Shown here piece by piece: positions 1 through 37,615 of a stretch of 37,615 bases of DNA. Below the pieces are notes generated by a model, which saw nothing but the letters and a program-made list of their open reading frames with translations, was not told where the DNA came from and ran no database searches. Each line of letters begins with the position of its first letter. Within the stretch, counting starts at the first letter, position 1. The translations under genes and the position numbers were made by a program. Location of the stretch: the IMG/VR virus record IMGVR_UViG_2681813321_000019. The stretch is one strand, 5' to 3'. This DNA comes from a virus. Lineage: Duplodnaviria; Heunggongvirae; Uroviricota; Caudoviricetes.

Positions 1-171
1 ACTGCAATGGCTTCAATCAGTCTGATTCAGCTGAAATTGCAGGCCGGACGTAAACTGACGCAGGCAGAAACAACCAGCCTTAACACTGTGCTGGATTACA
101 TTGACGCGGTGACGGCAACAGATACCAGCACCGCGCCGGATGTCATCTTGCCTGAACTGCCGGAGGCGTAG
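1..171 (+). CDS. tfa: Tail fibre assembly protein (Tfa), 3' fragment cut by window edge; C-terminus ...LPELPEA
   Basis: Frame 1 translation [37 protein letters not shown]...PELPEA* is identical to the C-terminus of the 200-aa Tfa at 19607..20209. Confidence 0.6.
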   Translation, partial: TAMASISLIQLKLQAGRKLTQAETTSLNTVLDYIDAVTATDTSTAPDVILPELPEA

Positions 172-583
172 GCCATTCAATATCTGGCGCACTGGCGGTA
201 TCGACCAGCTCCAGTGCGTCCAGATAATCCAGCCACAAATTATATTGTGCCAGTTCCCCACCTTTCAGACGACCAATAGCTGCTTTACCAGGCCATTGCT
301 TACCGTTCATGTAATCATTGGCTAAATCTATTCTTTTTTGCTTCTCCACATCAGCAGCGACAATTAATTCTTCTCGTGTAGGTGGAGGAATATCACCCCA
401 TGCTGGCATGTTATTTAAAGTTATAAGTTGCTTACCTGTAGGGGGAGTGCCGGAAAACTCATAATAAATACTGTCACTAACGTTAATGGCATCATGTGGC
501 CAACAATTATTATCAACATAATCAGCCTGCCACTCGATGGCATAAAAACGGGACTCAGATGGACTGAACACAAAACGATTCAT
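143..583 (-). CDS. Alternative tail fibre assembly protein (Tfa'), 146 aa
   Basis: C-terminal LDYLDALELVDTASAPDIEWP motif parallels the Tfa C-terminus; lies immediately downstream of the alternative fibre cassette Sv'; its 3' end overlaps the convergent tfa 3' end. Confidence 0.7.
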   Translation of the reverse strand: MNRFVFSPSESRFYAIEWQADYVDNNCWPHDAINVSDSIYYEFSGTPPTGKQLITLNNMPAWGDIPPPTREELIVAADVEKQKRIDLANDYMNGKQWPGKAAIGRLKGGELAQYNLWLDYLDALELVDTASAPDIEWPTPPAVQAR

Positions 584-584
584 A

Positions 585-893
585 TTAATATCCTATAGCT
601 AAAAACATAGCGTCTGAGGTGTTTGTATTTACAGCAATATTCATCATGACCTGAGCGGTAAATCCTGTATTGCTTACCCACTCGCATGAGTTAGTTATCT
701 GAACCCATGTTAATTTGGTAGAAAAAACGCCCCAGCAATTAACAGGGAACGGGACAGGGAAAGTCACTGGCACAGAATTTACTACACCGACAGTAGTCAA
801 ATTTGCGAGCGTCCGGCGAAACACCTGAATCTTAAGACCATCAGGACCTGTAAATAACAAATTATCGGTGTACTGCCCGCTTGCTCTTAAACC
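585..893 (-). CDS. Sv' alternative tail-fibre C-terminal cassette (promoterless and silent in this orientation)
   Basis: ORF begins at the crossover site next to pin; the first 16 codons of the ORF-track entry (MMPFARYFCIFINVGL) are read-through antisense to the pin leader. Stop is 1 nt before the tfa' start. Confidence 0.55.
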   Translation of the reverse strand, partial: GLRASGQYTDNLLFTGPDGLKIQVFRRTLANLTTVGVVNSVPVTFPVPFPVNCWGVFSTKLTWVQITNSCEWVSNTGFTAQVMMNIAVNTNTSDAMFLAIGY

Positions 894-907
894 AACGTTT
901 ATGAAAA
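882..907. promoter_or_regulatory. Pin/Hin/Gin-type recombination crossover site (pin-proximal); TGCTCTTAAACC-AA-CGTTTATGAAAA
   Basis: 26-bp imperfect dyad with central AA, resembling hix half-sites (TTCTTGAAAACC / GGTTTTTGATAA); sits about 55 bp upstream of pin. Confidence 0.6.
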
Positions 908-961
908 TGCAGAAATAACGAGCAAATGGCATCATTCCTGCTTTTGTCAGGGAGATCTACC

Positions 962-1516
962 ATGCTTATTGGCTATGTACGTGTGTCAACAAATGACCAG
1001 AACACAGATCTACAACGTAATGCGCTGAACTGTGCAGGATGCGAGCTGATTTTTGAAGACAAGATAAGCGGTACAAAGTCCGAAAGGCCGGGACTGAAAA
1101 AACTGCTCAGGACATTATCGGCAGGCGATACGCTGGTGGTCTGGAAACTGGACCGACTGGGGCGCAGTATGCGGCATCTTGTCGTGCTGGTGGAGGAGTT
1201 GCGCGAACGAGGCATCAACTTTCGTAGTCTGACGGATTCAATTGATACCAGTACCCCAATGGGGCGCTTTTTCTTTCATGTGATGGGGGCCCTGGCTGAA
1301 ATGGAACGAGAACTGATTGTTGAACGAACAAAAGCTGGACTGGAAGCTGCTCGCGCACAGGGACGAATTGGTGGACGTCGTCCCAAACTTACACCAGAAC
1401 AATGGGCACAAGCCGGACGATTAATTGCATCAGGAGTTCCGCGCCAGAAAGTTGCGATTATCTATGATGTTGGCGTATCGACTTTGTATCAGAGGTTTCC
1501 GGCAGGAGATAAATAA
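962..1516 (+). CDS. pin: Serine DNA invertase, Pin/Gin/Hin/Cin family (184 aa from MLIGYVRVSTNDQ)
   Basis: N-terminal MLIGYVRVSTNDQ with catalytic Ser in RVSTNDQ, resolvase core, C-terminal HTH (VAIIYDVGVSTLYQRF); GGGAGA RBS upstream of the ATG at 962. ORF-track start at 926 rejected. Confidence 0.9.
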   Translation: MLIGYVRVSTNDQNTDLQRNALNCAGCELIFEDKISGTKSERPGLKKLLRTLSAGDTLVVWKLDRLGRSMRHLVVLVEELRERGINFRSLTDSIDTSTPMGRFFFHVMGALAEMERELIVERTKAGLEAARAQGRIGGRRPKLTPEQWAQAGRLIASGVPRQKVAIIYDVGVSTLYQRFPAGDK

Positions 1517-1714
1517 AGACACAGCTCGTCGAATTCAAGAACGTGTGAGCCAATCTCATGATGATTCATTATTTTCACATAGAGTCAATGACAAAAAACG
1601 GCTGCAAGGTAAACCACAACGATGGCTTTATTAATTGATAGCGGTTTTGGTACTAAATGATACAAATTAAAATGAATATCCTAGTGAATTACAACAATTT
1701 CAGGAGGAAATAGT

Positions 1715-1927
1715 ATGCCAAGAAAAACGCTAGAAAATTTGGTAAATGTTGCACGTCAGACTCAGGAAATAGCGGATAAGAGAAGCCGTTTTTTCGGGTA
1801 TCTTGAACAGCATGGCTTGAAGAGGAATGAGGATAGTGCTCACCTTTTTGCTATGCATTTACGGTTGCAACACAATGAAAGAGATAATCTTGTCCATGAA
1901 CTGATGTCCGGATTACATCATAAATAG
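1715..1927 (+). CDS. Hypothetical small protein (70 aa), cargo cassette
   Basis: Strong RBS (AGGAGG then ATG); AT-rich context; convergent with the 114-aa gene; no recognisable family. Confidence 0.5.
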   Translation: MPRKTLENLVNVARQTQEIADKRSRFFGYLEQHGLKRNEDSAHLFAMHLRLQHNERDNLVHELMSGLHHK

Positions 1928-1962
1928 TGCATCATTCGAGCAAGAATATTATAAGACAATAA

Positions 1963-1983
1963 ACCAGCCAAAAACTGGCTGGT
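1963..1983. terminator. Bidirectional hairpin between convergent 70-aa and 114-aa genes
   Basis: ACCAGCC-loop-GGCTGGT stem, flanked by T/A runs. Confidence 0.4.
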
Positions 1984-2011
1984 TGAACGTTAACTTTTTG
2001 AATTTAATCAA

Positions 2012-2356
2012 TTAACTTTGGTGTATGTCTTGGTAAGTCTCATCCGTCAGAGCCAATTTCATGCAAATATCATCGTTAAGACTGACAATATCTTCGATCA
2101 GTTTATTGATCTCGAAATCGTTAAGTTTTGATACTGTTGCTTGAACTCGCCCCTCATCGCCAGTGGCATCAAACTTAGTCAGTTCCTTACATAATTCATC
2201 GAACCTGCTTTGTAAGGCATTTGGAATATCATCGGCTGTTTTAAGATGCCCAAGGCTAAAAACATACGAATTAATCAAGCGTTCTTGAATACTTCCATGG
2301 CCCGCAAGAGTAAGTACTGCAGTATGAAATTTTTCATGTGCATACTTTAAGGACAT
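2012..2356 (-). CDS. Hypothetical acidic protein (114 aa), second gene of cargo operon
   Basis: GGAGA RBS 6 nt upstream; 51 bp downstream of the 343-aa gene on the same strand; D/E-rich; no recognisable family. Confidence 0.6.
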   Translation of the reverse strand: MSLKYAHEKFHTAVLTLAGHGSIQERLINSYVFSLGHLKTADDIPNALQSRFDELCKELTKFDATGDEGRVQATVSKLNDFEINKLIEDIVSLNDDICMKLALTDETYQDIHQS

Positions 2357-2407
2357 ATCTGGTCTCCGTGACTTATAACCTCAACCGACATAAATGGGGT
2401 TAAGTGA

Positions 2408-3439
2408 TTATTCTGAAACAATAGTGTTGAACTGACCTATAGAAACAGCACCCTTTTCAATTACCTCTAAGTAACTGATTTTAATATGAGAGTTGTTTGA
2501 CAAAGCGTCAACAATAGCTGTCAACTCATCTTGGGTGATAACATCAGCTGAAGCTTTGATTGTGAAGCATTCGTCATTAGAGACCCTAACAACGTTAATA
2601 TTAATATCCTGATTTGTTGGCCCTGTTCTGGTTACACCTTTGATGGAAAATATATCAGTTCGTTCTTTACGTTCTCTATCTACAGATTGTCGGCTGTTGT
2701 AGGTATTTAGGTCTTGTCGTGTTAGTTTCTCATTTCCTAAAGTCACGGTTTCGACAGTAGGATCAGCAGCTAATTGCTTCACTAAAGCACTTTTACCTGC
2801 TTGTCCGTGACTAGTAACTTTATCGCTAATCGCTGATTTCCCATAGATTTTATAATCTAATGTTGCTTCTATGGCTTTGTTTATGCCATCGGATGTGGTT
2901 TTTGCAATTTCAACCTGCCGATCAGTTGCATGTCTTTCTGTTACGGCATTTTCTGAAATGTAGTGATAACCACATGTGCTGGCCGCGCCAACCATTGTGA
3001 TTATAACAAGCATTTTCTGCCAGCCGTTCAGTCCAGACATAGTATCTCGCAAAAAATCAGTTACTGCGTTGATGATCTTGTCAGTGGTGCCTTCCGCATC
3101 ACTAGAACCTTCGCTAATTTTAAAATTTATATCAAGTCGTTGCTTGTCTTCATTAGTCAAGCGTTGAAGATTCTGCGATCCGTATCGTATGGTTGCAAAC
3201 GCCCGCTGTATCTCCTCGTTGAGCATTGACATACCAAACAACATTGCTGATGTAATTGATGAATGATACCGCTCTCCTTTTACATTTATGTCTAAGGATG
3301 GCCAGCCTGCAAACTTTACGTTAGGGAAAATAAACTCTTTAGAATCAAGCCCCTCTCGGGCTTTCATTTCTTCCAGAAAGTTTAGAAAATCATCTTCACT
3401 ACGGATCAGAAAATCAATCGAATCCACAGTAGCTTCCAT
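2408..3439 (-). CDS. Hypothetical single-pass membrane protein (343 aa), first gene of cargo operon
   Basis: AAGGA RBS; one hydrophobic helix near residues 141-160 (KMLVIITMVGAASTCGYHYI) between two soluble domains; AT-rich; no P-loop or other recognisable motif. Confidence 0.7.
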   Translation of the reverse strand: MEATVDSIDFLIRSEDDFLNFLEEMKAREGLDSKEFIFPNVKFAGWPSLDINVKGERYHSSITSAMLFGMSMLNEEIQRAFATIRYGSQNLQRLTNEDKQRLDINFKISEGSSDAEGTTDKIINAVTDFLRDTMSGLNGWQKMLVIITMVGAASTCGYHYISENAVTERHATDRQVEIAKTTSDGINKAIEATLDYKIYGKSAISDKVTSHGQAGKSALVKQLAADPTVETVTLGNEKLTRQDLNTYNSRQSVDRERKERTDIFSIKGVTRTGPTNQDININVVRVSNDECFTIKASADVITQDELTAIVDALSNNSHIKISYLEVIEKGAVSIGQFNTIVSE

Positions 3440-3484
3440 ATGAATATCCTTATTAAATTCTCATTCGGTTACTGTTTATTGTTG

Positions 3485-3520
3485 ACTGATCAATAAAAAA
3501 GCCCGCAATTTGCGGGCTTC
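3485..3520 (-). terminator. Rho-independent terminator downstream of ssrA, upstream of the 343-aa gene
   Basis: AAGCCCGCAA-TT-TGCGGGCTT stem followed by a T-run on the minus strand. Confidence 0.5.
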
Positions 3521-3648
3521 TTTCACACTTGAGAGCCGCGGCTCCTTTGCGTATCCTTTTTTGTCTCCTCACCGTCTGGTCGGTGTCCTGCTGAGACTGC
3601 TAACTTCCTGTTTTTGTTGGTGTTGTCCTTACACCGTCCAATCATGAT

Positions 3649-4011
3649 TGGTGGAGCTGGCGGGAGTTGAACCCGCGTCCGAAATTCCTACATCCTCGGT
3701 ACTACATGCTTAGTCAGTCTTTACATTCGCTTGCCAGCTGCGGACGGACACGCCACTAACAAACTAGCCTGATTAAGTTTTAACGCTTCAACCCCAGGCA
3801 GGGCTTCCACGCGATCTCTTTTGGGTTTGACCTCTCTTGATCCCCGTCCTAAGAGCGGAGGCTAGGGAGAGAGGGCTCTAAGCAGGTTATTAAGCTGCTA
3901 AAGCGTAGTTTTCGTCGTTTGCGACTATTTTTTGCGGCTTTTTACGAGGCCAACCGCCCCTCGGCATGCACCTTGGGTTTCGCAAATCCCGTCGAATCCA
4001 GAATCAGCCCC
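3649..4011 (-). ncRNA. ssrA: tmRNA (SsrA), 363 nt
   Basis: Reverse complement begins GGGGCTGATTCTGGATTCGACGGG and ends CCAGCTCCACCA; tag reading frame GCAAACGACGAAAACTACGCTTTAGCAGCTTAA (ANDENYALAA) at 3891..3923. Confidence 0.95.
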
Positions 4012-4225
4012 AATGTGTAAAGGTAAGTATACCAGATTTATGAGCGCCATGACCAGCCTCAATGGCGTTATCGTTAAAGATTTAGCACCCATGTAGCCTG
4101 ATTTTTATTCGATTAAGCAATGGGATGGCAACATTTGTGTCGGATGTGATAGCCAATAAGATGTTCATTCGCGCCGCCGGAGAGGGAGGCGCGGTGAGGA
4201 ACTGGTCAATAATTGGAGTGCAGGT

Positions 4226-4708
4226 TTAACGGTGGGCGTTTTTCATGATACGTGCTTTATCCACCTGCCATTCGCGTTCTTTGATATCTGAACGTTTATC
4301 GTGCTGTTTTTTACCTTTGGCGACGCCGATTTTCACTTTGCACCAGGCATTTTTCCAGTACAGGGAGAGCGCCACTACGGTATAGCCTTCTCGATTGACG
4401 CGACCGTACAATGAGTCCAGTTCGCGTTGGTTGAGAAGTAACTTGCGGGTACGGGTAGGATCGCACACCACATGCGTGGAGGCCACGGCCATTGGCGTGA
4501 TGTTAGCGCCAAACAGAAATGCCTCTCCGTCACGCAGAAGGACGTAGCTGTCGCTGATATTGGCTTTTCCTGCGCGCAGGGATTTAACCTCCCAGCCTTG
4601 CAGGGCAAGTCCCGCTTCGAACTCTTCTTCGATAAAGTATTCGTGACGGGCGCGCTTGTTAAGCGCGATGGTCGCTGAACCAGGTTTATGTGCTTTTTTC
4701 TTCGTCAT
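4226..4708 (-). CDS. smpB: SsrA-binding protein SmpB (160 aa)
   Basis: Translation [48 protein letters not shown]...; directly upstream of ssrA on the same strand. Confidence 0.95.
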
Positions 4709-4839
4709 AAGCGTCGTGAATCATCGGTAATCTGAAATCGAAAACACCCCATATCAATCCTGCGGGGGACAAGGCTCTATCTTAGCATGAACCCGATGTT
4801 ACCCAGCGCCGGGATAGCGTTTTTTTTACAGCAGGATAA

Positions 4840-5316
4840 ATGATATTATTTGTTGGATTTTTGTTGATGGAAATTGTTATGCCTCAGATTAGCCGGACCG
4901 CACTGGTACCCTACAGCGCGGAGCAAATGTATCAGTTAGTGAATGACGTTCAGTCTTATCCTCAGTTTTTGCCGGGTTGTACCGGAAGTCGGATTCTGGA
5001 GTCCACTCCTGGGCAGATGACTGCGGCGGTAGATGTCTCTAAGGCTGGGATCAGCAAAACGTTTACTACCCGCAACCAGTTGACCAGTAACCAAAGTATT
5101 CTTATGAATCTGGTGGATGGGCCGTTCAAGAAATTGATTGGTGGATGGAAGTTTACGCCGCTGAGCCAGGAGGCGTGTCGTATCGAGTTTCATCTCGACT
5201 TTGAGTTTACCAATAAGTTGATTGAACTCGCCTTTGGTCGCGTGTTTAAAGAGCTGGCGTCTAATATGGTCCAGGCTTTTACGGTTCGTGCGAAAGAGGT
5301 TTACAGTGCCAGGTAA
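4840..5316 (+). CDS. ratA: Ribosome association toxin RatA (YfjG), 158 aa
   Basis: Translation and divergent position relative to smpB match the enterobacterial yfjG-yfjF arrangement. Confidence 0.85.
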
Positions 5317-5596
5317 AATTGCCGTTGAGGTGGCTTATGCGCTACCTGAGAAGCAGTACCTGCAGCGCGTGACGCTGCAGGAGGGCGCGACGGTTGAAGA
5401 AGCTATTCGCGCCAGTGGCTTGCTGGAATTGCGTACCGATATCGATTTAACTAAAAACAAAGTCGGCATTTACAGCCGTCCGGCAAAACTAAGCGATAGT
5501 GTGCATGATGGCGATCGGGTGGAGATTTATCGCCCTCTCATTGCCGATCCGAAAGAGCTTCGCAGGCAACGAGCAGAAAAATCAGCGAATAAATAA
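5306..5596 (+). CDS. ratB: RatB / YfjF (RnfH-family), about 96 aa, GTG start
   Basis: In-frame GTG at 5306 gives [22 protein letters not shown]...; overlaps the ratA stop. The longer ORF-track start at 5222 lies inside ratA. Confidence 0.75.
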
Positions 5597-5603
5597 CAGA
5601 CAG

Positions 5604-5633
5604 AAAAAAGGTGCTCATTGAGCACCTTTTTTA
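5604..5633. terminator. Bidirectional terminator between ratB and bamE
   Basis: AAAAAAGGTGCTC-ATTG-AGCACCTTTTTT hairpin. Confidence 0.5.
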
Positions 5634-5657
5634 ACGTCTTTGAGAGCAACTTTATTA

Positions 5658-5999
5658 TTAGTTACCACTCAGCGCAGGTTTGTTATCAATATTGGTCAAC
5701 ACACCGCTACTGTTAAAGGTCAGCGTCAGCGTTTGCTGCGTTACACCTTCATGACCTGGTTGCTGGCGGAAGACATAGAACCAGGTATTCGTACCAAATG
5801 GATCGGACATCAGCGGTGTACCCAATGCGTACGCAACTTGTTGTTGCGTCATGCCAACACGTATTTTGGATACGTCGTTAGCGGTCAGATAGTTCCCCTG
5901 GTTGATGTCAGGACGGTAAACCACTCGCTCCAGAGTGGAACAGCCTGCGGTCAACATCAATAGTACTGCTGCTGCAGCAGTCAGCGTTTTACAGCGCAT
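5658..5999 (-). CDS. bamE: Outer membrane assembly lipoprotein BamE (113 aa)
   Basis: Lipoprotein signal ...[20 protein letters not shown]. Confidence 0.9.
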
Positions 6000-6147
6000 A
6001 GTGATTTGATTCCTTTTCGGGCCCGAGCAGTACGTGGCTCATCTGTAATATGCCGATGATAATAGACCTTTCATCACTTTAAAACCTTTTGCTTTCCGGT
6101 CTTACGGCGTTTTGCTGTTTACTCTGACCGTGAAGCAGGAAAAAAGT

Positions 6148-7705
6148 TTACGCTGCAAGCAGTTCTTTCGCATTCGCCAGTGTATTACGTGTGACTTCAC
6201 TGCCACCAAGCAGGCGCGCCAGCTCTTGTAACCGCGCTTTTTTATTCAGGGATTGCATATGCGTTTCTGTCATCGCACCATCGGTTTCTTTGCTGACAAA
6301 ATAGTGTTGATGACCACATCCCGCGACTTGTGGCAGGTGGGTAACACACATCACCTGAGTTGATTCGCCGAGTTGACGCAGCAGTTTGCCGACAACTGCC
6401 GCTGTTGGACCGCTAATCCCTACATCCACTTCATCAAAAATCAGTGCCGGGGTTTCCATTTTACGCGCCGTGATGACCTGGATTGCCAGTGCGATGCGGG
6501 ACAATTCACCACCGGATGCGACTTTGGCAATAGGCTGCATTGGCTGACCTGGGTTGGTGGTTACCCGAAACTCAATACGATCGGCACCGTCAGCGCCCAG
6601 GTGATGCTCGTCAAATTTAACATCGATCGTAAACTGCCCATGCGGCATTGAGAGCGCATGCATACTGTCGGTGATCAGCTGTGCAAGTTCTTCTGCATAT
6701 TGCTGGCGTTGTTGGTGTAATGCGCGCGCGATTTCCAGTGCCTGCTGATGATGTTTCGTTACCGCCAGCGCAAGCGTTTCTTGTGAGTCGGCCTGATCGT
6801 CCAGTTGCTGCTGTTCTTCCAGTAGCGACTGGTAATACTGTGGCAATGCCTCAGGGCTGACGTGATGTTTACGTGCCAGCGAAATCTGTTTTGAGATGCG
6901 CTGTTCAAGTTCAAATAGTCGGTTGGGATCGAGATCCAGACGATCGCAGTAGTGGCGCAGTTCATCGCTGGCTTCAGCAATCTGGATGGTAGCTTCTTCC
7001 AGCATATCAAGTACGCCGGACAGTTTGCTGTCCATGCCAATCAATTCGCTCACCAGTTGTTTAGCCGTGTAAAGCTGACTTTGCAGGTTTGCGTCTTCAC
7101 CGTCGGCCATTAATGCCAATGCATTCTGGCTGGTGGTCAGCAATTGACCGCTGTTCGCCAGACGTTTGTACTCTTCGTCGATTTGTTCAAACTCTCCGGG
7201 CTGCGGATTAAATTCGTTAAGTTCTTTTAATTGGTATTGCAGCAGTTCCGCACGGGCAGCGCGTTCCTGACTTAACTGTTGATGATGCGCGAGGTCACGG
7301 CAGCTTTGATGCCACAACTGATAACGTGCTGTCATTTCCTGGAGTAGAGAGGTTTCATTGGCATAGCCATCAAGCAGGAACTTTTGGTGCTCGGGTTTGG
7401 TGAGTAACTGATGAGCGTGCTGACCATGGATCTGAATCAGCAACTGACCCAGTTCGCGCAGTTGTGACAGAGGAACAGCTGTACCGTTGATGAAACCACG
7501 GGAGCGACCATCGCTGCTGATCACGCGACGAAGCAAACATTCATGCCCGTCTTCAAGCTGGTTTTCTTCCAGCCAGCGCAGAGCCGCTGGCGTATCTTTC
7601 AGAGAAAAACGGGCGCACAGGTCAGCGCGAGCAGCGCCGGTACGCACCATGTCGGCTTCAGCGCGACCACCGAGACAAAGACCGAGGGCATCTATTGCAA
7701 TAGAT
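6148..7705 (-). pseudogene. recN: recN 5'-truncated copy (lacks about the first 35 codons including most of Walker A); ends at breakpoint J1
   Basis: Identical to the 3' 1558 nt of full recN at 13977..15638; identity stops at 7705, where tfa sequence is joined. Confidence 0.85.
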
Positions 7706-7706
7706 A

Positions 7707-8222
7707 GTTAAGGCTGGTTGTTTCTGCCTGCGTCAGTTTACGTCCGGCCTGCAATTTCAGCTGAATCAGACTGATTGAAGCCATTGCAGTATCAATCAGT
7801 GACTGGCGCTGTGCTTCTGCTGCATCTACTGCGGCGCTATGCTGTGCTTCGGTATCCGTCACCCATTTCTCACCATCCCATTTATCGTATGGCGTTAACG
7901 GGGCGATAGTGGTTGTATTATCAGGGTAATCACCCGGAGCTGTGATTTCTTTTGATTCTCCTGTTTCGGTGCTAAAGACGATTTCACCGCGATGGTCTGG
8001 CACATATTCCCATGAGTTAAAATCTACAGATCGGCAGATTGCATAACCAGCTTTGTATGTGCCAGGGGCATCTAAACAGGAATATGCAGGGATACCGACA
8101 CCCACAGCAAGATATTCAGTTGATGTGGAAATATATTCCCGTGTTTCGCCATCATAGTTATAGACGGTAATATTCCCCGCCTTTGTAGCAATAAACTCGC
8201 TATTTAATACAGCGTTATCCAT
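7707..8222 (-). pseudogene. tfa: tfa, 3'-truncated at breakpoint J1 (codons 1..about 171), flipped-state copy
   Basis: Protein identical to Tfa (19607..20209) up to ...TTSLN, then reads into recN antisense (YLLQ*); two synonymous nucleotide differences from the 19607..20209 copy. Confidence 0.65.
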
Positions 8223-8722
8223 TATGCAGCCCTCACGATATAGTTAAATGCAATATTCCGTGGACGGGTTTCATTTATCCCATATGCTGTTGTTCTCTGA
8301 TTCCCGACAAAATATCCATTTGGATTAGAAGATACATAATAATCATCAAAATCAAGTGGGCTATCAGCACCCGGCGTCAGGCTTGCAATATATCCTCTTC
8401 CCATAACTTCTGATGCTGGTATTTCTTTTGTACGATAATCACTAACTCTGAAGAGCTGCCCTTGGTGGGTGTGTGATTCCACTCCTCCATTCTGAAGACT
8501 TAGCAAGGCACGTACAGCATCAATACCACGCCCGTCATCCCAGCCACGAATAAACTCACCACGTAAATCAGGCAATTTATTTGTCGGATAAGCCTTTGCC
8601 AGTTCCGGGTATTCTTCAGCAGAAAAAGCGGCACCGTTGCATTTCAGCCAGCCTGTCGGCGGAGTGGCGGAAGGCCACGGAACAGGCACACCAACAGGTA
8701 ATGCAGAGCCTTCTCCCAAACC
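8222..8722 (-). CDS. Sv tail-fibre C-terminal cassette in the flipped orientation (next to pin, detached from Sc)
   Basis: Sequence [20 protein letters not shown]... identical to the C-terminal 160 aa of S (20209..21000), but its 5' junction carries the pin-side half-site. Confidence 0.6.
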   Translation of the reverse strand, partial: GLGEGSALPVGVPVPWPSATPPTGWLKCNGAAFSAEEYPELAKAYPTNKLPDLRGEFIRGWDDGRGIDAVRALLSLQNGGVESHTHQGQLFRVSDYRTKEIPASEVMGRGYIASLTPGADSPLDFDDYYVSSNPNGYFVGNQRTTAYGINETRPRNIAFNYIVRAA

Positions 8723-8736
8723 AACGTTTATGAAAA
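8711..8736. promoter_or_regulatory. Hybrid crossover site (inversion product); TTCTCCCAAACC-AA-CGTTTATGAAAA
   Basis: Left half is identical to the S-side site (20698..20709); right half is identical to the pin-side site (896..907). Confidence 0.6.
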
Positions 8737-8790
8737 TGCAGAAATAACGAGCAAATGGCATCATTCCTGCTTTTGTCAGGGAGATCTACC

Positions 8791-9345
8791 ATGCTTATTG
8801 GCTATGTACGTGTGTCAACAAATGACCAGAACACAGATCTACAACGTAATGCGCTGAACTGTGCAGGATGCGAGCTGATTTTTGAAGACAAGATAAGCGG
8901 TACAAAGTCCGAAAGGCCGGGACTGAAAAAACTGCTCAGGACATTATCGGCAGGCGATACGCTGGTGGTCTGGAAACTGGACCGACTGGGGCGCAGTATG
9001 CGGCATCTTGTCGTGCTGGTGGAGGAGTTGCGCGAACGAGGCATCAACTTTCGTAGTCTGACGGATTCAATTGATACCAGTACCCCAATGGGGCGCTTTT
9101 TCTTTCATGTGATGGGGGCCCTGGCTGAAATGGAACGAGAACTGATTGTTGAACGAACAAAAGCTGGACTGGAAGCTGCTCGCGCACAGGGACGAATTGG
9201 TGGACGTCGTCCCAAACTTACACCAGAACAATGGGCACAAGCCGGACGATTAATTGCATCAGGAGTTCCGCGCCAGAAAGTTGCGATTATCTATGATGTT
9301 GGCGTATCGACTTTGTATCAGAGGTTTCCGGCAGGAGATAAATAA
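8791..9345 (+). CDS. pin: Serine DNA invertase Pin (copy B)
   Basis: Identical to 962..1516. Confidence 0.9.
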   Translation: MLIGYVRVSTNDQNTDLQRNALNCAGCELIFEDKISGTKSERPGLKKLLRTLSAGDTLVVWKLDRLGRSMRHLVVLVEELRERGINFRSLTDSIDTSTPMGRFFFHVMGALAEMERELIVERTKAGLEAARAQGRIGGRRPKLTPEQWAQAGRLIASGVPRQKVAIIYDVGVSTLYQRFPAGDK

Positions 9346-9543
9346 AGACACAGCTCGTCGAATTCAAGAACGTGTGAGCCAATCTCATGATGATTCATTA
9401 TTTTCACATAGAGTCAATGACAAAAAACGGCTGCAAGGTAAACCACAACGATGGCTTTATTAATTGATAGCGGTTTTGGTACTAAATGATACAAATTAAA
9501 ATGAATATCCTAGTGAATTACAACAATTTCAGGAGGAAATAGT

Positions 9544-9756
9544 ATGCCAAGAAAAACGCTAGAAAATTTGGTAAATGTTGCACGTCAGACTCAGGAAATA
9601 GCGGATAAGAGAAGCCGTTTTTTCGGGTATCTTGAACAGCATGGCTTGAAGAGGAATGAGGATAGTGCTCACCTTTTTGCTATGCATTTACGGTTGCAAC
9701 ACAATGAAAGAGATAATCTTGTCCATGAACTGATGTCCGGATTACATCATAAATAG
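9544..9756 (+). CDS. Hypothetical 70-aa protein (copy B)
   Basis: Identical to 1715..1927. Confidence 0.5.
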   Translation: MPRKTLENLVNVARQTQEIADKRSRFFGYLEQHGLKRNEDSAHLFAMHLRLQHNERDNLVHELMSGLHHK

Positions 9757-9840
9757 TGCATCATTCGAGCAAGAATATTATAAGACAATAAACCAGCCAA
9801 AAACTGGCTGGTTGAACGTTAACTTTTTGAATTTAATCAA

Positions 9841-10185
9841 TTAACTTTGGTGTATGTCTTGGTAAGTCTCATCCGTCAGAGCCAATTTCATGCAAATATC
9901 ATCGTTAAGACTGACAATATCTTCGATCAGTTTATTGATCTCGAAATCGTTAAGTTTTGATACTGTTGCTTGAACTCGCCCCTCATCGCCAGTGGCATCA
10001 AACTTAGTCAGTTCCTTACATAATTCATCGAACCTGCTTTGTAAGGCATTTGGAATATCATCGGCTGTTTTAAGATGCCCAAGGCTAAAAACATACGAAT
10101 TAATCAAGCGTTCTTGAATACTTCCATGGCCCGCAAGAGTAAGTACTGCAGTATGAAATTTTTCATGTGCATACTTTAAGGACAT
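9841..10185 (-). CDS. Hypothetical acidic 114-aa protein (copy B)
   Basis: Identical to 2012..2356. Confidence 0.6.
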   Translation of the reverse strand: MSLKYAHEKFHTAVLTLAGHGSIQERLINSYVFSLGHLKTADDIPNALQSRFDELCKELTKFDATGDEGRVQATVSKLNDFEINKLIEDIVSLNDDICMKLALTDETYQDIHQS

Positions 10186-10236
10186 ATCTGGTCTCCGTGA
10201 CTTATAACCTCAACCGACATAAATGGGGTTAAGTGA

Positions 10237-11268
10237 TTATTCTGAAACAATAGTGTTGAACTGACCTATAGAAACAGCACCCTTTTCAATTACCTCTAAG
10301 TAACTGATTTTAATATGAGAGTTGTTTGACAAAGCGTCAACAATAGCTGTCAACTCATCTTGGGTGATAACATCAGCTGAAGCTTTGATTGTGAAGCATT
10401 CGTCATTAGAGACCCTAACAACGTTAATATTAATATCCTGATTTGTTGGCCCTGTTCTGGTTACACCTTTGATGGAAAATATATCAGTTCGTTCTTTACG
10501 TTCTCTATCTACAGATTGTCGGCTGTTGTAGGTATTTAGGTCTTGTCGTGTTAGTTTCTCATTTCCTAAAGTCACGGTTTCGACAGTAGGATCAGCAGCT
10601 AATTGCTTCACTAAAGCACTTTTACCTGCTTGTCCGTGACTAGTAACTTTATCGCTAATCGCTGATTTCCCATAGATTTTATAATCTAATGTTGCTTCTA
10701 TGGCTTTGTTTATGCCATCGGATGTGGTTTTTGCAATTTCAACCTGCCGATCAGTTGCATGTCTTTCTGTTACGGCATTTTCTGAAATGTAGTGATAACC
10801 ACATGTGCTGGCCGCGCCAACCATTGTGATTATAACAAGCATTTTCTGCCAGCCGTTCAGTCCAGACATAGTATCTCGCAAAAAATCAGTTACTGCGTTG
10901 ATGATCTTGTCAGTGGTGCCTTCCGCATCACTAGAACCTTCGCTAATTTTAAAATTTATATCAAGTCGTTGCTTGTCTTCATTAGTCAAGCGTTGAAGAT
11001 TCTGCGATCCGTATCGTATGGTTGCAAACGCCCGCTGTATCTCCTCGTTGAGCATTGACATACCAAACAACATTGCTGATGTAATTGATGAATGATACCG
11101 CTCTCCTTTTACATTTATGTCTAAGGATGGCCAGCCTGCAAACTTTACGTTAGGGAAAATAAACTCTTTAGAATCAAGCCCCTCTCGGGCTTTCATTTCT
11201 TCCAGAAAGTTTAGAAAATCATCTTCACTACGGATCAGAAAATCAATCGAATCCACAGTAGCTTCCAT
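10237..11268 (-). CDS. Hypothetical 343-aa single-TM protein (copy B)
   Basis: Identical to 2408..3439. Confidence 0.7.
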   Translation of the reverse strand: MEATVDSIDFLIRSEDDFLNFLEEMKAREGLDSKEFIFPNVKFAGWPSLDINVKGERYHSSITSAMLFGMSMLNEEIQRAFATIRYGSQNLQRLTNEDKQRLDINFKISEGSSDAEGTTDKIINAVTDFLRDTMSGLNGWQKMLVIITMVGAASTCGYHYISENAVTERHATDRQVEIAKTTSDGINKAIEATLDYKIYGKSAISDKVTSHGQAGKSALVKQLAADPTVETVTLGNEKLTRQDLNTYNSRQSVDRERKERTDIFSIKGVTRTGPTNQDININVVRVSNDECFTIKASADVITQDELTAIVDALSNNSHIKISYLEVIEKGAVSIGQFNTIVSE

Positions 11269-11477
11269 ATGAATATCCTTATTAAATTCTCATTCGGTTA
11301 CTGTTTATTGTTGACTGATCAATAAAAAAGCCCGCAATTTGCGGGCTTCTTTCACACTTGAGAGCCGCGGCTCCTTTGCGTATCCTTTTTTGTCTCCTCA
11401 CCGTCTGGTCGGTGTCCTGCTGAGACTGCTAACTTCCTGTTTTTGTTGGTGTTGTCCTTACACCGTCCAATCATGAT

Positions 11478-11840
11478 TGGTGGAGCTGGCGGGAGTTGAA
11501 CCCGCGTCCGAAATTCCTACATCCTCGGTACTACATGCTTAGTCAGTCTTTACATTCGCTTGCCAGCTGCGGACGGACACGCCACTAACAAACTAGCCTG
11601 ATTAAGTTTTAACGCTTCAACCCCAGGCAGGGCTTCCACGCGATCTCTTTTGGGTTTGACCTCTCTTGATCCCCGTCCTAAGAGCGGAGGCTAGGGAGAG
11701 AGGGCTCTAAGCAGGTTATTAAGCTGCTAAAGCGTAGTTTTCGTCGTTTGCGACTATTTTTTGCGGCTTTTTACGAGGCCAACCGCCCCTCGGCATGCAC
11801 CTTGGGTTTCGCAAATCCCGTCGAATCCAGAATCAGCCCC
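11478..11840 (-). ncRNA. ssrA: tmRNA (SsrA), copy B
   Basis: Identical to 3649..4011. Confidence 0.95.
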
Positions 11841-12054
11841 AATGTGTAAAGGTAAGTATACCAGATTTATGAGCGCCATGACCAGCCTCAATGGCGTTAT
11901 CGTTAAAGATTTAGCACCCATGTAGCCTGATTTTTATTCGATTAAGCAATGGGATGGCAACATTTGTGTCGGATGTGATAGCCAATAAGATGTTCATTCG
12001 CGCCGCCGGAGAGGGAGGCGCGGTGAGGAACTGGTCAATAATTGGAGTGCAGGT

Positions 12055-12537
12055 TTAACGGTGGGCGTTTTTCATGATACGTGCTTTATCCACCTGCCAT
12101 TCGCGTTCTTTGATATCTGAACGTTTATCGTGCTGTTTTTTACCTTTGGCGACGCCGATTTTCACTTTGCACCAGGCATTTTTCCAGTACAGGGAGAGCG
12201 CCACTACGGTATAGCCTTCTCGATTGACGCGACCGTACAATGAGTCCAGTTCGCGTTGGTTGAGAAGTAACTTGCGGGTACGGGTAGGATCGCACACCAC
12301 ATGCGTGGAGGCCACGGCCATTGGCGTGATGTTAGCGCCAAACAGAAATGCCTCTCCGTCACGCAGAAGGACGTAGCTGTCGCTGATATTGGCTTTTCCT
12401 GCGCGCAGGGATTTAACCTCCCAGCCTTGCAGGGCAAGTCCCGCTTCGAACTCTTCTTCGATAAAGTATTCGTGACGGGCGCGCTTGTTAAGCGCGATGG
12501 TCGCTGAACCAGGTTTATGTGCTTTTTTCTTCGTCAT
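12055..12537 (-). CDS. smpB: SmpB (copy B)
   Basis: Identical to 4226..4708. Confidence 0.95.
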
Positions 12538-12668
12538 AAGCGTCGTGAATCATCGGTAATCTGAAATCGAAAACACCCCATATCAATCCTGCGGGGGACA
12601 AGGCTCTATCTTAGCATGAACCCGATGTTACCCAGCGCCGGGATAGCGTTTTTTTTACAGCAGGATAA

Positions 12669-13145
12669 ATGATATTATTTGTTGGATTTTTGTTGATGGA
12701 AATTGTTATGCCTCAGATTAGCCGGACCGCACTGGTACCCTACAGCGCGGAGCAAATGTATCAGTTAGTGAATGACGTTCAGTCTTATCCTCAGTTTTTG
12801 CCGGGTTGTACCGGAAGTCGGATTCTGGAGTCCACTCCTGGGCAGATGACTGCGGCGGTAGATGTCTCTAAGGCTGGGATCAGCAAAACGTTTACTACCC
12901 GCAACCAGTTGACCAGTAACCAAAGTATTCTTATGAATCTGGTGGATGGGCCGTTCAAGAAATTGATTGGTGGATGGAAGTTTACGCCGCTGAGCCAGGA
13001 GGCGTGTCGTATCGAGTTTCATCTCGACTTTGAGTTTACCAATAAGTTGATTGAACTCGCCTTTGGTCGCGTGTTTAAAGAGCTGGCGTCTAATATGGTC
13101 CAGGCTTTTACGGTTCGTGCGAAAGAGGTTTACAGTGCCAGGTAA
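12669..13145 (+). CDS. ratA: RatA (copy B)
   Basis: Identical to 4840..5316. Confidence 0.85.
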
Positions 13146-13425
13146 AATTGCCGTTGAGGTGGCTTATGCGCTACCTGAGAAGCAGTACCTGCAGCGCGTG
13201 ACGCTGCAGGAGGGCGCGACGGTTGAAGAAGCTATTCGCGCCAGTGGCTTGCTGGAATTGCGTACCGATATCGATTTAACTAAAAACAAAGTCGGCATTT
13301 ACAGCCGTCCGGCAAAACTAAGCGATAGTGTGCATGATGGCGATCGGGTGGAGATTTATCGCCCTCTCATTGCCGATCCGAAAGAGCTTCGCAGGCAACG
13401 AGCAGAAAAATCAGCGAATAAATAA
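13135..13425 (+). CDS. ratB: RatB / YfjF (copy B)
   Basis: Identical to 5306..5596. Confidence 0.75.
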
Positions 13426-13486
13426 CAGACAGAAAAAAGGTGCTCATTGAGCACCTTTTTTAACGTCTTTGAGAGCAACTTTATTA

Positions 13487-13828
13487 TTAGTTACCACTCA
13501 GCGCAGGTTTGTTATCAATATTGGTCAACACACCGCTACTGTTAAAGGTCAGCGTCAGCGTTTGCTGCGTTACACCTTCATGACCTGGTTGCTGGCGGAA
13601 GACATAGAACCAGGTATTCGTACCAAATGGATCGGACATCAGCGGTGTACCCAATGCGTACGCAACTTGTTGTTGCGTCATGCCAACACGTATTTTGGAT
13701 ACGTCGTTAGCGGTCAGATAGTTCCCCTGGTTGATGTCAGGACGGTAAACCACTCGCTCCAGAGTGGAACAGCCTGCGGTCAACATCAATAGTACTGCTG
13801 CTGCAGCAGTCAGCGTTTTACAGCGCAT
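13487..13828 (-). CDS. bamE: BamE (copy B)
   Basis: Identical to 5658..5999. Confidence 0.9.
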
Positions 13829-13976
13829 AGTGATTTGATTCCTTTTCGGGCCCGAGCAGTACGTGGCTCATCTGTAATATGCCGATGATAATAGACCTTT
13901 CATCACTTTAAAACCTTTTGCTTTCCGGTCTTACGGCGTTTTGCTGTTTACTCTGACCGTGAAGCAGGAAAAAAGT

Positions 13977-15638
13977 TTACGCTGCAAGCAGTTCTTTCGC
14001 ATTCGCCAGTGTATTACGTGTGACTTCACTGCCACCAAGCAGGCGCGCCAGCTCTTGTAACCGCGCTTTTTTATTCAGGGATTGCATATGCGTTTCTGTC
14101 ATCGCACCATCGGTTTCTTTGCTGACAAAATAGTGTTGATGACCACATCCCGCGACTTGTGGCAGGTGGGTAACACACATCACCTGAGTTGATTCGCCGA
14201 GTTGACGCAGCAGTTTGCCGACAACTGCCGCTGTTGGACCGCTAATCCCTACATCCACTTCATCAAAAATCAGTGCCGGGGTTTCCATTTTACGCGCCGT
14301 GATGACCTGGATTGCCAGTGCGATGCGGGACAATTCACCACCGGATGCGACTTTGGCAATAGGCTGCATTGGCTGACCTGGGTTGGTGGTTACCCGAAAC
14401 TCAATACGATCGGCACCGTCAGCGCCCAGGTGATGCTCGTCAAATTTAACATCGATCGTAAACTGCCCATGCGGCATTGAGAGCGCATGCATACTGTCGG
14501 TGATCAGCTGTGCAAGTTCTTCTGCATATTGCTGGCGTTGTTGGTGTAATGCGCGCGCGATTTCCAGTGCCTGCTGATGATGTTTCGTTACCGCCAGCGC
14601 AAGCGTTTCTTGTGAGTCGGCCTGATCGTCCAGTTGCTGCTGTTCTTCCAGTAGCGACTGGTAATACTGTGGCAATGCCTCAGGGCTGACGTGATGTTTA
14701 CGTGCCAGCGAAATCTGTTTTGAGATGCGCTGTTCAAGTTCAAATAGTCGGTTGGGATCGAGATCCAGACGATCGCAGTAGTGGCGCAGTTCATCGCTGG
14801 CTTCAGCAATCTGGATGGTAGCTTCTTCCAGCATATCAAGTACGCCGGACAGTTTGCTGTCCATGCCAATCAATTCGCTCACCAGTTGTTTAGCCGTGTA
14901 AAGCTGACTTTGCAGGTTTGCGTCTTCACCGTCGGCCATTAATGCCAATGCATTCTGGCTGGTGGTCAGCAATTGACCGCTGTTCGCCAGACGTTTGTAC
15001 TCTTCGTCGATTTGTTCAAACTCTCCGGGCTGCGGATTAAATTCGTTAAGTTCTTTTAATTGGTATTGCAGCAGTTCCGCACGGGCAGCGCGTTCCTGAC
15101 TTAACTGTTGATGATGCGCGAGGTCACGGCAGCTTTGATGCCACAACTGATAACGTGCTGTCATTTCCTGGAGTAGAGAGGTTTCATTGGCATAGCCATC
15201 AAGCAGGAACTTTTGGTGCTCGGGTTTGGTGAGTAACTGATGAGCGTGCTGACCATGGATCTGAATCAGCAACTGACCCAGTTCGCGCAGTTGTGACAGA
15301 GGAACAGCTGTACCGTTGATGAAACCACGGGAGCGACCATCGCTGCTGATCACGCGACGAAGCAAACATTCATGCCCGTCTTCAAGCTGGTTTTCTTCCA
15401 GCCAGCGCAGAGCCGCTGGCGTATCTTTCAGAGAAAAACGGGCGCACAGGTCAGCGCGAGCAGCGCCGGTACGCACCATGTCGGCTTCAGCGCGACCACC
15501 GAGACAAAGACCGAGGGCATCTATTGCAATAGATTTACCCGCGCCGGTCTCGCCAGTTATTACGGTCATGCCGCTATGAAAATCAATCTCAAGCTCACGA
15601 ACGATAGCAAAGTTGCTGATGGTCAGTTGTGCCAACAT
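13977..15638 (-). CDS. recN: DNA repair protein RecN (553 aa, full length)
   Basis: [20 protein letters not shown]..., Walker [12 protein letters not shown]-like coiled coil. Confidence 0.95.
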
Positions 15639-15648
15639 AGTCGTTTTC

Positions 15649-15706
15649 CTGTATGAAAAACCATTACTGTTATTGTGTACAGTATAAACTGGTTTTATAT
15701 ACAGTA
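15649..15706 (-). promoter_or_regulatory. recN SOS operator region with tandem LexA boxes
   Basis: CTGT-N8-ACAG at 15667..15682 and CTGG-N8-ACAG at 15689..15704, immediately upstream of the recN start. Confidence 0.6.
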
Positions 15707-15723
15707 AAGAGGCTGGCGTAAAA

Positions 15724-16602
15724 TTAGAATAATTTTTTTGACCAGCCGAGCTTGGTGCTTAATGTGTTGAAATAACTGTAATCTTTCGGATGAATCAGAT
15801 TCAGATGGTAATCACAGCGACGAATCAGGACATCTTCACCTTCCTGAATCGGCAGTGCTATCTGGCTGTCGCAACTGATTTCTAGGTCGTTACGGCGATG
15901 CGAAAAACGCAGACGGATCGTGCTGCTGCTGTTTATGACCAGTGGTCGTGCTGACAACGTATGCGGGAACATGGGCACCAGGGTAATCGCATCCAGAGAG
16001 GGGGTCAGAATAGGACCGCCTGCAGAGAGGGAATAGGCGGTGGAGCCTGTTGGCGTCGAAATAATTAGTCCATCAGATCGCTGAGAAAACGCAAAGATCT
16101 CGTCGATATACACTTCGAACTCAATCATATGCGCCACTTTGCCTGGATGAAGCACCACTTCATTTATCGCGGTGCTGATGCGTTTCTGACAATCTTGCTG
16201 ACAGACTTGCGCTTCCAGCAAAAAACGTTTCTCGCTGATGTAGTGGCCTTCCAGCACATCGGCTAACTGTTGCTGGGCGTTATCGGGGTCAAGGTCAGTC
16301 AGGAAACCCAGGTTGCCACGGTTGATTCCAATAACTTTAATATCGTAACGGGCGAGTGTGCGTGCCGCGCCCAGCATATTACCGTCGCCACCAACGACTA
16401 CCGCGAGATCAGCTAGTTGCCCAATCTCCGCGAGCGTGCCAGTTTTCACATTCTTCAGTTGCAGTTCGTGAGCGATTTGTTGCTCAACGATGACCTCGTA
16501 ACCTTTTGTGCACAGCCAGCGGTAGAGCATTTCATGTGTTGTCAGTGCAGTGGGGTGCCGTGGGTGTCCCACAATGCCAATACACTTGAAATGATTATTC
16601 AT
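15724..16602 (-). CDS. nadK: NAD kinase (292 aa)
   Basis: GGDGN motif ([13 protein letters not shown]) and NAD-kinase fold signature; divergent from grpE. Confidence 0.9.
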
Positions 16603-16691
16603 TTTTCCGAGGTCCTTGTTGCGAAGATTGATGACAATGTGAGTGCTTCCCTTGAAACCCTGAAACTGATCCCCATAATAAGCGAAGTTAG

Positions 16692-17370
<679 letters not shown>

Positions 17371-17421
17371 TCACTTAACCCCATTTATGTCGGTTGAGGT
17401 TATAAGTCACGGAGACCAGAT

Positions 17422-17766
17422 ATGTCCTTAAAGTATGCACATGAAAAATTTCATACTGCAGTACTTACTCTTGCGGGCCATGGAAGTATTCAAGAACGCT
17501 TGATTAATTCGTATGTTTTTAGCCTTGGGCATCTTAAAACAGCCGATGATATTCCAAATGCCTTACAAAGCAGGTTCGATGAATTATGTAAGGAACTGAC
17601 TAAGTTTGATGCCACTGGCGATGAGGGGCGAGTTCAAGCAACAGTATCAAAACTTAACGATTTCGAGATCAATAAACTGATCGAAGATATTGTCAGTCTT
17701 AACGATGATATTTGCATGAAATTGGCTCTGACGGATGAGACTTACCAAGACATACACCAAAGTTAA
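17422..17766 (+). CDS. Hypothetical acidic 114-aa protein (copy C)
   Basis: Reverse complement of 2012..2356. Confidence 0.6.
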   Translation: MSLKYAHEKFHTAVLTLAGHGSIQERLINSYVFSLGHLKTADDIPNALQSRFDELCKELTKFDATGDEGRVQATVSKLNDFEINKLIEDIVSLNDDICMKLALTDETYQDIHQS

Positions 17767-17850
17767 TTGATTAAATTCAAAAAGTTAACGTTCAACCAGC
17801 CAGTTTTTGGCTGGTTTATTGTCTTATAATATTCTTGCTCGAATGATGCA

Positions 17851-18063
17851 CTATTTATGATGTAATCCGGACATCAGTTCATGGACAAGATTATCTCTTT
17901 CATTGTGTTGCAACCGTAAATGCATAGCAAAAAGGTGAGCACTATCCTCATTCCTCTTCAAGCCATGCTGTTCAAGATACCCGAAAAAACGGCTTCTCTT
18001 ATCCGCTATTTCCTGAGTCTGACGTGCAACATTTACCAAATTTTCTAGCGTTTTTCTTGGCAT
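17851..18063 (-). CDS. Hypothetical 70-aa protein (copy C)
   Basis: Reverse complement of 1715..1927. Confidence 0.5.
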   Translation of the reverse strand: MPRKTLENLVNVARQTQEIADKRSRFFGYLEQHGLKRNEDSAHLFAMHLRLQHNERDNLVHELMSGLHHK

Positions 18064-18261
18064 ACTATTTCCTCCTGAAATTGTTGTAATTCACTAGGAT
18101 ATTCATTTTAATTTGTATCATTTAGTACCAAAACCGCTATCAATTAATAAAGCCATCGTTGTGGTTTACCTTGCAGCCGTTTTTTGTCATTGACTCTATG
18201 TGAAAATAATGAATCATCATGAGATTGGCTCACACGTTCTTGAATTCGACGAGCTGTGTCT

Positions 18262-18816
18262 TTATTTATCTCCTGCCGGAAACCTCTGATACAAAGTCGA
18301 TACGCCAACATCATAGATAATCGCAACTTTCTGGCGCGGAACTCCTGATGCAATTAATCGTCCGGCTTGTGCCCATTGTTCTGGTGTAAGTTTGGGACGA
18401 CGTCCACCAATTCGTCCCTGTGCGCGAGCAGCTTCCAGTCCAGCTTTTGTTCGTTCAACAATCAGTTCTCGTTCCATTTCAGCCAGGGCCCCCATCACAT
18501 GAAAGAAAAAGCGCCCCATTGGGGTACTGGTATCAATTGAATCCGTCAGACTACGAAAGTTGATGCCTCGTTCGCGCAACTCCTCCACCAGCACGACAAG
18601 ATGCCGCATACTGCGCCCCAGTCGGTCCAGTTTCCAGACCACCAGCGTATCGCCTGCCGATAATGTCCTGAGCAGTTTTTTCAGTCCCGGCCTTTCGGAC
18701 TTTGTACCGCTTATCTTGTCTTCAAAAATCAGCTCGCATCCTGCACAGTTCAGCGCATTACGTTGTAGATCTGTGTTCTGGTCATTTGTTGACACACGTA
18801 CATAGCCAATAAGCAT
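18262..18816 (-). CDS. pin: Serine DNA invertase Pin (copy C)
   Basis: Reverse complement of 962..1516. Confidence 0.9.
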   Translation of the reverse strand: MLIGYVRVSTNDQNTDLQRNALNCAGCELIFEDKISGTKSERPGLKKLLRTLSAGDTLVVWKLDRLGRSMRHLVVLVEELRERGINFRSLTDSIDTSTPMGRFFFHVMGALAEMERELIVERTKAGLEAARAQGRIGGRRPKLTPEQWAQAGRLIASGVPRQKVAIIYDVGVSTLYQRFPAGDK

Positions 18817-18870
18817 GGTAGATCTCCCTGACAAAAGCAGGAATGATGCCATTTGCTCGTTATTTCTGCA

Positions 18871-18896
18871 TTTTCATAAACGTTGGTTTAAGAGCA
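18871..18896. promoter_or_regulatory. Pin-proximal crossover site (copy C)
   Basis: TTTTCATAAACG-TT-GGTTTAAGAGCA, reverse complement of 882..907. Confidence 0.6.
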
Positions 18897-19193
18897 AGCG
18901 GGCAGTACACCGATAATTTGTTATTTACAGGTCCTGATGGTCTTAAGATTCAGGTGTTTCGCCGGACGCTCGCAAATTTGACTACTGTCGGTGTAGTAAA
19001 TTCTGTGCCAGTGACTTTCCCTGTCCCGTTCCCTGTTAATTGCTGGGGCGTTTTTTCTACCAAATTAACATGGGTTCAGATAACTAACTCATGCGAGTGG
19101 GTAAGCAATACAGGATTTACCGCTCAGGTCATGATGAATATTGCTGTAAATACAAACACCTCAGACGCTATGTTTTTAGCTATAGGATATTAA
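18885..19193 (+). CDS. Sv' alternative tail-fibre C-terminal cassette (silent orientation)
   Basis: Reverse complement of 585..893. Confidence 0.55.
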   Translation, partial: GLRASGQYTDNLLFTGPDGLKIQVFRRTLANLTTVGVVNSVPVTFPVPFPVNCWGVFSTKLTWVQITNSCEWVSNTGFTAQVMMNIAVNTNTSDAMFLAIGY

Positions 19194-19194
19194 T

Positions 19195-19635
19195 ATGAAT
19201 CGTTTTGTGTTCAGTCCATCTGAGTCCCGTTTTTATGCCATCGAGTGGCAGGCTGATTATGTTGATAATAATTGTTGGCCACATGATGCCATTAACGTTA
19301 GTGACAGTATTTATTATGAGTTTTCCGGCACTCCCCCTACAGGTAAGCAACTTATAACTTTAAATAACATGCCAGCATGGGGTGATATTCCTCCACCTAC
19401 ACGAGAAGAATTAATTGTCGCTGCTGATGTGGAGAAGCAAAAAAGAATAGATTTAGCCAATGATTACATGAACGGTAAGCAATGGCCTGGTAAAGCAGCT
19501 ATTGGTCGTCTGAAAGGTGGGGAACTGGCACAATATAATTTGTGGCTGGATTATCTGGACGCACTGGAGCTGGTCGATACCGCCAGTGCGCCAGATATTG
19601 AATGGCCTACGCCTCCGGCAGTTCAGGCAAGATGA
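19195..19635 (+). CDS. Alternative tail fibre assembly protein Tfa' (146 aa)
   Basis: Reverse complement of 143..583. Confidence 0.7.
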   Translation: MNRFVFSPSESRFYAIEWQADYVDNNCWPHDAINVSDSIYYEFSGTPPTGKQLITLNNMPAWGDIPPPTREELIVAADVEKQKRIDLANDYMNGKQWPGKAAIGRLKGGELAQYNLWLDYLDALELVDTASAPDIEWPTPPAVQAR

Positions 19636-20209
19636 CATCCGGCGCGGTGCTGGTATCTGTTGCCGTCACCGCGTCAATGTAATCCAGCACAGTGTTAAGG
19701 CTGGTTGTTTCTGCCTGCGTCAGTTTACGTCCGGCCTGCAATTTCAGCTGAATCAGACTGATTGAAGCCATTGCAGTATCAATCAGTGACTGGCGCTGTG
19801 CTTCTGCTGCATCTACTGCGGCGCTATGCTGTGCTTCGGTATCCGTCACCCATTTCTCACCATCCCATTTATCGTATGGCGTTAACGGGGCGATAGTGGT
19901 TGTATTATCAGGGTAATCACCCGGAGCTGTGATTTCTTTTGATTCTCCTGTTTCGGTGCTAAAGACGATTTCACCGCGATGGTCTGGCACATATTCCCAT
20001 GAGTTAAAATCTACAGATCGGCAGATTGCATAACCAGCTTTGTATGTGCCAGGGGCATCTAAACAGGAATATGCAGGGATACCGACACCAACGGCAAGAT
20101 ATTCAGTTGATGTGGAAATATATTCCCGTGTTTCGCCATCATAGTTATAGACGGTAATATTCCCCGCCTTTGTAGCAATAAACTCGCTATTTAATACAGC
20201 GTTATCCAT
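19607..20209 (-). CDS. tfa: Tail fibre assembly protein Tfa (200 aa), expressed orientation
   Basis: Start overlaps the S stop; conserved Tfa C-terminal domain. Confidence 0.8.
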   Translation of the reverse strand: MDNAVLNSEFIATKAGNITVYNYDGETREYISTSTEYLAVGVGIPAYSCLDAPGTYKAGYAICRSVDFNSWEYVPDHRGEIVFSTETGESKEITAPGDYPDNTTTIAPLTPYDKWDGEKWVTDTEAQHSAAVDAAEAQRQSLIDTAMASISLIQLKLQAGRKLTQAETTSLNTVLDYIDAVTATDTSTAPDVILPELPEA

Positions 20210-21000
20210 TATGCAGCCCTCACGATATAGTTAAATGCAATATTCCGTGGACGGGTTTCATTTATCCCATATGCTGTTGTTCTCTGATTCCCGACAAAAT
20301 ATCCATTTGGATTAGAAGATACATAATAATCATCAAAATCAAGTGGGCTATCAGCACCCGGCGTCAGGCTTGCAATATATCCTCTTCCCATAACTTCTGA
20401 TGCTGGTATTTCTTTTGTACGATAATCACTAACTCTGAAGAGCTGCCCTTGGTGGGTGTGTGATTCCACTCCTCCATTCTGAAGACTTAGCAAGGCACGT
20501 ACAGCATCAATACCACGCCCGTCATCCCAGCCACGAATAAACTCACCACGTAAATCAGGCAATTTATTTGTCGGATAAGCCTTTGCCAGTTCCGGGTATT
20601 CTTCAGCAGAAAAAGCGGCACCGTTGCATTTCAGCCAGCCTGTCGGCGGAGTGGCGGAAGGCCACGGAACAGGCACACCAACAGGTAATGCAGAGCCTTC
20701 TCCCAAACCAAGGTTTTCGAGAGCCGTTTTCACCGTGCCGTCCGATTTGATATCGCCAAACGGATTTTTGCGGCTTAACAGCAGCGCACGAAGCGCGGTA
20801 AGCAACTGGTCGTGCCGCCCTTTCTCCAGGCTGGCACCGGAGGCCTCCACAACGCTGCAAAGCTCCTCCTGCAACATGTCAAAGTAGTCATCATCCAGAT
20901 CGGTGGCAGGTGTGCCGGTCTGGGGGTTACCACGGGTAAAACCGTTCTTACCCGCGCCGAACTTATCCTTCTGCGCGGTTTTCGTGTCTATACGATGCAT
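20209..21000 (-). CDS. Tail fibre protein S (263 aa): constant N-terminal part fused at the crossover site to variable part Sv
   Basis: The crossover site (20698..20723) lies inside the ORF at ...[11 protein letters not shown]...; C-terminal HxH motif (GGVESHTHQ) typical of fibre tips; position after the Mu gp48-like gene. Confidence 0.8.
20698..20723. promoter_or_regulatory. S-internal crossover site; TTCTCCCAAACC-AA-GGTTTTCGAGAG
   Basis: 26-bp site with strong resemblance to hixL; inverted partner at 18871..18896. Confidence 0.6.
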
Positions 21001-21003
21001 GAA

Positions 21004-21588
21004 TTACTCCGGATATTTAAAAATTACGTAGGTATGCGACGGGCAGAGTTTGTTAAGCACACACTCGACAACGGTGTCGCCCCAGATACGCAGTGCGGAA
21101 TCACAGGGATCGCCACATGTCATCCAGGTGGTGTTGGTGGCGGCTGGCATGTTGACCTGCCAGTAATACCGCCATTCCGGCGCATTCACAGCGTCAGTGC
21201 AGGCTGATGAGCAGGTGAACGTGCTTTTGTCGTATCGCGTGATGGTAGCGTCTGGTCTGCCCAGGGCAGCAAGCTGTGCAAGGTAAAAATCCTCATTGAT
21301 GCCGCCCGCCAGGTTAACCTTCGCATCCAGTCGTTGCTGACGCTGGCGAAGGGTCTGTGTCCCTGCGGGAATACATTCATCCGGCAGGCCGCACAGACGC
21401 TCCCAGCGGTTTATCAGTTCGGTGGTGGTGCGCGGATCCAGCTCCCGCATCAGGGCATCCGCACGCTGATGAACGCGGGTTAATGACGGTGCCGAACCGG
21501 CAATCGCCGGATCGCTGGCTGACCACGCCGGACCGGGGGGCAACAGTGCAGACAACAGACGGATGTAATCATCGTTTGTCACGTCCAT
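21004..21588 (-). CDS. Mu gp48 / YmfQ-like baseplate-associated tail protein (194 aa)
   Basis: Position between baseplate J and tail fibre; [22 protein letters not shown]... resembles the YmfQ/gp48 family. Confidence 0.6.
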
Positions 21589-22637
21589 GAAATCGTCCCC
21601 AGAACCGCCAGTTCATTTTTTGCAATGGAGATATTGTCTGCCGGTGCAAGCAACTGATGGCTGTATTCCCCGTTCGCACCGGAAATCGCCTCACTGATAC
21701 GCGACACCTTCAGTTCTCCCTGCGGATAACCATCACGCAGCAGGAACGAACGCAACTCCGCGGTGATGGCAGCCCGTATTTCCGGTGTATCCGGCGTCAC
21801 GCGGATATGAAAATCCACTTTATGTGCCACCGGCCTGAATACATACAAATCAGAGCCTGCCACCGGGGCCAGTGGCCCGATATGTTGTCTTGCCGCCGTT
21901 TCCGTTGATTCTTCCGGAATGGGATTAATCAGGTCACTGCTGGCAATCATCACACCGACAGTTCCCGTTCCCATCCAGTGACGGTATGTCCATGCGCGGG
22001 TAATGCCGGGCACTTCTTTAGCCCAGACGACATAGTCCCCGTCAGCCCCGCCCTGCGGCGTCCAGTAATACCGCTCAATGACGCGGGCGCGCCACGTTTC
22101 CAGATCTTCAGTATCGAATCCGCCAGTCAGGGTATCTGCAACACCGGAAGACGGCAGACCATTCACCGGCGTGACCAGGATTAATGCCGTACCGTCGTCA
22201 GCGTTACCGACCGCGCCTGTAGTTGAGCAAGTGATCGGCACACGCAGGACACCACCGGAGCTGGTTGCATCGGCAGTTGCCGTGTACTGAACCAGGTCAT
22301 CGCGCTGAATCACGCTCCCGGCAGTCACCTTCAGGCCATCGCTGACACCTTCCCAGCGCATATACCCGCTGGCAGCCGTGGCCCCCTTGCGCGGACACCG
22401 TTTCATCGCAGCATGTCGCGCCAGCCAGGACTCATCGCACAGGTCAGGCAGCATATTCATTGCCAGATAATCGATGTACCCGTAGACCGTATGCAGCGCC
22501 GCCGCATACACCTTTGCCCGCACGTCTTCATCCATGCGCCGGAGCGTGTTGCTGACGTCCAGCCTGGCGAATAAATCGTTACGGAGCATACTGATATTTT
22601 CTGCCAGCGTCGGGCGCTGAAATTCACTGTCCGCCAT
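21579..22637 (-). CDS. Baseplate J-like protein (Mu gp47-like), 352 aa
   Basis: Size, order and composition typical of the baseplate wedge J family. Confidence 0.7.
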
Positions 22638-23052
22638 GCGTTATCGCACTCCACAGATCATCAAAAGAAATCATTACCGGTCCGTCACGACGCCAGAGAG
22701 TGATACTGTTACCCAGTTCATTAATCCCGGTACGGCGGATATCCAGATCAATACGGGACACCACGCCGTCATCAATCATCCATTGCAGGCATTCGCGGAT
22801 ATACCCCCTTACCGTCTGCACCAGCTGATTGGTCAGTTTGCTGCGCTGAAGCAGCCACAGTCGGGAGCCGTAACGGTCATTCTGTACCGCAGGCCAGGTA
22901 TCCCCCCACCATCCCATCGGGACGTCGGCGTTGTCATCAGGCTCCGCCCGCCGCCAGGTAAACAGGGAAATCACCACGGCGCGGGTCAGCGGATCCAGCG
23001 GTGCGCTGGCGCAGGTGCGTTTACCGCTCACCGTCAGCCACAGTTCCATCAT
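22624..23052 (-). CDS. Baseplate protein (Mu gp46-like), 142 aa
   Basis: Synteny within the Mu-type baseplate module; overlapping start/stop codons. Confidence 0.55.
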   Translation of the reverse strand: MMELWLTVSGKRTCASAPLDPLTRAVVISLFTWRRAEPDDNADVPMGWWGDTWPAVQNDRYGSRLWLLQRSKLTNQLVQTVRGYIRECLQWMIDDGVVSRIDLDIRRTGINELGNSITLWRRDGPVMISFDDLWSAITHGGQ

Positions 23053-23597
23053 GCCTCCATCGCTTTATCAGGTTTGTCGGTGTTACTGCCCTGACCGTTC
23101 TCTCTGTGACGATGCCCGTTATAGGCAAGCCGCATCGCTGACATGGTGGTGCCGCCGGAGTCGCACAGGTCTTTCACCTGTCCGGTCACTTCCAGGTCCA
23201 TTTCAAAACGTGCTTTAGGTGAATTGCGAAACGTGATCGTTTTACCTGCACCGTCCACCACGATCCCCTCCCGGGTCAGCGTCACGGACTGCCCCTGATC
23301 GTCATAGACAGCCACCTCACCCGTCTGCAGCCCTTTCAGGCGGTAGCGCCGGTCCGACACCGTAACAACCACCGCATGAGAACGGTCGCCATCCGGAAAC
23401 AACACCACCGCTTCCGCACCGCTGTTTGCCCTTGCGGTAAAACCGTAGGGTTCAAGATGTTCAACCCCGGCTTTGGGTTCACCGGCAATCAGGGACACAT
23501 CCACGGTCTGGCATTTCGTGGCGGCACTGATGCTTTTCACCACTGCCCGCCCAATCAGGCCGAGAAGTTGTCGCTGCATGGCTTCAATCGTCCTCAT
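23049..23597 (-). CDS. Baseplate assembly / spike protein (Mu gp45-like, gpV-like), 182 aa
   Basis: Synteny; translationally coupled to neighbours. Confidence 0.55.
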   Translation of the reverse strand: MRTIEAMQRQLLGLIGRAVVKSISAATKCQTVDVSLIAGEPKAGVEHLEPYGFTARANSGAEAVVLFPDGDRSHAVVVTVSDRRYRLKGLQTGEVAVYDDQGQSVTLTREGIVVDGAGKTITFRNSPKARFEMDLEVTGQVKDLCDSGGTTMSAMRLAYNGHRHRENGQGSNTDKPDKAMEA

Positions 23598-24676
23598 CAG
23601 AACGGGTCCTCCTGTACTCTGGCTTTTTTCTTTTTCCGCGCGCCGGGAGCTTCGGGTTCAGGCAGATAAGCATCAGGCGGGCCGACACGGATTTCCGTCA
23701 GGGTGCCGTTCTGGTCCTGAGTAAACGTGACTTCCGAGACAAGCAGTTCGGTATTGTCGAAACCACAGACCGGATCGAAGACAATCACCCGCTGGTTGGG
23801 CTGCCACAGCGTACCGTTACCCTGTCGCCAGCCCTGCACCACATAGGTGGTTTCATCCGTCCGCGCCGCCCGTTGTCGGGCTTCAAAGTCCGCACGGGCA
23901 ATACAGCCTGCCCCCGTAGCCTGCCCTGTCTGCCTGATATACATCGGACGGTAACGGGCAATAAATGCGTCCTCTGTGCGGGCCCGCAGCGCGGTGGTGG
24001 TGGCCTCACCGAAATCATCGTCGTTTCCGGCACGCTGCCCCGCCACCTGGTAAACAGAAAACCGCTCCCGGATACTCTTCTCCGTATCACAGGAAAGGAT
24101 GTTTTCCCCAAGTACCAGCGCGGTATGTGCCCGCGTTGAGCCAATACCACCAATCACCAGCCTACCGTGCGGGTCGTCGTAAGCCAGCGCCTGCTGCTGA
24201 CCGAGTATTTTGTTGATTACCTCAATCACCGTTTCACCGTGATCAGGCTGAACATCAGGAATAACACCCGATGGCGCACCGCTGTTCACCACCTCAATGC
24301 CGAAAGGCGCAGCAAGCGCCTGCGCAATCTGCACCAGCGAGCGTCCGTTAAACTGTGTCGGTTCGGCTGCACAGTCAATCAGGTCAGCCGTCAGACTACG
24401 TCCGGCAATACCGGTGCTGACCGAACGGGCATCGTAACGAACGGGAGTCGCCTCCACCCAGCCGGTGATCACCAGCTCATCACCAATCAGCACTTCCACT
24501 TTTGAACCGTTTTTAATGCGCGGCTGAAGCGTGGTGATACCCTCATCTCCCGGCCACTGGCGAGTGATCTCCACACTGAAATCCCGCGCCAGCCGTTCAA
24601 TACCGGCACCGATGCGCACCGATGTCCAGCCATTCCACTCCCGGCCATTTACCCGTAGCGTAACATTGTCGTTCAT
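23597..24676 (-). CDS. Baseplate hub protein (Mu gp44 / P-like), 359 aa
   Basis: Synteny and size. Confidence 0.6.
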   Translation of the reverse strand: MNDNVTLRVNGREWNGWTSVRIGAGIERLARDFSVEITRQWPGDEGITTLQPRIKNGSKVEVLIGDELVITGWVEATPVRYDARSVSTGIAGRSLTADLIDCAAEPTQFNGRSLVQIAQALAAPFGIEVVNSGAPSGVIPDVQPDHGETVIEVINKILGQQQALAYDDPHGRLVIGGIGSTRAHTALVLGENILSCDTEKSIRERFSVYQVAGQRAGNDDDFGEATTTALRARTEDAFIARYRPMYIRQTGQATGAGCIARADFEARQRAARTDETTYVVQGWRQGNGTLWQPNQRVIVFDPVCGFDNTELLVSEVTFTQDQNGTLTEIRVGPPDAYLPEPEAPGARKKKKARVQEDPF

Positions 24677-26043
24677 TGCACTGGCACCTTCAGAGGGATC
24701 ACCGGCACAAAGCCGGGATGCGTAATGGCATTACGCCGGATAATGTCCGCGTCACGCGCCGCGTTATCAAACCAGGTCGCCGCCAGCACCAGCGCGGGTA
24801 AAACCTCATCCGGTGTGCGCTGAATAATCCGTGCAGACTGTTCAAGGCGCGTGTTGATATCCGCATTCAGATCTGCTTTCACCCGGCGCAGCACCAGAAA
24901 CAGCGCATCACTGGTTGTACGGGACAACTCCTTATCAATTGCCGTATTCAGTGTGTCGCGAATGTCGGTCAGTTCTTCCCACGTTGGCAGGTCAACCGTG
25001 TTTTTCACCGCCGGTGCATTGTTCAGTGCCGGATGCGTGACGGAAGGCCAGCCAGTGCTCTGCGCGGGTGTTGTTGACTGCCCCACTGTGGCATTCTGCA
25101 TCACCGCGGAAGTTGTGGGCGCAGGCAATCGTGTGACGGCATACGCCGCTTCGCTGATTGCGGTCGTACGAAGGGTGCTGGCAACCACGTTACGCTGCTG
25201 CGTCGCCGTGGCGGTGGTTTTACTGTCCGTTTTCCAGACGCCGCGCGGTTGCAGATCGCTGCCGAGGCTGACACCGGAAAGCGTTTTGATCATGGTGACC
25301 AGGTCGCTGGCGTTACCATAAAGGCGTTTCCCGGTACGCCACATTTTCTGCACCTGCTCAACGAAATTTTTGCCTGACGATGGCGGCGGCAGAAGTACCG
25401 AGATATCCCCCTGCAAAAGCCTGGCGGCATCCGATACGGCAGAATCCACCACTTTCATCGCATCAGAAACATACCCAAGCATTGTGCTGGCATTACCGAC
25501 GACGTCGTTCTGCACAAAATCTGCCACGCCATCGATACTGAAACCACTGAAGCTGTCACTGATGCAGTCATCCAGTGCAGAACAGGATGACATCAGCGTC
25601 TGCGCCGTCGCCGCACCTGAAGTGGGGTAAGAGAGTTCTCCCGCTTCGACAAACTTCAGGTCAAAGCGGACAATACGCCCTTCACTCTTCGATGTGCTGA
25701 CCCGAACTTCCCCGTCAACACAGACTTTCAGCTCACCGTAAGTCGGATGGACAAGCGTGCCGGGACCGGGTTTATTCAGCGCGTCAATCAGGCGATCGCG
25801 CTGGTCAAAGCAGTCATCTCCCACCACATAAGCTGTGATGGACGGGCGGAAAGTGATTTTCCCCAGGTCTTCGGTATAGGGCTTGTCGCGGTTCGGGTAT
25901 TCGTGCGTTTCCACACGACGACCGGTTCCCGCACTTTCTTCTTCAACCTTAAATGGCACACCGCGAAATGACGCGTCCTGAAGTCTGTCTTTCCACGTCA
26001 TATAAACTCCGTACATAAAAAATCCCACCGGAGTGGGACTCAT
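24673..26043 (-). CDS. DNA circulation protein (Mu N / gp43-like), up to 456 aa; true start may be the internal MTWKDRL
   Basis: Directly follows the tape measure gene; N-terminal MTWKDRLQDASFRGVPF. Confidence 0.6.
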   Translation of the reverse strand: MSPTPVGFFMYGVYMTWKDRLQDASFRGVPFKVEEESAGTGRRVETHEYPNRDKPYTEDLGKITFRPSITAYVVGDDCFDQRDRLIDALNKPGPGTLVHPTYGELKVCVDGEVRVSTSKSEGRIVRFDLKFVEAGELSYPTSGAATAQTLMSSCSALDDCISDSFSGFSIDGVADFVQNDVVGNASTMLGYVSDAMKVVDSAVSDAARLLQGDISVLLPPPSSGKNFVEQVQKMWRTGKRLYGNASDLVTMIKTLSGVSLGSDLQPRGVWKTDSKTTATATQQRNVVASTLRTTAISEAAYAVTRLPAPTTSAVMQNATVGQSTTPAQSTGWPSVTHPALNNAPAVKNTVDLPTWEELTDIRDTLNTAIDKELSRTTSDALFLVLRRVKADLNADINTRLEQSARIIQRTPDEVLPALVLAATWFDNAARDADIIRRNAITHPGFVPVIPLKVPVQ

Positions 26044-26061
26044 TAACAGATTAATTTTTCA

Positions 26062-27897
26062 TTACCTGCCAAAGCGCGTATAGCCAACATCATGGCTGAC
26101 ATCAAAACCGCTGGATCGCGTTTCCATAACCCGCATACCCGGAGGCGAATTCACAAAAGAGACCTTGATCTCACCATCAACTTTTGGCGCAGAAGCTTTG
26201 TTAATCATGAAGGGATTCGGGCCTGTGGCATCGGAGGCGTTGTTTGACTGAGCCGGATCCACCGCCTGATAAGGTGTGTATCCCCGTGCCGGTATTCCCG
26301 TCCCATAAGCATCATAAGCACCCGCGCCCCACTGCGCAGAGTTAATGGCATCGACCGTGTCACCGGAACTGTCGGTAAACCACTCAATAATTGGCTTCAG
26401 CTTGTCCCACATATCCTGAAACCACTTAACAACCGGTCCCCAGTTATTGATTACCATCCCCAGCGGCGACCAGGCAAAAACCTTCTTCAGAAGTTCCCAG
26501 CCAGCCTCAAAATAAGGACCAATGGTTTCCCAGAGCTTCTTGAAAAAAGGTCCGACAACATCCCAGTTAGTGATAATTAATCCCGCAGCCAGGGCTATCG
26601 CCGTCGCAATCATTCCAATCGGCGTCATCGACATGATCCTGCTGACAATACTGATGGCACCGCCAACGCCCATCAATCCCAGTTTCAGAATCGCAAGACC
26701 GGCAGCAAGCCCGACGACGCCGCGAATAACCCGGGGATTTTCATCCGCAAACTTCGTGAATTTTTCCCCTAACTCCCCCAGCCATTGCGTGATATTTTTG
26801 GCGTCACCAGAAAATGCGCCGCCAATAGCTGCAAGACCGTTAGTTGCGGTCCCCGTCATTGCCTCCCACAGGTTGGACAGCGTACCAAGCTGTGCCTGAA
26901 CACGTTTATTCAGGCTGGCCTGTTTATTCATCTTCTGCTGGATCTGATCGTAACCATCCTTTCCTTTATCGATCAGAGCATTGACCACCTGAAGGGTTTC
27001 GGCATCATCACCAAATATTGCCTTAAGTACACCTGTTCGCTTAACGTCGGTCAGTTTTCGCAGCTTTGCCAGTTGCTTAAACATGTTATCAAGACCGCCA
27101 AAACTCCCTTTGCCGTCAGTAAAATCGAGCTGCACTCCGAGTTTCTGGCGGGCCATGACTTTATTGACGTCCCTGATTTTCTTAACGCTTAATCCGGACT
27201 GGATAACTTTTCGCAGGGCATTACCTGCCGACTCTCCGTTCATCCCCATCTGATCCATCATGACGCTGATAGGGGCAAGGCTCTGTGCAGCCTGAAGTCC
27301 GTCCTTATTCACCATCTTCAGAACAGAACTGGTTTTAGTGAAGAAGGACAACATGTTTGTATCGTCAACGCCCAGATAAAACGCCTTCTGGATAGTGTCG
27401 AACAGCCCCATCATGTCTTCTGACGCCGTTCCGGTAGCATCCTGCATCTTTGCAGCAAACTCAGCAGCCGCTTCCGGTGTTTTTTTCAGTTGTACCGCAA
27501 GATAAGCTGTCGCTTTACCCACACCACCAAGAATGTTTTCTGCCGGGATCCCCTGACGCACCAGCATCTGCATCATGTTCTGGAAATCAGCCGTTGTACC
27601 GGGTAGCTGGTTACCCAGGCCAATAGCCAGTTTATTGATGTCCTGAAAGCTCTTTCCAACCTCGCCGTTCGCATCCATCATGGCGACTTTCAGCCCGGTG
27701 GCGGCGTTTTCCTGATCAGCATAAGATTTCAGGGAAAGCGTCAGACCCGCAGCCAGTCCGCCACCAAGCGCCAGCCCACCCTGTGACGCTTCTTCCGCCT
27801 GGCGTTTAAATCCCCGGATTTTCTTTTGCATTTTCGACAGCGCGGGAGAAAGCCTGTCGACACCGGTGATCAACGCCTTAAGCTCAAATTCAGCCAT
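26062..27897 (-). CDS. Tail tape measure protein (611 aa)
   Basis: Long, Ala/Gly-rich, helical with a C-terminal hydrophobic block; located after the tube/chaperone genes. Confidence 0.8.
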   Translation of the reverse strand: MAEFELKALITGVDRLSPALSKMQKKIRGFKRQAEEASQGGLALGGGLAAGLTLSLKSYADQENAATGLKVAMMDANGEVGKSFQDINKLAIGLGNQLPGTTADFQNMMQMLVRQGIPAENILGGVGKATAYLAVQLKKTPEAAAEFAAKMQDATGTASEDMMGLFDTIQKAFYLGVDDTNMLSFFTKTSSVLKMVNKDGLQAAQSLAPISVMMDQMGMNGESAGNALRKVIQSGLSVKKIRDVNKVMARQKLGVQLDFTDGKGSFGGLDNMFKQLAKLRKLTDVKRTGVLKAIFGDDAETLQVVNALIDKGKDGYDQIQQKMNKQASLNKRVQAQLGTLSNLWEAMTGTATNGLAAIGGAFSGDAKNITQWLGELGEKFTKFADENPRVIRGVVGLAAGLAILKLGLMGVGGAISIVSRIMSMTPIGMIATAIALAAGLIITNWDVVGPFFKKLWETIGPYFEAGWELLKKVFAWSPLGMVINNWGPVVKWFQDMWDKLKPIIEWFTDSSGDTVDAINSAQWGAGAYDAYGTGIPARGYTPYQAVDPAQSNNASDATGPNPFMINKASAPKVDGEIKVSFVNSPPGMRVMETRSSGFDVSHDVGYTRFGR

Positions 27898-28072
27898 GTG
27901 TGCGTTTCTCCTGCTCTATCCTGTTTGCCTGACTGACCAGCAAGGGAATTTCACTGATCGGCATATTCAGCAATTCGAAGGGATTAATGCGCCAGTAGCT
28001 GGCGCAGTCAAAGAAGCGATCAGTGAGGTATTCAGCCGTCAGGCCTGGAGGAAAAAACCAGCCACAAGCCAC
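27890..28072 (-). CDS. Tail assembly chaperone -1 frame extension (GT-like), probable programmed frameshift product
   Basis: Overlaps the 3' end of the 89-aa chaperone ORF in the -1 frame; T6 slippery run (plus-strand A6 at 28052..28057); ends at the tape-measure start. Confidence 0.45.
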   Translation of the reverse strand: MACGWFFPPGLTAEYLTDRFFDCASYWRINPFELLNMPISEIPLLVSQANRIEQEKRTHG

Positions 28073-28308
28073 GCCGCAGCATTCAGGTCTGCCGGAGACA
28101 TCTGGTCGACAGAGTTTTGCGGCACTTTCGCCAGCCGCACAATGTATTTCGATACCACATGCGCCAGAAGTCTGACGGACTCATCCTGATTCATCTGGTA
28201 GGGATACCCCAGCTCGCGGACATCTTTCCCGGTGGGCTCATCAAACTCCAGTACGGAGAGTGTCTCGCCATGAGCGGTAATCGGTTTCTTTAACTCAAGC
28301 TCTTTCAT
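28039..28308 (-). CDS. Tail assembly chaperone (Mu gp41-like), 89 aa
   Basis: Small ORF between the tail tube and tape measure genes. Confidence 0.6.
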   Translation of the reverse strand: MKELELKKPITAHGETLSVLEFDEPTGKDVRELGYPYQMNQDESVRLLAHVVSKYIVRLAKVPQNSVDQMSPADLNAAAWLVAGFFLQA

Positions 28309-28664
28309 TACTGGTAATCCCCTTCTTCACCGTGGAACTCAAGATCAACCGTCCCTTCTTCGGCATTATGGTTCGCTTCGCCGTGCAGCCAGGCAGACGA
28401 CAGTACATAGACCTGACCGTTCGCCAGCTCGGCAGTGATGGTCATCTCATCAGACGAGGTGATTTTGCTCACCGGAAAATTCTTCGGCACCTTGAAGGTC
28501 CCTTTAACATAAGGCGCACGGTGAGTTTCCTTGCGGTCCACTGAACCGTCCAGGCCGATGATGTCATCATTGACCGTCCTGTTCATGGGCACCTCAATGC
28601 CGCCGGTCAGCGATAGCTGCTGACCGTCAATTTTGAAATAACAGGTTCCCCCGATACGGGCCAT
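28308..28664 (-). CDS. Tail tube protein (118 aa)
   Basis: Immediately downstream of the sheath gene; size typical of contractile-tail tube proteins. Confidence 0.7.
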   Translation of the reverse strand: MARIGGTCYFKIDGQQLSLTGGIEVPMNRTVNDDIIGLDGSVDRKETHRAPYVKGTFKVPKNFPVSKITSSDEMTITAELANGQVYVLSSAWLHGEANHNAEEGTVDLEFHGEEGDYQ

Positions 28665-30160
28665 TATGAGGACTCCTCTGAATACTGAAGACGGAACTGG
28701 TTAACCACGGCAAAGACACGCAACTGGTTAACATAGTCAGGCGGGAACAGCGTGTTCAGGCGGTTCGGATCGCTGGCATCACGCTCCACAACCAGGTACT
28801 GCTTGAACAGTTCGTAGTTTTCCACGATCCCCGCACGCTCAAGCTGACGGTAGGTTGCCAGCAGTTCCCCTTTGATCACCGCCGGGGTGACAATCGCCTG
28901 ACCGGGACCAAAGCGGGTACCGTCGCTGGCAAGCTTGTGACGCCCGTACTTACTGGTAATGACGGATTTCAGTTTGCGCAGTACATACGCACTGGTATGC
29001 AGCGTCTCGCTGTCGAGGTAGCTGTTATCCGCAACCCCGTAAGCGTTTTTCCTGTACGTGGTGACATCACGCTGAATGCGTAGTACCCCGCTTTCGACAT
29101 ACGCCGTTGCCACGCCATGAGACAGCAGGGTCTGTTGTTCGGTCATCGTGAACCGTTTCCCCTTCGGCGCAGGCAGCATACCCACCAGCTCACCGGTCTG
29201 CGTGGGACGTGCCGGATCGTTGCGGATAAACACCGCTGCGCGGGCGGTACGGCTTGCCGCCAGCTCGTCGGCAGGCGTCTGGGTGTCTTTTTCGTACCCC
29301 GCCAGGGTAATGTGCTGCTGGTTAAAGTGGTCACCTGCGGTCACCAGTTCTGACAGCGTGCCGGTCTTTGCCGTATACACATGACCATACAGCTGACGCG
29401 CATAGCTCCAGCGACCGCTGGTATCGTTCATCTCGGTCACCAGCGTGTTAACGGAGGCCGTGTCGTTGAACGGCAGGCCAATATAATCAAACGGCTCATC
29501 CGCCATTGCAGCCACCGCGCCGGTGAGAACCGGAGCACCCGTTCCGGCGGTACCCGTCGCCACGGCAATCTGTACGCCCGCTGGCAGCACTTCGCCCCCA
29601 CCAAAGCCGTAGTAATTGAGGCTGACAGGAATTTCATTCCCGCAAAGCCCCTTATGACGCGCGGTCAGTGTGACCACGCCTGCCGAAGATGAAGCCGTAA
29701 ACGGCAGGGTCGGAACGGCATTGATGGCATCCTGGATACTGCTGGCAATCATCGTGACGTTATCGCCGTTAGTCACCGGTGCCTGCACGCGGGTACGTCC
29801 CACATACACATTCACCGTGCCGCTTTCGGTTGCCGCCCCGGTCACCGTCAGCGTAACCGTTGCCGCCGCGCCTGTGGATTCAGGAACGGCAATCACATAC
29901 AGCTCGCCAAACGGGTCAGTCTGGCGATAAGCCTCGACCATACGCGCCAGCTGACTTCCCGCACCACAAATCTGGCGTGCATAGTCTGCCGACGGCATCA
30001 GTACCAGACTGTTGGCAACAATCTCTGCACCGTTATTGGCATGACCAATCAGCAGCGATGCTCCGCTGTCCTGTGCAGTATTCGCCGCCTGGTTATCCAT
30101 TTCCGCATAAAACAACGGAACCAGCGTATTCGACGGAATGGTGTTAAAGCTTATCGTCAT
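28664..30160 (-). CDS. Tail sheath protein (498 aa)
   Basis: Size and position in the contractile tail module. Confidence 0.8.
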   Translation of the reverse strand: MTISFNTIPSNTLVPLFYAEMDNQAANTAQDSGASLLIGHANNGAEIVANSLVLMPSADYARQICGAGSQLARMVEAYRQTDPFGELYVIAVPESTGAAATVTLTVTGAATESGTVNVYVGRTRVQAPVTNGDNVTMIASSIQDAINAVPTLPFTASSSAGVVTLTARHKGLCGNEIPVSLNYYGFGGGEVLPAGVQIAVATGTAGTGAPVLTGAVAAMADEPFDYIGLPFNDTASVNTLVTEMNDTSGRWSYARQLYGHVYTAKTGTLSELVTAGDHFNQQHITLAGYEKDTQTPADELAASRTARAAVFIRNDPARPTQTGELVGMLPAPKGKRFTMTEQQTLLSHGVATAYVESGVLRIQRDVTTYRKNAYGVADNSYLDSETLHTSAYVLRKLKSVITSKYGRHKLASDGTRFGPGQAIVTPAVIKGELLATYRQLERAGIVENYELFKQYLVVERDASDPNRLNTLFPPDYVNQLRVFAVVNQFRLQYSEESS

Positions 30161-30314
30161 CGGTATTCACCTTTTTATTCACGCGCCGGATATCACCCGC
30201 TGCTTCACGGCGCAGCCAGTAGTTGTTCTCGTCAACATTTCGCCCTTCGGCGGGCAAAAGGTCGCCGCGGGCAGGATCAGGAACTGACCGCCCTTTAACA
30301 GGTTTGACAAACAT
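30144..30314 (-). CDS. Small hypothetical protein (56 aa), not in the ORF track
   Basis: ATG at 30312..30314 (minus strand) to stop at 30144..30146; overlaps the sheath start by 17 nt. Confidence 0.3.
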   Translation of the reverse strand: MFVKPVKGRSVPDPARGDLLPAEGRNVDENNYWLRREAAGDIRRVNKKVNTDDDKL

Positions 30315-30322
30315 GAGGATCC

Positions 30323-30883
30323 TCAGGAAGGAAGGGTTATTTCGGTGTGATGTTCGATATCGCCGTCAGGCCCGTTACCGGGCTCGAGATAATCAACATC
30401 AATCGCCAGCGTTCGCAGTTCATCCAGACTGTTCAGATCATCCTGCTGGCGGGTATCGTCTTCAGTCAGCTCGCTGATGACCGAAAAATCGAACTGATAA
30501 ATCAGCTCATGACGATTCAGATCCAGCAGCGTGCCGCCGTCATAGGTAATCGGGTTACCGCACGCCTCCGGATTCCAGCCCAGCAGAGCCTTAAAGAGCA
30601 TCTGCCGGACATCGTCCACCACATCATACGAGGCAAACTGACCGCGCTCATCACGCCCGTTACTCAGTATGACAACCACGGAGAAGCCCTCTTTCAGCTC
30701 CTGCCAGTAGTCGGTCTGGCTTTTGTTTTCTCCCGGAGAATCATCCCCCGGTACCACATACGCCGCCGGGAGTCTCAGCTTTCCGACCTCCGGCAGATTT
30801 TTGAACTGTGCCGCGCCTGCCACCCGGTTTTCAAAATACGGGCAGCGGGCACGCAGCGCAGCAATAACAGGCGTCAGTTTCAT
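30323..30883 (-). CDS. Tail completion / head-tail joining protein, hypothetical (186 aa)
   Basis: Synteny between head and sheath genes. Confidence 0.4.
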   Translation of the reverse strand: MKLTPVIAALRARCPYFENRVAGAAQFKNLPEVGKLRLPAAYVVPGDDSPGENKSQTDYWQELKEGFSVVVILSNGRDERGQFASYDVVDDVRQMLFKALLGWNPEACGNPITYDGGTLLDLNRHELIYQFDFSVISELTEDDTRQQDDLNSLDELRTLAIDVDYLEPGNGPDGDIEHHTEITLPS

Positions 30884-31386
30884 CTGTGTCGTCGCTCCGG
30901 CTTCAGTGATTTACGTAATTCCCGCGCCAGAAAATAGCGTGTCCAGCTGCGGTTCTTTTCAAGCGTTTCCACCATAAAGTTATTACGTGGAGCCAGCCGC
31001 CAGCCGCTGCCACCGGATGCACCACGATGATGGCTGCGACGACGCTTTGCCCCTCGCCTCACGCCATAGAACAAAAAAGCCGGATAAAAATCACCGGTGA
31101 TGCGGCGGTTTCCCTCACCATTACGCTGGTTAGGGGCTATACGTGCCATAAAACCGGGGCGATGTTTACTGGCTCTGGGTACCATATAACCAATCGAACG
31201 TGCCAGGCGTCCGGTCTGATAACCGGGGTTTTCACCCGGTGCCGACCGCGCACGGCGCATCACCAGCCGACGGGCATCACGCATATGACGCTGACCAATC
31301 GTGACAAACGCCCGCCGGACACGGGCGCGGTTAAAGCGCATCTCCGCGGGCTGCTGAAAATCAACGTGCAAAAAGGAAGTCGCCAT
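30880..31386 (-). CDS. Virion morphogenesis protein (HK97 gp10-like or Mu G-like), 168 aa
   Basis: Arg-rich; position in the head-tail joining cluster. Confidence 0.4.
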   Translation of the reverse strand: MATSFLHVDFQQPAEMRFNRARVRRAFVTIGQRHMRDARRLVMRRARSAPGENPGYQTGRLARSIGYMVPRASKHRPGFMARIAPNQRNGEGNRRITGDFYPAFLFYGVRRGAKRRRSHHRGASGGSGWRLAPRNNFMVETLEKNRSWTRYFLARELRKSLKPERRHR

Positions 31387-31771
31387 TGCTGCCTCCGTGA
31401 CTCTGCGTAAATTCGCCCAGTTCCGTACACTCCAGCAGCAGAAAGCGCCGCGCCCCGTTCAGATCGCGCTGACGTTTCACCCGGTACACACTGTCACCGC
31501 AGACCACCTCATAATCAGCGGTGATCCCCCGGCGGTAGCGAATGGTGATGTAATGGGTGATGGCGTCCCCGGTCTGCGCGGTTTCCTGCCAGGTGGTGGC
31601 ACTGGTCTGGATAACCTTCGCCCATGCCCGGAACGCAACCGGGTATTGAGGCTCCACGCCAAAGTTATCCGCGGGCATATCCACCCGCTGGCGGATCAGG
31701 ACGCGTTTATTCAGTTCGCCGGGGTCCGGCAGAATGTAGGTTGCGCTGGTCTGCGCCTGACGAATTTTCAT
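31361..31771 (-). CDS. Head closure / head-tail adaptor protein (136 aa)
   Basis: Synteny downstream of the gp6-like connector. Confidence 0.45.
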   Translation of the reverse strand: MKIRQAQTSATYILPDPGELNKRVLIRQRVDMPADNFGVEPQYPVAFRAWAKVIQTSATTWQETAQTGDAITHYITIRYRRGITADYEVVCGDSVYRVKRQRDLNGARRFLLLECTELGEFTQSHGGSNGDFLFAR

Positions 31772-32172
31772 AGTGGTATAAGGCGATAAGGAGCAACCAA
31801 CCAGTTAAAACTCATTGGCAACTCCATTTTCTCAACGTCTGTAACCGTTGAGCGGTTTTCGTAGAAATGGCTGACAAGTAGCAGAAGCGCCAGCTTCACA
31901 TCATCAGATATCACAAGCCCATCAGGATCATCCGCAGGCCTGTCATCTGCGGTTGCATACAACGTACGGTTAAGGAAGTTTTCCGTTCGACTCTGAGCGG
32001 CCTTACCAAGCAGTTCAAGCAACTCATCTTCATCAGAGAAATCATCATCCAGACGGAGCTGAAGCTTAATCTCTTCCATTTTTAACAGCATAAAACCTCC
32101 TGTGCCCGCCAGAACGCGGGCACAAAAAAACCGCATTACGCGGCGTGCTGTATTACGTAAAAGACTAATCAA
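31768..32172 (-). CDS. gp6-like head-tail connector protein (134 aa ORF; true start possibly the internal MLLKMEEIKLQLRLDDD)
   Basis: EEIKLQLRLDDDFSDEDELLELL motif typical of the gp6 connector family; directly after the major capsid gene. Confidence 0.55.
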   Translation of the reverse strand: MISLLRNTARRVMRFFCARVLAGTGGFMLLKMEEIKLQLRLDDDFSDEDELLELLGKAAQSRTENFLNRTLYATADDRPADDPDGLVISDDVKLALLLLVSHFYENRSTVTDVEKMELPMSFNWLVAPYRLIPL

Positions 32173-33398
32173 CCACCAACGCTACCTTTCCCCACCAGCG
32201 CTTTAATGGCAGAGGTGTCTTCCAGGATACAGTCAAAACGATGGAAGGCCAGAAAACCGGTCTGATCATATTCCGCGTAACGCTCAACCAGACGTTTAAG
32301 AATCATGTATCGCACACGACGGATAATGAAGCGATCAAAGTCACCACAGAACATGAATTTTTTACCCGCCCCGATATCATCAATTTCCTGATCAATGACA
32401 TACGGTACATTCAACACTGAAGCAGGTGCCACACCAACAATATCCGGCAACCATAAAGGGCGTCCCTGACCGTCTTCCATCTCACTGATCAGTTTCAGCG
32501 TATTATCGTTAAACGCCAGGCGGAATTTCGGTCCGCGACGATATGCAGGATCAATGCTGTGTTTCAGAGCCAGAATTTCCTGCCACTTCACCGCATTTGC
32601 CGCGGCAGTCTGTGTTGTGCCGGTCACTGATGCTGCCAGCCCTTTGGGTTGTTTAGGCGTACCCGCACCAGTCCCCTGAATCAGATAACGGGCTTCACCA
32701 CGACCAATACGTTCAGCAATGCGACGGGCAAGATAAGCTTCCATATCGATCGCGCTGTCCTGCAGCAACTCATTAGACACACGAATGATTTTCGATGTCA
32801 TTTTGAGCGCCCCAAGGCTCCCCATACCGAAATCGGTGTCTTCTTCACCGGCTTCTTCATTTTCGCCCAGCAGAACACCAACTTCGGAAGTACCATCAGC
32901 TGTTGCCCACTCCATAGTGCGACCATCTGAAGTGGTCAGAATCTGCGCCACACTGGCGATGCCACCGTAGGATTTCATCTTCTCAACAACTTTCGCCAGG
33001 AATGTTTCTGGTACGGTATATCCGCCCTTTTCATCCTGAGCTACACCCTGGGCACGAAGTTCACGCAACGCCTTTCGTTCTTCTGATGTCAGCTCACTGG
33101 CACCGTGACGCATCCACTTATCAAAAACCTGAGCTCGTTTCTCATCCTGTTGTGGATTGTTTTCCGGATCAAGATTCTGACGCTGCTCTTCCTCATTGCT
33201 TTCAATGTACGCCTGATCCTGACGACGCAGTTCTTCTTCGCGTGCAATTCGTTCATCAAGCGCTTCCAGTTCGGATTTTGCTTTGTTCCACTCAGTGCGC
33301 TGCTCTTCCGTCCATGCGTTATCACCAATTTTTTCATTCAGGGCGCGCATGTCAGTTGCGATAGTATTACGTTTCTGTTTCAGTTCATGCAGTTTCAT
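32169..33398 (-). CDS. Major capsid protein, HK97 family (409 aa)
   Basis: N-terminal delta-domain-like coiled coil followed by HK97-fold region; downstream of the prohead protease. Confidence 0.85.
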   Translation of the reverse strand: MKLHELKQKRNTIATDMRALNEKIGDNAWTEEQRTEWNKAKSELEALDERIAREEELRRQDQAYIESNEEEQRQNLDPENNPQQDEKRAQVFDKWMRHGASELTSEERKALRELRAQGVAQDEKGGYTVPETFLAKVVEKMKSYGGIASVAQILTTSDGRTMEWATADGTSEVGVLLGENEEAGEEDTDFGMGSLGALKMTSKIIRVSNELLQDSAIDMEAYLARRIAERIGRGEARYLIQGTGAGTPKQPKGLAASVTGTTQTAAANAVKWQEILALKHSIDPAYRRGPKFRLAFNDNTLKLISEMEDGQGRPLWLPDIVGVAPASVLNVPYVIDQEIDDIGAGKKFMFCGDFDRFIIRRVRYMILKRLVERYAEYDQTGFLAFHRFDCILEDTSAIKALVGKGSVGG

Positions 33399-33408
33399 GA
33401 TGTTTCCT

Positions 33409-34026
33409 TTACGCGTTAAGAAGGGTCAGGACGCGTTCACGCGCCATACGTTGATTAATGGCTTTCTGTAGCGCGCCGCTGTTGCGCGCCTCCTGCCATG
33501 CTTTCATGGAGCGAACAGCCGAGTCAGCCTCCTGATAGGCAGGATATGTCACAGGACTGACATCCAGCAGACGGGAAAAGCGGGTTATCTCGCGAATAAC
33601 AACCCCATCCTCATCCTGATACCACTCCTCACCGTCACGGGCGACACGGAAAGCGAAAGATGACTGGTTAATATCTCCACGTTGCATCGGGGCCAGCACC
33701 AGATCACGAATGGTCTGTGTCTCCGGAGCCTGGATGTCATAGCGTAATCCGCGCTCATCAACTGAAAGATTCAGCGTGCCTGCTGCACTACGCCCAAGAA
33801 TAAAATTAGGATCGTGGTTAAACAGTGCGCGTACATCATCACCAAGCACATCGTCAAAAGCGCCGGGCCGGATGATTTCGCGGAATGAACCGAATATCAG
33901 CTCAGAACGACAGTCAAACACCGATCCATAACCGATAATGTGCGCCGGGTTATCGTCATGCCTCTCAGCACGCACCTCACCGCTGTAACAACGGATTTCA
34001 CGGTCATTCATTGGTTTTTCCCTCAT
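33409..34026 (-). CDS. Prohead protease, HK97 family (205 aa)
   Basis: Position between portal and capsid; conserved His/Ser-containing segments. Confidence 0.8.
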   Translation of the reverse strand: MREKPMNDREIRCYSGEVRAERHDDNPAHIIGYGSVFDCRSELIFGSFREIIRPGAFDDVLGDDVRALFNHDPNFILGRSAAGTLNLSVDERGLRYDIQAPETQTIRDLVLAPMQRGDINQSSFAFRVARDGEEWYQDEDGVVIREITRFSRLLDVSPVTYPAYQEADSAVRSMKAWQEARNSGALQKAINQRMARERVLTLLNA

Positions 34027-35278
34027 CGTTTTTTGGGGGCTTAAAATCTCCTGCCGGGTTAGCAGCGTTCACGCTTACCAGCATCTCATCCAGCCCTTCA
34101 ACCGGATTCATATCCTCGAATGCGCGGGCCTCATTACGGCTCATCCATCCATCGGTAATAGCGAAGTGATAGAATTGCGCGCGCTCCTGCGGAGTTCCGC
34201 GTAAAAGCCCCGTCAGATTGAACCTGACGTAATACCCGGCGGCTAACTCAGCGCGGGTAAACAAGCGACGGTTAAGCTCCTGCTCCCAGTTCGTCACCCA
34301 CGGCATCATCGTGTAGCGGACAAACTGAATCGCCTGCGCAGAAATATTGGAGAAGGTGGCTTTTTCGAGGTCATTAATCATGTGCGCAGGAATATTGAAA
34401 ATACCGGCGATCATTGAACGGTTCAGCTTCATCATGTCAATGATCTGAGCGTCAACTGGCGACACAGTCAGTGCCTTGTAATCCAGATCGGCTGGCAGCA
34501 GCATGGTTTTGTTTTCCTGGCGGCGTAACGCCTGCGATGCCTTCTGCCACTGATCTTTAAGCCAGCCCCAGCTTTCCTTATTGAGTCCGCTTTTAACGGA
34601 TACTATCCCCGCCGGACGGGCATTACCGCTGAAGAAGCTTTCTGTGTACTTCTGACCGCTCATCCCCATGCCTATTGTTTCGGCATGTTGCATAATCGGA
34701 CTCAGCCCCATCTTCTGATTATTACCCAGCGCACGGATGTGGATCATATCGTCCGGACTGATCGCAAACGCCCCATATTCGTTGTACAAACCGTAGGTAT
34801 ATCGGCCACCAGTATTCATCAGCGTCGTTTCCCACGGCATACAGCAATCCAGGGATATGACTTCACCGCGACGATTACGTTTCACCCAGGTATACCCATT
34901 CCCCCAGCCAAGGATGTGACGTTGCTTCAGTTCGCGCCATTTGTAGCTGGTTTGCCAGGTATTGGGCTCATCATGAACCAGATAAAACGCAGGATGATCG
35001 CGTGCGGGTTCAACCTTCCCCTTGTGCCTGCGCATAACATGCAACGGCATCTGGGCAAGGCTGGAAGACAGGACATAGATACAGGAATACACCGCAGCCA
35101 GTTTCATCGCAGTCTCAGGACTGACATAAACGTCTGCCCGGAACAGCCCATCAGTATCAACGGCATCCCCGGTTATCGGGGTGGAAGGATTCTCCAGTGA
35201 TTTACTTCTGAACAGAGCATCAAGCAGCACGCGTCCCCCTTCTGGCCATAGCCAGTGCGCCCACCAGCAGTAAAGCAC
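34004..35278 (-). CDS. Portal protein, HK97 family (424 aa; start uncertain)
   Basis: Size and position between large terminase and protease. Confidence 0.8.
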   Translation of the reverse strand: MLYCWWAHWLWPEGGRVLLDALFRSKSLENPSTPITGDAVDTDGLFRADVYVSPETAMKLAAVYSCIYVLSSSLAQMPLHVMRRHKGKVEPARDHPAFYLVHDEPNTWQTSYKWRELKQRHILGWGNGYTWVKRNRRGEVISLDCCMPWETTLMNTGGRYTYGLYNEYGAFAISPDDMIHIRALGNNQKMGLSPIMQHAETIGMGMSGQKYTESFFSGNARPAGIVSVKSGLNKESWGWLKDQWQKASQALRRQENKTMLLPADLDYKALTVSPVDAQIIDMMKLNRSMIAGIFNIPAHMINDLEKATFSNISAQAIQFVRYTMMPWVTNWEQELNRRLFTRAELAAGYYVRFNLTGLLRGTPQERAQFYHFAITDGWMSRNEARAFEDMNPVEGLDEMLVSVNAANPAGDFKPPKNDEGKTNE

Positions 35279-35381
35279 CGGACAAAATCAGAGCCGGAGC
35301 CATACCAAACTGCAGGTAAACCCCGCACGTAAGCAGGCCAAAACCAGCCAGCCCGATAACATCAGCAATTAGTGATTTCAT
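35220..35381 (-). CDS. Small hydrophobic protein (53 aa, two predicted TM helices), not in the ORF track
   Basis: [53 protein letters not shown]; lies between terminase and portal and overlaps the annotated portal N-terminus. Confidence 0.3.
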
Positions 35382-37111
35382 AGAATTAAGAGATCATCGT
35401 CCGGATCAAGAGATGAGAGGAAATCGTCAGGTTCTTTGAGCATTGCCCGACCGATCGTCATAATCAGTGCAACCGCACCATCGATTTTGTTTTCCGTCTG
35501 CTCCTTGACGGGCTTCACTAAATCATCGTTACCTGGCATGTTTTTGCCGACCACATTGCCGATACACCAGGTCATGATGGGATTGCCGTCATGATGAAAG
35601 CGTCCCGATTCAATCGCTGCTTCCAGCTCTTTCATCGGATCGGACATATTGGCGAAGTTCTGGACGATAGTGACGGGATTCAGATCTTCATCAGCAAGGT
35701 CATGCGACAGCCCGGTCGCCCCGAAGGGGTCGATGGGTGACTCACTGACCGGGCTGATTTTGTTCGCCGCTTTGGCCTCCTCGAGGATGTAGCGATAATC
35801 CACCTCTGCACCATCGGTAACGGTCAGGACGCCCATTTCCACCCATTTCTGAAAGCGTTCGGCTGTCCGTCTATCTTCATTTTTCTCGACGCTGTACACC
35901 GTGTCATACGGTACCCAGAAGCGCGGGGCCACACTGTAGTAATGCGTTTTACCGTCAATCTCGCGGGTATAAAGTCGCGCCATGCTGTTCATATCCAGCT
36001 TACGCGCCAGGTCAAAGGCCAGAATGCACGGCTGCCCCTCGAACTGCTCAAGGGTCAGTGATTTATCCTCGCAGCTCTGCCAGCTCACCAGGTTGAAATA
36101 CGCCGAACGCGCCGACACCCAGATATTGAGGTGTTTTGTTTTAAAGACGTTTGCCAGACGGGCGTTATTTTTCGCACGCTGCTGCTGACTTAACAAAAAT
36201 TCGCGATAAACCGACACGCCAATATTTGGATTGGCTTTTTCCAGCACCTGCGGGTCGGTCCAGTCGTCACCTTCATCAACGGTATAGATGATCCCGAACA
36301 GTTCATCGTTAGGCACCGAGCCGTTGAGCATCTCGATGACTTCCCGCCGCTTGTCGTAGCACGGCCCCTCAATGTTGTACCCGGCGGTGGTGATGGCCCA
36401 CATCAGTGGCTGACGTCGCGCCCCCATCCCGGTAAGCATTGTGGTATAAAGCGCATCGGTGGCATGCTCGTGATATTCATCAACCACGGCACAGTGGGGT
36501 GATGAACCATCACCGGGGTTACCGATCAGCGGTTCAAACCGCGCGCCATCCTCCGGACGGTTCATGTTTGAAGCGTTAACCTCAATCCCGAACGCTTCCG
36601 TCAGCATGGGTGTGCGTTTACACATCAGTCGCGCCGGGCGAAAGACTTCCCACGCCTGTTTCTCTGTCGTGGCACCGGAATACACTTCCGCGCCAAACTC
36701 GTTATCACAGGCAAAACAATACAGGGCAACACCAGCAGAGATTGCTGATTTGCCGTTCTTACGGGGGATTTCGGTATACACCTCCCGGAAGCGGCGCAAC
36801 CGGGTGCCTTTATTGACCCAGCCAAACGCACAGCAGATCACAAATAGCTGCCACGGCTCCAGCGTGATGGGCATCCGTTTGAATGCCCACTCACCCTTGG
36901 TGTGCGGCAACAGCTGAATAAATTTCGCGGCCCGTTCAGCCAGGTCCTTGTCGAAGCGGTAACGAAACGACTTACTTTTTTCCGCCATCAGGTCATCAAG
37001 ATGGCGCTGGCAGGCCTGAATCACAAACTGGCAGGCCACAATCTTTCCGCGCACGACATCCCGGGCATACTGATTGGCAGCATTTACGTTGGGGTAAGAT
37101 TTCCTGCTCAT
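35378..37111 (-). CDS. Terminase large subunit (577 aa)
   Basis: N-terminal ATPase region and C-terminal nuclease region; follows the small terminase subunit. Confidence 0.85.
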
Positions 37112-37611
37112 GACTCGATGATTTTCAGAAACGGGTTAGTGGCTTTCTTCTGCCCCGCCAGGCCAATCAGACGCTGGCGGCTGCTGGGGTCGAGTCCGAG
37201 CATTGCCCCCGTGCTGCTCATCTCGGACTCCTGTTCTTTCTTGGCGGTCAGCTCCGGGTTTTTGACCATACCGCCCATTGCACCGGTAATGGTGTTGCCC
37301 TGGCTGGCAATATTTTTCACGGCACGTCGCCAGAACTCATAGGCCACGCACCACCGCTCAAGCACCGCGAGGTCAGTCACGCACAGCAGGCCCTGACCGC
37401 AGAGTTCTTTGGTTGTCAGTTGCCACATGATCGTGGCGAGAGGGAGATCTTCTTCAGCGAACCACTCCGGTGGCTCAACACCTTTGATGGGCGTAAAAAC
37501 AGGTTCATCTTTATTCAGGGCTCGCTTGCCGGGGTTTCCGGCCAGCGCCTTGCGCGCCGTTGGCTTGGGGCGACGCCCGGAACGCCCCGCCGTTCCAGCC
37601 ATATGCGGCAC
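37108..37611 (-). CDS. Terminase small subunit, P27 family (167 aa; start may be the second Met, [13 protein letters not shown])
   Basis: [15 protein letters not shown]-terminus characteristic of P27-type small terminases. Confidence 0.75.
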
Positions 37612-37615
37612 TCCT

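Follow-up and report, generated by a model that had tools for sequence, protein, structure and literature searches.

The window, a stretch of 37,615 nt, consists of three pieces separated by single bases at 7706 (J1) and 16825 (J2). The first piece, here called contig A (1..7705, plus strand), runs from the middle of an invertible tail-fibre segment in its state 1 through pin, open reading frames (ORFs) of 70, 114 and 343 aa, ssrA, smpB, ratA, yfjF and bamE to codon 35 of recN, with gene identities taken from the RefSeq annotation of collinear genomes. Contig B (7707..16824, plus strand) starts in the middle of the same segment, now flipped (state 2), repeats the genes of contig A and continues through full recN and nadK into grpE, which it leaves at codon 34. 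Contig C (16826..37615, minus strand) comprises an SfV-like late region from terS to the tail fibre and the complete invertible segment in state 1, together with pin and the two smaller ORFs (70 and 114 aa); of the 343-aa gene it has the C-terminal 181 codons. Consequently, the tmRNA gene ssrA is found on the minus strand at 3649..4011 with a second copy at 11478-11840, and pin, located at 18262..18816 on the minus strand, recurs in identical form at 962-1516 and 8791-9345 on the plus strand.

The three pieces overlap extensively. The first-pass annotation had described positions 889-7705 (plus strand) as identical to 8718-15534 and positions 1-2952 (plus strand) as the reverse complement of 16826-19777, and both descriptions were confirmed: the direct repeat, in which contigs A and B overlap, spans 6817 nt without a mismatch and cannot be extended at either end, and the inverted repeat, the overlap of contigs A and C, spans 2952 nt, likewise without a mismatch. 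The copies differ solely from the crossover site of the invertible segment onward and follow each other in the order direct-direct-inverted. The breakpoints had also been read correctly, with J1 joining mid-recN (codon 35) to mid-tfa (codon 172), J2 joining grpE codon 34 to the middle of the 343-aa gene, reached at codon 163, and neither junction showing microhomology. A recombinase site, said to be missing, is indeed absent from J1 and J2, but the left edge of the direct repeat (889/8718) does involve one, as it falls within a 26-bp invertase crossover site that had been overlooked. Two further correspondences had escaped notice. Positions 7707-8729 match 19694-20716 at 99.7%, and positions 1-84 are the reverse complement of 7707-7790; the starts of contigs A and B thus share exactly 84 nt, which they reach from the two sides of the segment, in the manner of neighbouring edges in an assembly graph. 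An overlap of this length would predict a k-mer size of 85.

Comparison with the public E. coli record CYBF01000057.1 (GCA_001285025.1; 37,615 nt) revealed that window and record have the same length and differ at only two bases, 7706 and 16825, where an A of the window stands for an N of the record; the part from 18664 to 37615 contains no N in the record and is identical to the window. The two single bases previously called unassignable are, hence, Ns at the source, which makes J1 and J2 unsequenced scaffold gaps of one base and the fragments three overlapping contigs. By convention, scaffolders write one N for a gap predicted to be of zero or negative length; the literature searched contained no usable statement on this convention. 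Looking up the chimeric ORFs that run across the junctions yielded no match and, as the record carries N there, its gene products presumably differ from ours at that residue. A look-up of the 180-aa ORF of state 2 did lead to the record.

The invertible segment itself (18884..20710, about 1.8 kb) occurs in either orientation, both within the window and among sibling contigs. It contains a 146-aa Tfa (19195-19635, plus strand), a 200-aa Tfa (19607-20209, minus strand) and the C-terminal part of a 263-aa fibre (20209-21000, minus strand); an alternative fibre C-terminus is listed with it at 18843-19193 on the plus strand. Pfam models for Collar, Gp53-like_C and Caudo_TAP match within the segment, which other short-read assemblies have as a contig by itself (L014, L015). 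The adjoining pin encodes a 184-aa serine DNA invertase with Resolvase (PF00239) and HTH_7 (PF02796) domains, which matches the pinE product annotated by RefSeq in strain XH990 at 100% identity. Two 26-bp crossover sites, inverted relative to each other and sharing the same core (...AAACC-AA-...), flank the segment in contig C: a pin-proximal site at 18871..18896, reading TGCTCTTAAACC-AA-CGTTTATGAAAA on the minus strand, and a distal site at 20698..20723, reading TTCTCCCAAACC-AA-GGTTTTCGAGAG on the plus strand. The contig A copy of the proximal site lies at 882-907. The distal site is located inside the tail-fibre coding sequence (ENLGLGEG), so that inversion exchanges the C-terminus of the fibre (263-aa versus 199-aa product) together with its Tfa chaperone.

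Contigs A and C carry the segment in state 1 and contig B carries it in the opposite orientation. The contig B site (8711-8736) reads TTCTCCCAAACC-AA-CGTTTATGAAAA and is exactly the left half of the distal site joined to the right half of the proximal site in contig C. Being the exact recombinant of these two sites, it indicates that two template populations were present. The Pin-type invertible segment is genuine and was held in both orientations by the sequenced culture. It is a member of a long-known family, the Hin/Gin/Cin/Pin serine-invertase host-range switches, and its own two states are well documented here. With the G segment of Mu, the C segment of P1 and the P segment of e14 it shares the Resolvase and HTH_7 invertase adjoining a segment of about 1.8 kb, inverted 26-bp sites with an AA core, a distal site inside the tail-fibre gene, the occurrence of both states and the reciprocal recombinant site. 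Unlike in Mu, P1 and e14, the switch resides here in an SfV-like prophage with a Mu-type tail beside ssrA, which constitutes no essential difference.

The near-identical sibling assembly L011 (CYAG01000031.1) carries it as a simple single-copy locus, and the complete genomes of XH990 and PEC122 each contain one collinear copy. When compared with these references, all three fragments were colinear with one simple locus, as had been proposed. Contig A is 100% identical to L011 positions 10433-18137, the contig B part 8718-16824 is 100% identical to 11321-19427, and the contig C part 16826-30209 differs from 1-13384 by 2 mismatches. In addition, contig B matches R2, a reference with the segment flipped, across all 9118 nt, and contig C is 98% identical to SfV 55-16974. 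Two other siblings, CYAN01000050.1 and CYAU01000062.1, represent other mosaics of the same locus with a single N at every join, and in the CYAN assembly 4,025 nt of the same sequence is present on two scaffolds. No GenBank phage record and none of 5,426 complete E. coli genomes spans either junction, 36-mers across the junctions had no exact match in viral, metagenome or GTDB collections, and a literature search for the accessions found no citing paper. GenBank records labelled 'phage' or 'plasmid' that contain recN, nadK and smpB (NC_049342.1, CP019275.1) proved to represent P2-like prophages plus flanking host DNA, a different element.

The 6.8-kb direct repeat and the 2.95-kb inverted repeat are not the result of a genomic rearrangement. 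Rather, the window is almost certainly a mis-scaffolded draft-assembly record of a chromosome that is not rearranged. The earlier suggestion that an assembly had been mis-joined, or fragments concatenated, around a phase-variable segment is supported by the Ns in the record, the single-copy sibling locus and the two Pin states. Three contigs of one ordinary single-copy E. coli locus, ordered as SfV-like prophage late genes, Pin-invertible tail-fibre segment, pin, ssrA, smpB, recN, nadK and grpE, were placed on one scaffold with one-base N gaps between them. Their overlap stems from the presence of both segment orientations in the culture that was sequenced. The assembler would have built one arm from segment to host flank per orientation (contig A for state 1, contig B for state 2) as well as the phage-side contig C and left them uncollapsed; the scaffolder would then have placed the alternative versions in series, and the Ns were turned into A during preparation of the window. 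Why the assembler kept redundant arms and joined the pieces in this order we infer; simple paired-end logic does not account for the inverted join at J2.

This layout is a bacterial counterpart of the 'heterotype' false duplications described by Ko et al. (2022, PMC9516828), for which a gap between duplicated copies on one scaffold is a hallmark. In both cases, two versions of one locus lie adjacent on a scaffold with an intervening assembly gap, identical common parts and truncated or chimeric gene models. In contrast to the diploid parental alleles in that study, the 'haplotypes' are here the two orientations of an invertible segment in a clonal culture, and the window has an additional third, inverted piece.

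Inspection of the contig ends revealed a feature overlooked earlier: contigs A and B each stop exactly where a perfect palindrome ends. In contig A, this is the 16-nt palindrome ATCTATTGCAATAGAT (7690..7705), which is native to recN, and in contig B the 12-nt palindrome CAGAAGCTTCTG (16813..16824), native to grpE. With a further palindrome, CCTGCGCGCAGG, near ssrA in CYAN, perfect palindromes are found at three of the ten gap-flanking contig ends (p ~1e-8). Past each of the two palindromes in the window, the sequence jumps by 6-8 kb and does not fold back. The arms may have stopped there at strand-switch graph edges arising from fold-back library artefacts.

Snap-back rearrangements in Salmonella and E. 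coli can start from short palindromes, and tandem inversion duplications at such palindromes are a model of amplification in these species. We weighed whether the strain truly carries a complex ssrA-recN amplification with direct and inverted copies, both junctions of which the assembler failed to read. In its favour, the host-side ends adjacent to the gaps both lie at short perfect palindromes, sibling assemblies likewise carry rearranged scaffolds at this locus, and the scaffolder must have had a linking signal of some kind. Direct and inverted copies of one small region that end at short perfect palindromes are also what tandem inversion duplications comprise. However, J1 and J2 are both N with no sequence across either, the copies show zero divergence, and their direct-direct-inverted order does not fit the direct-inverted-direct order of a tandem inversion duplication, nor does the junction structure; this mechanism was rejected. 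Moreover, the near-identical siblings are each joined differently, always via N, with one of them showing the plain locus, and either junction is absent from all complete genomes searched. Besides intact copies, the strain would have to carry a truncated recN and a duplicated ssrA and, as contig B holds only half of the segment, flipped, a second template state would be needed on top of the amplification. The real tandem or inverted amplification that the first-pass annotation had left open is, hence, without support, with no sequence crossing the junctions and no other genome having them, and we consider it very improbable. There is a similarly slim chance that the palindrome ends and the recurrent strand-switching joins in several siblings reflect real minority DNA species, partly captured by the assembler, and not computation alone; such DNA might have arisen by fold-back or template switching at short palindromes where cells over-replicate the prophage-flanking region.

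Explanations by which the pieces were joined in a tube or on a computer fare worse still. The window could be one physical chimeric molecule, such as a concatemer from dA-tailed ligation, an MDA template-switch chimera, a chimeric long read or a packaged or cloned insert of about 37 kb. An A as filler at both junctions of the window was initially taken as a hint of A-tailed ends, the three pieces all derive from one 27-kb locus, and the length of 37,615 nt is close to that of the SfV genome (37,074), with the right end near the phage left end. Yet, the filler bases are N in the record, so that a chimeric molecule is left with no junction sequence at all, and ligation of dA-tailed fragments, inferred from the A fillers and the missing microhomology, was discarded on this ground. 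The Ns and the perfect identity of the copies, which reflects consensus rather than single-read quality, equally dismiss an MDA or long-read chimera, and the at least 57 contigs of the assembly are typical of short-read data. A packaged or cloned phage-sized molecule was rejected as well, as the window stops 54 nt before the left end of SfV is reached, and sibling contig L013 continues straight past the point where it stops. All in all, a chimeric molecule is extremely unlikely. The same holds for a mosaic created during preparation of the window, for instance by concatenating separate sequences: the N-to-A changes at 7706 and 16825 did arise between the public record and the window, but the three pieces already stand in this arrangement, over 37,615 nt, in the record. 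Window preparation accounts for these two changes only.

For the mis-scaffolded record, the main value of these results lies in data hygiene. The record presents false gene duplications: ssrA, smpB and bamE appear twice, pin three times, and the 343-aa gene twice in full and once in part. Truncated or chimeric models arise from it as well, namely a 500-aa RecN, a 176-aa Tfa-RecN fusion, a 43-aa GrpE stub and a 187-aa fragment of the 343-aa protein, and such false models can enter protein databases and pangenome counts. More generally, false duplications in draft assemblies of bacteria can be foreseen where phase-variable segments invert. Replacing N by A in sequence windows, in turn, hides scaffold gaps and mimics non-templated junction bases. 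A third hidden N had been suspected at position 24826, which proved to be a true synonymous SNP.

Comparison of the window with its source record, the E. coli draft scaffold CYBF01000057.1 (GCA_001285025.1), the whole of which was covered by two loci, revealed differences at two positions only, 7706 (J1) and 16825 (J2), which read N in the record and A in the window. Because the record is N at both, each of these bases is a scaffold gap of one base, the fragments correspond to three contigs (A, 1-7705, plus strand; B, 7707-16824, plus strand; C, 16826-37615, minus strand), and no sequenced DNA crosses either junction. The first-pass annotation, made from the sequence only, had called both nucleotides unassignable; it placed them correctly, but they are not real bases. 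A third hidden N, suspected at 24826, turned out to be a real synonymous SNP. In an exact protein look-up, a 180-aa ORF present only in the arrangement of contig B matched CYBF01000057.1, which like the window is 37,615 nt long. Probes of 601 nt with J1 or J2 at their midpoint were searched against 5,426 complete E. coli genomes: matches always stopped at the junction, with no hit covering as much as 80% of a probe; 36-mers spanning the junctions had no exact match in IMG/VR, JGI metagenomes or GTDB representative genomes, and no GenBank phage record spans either. Across these collections, both junctions are unique to CYBF01000057.1.

The repeat geometry described in the same annotation was reproduced to the base. 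Positions 889-7705 equal 8718-15534 over 6,817 identical nucleotides, without one base of extension on either side, and 16826-19777 is the perfect reverse complement of 1-2952. At J1 (7705/7707), recN breaks off at codon 35 and a tail-fibre assembly gene (tfa, 200 aa) takes over at its codon 172; at J2 (16824/16826), grpE breaks off at codon 34 and an ORF of 343 aa takes over at codon 163. Microhomology is absent at both. Self-comparison added two relations that had gone unreported: 7707-8729 matches 19694-20716 at 99.7%, and 7707-7790 (equal to 19694-19777) is the reverse complement of 1-84.

The sequence is that of E. coli, and complete genomes (strains XH990 and PEC122) carry one collinear copy: SfV-like late genes from terminase to baseplate, a tail fibre with two convergent tfa genes, pinE, ORFs of 70, 114 and 343 aa, then ssrA, smpB, ratA, yfjF, bamE, recN, nadK and grpE. 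The phage portion is 98% identical to SfV 55-16974. In the window, ARAGORN found two copies of the tmRNA gene ssrA (3649-4011 and 11478-11840). The three ORFs between pin and ssrA (2012-3439 and 1715-1927, with copies in B and C) are hypothetical in RefSeq, had no Pfam match and occupy the position of the SfV gtr and int genes. Between yfjF and bamE, the window's self-match also showed a 29-nt near-perfect palindrome (5604-5632, copy 13433-13461), probably a bidirectional terminator.

An exact look-up of the 200-aa Tfa led to sibling NCBI drafts with neighbouring accessions (CYAG, CYAN, CYAU). One near-identical sibling, CYAG01000031.1, shows the plain, simple locus, being 100% identical to A and to 8718-16824 of B, with 2 mismatches to C in 13.4 kb. 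CYAN01000050.1 and CYAU01000062.1 are mosaics of the same locus with breakpoints other than those of the window and a single N at every join, and the CYAN assembly holds 4,025 nt of identical phage sequence on two scaffolds.

The contigs differ in the orientation of an invertible tail-fibre segment (about 18884-20710). In C, a distal 26-bp crossover site (20698-20723, TTCTCCCAAACC-AA-GGTTTTCGAGAG) and a proximal one (18871-18896, minus-strand sequence TGCTCTTAAACC-AA-CGTTTATGAAAA) lie in inverted relative orientation. The proximal site is unaltered in A (882-907), whereas B carries at 8711-8736 the hybrid TTCTCCCAAACC-AA-CGTTTATGAAAA, with the distal left half and the proximal right half exchanged at the central AA. 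The 6.8-kb repeat thus begins at no random place: its left edge falls at a crossover site. From its sequence, the hybrid is the product that would be expected of a Hin/Gin/Cin/Pin-type serine invertase; the adjoining 184-aa gene encodes Resolvase and HTH_7 domains, and its product is 100% identical to RefSeq pinE. Since the distal site lies within the fibre reading frame, the fibre encoded in state 1 has 263 aa and that in state 2 has 199 aa and another C-terminus, and either fibre has a Tfa partner of its own. The window's contigs include both orientations, as do the sibling assemblies, and the 1.8-kb segment forms an isolated contig in other short-read assemblies (L014, L015), which fits a mixed-orientation population. 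The switch region (18262-21000, pin-side copies at 882-1516 and 8711-9345), in an SfV-like prophage adjoining ssrA, looks functional, and one record captures both states and the exact reciprocal crossover site. The real biology here is this standard Pin-type tail-fibre switch, already known.

Because A and C are in state 1 and B in state 2, the read set held both orientations. The assembler made one arm per state, running from the segment to the host flank, and the scaffolder set the state-1 and state-2 arms in series; the CYAN scaffold has the same pattern, with the state-1 arm preceding the state-2 arm. An exact overlap of 84 nt, lying midway in the invertible segment and reached from opposite sides, is shared by the starts of contigs A and B and suggests adjacent edges or a vertex of a de Bruijn graph (k = 85). 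In the CYAN scaffold (L012 5785), the T of position 19777 is replaced by C and two more mismatches follow; a tfa paralogue belonging to another prophage may cause a branch there. The window matches the published account of false duplications, where one scaffold carries alternative forms of a single locus on either side of a gap (PMC9516828). Single-N gaps, a plain sibling locus and both inversion states support mis-assembly around a phase-variable segment, the reading already preferred at first pass, and the arrangement of 6.8-kb and 2.95-kb repeats is not real genome structure.

Genuine amplification of the region is, by comparison, very improbable: a tandem-inversion duplication fits neither the unsequenced joins, nor the copy order, nor the differing joins in near-identical isolates, and the same three observations do not fit an MDA or long-read chimera. 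Ligation of A-tailed fragments, first suggested by both filler bases being A, was ruled out by the record's N at both. A packaged molecule was suggested by the length (37,615 against 37,074 nt for SfV) and by the closeness of its right end to the left end of the phage; it was discarded, as the window stops 54 nt short of the SfV terminus and the sequence continues past this point in a sibling contig. Position 37615 corresponds to SfV 55, between an HNH gene and terS, and is read through by CYAU01000062.1 (8396-8450); the right end lies near a likely cos region, not at it.

The arms end at palindromes. The locus has a single perfect palindrome of 16 nt (7690-7705, recN, ATCTATTGCAATAGAT), and contig A stops at its final base; B stops at a perfect 12-nt palindrome in grpE (16813-16824, CAGAAGCTTCTG) and one CYAN contig at another of 12 nt (L012 5814-5825, CCTGCGCGCAGG). 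With 12 of 26,833 locus positions qualifying, the probability that three of ten gap-flanking contig ends fall at the exact end of a perfect palindrome of at least 12 nt is about 1e-8. Each of the three is the host-side end of an arm that begins in the invertible segment. Palindromes are documented sites of fold-back artefacts in sequencing libraries (PMC3946424). Strand-switch branches from such artefacts would arise exactly at a palindrome's last base and halt the graph walker there; such edges are the likeliest, suspected technical cause. The signature leaves the conclusion of mis-assembly unaffected.

The value of the case lies mainly in lessons for data curation and for the handling of Ns when windows are prepared. 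The mis-assembly produces truncated or chimeric gene models: a 500-aa RecN (6148-7650), a 176-aa Tfa whose tail is RecN-antisense-derived (7692-8222), a 43-aa GrpE stub (16725-16856) and a partial 343-aa protein (16826-17370); CYBF01000057.1 has gene calls of matching lengths (500, 176, 43 and 187 aa). The same error class, single-N joins of rearranged locus pieces, occurs in CYAN01000050.1 (L012/L017), CYAU01000062.1 (L013) and CYAN01000055.1 (L031), beside the 4 kb shared by two scaffolds of one sibling assembly, and the whole batch of sibling drafts probably needs re-assembly. GenBank 'phage' and 'plasmid' records holding recN, nadK and smpB proved to be P2-like prophages with host flank, unrelated to the element. 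The RefSeq 'complete phage genome' of Escherichia phage 500465-1 (NC_049342.1, 30338-39179), whose host flank continues via grpE to ffh, and the 37.4-kb 'plasmid' p13P477T-2 (CP019275.1, 32851-37446), with many frameshifts, both join such a prophage to several kilobases of host chromosome (smpB to recN, nadK) and look like mislabelled stray contigs.

Follow-up and report, generated by a model that had tools for sequence, protein, structure and literature searches.

The region at 18262-21000 of viral record IMGVR_UViG_2681813321_000019 raises two questions: whether it encodes a DNA-inversion switch for tail fibres, and how one stretch of 37,615 nucleotides (the whole of the DNA analysed, here called the window) can display that switch flipped as well as unflipped. 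A preliminary description, made from the letters of the window, had read the region as a Pin-type invertase flipping a segment that carries alternative tail-fibre C-termini and their chaperones. Protein domains, the identity of the invertase to Pin, Gin and PinE, recombination sites identical to those of e14, and an inversion between sibling genomes all support this main reading, and the sequence features cited for it were found at their positions. The region is very probably orthologous to the Pin tail-fibre switch of E. coli e14, the 'P segment', and set in a chimeric window of three pieces.

Genes and sites of the invertible segment

The following features were identified, listed by position in the window.

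18262..18816, minus strand: pin, encoding a 184-aa serine DNA invertase (Pfam Resolvase and HTH_7; Mu Gin 3UJ3; K-12 PinE)
18732..18795, minus strand: candidate Fis-bound recombinational enhancer at the 5' end of pin (nt 22-85), predicted
18871..18896, no strand: pin-proximal hix-type site, on the plus strand TTTTCATAAACG-TT-GGTTTAAGAGCA
18885..19193, plus strand: Sv' cassette, alternative tail-fibre C-terminus, Gp53-like_C (PF21882, 1.1e-07)
19195..19635, plus strand: tfa', tail-fibre assembly chaperone paired with Sv' (Caudo_TAP, 1.5e-25)
19607..20209, minus strand: tfa, tail-fibre assembly chaperone paired with Sv, TfaE orthologue (Caudo_TAP, 1.3e-30)
20209..20709, minus strand: Sv, tail-fibre C-terminus expressed in the present orientation, with a Collar domain (Pfam) and an HxH motif
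20698..20723, no strand: hix-type site inside S, at about codons 93-101, TTCTCCCAAACC-AA-GGTTTTCGAGAG
20710..21000, minus strand: Sc, constant N-terminal part of the tail-fibre gene, about 98 aa, its N-terminus shared with K-12 StfP

Two convergent cassette pairs, Sv with tfa and Sv' with tfa', thus lie between inverted hix-type sites, with pin beside them. The pin product matched PF00239 Resolvase (1.5e-51, residues 3-135) and PF02796 HTH_7 (3.6e-13, residues 138-181) and aligned end to end with Mu Gin (solved structure 3UJ3; 1.3e-93, 77.7% identical), including the motif YVRVSTNDQ, within which the catalytic serine lies; its identity to K-12 e14 PinE was 97.8%. The true start of pin is most likely MLIGY at 18816, which gives 184 aa as in annotated pinE, and not the start at 18852 of a 196-aa ORF. 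A promoter and terminator scan of 18100-21100 returned hits not above those in shuffled sequences, and no clear pin promoter.

The early part of pin was searched for Fis-binding enhancer sites, as the preliminary description had suggested. Two G-N13-C 15-mers are present at nt 22-36 and 71-85, positions that match those in Mu gin, and between them sits a TAATG element like the one described in the enhancer of Hin (PMC3798978). Synonymous sites, tested for an enhancer lying within pin, showed no excess conservation (P = 0.30). It is positional conservation with gin only that suggests a candidate Fis enhancer here.

The tail-fibre gene S encodes a Collar domain (PF07484, 1.3e-15) at residues 108-155 and contains GGVESHTHQ, and the tfa product is 89.5% identical to K-12 TfaE. 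In the present orientation Sv' is part of a 116-aa ORF (18843-19193) that starts in the spacer between pin and the hix-type site. The two cassettes are unrelated, as had been claimed: one is of Collar type with GGVESHTHQ, the other Gp53-like_C, and the BLASTP match between them covers 15 residues only (E = 0.015). When inversion was simulated, both fusions to Sc remained open, at 263 aa for Sc-Sv and 199 aa for Sc-Sv', the latter 99.5% identical to an annotated 199-aa protein in L005, one of two sibling complete genomes considered below. The frameshift at the Sc-Sv' fusion that had been named beforehand as a refuting outcome is therefore absent.

The host element is an apparently intact prophage, its head of HK97 type and its contractile tail of Mu type, inserted beside ssrA; it adjoins ssrA-smpB-ratA-yfjF-bamE-recN-nadK-grpE, not icd. 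No close full-length match was returned from the phage collection, in which the best record was P2-like (52% coverage). The three genes between pin and ssrA, considered for a defence function, gave no Pfam or PADLOC hit and, for the 343-aa protein only, no NCBIfam hit; their sole match was phrog_6191, a family of unknown function.

Recombination sites and crossover

The in-frame hix-like site in S and its inverted partner upstream of pin, both noted in the preliminary description, were borne out. The S-side site, TTCTCCCAAACCAAGGTTTTCGAGAG, occupies 20698-20723 (plus strand) within the ORF at 20209-21000 (minus strand), and the pin-side site, TGCTCTTAAACCAACGTTTATGAAAA, occupies 18871-18896 (read on the minus strand), with 54 bp between it and the pin ATG at 18816; the pin-side sequence recurs at 882-907. 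Each of the two 26-bp sites consists of imperfect 12-bp inverted half-sites around a shared AA/TT core, and the sites are mutually inverted, with their centres 1,827 bp apart and half-sites that resemble Mu gix. A degenerate hix pattern found four sites in the window, against 0.01 expected by chance. A multiple-inversion system (Min of p15B; shufflons) was rejected, there being only two hix-pattern sites per copy even with three mismatches allowed. The fourth site is a recombinant.

8711..8736, no strand: pin-side recombinant site of the flipped orientation, TTCTCCCAAACCAACGTTTATGAAAA, with the S-side left half and the pin-side right half

Simulated inversion at the central dinucleotides yields this same junction, as predicted. 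The recombinant can be recognised because the inner half-sites differ (TTCTCCC versus TGCTCTT, the latter on the pin side). The earlier statement that breakage at AA/TT is directly visible goes too far: since the parental sites have AAACCAA in common, the crossover is bracketed only to these 7 bp, which include the central AA. Likewise, of the claim that both orientations had been captured, the pin-side flipped junction at 8711-8736 stands, but the reciprocal recombinant, TGCTCTTAAACCAAGGTTTTCGAGAG, was not found in the window, so that the window documents the flipped state on the pin side only.

Pin belongs to the small serine recombinases of the Hin/Gin/Cin/Pin invertase group and, working as Hin and Gin do, would bind the two inverted 26-bp sites, cut them with a 2-bp stagger at the central AA/TT, turn half of the complex through 180 degrees and religate the ends. 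Such an inversion would exchange the C-terminal receptor-binding module fused in frame to Sc, either Sv (Collar type) or Sv' (gp53-like type), and would also change which cognate chaperone gene comes next in the late operon; the presumed outcome is an altered adsorption specificity.

Inversion in other genomes

The sibling complete E. coli genomes Z1323PEC0011 and Z1323PEC0013 (L005/L006) are identical over 6,400 bp except for one inverted block of 1,815 bp, which is exactly reverse-complemented and bounded by the hix-type sites of the window; the reciprocal hybrid site occurs in L005. Among genomes with the prophage at ssrA either orientation was found, the match breaking at window positions 8709-8711. 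The Sv-hix-pin junction was counted in 908 complete genomes, compared with 12 for the Sv'-hix-pin junction. The segment therefore occurs in both orientations with the exchange inside the sites, as seen in the window hybrid at 8711-8736 and in the L005/L006 inversion.

Composition of the window

Self-comparison identified three copies of pin in the window (962-1516, 8791-9345 and 18262-18816). The window thus contains one locus, comprising prophage late genes, pin, ssrA, recN and grpE, as three overlapping pieces in what is most likely an unnatural join, and it is because of this join that the flipped junction is visible at all. The preliminary account of that junction was right about the switch and missed the overlapping pieces. 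The additional features are as follows.

882..1516, plus strand: pin-side hix site (882-907) and pin copy 1 (962-1516), the arrangement of 18262-18896 reverse-complemented
7707..8710, minus strand: second Sv and most of tfa, next to pin copy 2, with the distal end cut at 7707
8791..9345, plus strand: pin copy 2, 100% identical
7705..7707, no strand: joint 1, not at a hix site, made of recN interior, an untemplated A (7706) and tfa interior
16824..16826, no strand: joint 2, not at a hix site, made of grpE at about codon 33, an untemplated A (16825) and the inverted interior of the 343-aa gene

The pieces are 1-7705, 7707-16824 and 16826-37615, the last one reversed; the middle piece would derive from a flipped molecule or record, and the other two from the unflipped state. 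At each joint one extra A is templated by neither side, and there is no hix-like sequence, homology or microhomology. Both recN and grpE are truncated by the joints, and the truncated grpE is the only copy in the window. Neither joint was present in 5,426 complete E. coli genomes; exact matches were also absent from viral contigs (both joints) and from genome and metagenome contigs (joint 1). No record was found of the chimeric 176-aa tfa ORF, and a look-up of the 500-aa truncated RecN returned only unrelated assemblies with a broken recN. One natural draft contig, L007 (GCA_001277575.1), carries the locus once and in collinear order, matches all three pieces at 99.99-100% identity, and lacks the joints.

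The triplication is most likely a chimeric artefact, as judged from the sequence of the joints and of these related genomes. Formation of the joints by Pin acting at pseudo-sites was rejected, no hix-like sequence being present there and loose patterns finding only the four expected sites. An origin in a de Bruijn graph is not preferred, as no k-mer is common to the joined sequences and one additional base separates them.

Origin of the flipped copy

Instead of switching within one clone, the junction at 8711-8736 might reflect another genome or prophage copy, closely related, that is fixed in the opposite orientation and was merged in. The second Sv-tfa copy has two adjacent synonymous tfa differences (8103 and 8106) from the copy at 19694-20697 (there 20090 and 20093). 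These are not random errors, because they match the allele of strain PEC122, and for the same reason the flipped piece may stem from a genome that differs slightly; this junction sequence is, moreover, common in other E. coli (the 908 genomes above). However, rightward of the site the piece agrees with L007, which matches the other two pieces, at 100% identity over 8.1 kb, so that a single lineage is favoured, and a cluster of two changes within 4 bp could reflect gene conversion or polishing against a paralogous tfa. A second genome is accordingly considered unlikely.

It is very unlikely that the triplication arose in vivo, with the pin-ssrA-recN region duplicated directly and also copied in inverted form (for instance through amplification or template switching while a prophage was induced or replicating) and with Pin then flipping the segment in one copy. 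The repeats are indeed 100% identical over 6.8 kb and 2.9 kb, and all three pieces come from one 27-kb locus, not from random places in a 5-Mb genome. Against this, the outward structure is a palindrome without an intact grpE and with a truncated recN, both joints show a single untemplated A and zero microhomology, the joints are missing from the 5,426 complete genomes and from the near-identical L007, and the copy-2 cassette has a different allele. That the threefold structure is real sample DNA, a rearranged or amplified product of the prophage replicating in situ beside ssrA, is judged highly improbable; if it were real, sister switch copies oppositely oriented on one molecule would be a record of Pin acting on each copy separately during induction.

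That the switch is locked, its sites being relics or pin or a site being inactive in this element, is scarcely credible: the pin-side inner half-site TGCTCTT is unlike TTCTCCC of e14, but Pin has its full length and shares 97.8% identity with active PinE, L005 and L006 share this half-site yet differ by an exact inversion, and a hybrid site exists within the window itself.

Comparison with known inversion systems

The preferred reading, an e14-type switch in a chimeric window, was compared with characterized systems. A PinE-type invertase, e14-type sites, a neighbouring ymfQ and the S/tfa cassette array are all present here, and the gene order (ymfQ, S with Sc, cassette and tfa, tfa' and cassette', pin) is that of e14. 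Besides the invertase (97.8%) and TfaE (89.5%), YmfQ is 97.9% identical, and each element has one Collar-type and one gp53-like cassette. The 26-bp sites of K-12 e14 are identical to those of the window, one to the S-side site and the pin-proximal one to the 8711-8736 hybrid. Mehta et al. 2004 also belongs to the literature on the e14 P segment with PinE. The P segment was described in 1985 by Plasterk and van de Putte, as cited in PMC4272514, where its inversion in cultures was measured; e14 inversion has recently been tied to phage defence (PMC12529663), and the e14 repeat reported there, CCTTCTCCCAAACCAA, occurs in the window.

Several differences separate the two elements. The segment measures 1,825 bp here and 1,797 bp in e14; e14 is a cryptic remnant at icd, whereas the window element is an apparently intact prophage late region beside ssrA. 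Both the gp53-like cassette and its chaperone have diverged as alleles (TfaP is 52% identical), and the inner half-sites of the window differ from each other (TTCTCCC versus TGCTCTT), unlike those of e14. Beyond pin lie three genes of unknown function in place of mcrA. StfE2 of e14 has been reported to block T2 adsorption (PMC12529663); in sequence, the 116-aa ORF at 18843-19193 has the same plan, an N-terminus encoded by the spacer, MMPFARYFCIFINVGL, and then a gp53-like domain, but that domain is a diverged allele.

The G segment of Mu with Gin, and the C segment of P1 with Cin, likewise combine a constant Sc with two variable C-termini that have their own chaperones in convergent cassettes, and have one site within S and a second that immediately precedes the invertase gene. 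In addition to the 77.7% identity of Gin, Mu and the window element share half-sites of the TTnTCnnAAACC type. In contrast, the G segment is about 3 kb long, its Sv and Sv' are much longer, the central dinucleotide is TC/GA in gix and AA/TT here, and Mu is a transposing phage whereas the window element has an HK97-type head and terminase. Hin/hix, the flagellar phase switch of Salmonella, shares the recombinase subfamily and 26-bp sites with a 2-bp core. That the hin gene contains a Fis-bound enhancer at its 5' end is well established (see also PMC3798978); the counterpart in the window is a candidate. Hin flips a promoter and has its own gene inside the segment, whereas here the invertase gene lies outside and coding C-termini are exchanged.

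Significance of the locus

The Pin/e14-type DNA-flipping switch is a known system, of which this is an ordinary copy with little new biology. The window itself serves as a caution that chimeric windows can mimic direct evidence of recombination. The module is the same as that of e14 and is carried by a different, apparently intact prophage, which makes this intact e14 relative a handy element for asking what Collar-type and gp53-like cassettes bind.

Gene content of the switch region

The preliminary description placed a Pin-type invertible tail-fibre switch at 18262-21000, and the invertase, the inverted sites and two cassette pairs were all located there. Sc is the constant N-terminal part of tail-fibre gene S, Sv and Sv' are the alternative C-terminal cassettes, and tfa and tfa' are the paired chaperone genes.

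Features of the switch region and related sites
18262-18852, minus: invertase gene pin (Pfam Resolvase and HTH_7)
18843-19193, plus: 116-aa ORF, tail-fibre domain (Pfam Gp53-like_C)
18871-18896, minus: inverted partner site, TGCTCTTAAACC-AA-CGTTTATGAAAA, 54 bp from the pin ATG
19195-19635, plus: 146-aa ORF, tail-fibre assembly chaperone (Pfam Caudo_TAP)
19607-20209, minus: 200-aa ORF, tail-fibre assembly chaperone (Pfam Caudo_TAP)
20209-21000, minus: S gene, 263 aa, Phage Tail Collar domain at residues 108-155 (Pfam)
20698-20723: S-side site, TTCTCCCAAACC-AA-GGTTTTCGAGAG
21004-21588: Mu Gp48/YmfQ (Pfam), neighbour upstream of S
8711-8736: hybrid site, S-side left half plus pin-side right half
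882-907: further hix-type site copy
17422-18063 and 2408-3439 (copies 1715-2356 and 10237-11268): three genes between pin and ssrA (70, 114 and 343 aa)

The likely start of pin is MLIGY at 18816, giving a 184-aa product. The remainder of the window up to 37615 is a late operon encoding a Mu-type contractile tail, HK97-type head, protease, portal, TerL and TerS. The small terminase gene occupies 37108-37611 and the window stops 4 bp upstream of its start codon (37611-37615), which suggests that a gene edge or a prophage caller set the right boundary. The window encodes the Sc-Sv (Collar) gene as an uninterrupted ORF of 263 aa; annotations of related complete genomes with the window-like orientation (L006, 1084-1605; L001, 11248-11769) list it as an incomplete pseudogene.

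In the unflipped state found here, the pin-proximal 'silent' cassette is a complete ORF (18843-19193) with a spacer-encoded N-terminus followed by the gp53-like domain. StfE2, which is reported to block T2 adsorption (PMC12529663), has the same build, so this cassette may not be silent.

No Pfam or PADLOC match was obtained for the 70-, 114- and 343-aa proteins, nor an NCBIfam match for the 343-aa protein, whose sole match was phrog_6191 (no assigned function). At the same position e14 carries mcrA, and the sibling genomes L005 and L006, which differ by an exact inversion, carry a GIY-YIG nuclease and a cytosine methyltransferase; the interval looks like a variable cargo slot.

Recombination sites and inversion products

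A degenerate hix pattern matched the window four times (18871-18896, 20698-20723, 8711-8736 and 882-907) against 0.01 expected. The partner upstream of pin lies one base closer than the 55 bp originally given. Inversion of 18885-20709 in silico produced a hybrid identical to 8711-8736, as had been predicted, and left both fusions open: Sc-Sv of 263 aa (ALENLGL/GEGS) and, with no frameshift, Sc-Sv' of 199 aa (ALENLGL/RASGQ). The latter is 99.5% identical to an annotated protein of a natural genome in the flipped state. Around the core the parental sites have only AAACCAA in common, so the hybrid narrows the crossover to 7 bp. Breakage at the central AA/TT had been called directly visible; the hybrid is consistent with such cleavage, but the crossover is bracketed rather than resolved to AA.

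The invertase family, two inverted sites with identical cores and natural genomes in either state are established, as are two alternative in-frame fusions, both with a chaperone gene of their own downstream. By analogy with Hin and Gin (PMC3798978 and papers cited there), a Fis/enhancer invertasome would assemble, both strands would be cleaved at the core with 2-bp overhangs, and subunits would rotate by 180 degrees. The candidate enhancer consists of two G-N13-C 15-mers (pin nt 22-36 and 71-85) at positions conserved with gin; synonymous-site conservation in this part of pin was not significantly above that in the rest of the gene. BLASTP between Sv and Sv' gave no significant similarity (sole match 15 residues, E = 0.015), in agreement with their description as unrelated. 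Because the two domains differ, inversion would be expected to change receptor specificity. The HxH of the Collar-type cassette may be a metal-binding motif like that of phage T4 gp12.

Orientation in natural genomes

Z1323PEC0011 and Z1323PEC0013, sibling isolates from dogs, have complete genomes that agree exactly across 6,400 bp except for one 1,815-bp block, which is an exact reverse complement delimited by the site cores. The reciprocal hybrid, TGCTCTTAAACCAAGGTTTTCGAGAG, is carried by one of them and is absent within the window; of the two orientations said to be captured there, the flipped state is thus represented by its pin-side junction (8711-8736) alone. Among complete genomes with this prophage adjoining ssrA, some align to the window across the Sv-hix-pin junction, and in others alignment stops at 8709-8711 and a gp53-like gene adjoins pinE.

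Composition of the window

Self-comparison revealed a 2,952-bp perfect inverted repeat (1-2952 and 16826-19777), a 6,817-bp perfect direct repeat (889-7705 and 8718-15534) and a match of 7707-8729 to 19694-20716; pin is present three times and ssrA twice. Beyond pin, the chromosomal DNA carries, after three small or unknown genes, ssrA, smpB, ratA, yfjF, bamE, recN, nadK and grpE. A 29-bp self-complementary sequence between yfjF and bamE (5604-5632 and 13433-13461) probably represents a terminator of the host or a REP-like element. Complete genomes and the natural draft contig GCA_001277575.1, which is 99.99-100% identical to every piece, each have one collinear copy of the pin-ssrA-grpE locus; the window is therefore, judged by its sequence, three overlapping pieces of one locus.

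Pieces of the window
1-7705: piece 1, unflipped
7707-16824: piece 2, flipped
16826-37615: piece 3, reverse-complemented, unflipped

Read as a chromosome, the arrangement would form a palindrome, with an intact grpE missing from the window. Joint 1 (7705/7707) passes from recN into tfa, and joint 2 (16824/16826) from about codon 33 of grpE into the interior of the inverted 343-aa gene. Neither joint has a hix-like sequence or bases shared between its flanks, and neither was spanned among 5,426 complete E. coli genomes; joint 1 was not found in three contig collections (viral, genome and metagenome), nor joint 2 in the viral collection. Each joint has one extra A (7706, 16825) present in neither parent sequence in any genome examined. 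The triplication is most likely an artefact, which would have arisen by fragment ligation during library preparation, concatenation of separate sequences with a one-letter spacer, or an assembly mis-walk. The untemplated A fits the first two better than in vivo recombination. A perfect 16-bp recN palindrome (ATCTATTGCAATAGAT, 7690-7705, repeated at 15519-15534) ends exactly at joint 1, which may be coincidence.

The flipped tfa copy differs from the unflipped one by two adjacent synonymous changes (8103 and 8106 against 20090 and 20093, codons 39-40). Both changes belong to the allele of strain PEC122 and are therefore not random errors; they may stem from a second genome of close kinship, from gene conversion or from polishing against a paralogue.

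Relationship to the e14 P segment

Window Pin is 97.8% identical to K-12 e14 PinE and 77.7% to Mu Gin (solved structure 3UJ3); YmfQ and TfaE are 97.9% and 89.5% identical to their e14 counterparts, and e14 StfP has the same N-terminus as S. Both e14 sites are letter-identical to the S-side and hybrid sites, and the e14 boundary repeat CCTTCTCCCAAACCAA (PMC12529663) occurs in the window. Both the P segment of e14 and its inversion were described long ago (Plasterk & van de Putte 1985; Mehta et al. 2004, as cited in PMC4272514), and both orientations have been measured in clonal K-12 cultures (PMC4272514). Given this near-identity, the element is, on sequence grounds, the switch module of e14 borne by an intact relative.

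The preliminary description and its interpretation both hold. The switch is already known, an orthologue of a textbook system for which pinE and tfaE are annotated in hundreds of genomes, and the sole unusual feature, most likely technical, is that the window is chimeric. If the pieces are independent molecules of one culture, the window does sample both orientations of the switch, in line with the preliminary description.

Follow-up and report, generated by a model that had tools for sequence, protein, structure and literature searches.

Two small late genes of an SfV-type prophage: a Mu gp38-like protein ahead of the tail sheath and a predicted membrane protein between terminase and portal

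Introduction

In phage Mu, the small protein gp38 is encoded between the tail terminator (gp37, or K) and the tail sheath (gp39, or L). Mu-type tails conserve the DUF2635/Mu gp38 protein, near-atomic structures of the Mu virion have not assigned it a role, and no paper turned up when the literature was searched for DUF2635 and Mup38. In Shigella phage SfV, the corresponding gene, orf10, has been annotated since 2002 as "similar to Mu GP38."

Several small proteins offer points of comparison for the head region. In phage T4, gp40 is a membrane-associated helper of portal (gp20) initiation. In phage HK97, gp15 is a superinfection-exclusion moron that lies in the tail region, has its own promoter, and is expressed from the prophage. 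Exclusion proteins and class II holins share an architecture of two helices and a basic tail. A hydrophobic protein encoded between the terminase large subunit (TerL) and the portal, at the 5′ end of an alternative head cassette, is named Sb3 in ST64B, SfII_03 in SfII, and "putative integral membrane protein" in phiP27. We know of no evidence that HK97-type proheads assemble on a membrane, and the literature, searched for a membrane protein encoded between terminase and portal, offered nothing about what such a protein does.

Here, we analyze a window of 37,615 nucleotides from a tailed phage (IMG/VR record IMGVR_UViG_2681813321_000019), the right end of which is 98.5% identical to SfV. A sequence-only reading had claimed two ORFs of fewer than 60 aa in its structural module, and both are present exactly as claimed, on the minus strand: a 56-aa ORF at 30144..30314 (ORF-A) and a 53-aa ORF at 35220..35381 (ORF-B). 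That reading described them as unannotated, which is correct for its own ORF track, from which they were missing only because the track stopped at 60 aa, but not for public records, where ORF-A is found in SfV and ORF-B in RefSeq Escherichia coli genomes. We are highly confident that ORF-A and ORF-B are authentic late genes of a prophage of the SfV type, ORF-A probably a tail-accessory gene and ORF-B a gene linked to the head module. As both genes were already in public databases, the outcome is an annotation correction and not a discovery.

Results

Both ORFs are conserved and evolve as coding sequences

Size alone gives neither ORF any significance, since 85 ORFs of at least 30 aa are listed in 8.6 kb; it is conservation that sets ORF-A and ORF-B above chance. 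Their conservation in relatives, proposed earlier as a check, is evident from matches to family HMMs, from purifying selection that is specific to the frame, and from the presence of an intact ORF-B in all 80 related viral contigs in IMG/VR, in 33 distinct protein variants. The pN/pS of ORF-A is 0.139 in frame, vs. 1.2-3.4 in shifted frames; the sheath and terminator genes have values of 0.14 and 0.27, respectively. For ORF-B, in-frame dN/dS is 0.13-0.36, with synonymous sites near saturation, while the other frames give values of about 1 or more, except for the antisense frame that shares wobble positions.

It is highly improbable that the two ORFs are untranslated and owe their conservation to overlapping signals, such as coupling spacing, RNA structure or the coding constraints of neighboring genes. 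Both are indeed short and overlap their neighbors, and ORF-B has no Shine-Dalgarno sequence of its own. However, a mere 11-17 nt of each ORF overlap another gene and, outside these overlaps, substitutions are mainly synonymous, with a pS of up to 0.73 against a pN of 0.16-0.29 for ORF-B, and a pS of 0.475 against a pN of 0.066 for ORF-A. Ratios of about 1 or more in the alternative frames speak against this explanation as well, as do the amino-acid motifs of the ORF-B family, kept at 30-40% identity across 214 clusters, and the confident AlphaFold2 models obtained for both proteins. Noncoding status was rejected for both ORFs on the frame-specific substitution patterns.

ORF-A lies between the tail terminator and sheath genes

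The gene directly upstream of ORF-A encodes the tail terminator (30323..30883, minus strand; PF23840 Phage_tail_terminator, E 2e-26). ORF-A begins with an ATG located 8 nt past the terminator stop and preceded by a GAGGA Shine-Dalgarno sequence. At the other end, the overlap with the sheath start that had been claimed is borne out, the ATG (30160) of the sheath gene (28664..30160, minus strand; Pfam sheath domains, phrog_165) being 17 nt inside ORF-A. The resulting sheath N terminus, MTISFNTIPS, aligns with the start of the Mu sheath, MSDISFNAIPS, which according to the Mu record was confirmed by protein sequencing. ORF-A would thus be translationally coupled to the sheath gene; here, as for ORF-B, such coupling is putative and read off the overlaps.

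Judged by its sequence, ORF-A is a member of the DUF2635/Mu gp38 family. It matches Pfam DUF2635 (PF10948) with 60.9 bits (cutoff 26.6, E 9.8e-17) over positions 1-45 of the 46-position model, for which Mu gp38 itself scores 78.9 bits, and it matches phrog_208 with an E of 3.6e-26. Identity is complete with SfV orf10 (100%) and falls to 42% with Mu gp38, and the order terminator–DUF2635 gene–sheath is alike in the window, SfV, SfII, F1055, and Mu. In an alignment of 32 sequences, the 13 invariant columns all fall in residues 1-36, and a conserved N-terminal domain of ~45 residues (MFVKP..GRsVPDPaRGdlLP.eGRnV....YW.RR...GD) is followed by a variable charged tail. The AlphaFold2 model of ORF-A (mean pLDDT 84.7) predicts a small β-β-β-α domain, with pLDDT above 90 at residues 1-40, and then a disordered charged tail, with pLDDT below 50 at residues 49-56. 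PDB sequence searches with both proteins and both family profiles returned nothing usable, the only match being a glycosyl hydrolase at E 1.2, and neither ORF has a match in NCBIfam or PADLOC.

We infer that ORF-A helps to assemble the tail or sheath without being part of the virion. A small soluble α/β domain with a charged tail, it would be an accessory factor of tail assembly, in sheath polymerization or termination, and would not remain as an ordered part of the finished virion. Its Mu homolog is not resolved in near-atomic maps of the virion and, in the 3.4-3.5 Å maps of the terminator–tail region, gp37 alone caps the tube and the sheath (PMC11915804). In phage 7-7-1, gp125 is a positional and fold analog of ORF-A, although the link is weak (hhalign probability 11%, E 0.0028); it is not among the 24 proteins of the virion proteome, which did contain gp124, gp126, and gp127 flanking gp125, plus a 3.2-kDa protein (PMC3517404). 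These two observations, together with the lack of a PDB relative of ORF-A among solved myophage necks, weigh against a different and somewhat doubtful reading, in which ORF-A is a true virion component and, as a "sheath terminator" or neck protein that is flexible or present in few copies, joins the tail terminator in capping the sheath. In favor of the latter, the curated Mu GenBank record gives gp38 the name "putative sheath terminator protein," a label that implies a place in the virion, the slot between terminator and sheath is fixed from Mu to SfV, and the authors of the Mu cryo-EM study place gp38 among "probably structural proteins" (PMC11915804). Nondetection of gp38 by cryo-EM, or of gp125 by mass spectrometry, is not proof of absence.

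ORF-B overlaps both of its neighbors, and the portal starts 16 codons later than annotated

ORF-B (35220..35381, minus strand) follows the TerL gene (35378..37111, minus strand; Pfam TerL_ATPase and TerL_nuclease), its start ATG sharing the sequence ATGA (35378-35381) with the TerL stop TGA. As had been noticed, its 3′ end overlaps the annotated N terminus of the portal, covering 59 nt of the longest portal ORF, which begins at GTG 35278. This position is merely the longest-ORF start. Homologs of this HK97-family portal (PF04860) all share the N-terminal consensus M-(L/F)-(L/F)-x-x-(L/I/M)-F-(R/Q), even the SfII/ST64B portals, which are only 28% identical, and this consensus lines up with GTG 35230 (MLLDALFRS). 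In the Klebsiella, 733R5, and F1055 homologs, there are stop codons in the portal frame just upstream of the start, which is an ATG. Moreover, phrog_12 matches the long ORF only from residue 18 onward, and the portal called by PGAP in E. coli is 1227 nt long. The portal gene is therefore 34004..35230 (minus strand), with its corrected start at GTG 35230-35228, and 35231..35278 is a spurious N-terminal extension of 16 codons whose frame is not conserved. The same extension is carried by the SfV records, in which the portal is 1275 nt long.

The sequence-only reading had suspected a misplaced portal start, and the homolog alignment, upstream stops, and PGAP call agree that the annotated start is 16 codons too early. 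The finding it had named as counting against this, portal homologs aligning across the region, does not refute it, since no homolog aligns across 35231..35278. ORF-B thus ends 11 nt inside the true portal gene. A Shine-Dalgarno-like element, AGAAGGGGGA (35234..35243, minus strand), can be read within ORF-B 3 nt upstream of the portal GTG, and the equivalent elements in the Klebsiella and F1055 homologs are GAGGGGGA and AGGAGA. Overlap of its start with the TerL stop suggests that ORF-B would be made by termination-reinitiation at that stop; with the portal Shine-Dalgarno inside ORF-B and the 11-nt overlap, it further implies that translation is probably coupled all the way from TerL through ORF-B to the portal.

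ORF-B belongs to the phrog_7105 family (E 3.2e-22, residues 1-52 on model positions 1-52 of 52). In E. coli, PGAP annotates it as a hypothetical protein, WP_000838376.1, encoded by a 162-nt gene, and counterparts are annotated in RefSeq E. coli genomes and several phage records, while the SfV reference records (U82619, NC_003444) omit it and draw the portal over its region. The phrog_7105/WP_000838376.1 genes of E. coli, Klebsiella, and Edwardsiella phages resemble ORF-B in encoding 51-53 aa, in sharing ATGA with TerL, and in overlapping the portal by 11 nt. An exhaustive profile search delineated a phrog_7105-type family of 214 clusters at 50% identity, almost all of 45-80 aa, which no Pfam or NCBIfam model matches. 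A search of IMG/VR for the gene context of two single distant members gave no confirmed loci.

The same reading had offered, as its other explanation, that the head module harbors a small membrane protein. A two-helix hairpin is predicted by AlphaFold2 as well as by hydropathy: the model (pLDDT 87.5) has helices at residues 2-25 and 27-48, and Kyte-Doolittle segments in ORF-B homologs agree with it. As a predicted pair of transmembrane helices folded back on each other, ORF-B would probably have its N and C termini in the cytoplasm. Its Asp7 is invariant, its glycines follow a conserved pattern, and its C-terminal tail is basic. A misplaced portal start and a predicted membrane protein within the head module both hold and are mutually compatible.

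ORF-B moves with the head cassette

ORF-B is found directly between the TerL stop and the portal start in the window, in all 80 IMG/VR loci, and in 48 of 49 genome loci. Its 11-nt overlap with the portal is kept in 78 of the 80 IMG/VR loci. The genome loci are prophages of Gamma- and Betaproteobacteria with portals at least 57% identical, and ORF-B is intact in the same 48, their hosts including Enterobacterales, Halomonas, Marinobacter, Pseudomonas, Achromobacter, and Cupriavidus. The related prophage without it, from Pandoraea (L145), indicates that ORF-B may be dispensable. Judged by phage names (e.g., vB_EcoS-733R5), ORF-B occurs with both myovirus and siphovirus tails.

When the window is compared by blastn with SfII and ST64B, similarity ends at 32092 and returns at 35439, and most E. 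coli TerL matches end near 35456. This delimits an exchangeable head cassette (32093..35438, minus strand) that comprises the last ~20 codons of TerL, ORF-B, portal, protease, and major capsid protein. ORF-B is genetically part of the portal-protease-capsid cassette and moves with it.

Discussion

The two ORFs are conserved, coding, and assigned to families, with defined positions and overlaps, and the portal has a corrected start. They illustrate how a 60-aa floor in ORF tracks hides real phage genes, and how longest-ORF start calling over-extends the portal by 16 codons, in the window as in the SfV reference records. Biologically, they offer a modest lead and do not overturn current understanding. 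ORF-B in particular represents a family that moves with the head cassette and has neither a Pfam model nor a solved structure.

By inference, ORF-B would be an accessory protein of the head module that is made late and resides in the inner membrane. Our preferred guess, drawn from analogy, is that it might help portal/prohead initiation, or packaging, at the membrane, as is thought for T4 gp40. A membrane protein that aids portal/prohead initiation would suit the tight linkage of ORF-B to the portal and their apparent coupling, but T4 gp40 has no sequence or structural relation to ORF-B, and the likeness is one of analogy only. That phages of Proteobacteria use the ~50-aa TerL-portal membrane protein as an unrecognized but conserved part of HK97-type head morphogenesis or DNA packaging, for example to hold the portal or packaging motor at the inner membrane or to nucleate it there, is, in our estimation, clearly unlikely; were it so, head assembly in these phages would have a membrane-associated step.

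Alternatively, ORF-B could be a host-interaction gene that rides passively in the head operon, like HK97 gp15, and blocks superinfection, times lysis or changes the membrane. We view this as possible but on balance doubtful. The protein is small, two-helix, and membrane-type, with a basic tail; PHROGs places the possibly related phrog_502 in "moron, auxiliary metabolic gene and host takeover"; one related prophage (L145) lacks the gene; and its dN/dS indicates selection somewhat looser than on TerL (0.07) or portal (0.125). HK97 gp15, too, is a small inner-membrane protein encoded within a structural operon, in an HK97-like phage. Unlike HK97 gp15, however, ORF-B overlaps both neighbors (by ATGA and by 11 nt), and is thus apparently read as part of the late operon, promoter- and terminator-like sites there occurring only at chance level. 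Its GC content (0.549, vs. 0.52-0.54 in neighboring genes) is typical of the module, and its near-universal retention (80/80 and 48/49, with portals down to 57% identity) differs from that of patchy morons. A moron identity was rejected on these grounds, i.e., no promoter or terminator signals, typical GC, and near-constant retention. Regarding lysis, a prophage that is 99.9% identical over an 801-nt TerL/ORF-B/portal query, with gene order alike, carries a complete lysis cassette (two holin-family genes, a GH19 endolysin, and a spanin) upstream of its terminase genes. This cassette elsewhere, and the lack of a Pfam or NCBIfam holin match for ORF-B, led us to reject a holin (class II or pinholin); nor does ORF-B have a PADLOC match. 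The data are compatible with a role of ORF-B in head assembly and with one in lysis timing, exclusion or another membrane process.

Sb3 (phrog_502), a distinct 60-aa two-helix protein, occupies the slot of ORF-B in the alternative cassette of SfII and ST64B. ORF-B matches phrog_502 with an E of 5.7e-6, while in reverse Sb3 matches phrog_7105 with an E of 0.055, values that are ambiguous given the compositional bias of membrane proteins. Against the ORF-B HMM, Sb3 scores 13.4 bits, above all 500 of 500 composition-matched shuffles (maximum 8.8), but the hhalign probability is 4%. Sb3 does not have the N-terminal K-x-L-x-x-D motif of ORF-B, its polar tail is longer, and its partner portal is only 28% identical to the portal beside ORF-B. 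On this sequence comparison, Sb3/phrog_502 may be a remote relative of ORF-B.

For ORF-A, the comparison with Mu gp38 is much closer. The two proteins have in common their size class and their slot between tail terminator and sheath. They differ in the overlap with the sheath gene, which is 4 nt in Mu and 17 nt for ORF-A, and in their C-terminal charged tails; otherwise, nothing substantive sets them apart.

Two small ORFs in the structural module

As proposed in the sequence-only reading, the window contains two minus-strand ORFs of fewer than 60 aa, ORF-A (30144..30314; 56 aa) and ORF-B (35220..35381; 53 aa), and a 60-aa cutoff is the sole cause of their absence from the ORF track. Since ORFs this short are frequent by chance, with 85 of at least 30 aa listed within 8.6 kb, the case for both hinges on conservation. 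Shigella flexneri phage SfV is 98.5% identical to window 28600-37615 over its whole length. Judged by their sequences, both ORFs are protein-coding genes. The finding is ordinary, ORF-A having been in reference phage annotation since 2002 and ORF-B being already in PGAP and PHROGs; what interest remains lies in two small, well-conserved proteins, both from a common phage type.

ORF-A belongs to the DUF2635/Mu gp38 family

ORF-A starts 8 nt past the stop of the upstream tail-terminator gene (30323..30883; Pfam PF23840), is preceded by a GAGGA Shine-Dalgarno (SD) sequence and runs 17 nt into the tail sheath gene (28664..30160). It is orf10 in both SfV records, described as "similar to phage Mu GP38" in GenBank and as "DUF2635 domain-containing protein" in RefSeq. 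Its matches to Pfam DUF2635 (60.9 bits, for a cutoff of 26.6) and phrog_208 identify it as a member of the DUF2635/Mu gp38 family, and DUF2635 is the name of nearly all of the 125 clusters retrieved by database search. Mu gp38, which is 42% identical to ORF-A, is placed between gp37 (terminator) and gp39 (sheath). A 32-member family alignment has 13 invariant positions, all in residues 1-36, followed by a variable charged tail. Compared with phage F1055, ORF-A has an in-frame pN/pS of 0.139, against 1.2-3.4 in the other frames; the values for the neighboring sheath and terminator genes are 0.14 and 0.27, respectively.

AlphaFold2 models ORF-A with confidence (pLDDT 84.7) as a small beta-beta-beta-alpha domain, for which no relatives were found in the PDB. 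Among viral proteins, the fold of ORF-A is best matched (Foldseek probability 1.00, E 0.017) by an uncharacterized 68-aa protein from Agrobacterium phage 7-7-1, which appears, by its length, to be gp125. The 68-aa gp125 is encoded directly upstream of the 7-7-1 sheath gene (6733-6939 in the 7-7-1 sequence, L169), resembles the ORF-A family faintly at the profile level (hhalign E 0.0028) and has no DUF2635 match in Pfam. Judging by gp125, the gp38-like slot may reach past the current Pfam family.

As for function, the Mu GenBank record labels gp38 "putative sheath terminator protein," and in the Mu virion the tube and sheath are both capped by gp37 alone (PMC11915804). The same 2025 near-atomic study could not resolve gp38 (PMC11915804), while 24 proteins were identified by mass spectrometry in 7-7-1 virions, among them the neighbors gp124, gp126, and gp127 along with one of as little as 3.2 kDa, but not gp125 (PMC3517404). 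On this indirect evidence, we lean toward ORF-A acting transiently as a factor in tail or sheath assembly without being retained in the virion, a reading that we consider an even bet. That ORF-A is a minor virion part we regard as less likely.

ORF-B and the start of the portal gene

The ATG of ORF-B overlaps the stop of TerL (terminase large subunit; 35378..37111) as ATGA, and it has no SD sequence of its own. The longest possible portal ORF (start GTG 35278) covers the last 59 nt of ORF-B. The SfV records leave ORF-B unannotated and draw the portal as this longest ORF, of 1275 nt. The PGAP annotation of an E. coli chromosome with 99.9% identity over an 801-nt TerL/ORF-B/portal query has a 1227-nt portal gene and, overlapping it by 11 nt, a hypothetical protein of 162 nt (WP_000838376.1). 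A counterpart is annotated in the same place in the records of phages Edwardsiella EPP-1, Klebsiella vB_VIPKPNMC05, Escherichia vB_EcoS-733R5, and Salmonella F1055.

Over its whole length, ORF-B is matched by phrog_7105 (E 3.2e-22); phrog_502, "membrane protein," gives a weak match (E 5.7e-6), and Pfam, NCBIfam, and PADLOC give none. In a codon-level comparison with three phage homologues, synonymous sites approach saturation and dN/dS is 0.13-0.36; ratios are ~1 or more in the other frames, the sole exception being the antisense frame sharing wobble positions. AlphaFold2 predicts a helical hairpin (helices 2-25 and 27-48; pLDDT 87.5). The shared pattern is x-x-L-x-D-x-x-G-L-x-G-F-G-x-L-x-x-G-x-Y-L-x-F-G ... 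A-L-x-x-x-G-x-L-L-L ... A-R, in which the Asp and one of the Gly residues never vary and a further three Gly positions are at least 90% conserved.

The overlap had suggested either a misplaced portal start or a small membrane protein in the head module, and both suggestions hold, ORF-B being a conserved predicted two-helix hairpin inside the head cassette. Every portal N terminus reads M-(L/F)-(L/F)-x-x-(L/I/M)-F-(R/Q), including SfII/ST64B portals at only 28% identity. The Klebsiella and 733R5 homologues have portal-frame stop codons just upstream of the ATG aligned with window GTG 35230, a position at which F1055 also has an ATG. Moreover, the phrog_12 match of the long portal ORF starts at residue 18, and an SD sequence, AGAAGGGGGA, lies within ORF-B 3 nt upstream of GTG 35230. 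Together, these findings indicate that the true portal gene is 34004..35230, that its 16-codon extension is an artefact of choosing the longest ORF and that the real ORF-B/portal overlap is 11 nt.

Other observations in the window

The longest-ORF call for the head-tail adaptor (31768-32172, minus strand) is 134 aa from a TTG, and annotated homologues have 324 nt (107 aa); this start is probably over-extended in the same way. The head-closure gene (31361-31771, minus strand) is an intact 136-aa ORF, annotated at 411 nt in E. coli by PGAP. Only 297 nt are annotated for SfV orf7 (head closure; 2862-3158 in the SfV reference, L001), leaving an unannotated gap before orf6; the old record probably has a wrong start site or an error in its sequence.

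Large perfect repeats lie in window 1-20716. Segment 889-7705 is a perfect direct repeat of 8718-15534 (100% identity, 6817 nt), 16826-19777 is the exact reverse complement of 1-2952, and 19694-20716 is 99.7% identical to 7707-8729. Besides serine DNA invertase copies (926..1516 and 8755..9345, plus strand; 18262..18852, minus strand), the repeated block contains genes for the tail-fibre C terminus and for tail-fibre assembly and, from the host, smpB, a ratA-like gene, and a recN fragment. Either an invertase has really rearranged or duplicated DNA where prophage and host meet, or the repeats are an assembly artefact produced by a population in which inversion states were mixed.

ORF-B is retained within an exchanged head cassette

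Conservation in related prophages, proposed as a check, is borne out for ORF-B. An intact 51-53 aa homologue is present in 80/80 IMG/VR contigs with portals 83-100% identical (33 distinct protein variants), overlapping the portal by 11 nt in 78 and by 4 nt in 2. In a one-genome-per-species collection, a homologue of 48-69 aa separates the TerL stop from the portal start in 48 of the 49 prophages whose portals share 57% identity or more, a Pandoraea prophage alone lacking one; hosts include Enterobacterales, Halomonas, Marinobacter, Salinicola, Cobetia, Neptuniibacter, Pseudomonas, Achromobacter, Cupriavidus, Alcaligenes, and others. More distant portal loci (31-38% identity) could be read upstream in six cases, two of which have a different small hydrophobic ORF in the slot. 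Searched exhaustively with a profile, 1.84 billion representatives yielded 214 ORF-B clusters, almost all of 45-80 aa.

Similarity to SfII and ST64B covers the tail and connector genes up to window 32092 and restarts at 35439 inside TerL, and the majority of E. coli TerL matches end near 35456. The exchanged head cassette (32093-35438) comprises the last ~20 TerL codons, ORF-B, portal, protease, and major capsid protein. It is swapped as a unit, with a recombination joint in TerL about 60 nt before the stop, and the flanking genes (TerS/TerL, connector/tail) are still 95-97% identical to SfII. The position of ORF-B in this cassette, its typical GC content (0.549), the lack of promoter or terminator signals above chance, and its occurrence with phages named as myoviruses and as siphoviruses argue against a classical moron and for an integral gene of the head cassette.

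ORF-B would be translated by reinitiation at the TerL stop, with coupled translation of the portal, and its product would insert in the inner membrane with both termini cytoplasmic, because its C-terminal tail is basic and its helices are joined by a short loop. There it would serve the head module; our preferred, if tentative, guess is that it takes part in a step associated with the membrane, either the initiation of the portal or prohead or packaging. An equally tentative rival is a late function in the host membrane, exclusion or lysis timing for example.

The Sb3 protein of ST64B scores 13.4 bits with the ORF-B HMM, above all 500 composition-matched shuffles (maximum 8.8), but the hhalign probability is only 4%, so homology is possible, though unproven. 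In the alternative cassette of SfII, ST64B, and phiP27, it is this different 60-aa two-helix protein, Sb3 or SfII_03 (phrog_502), that occupies the same slot.
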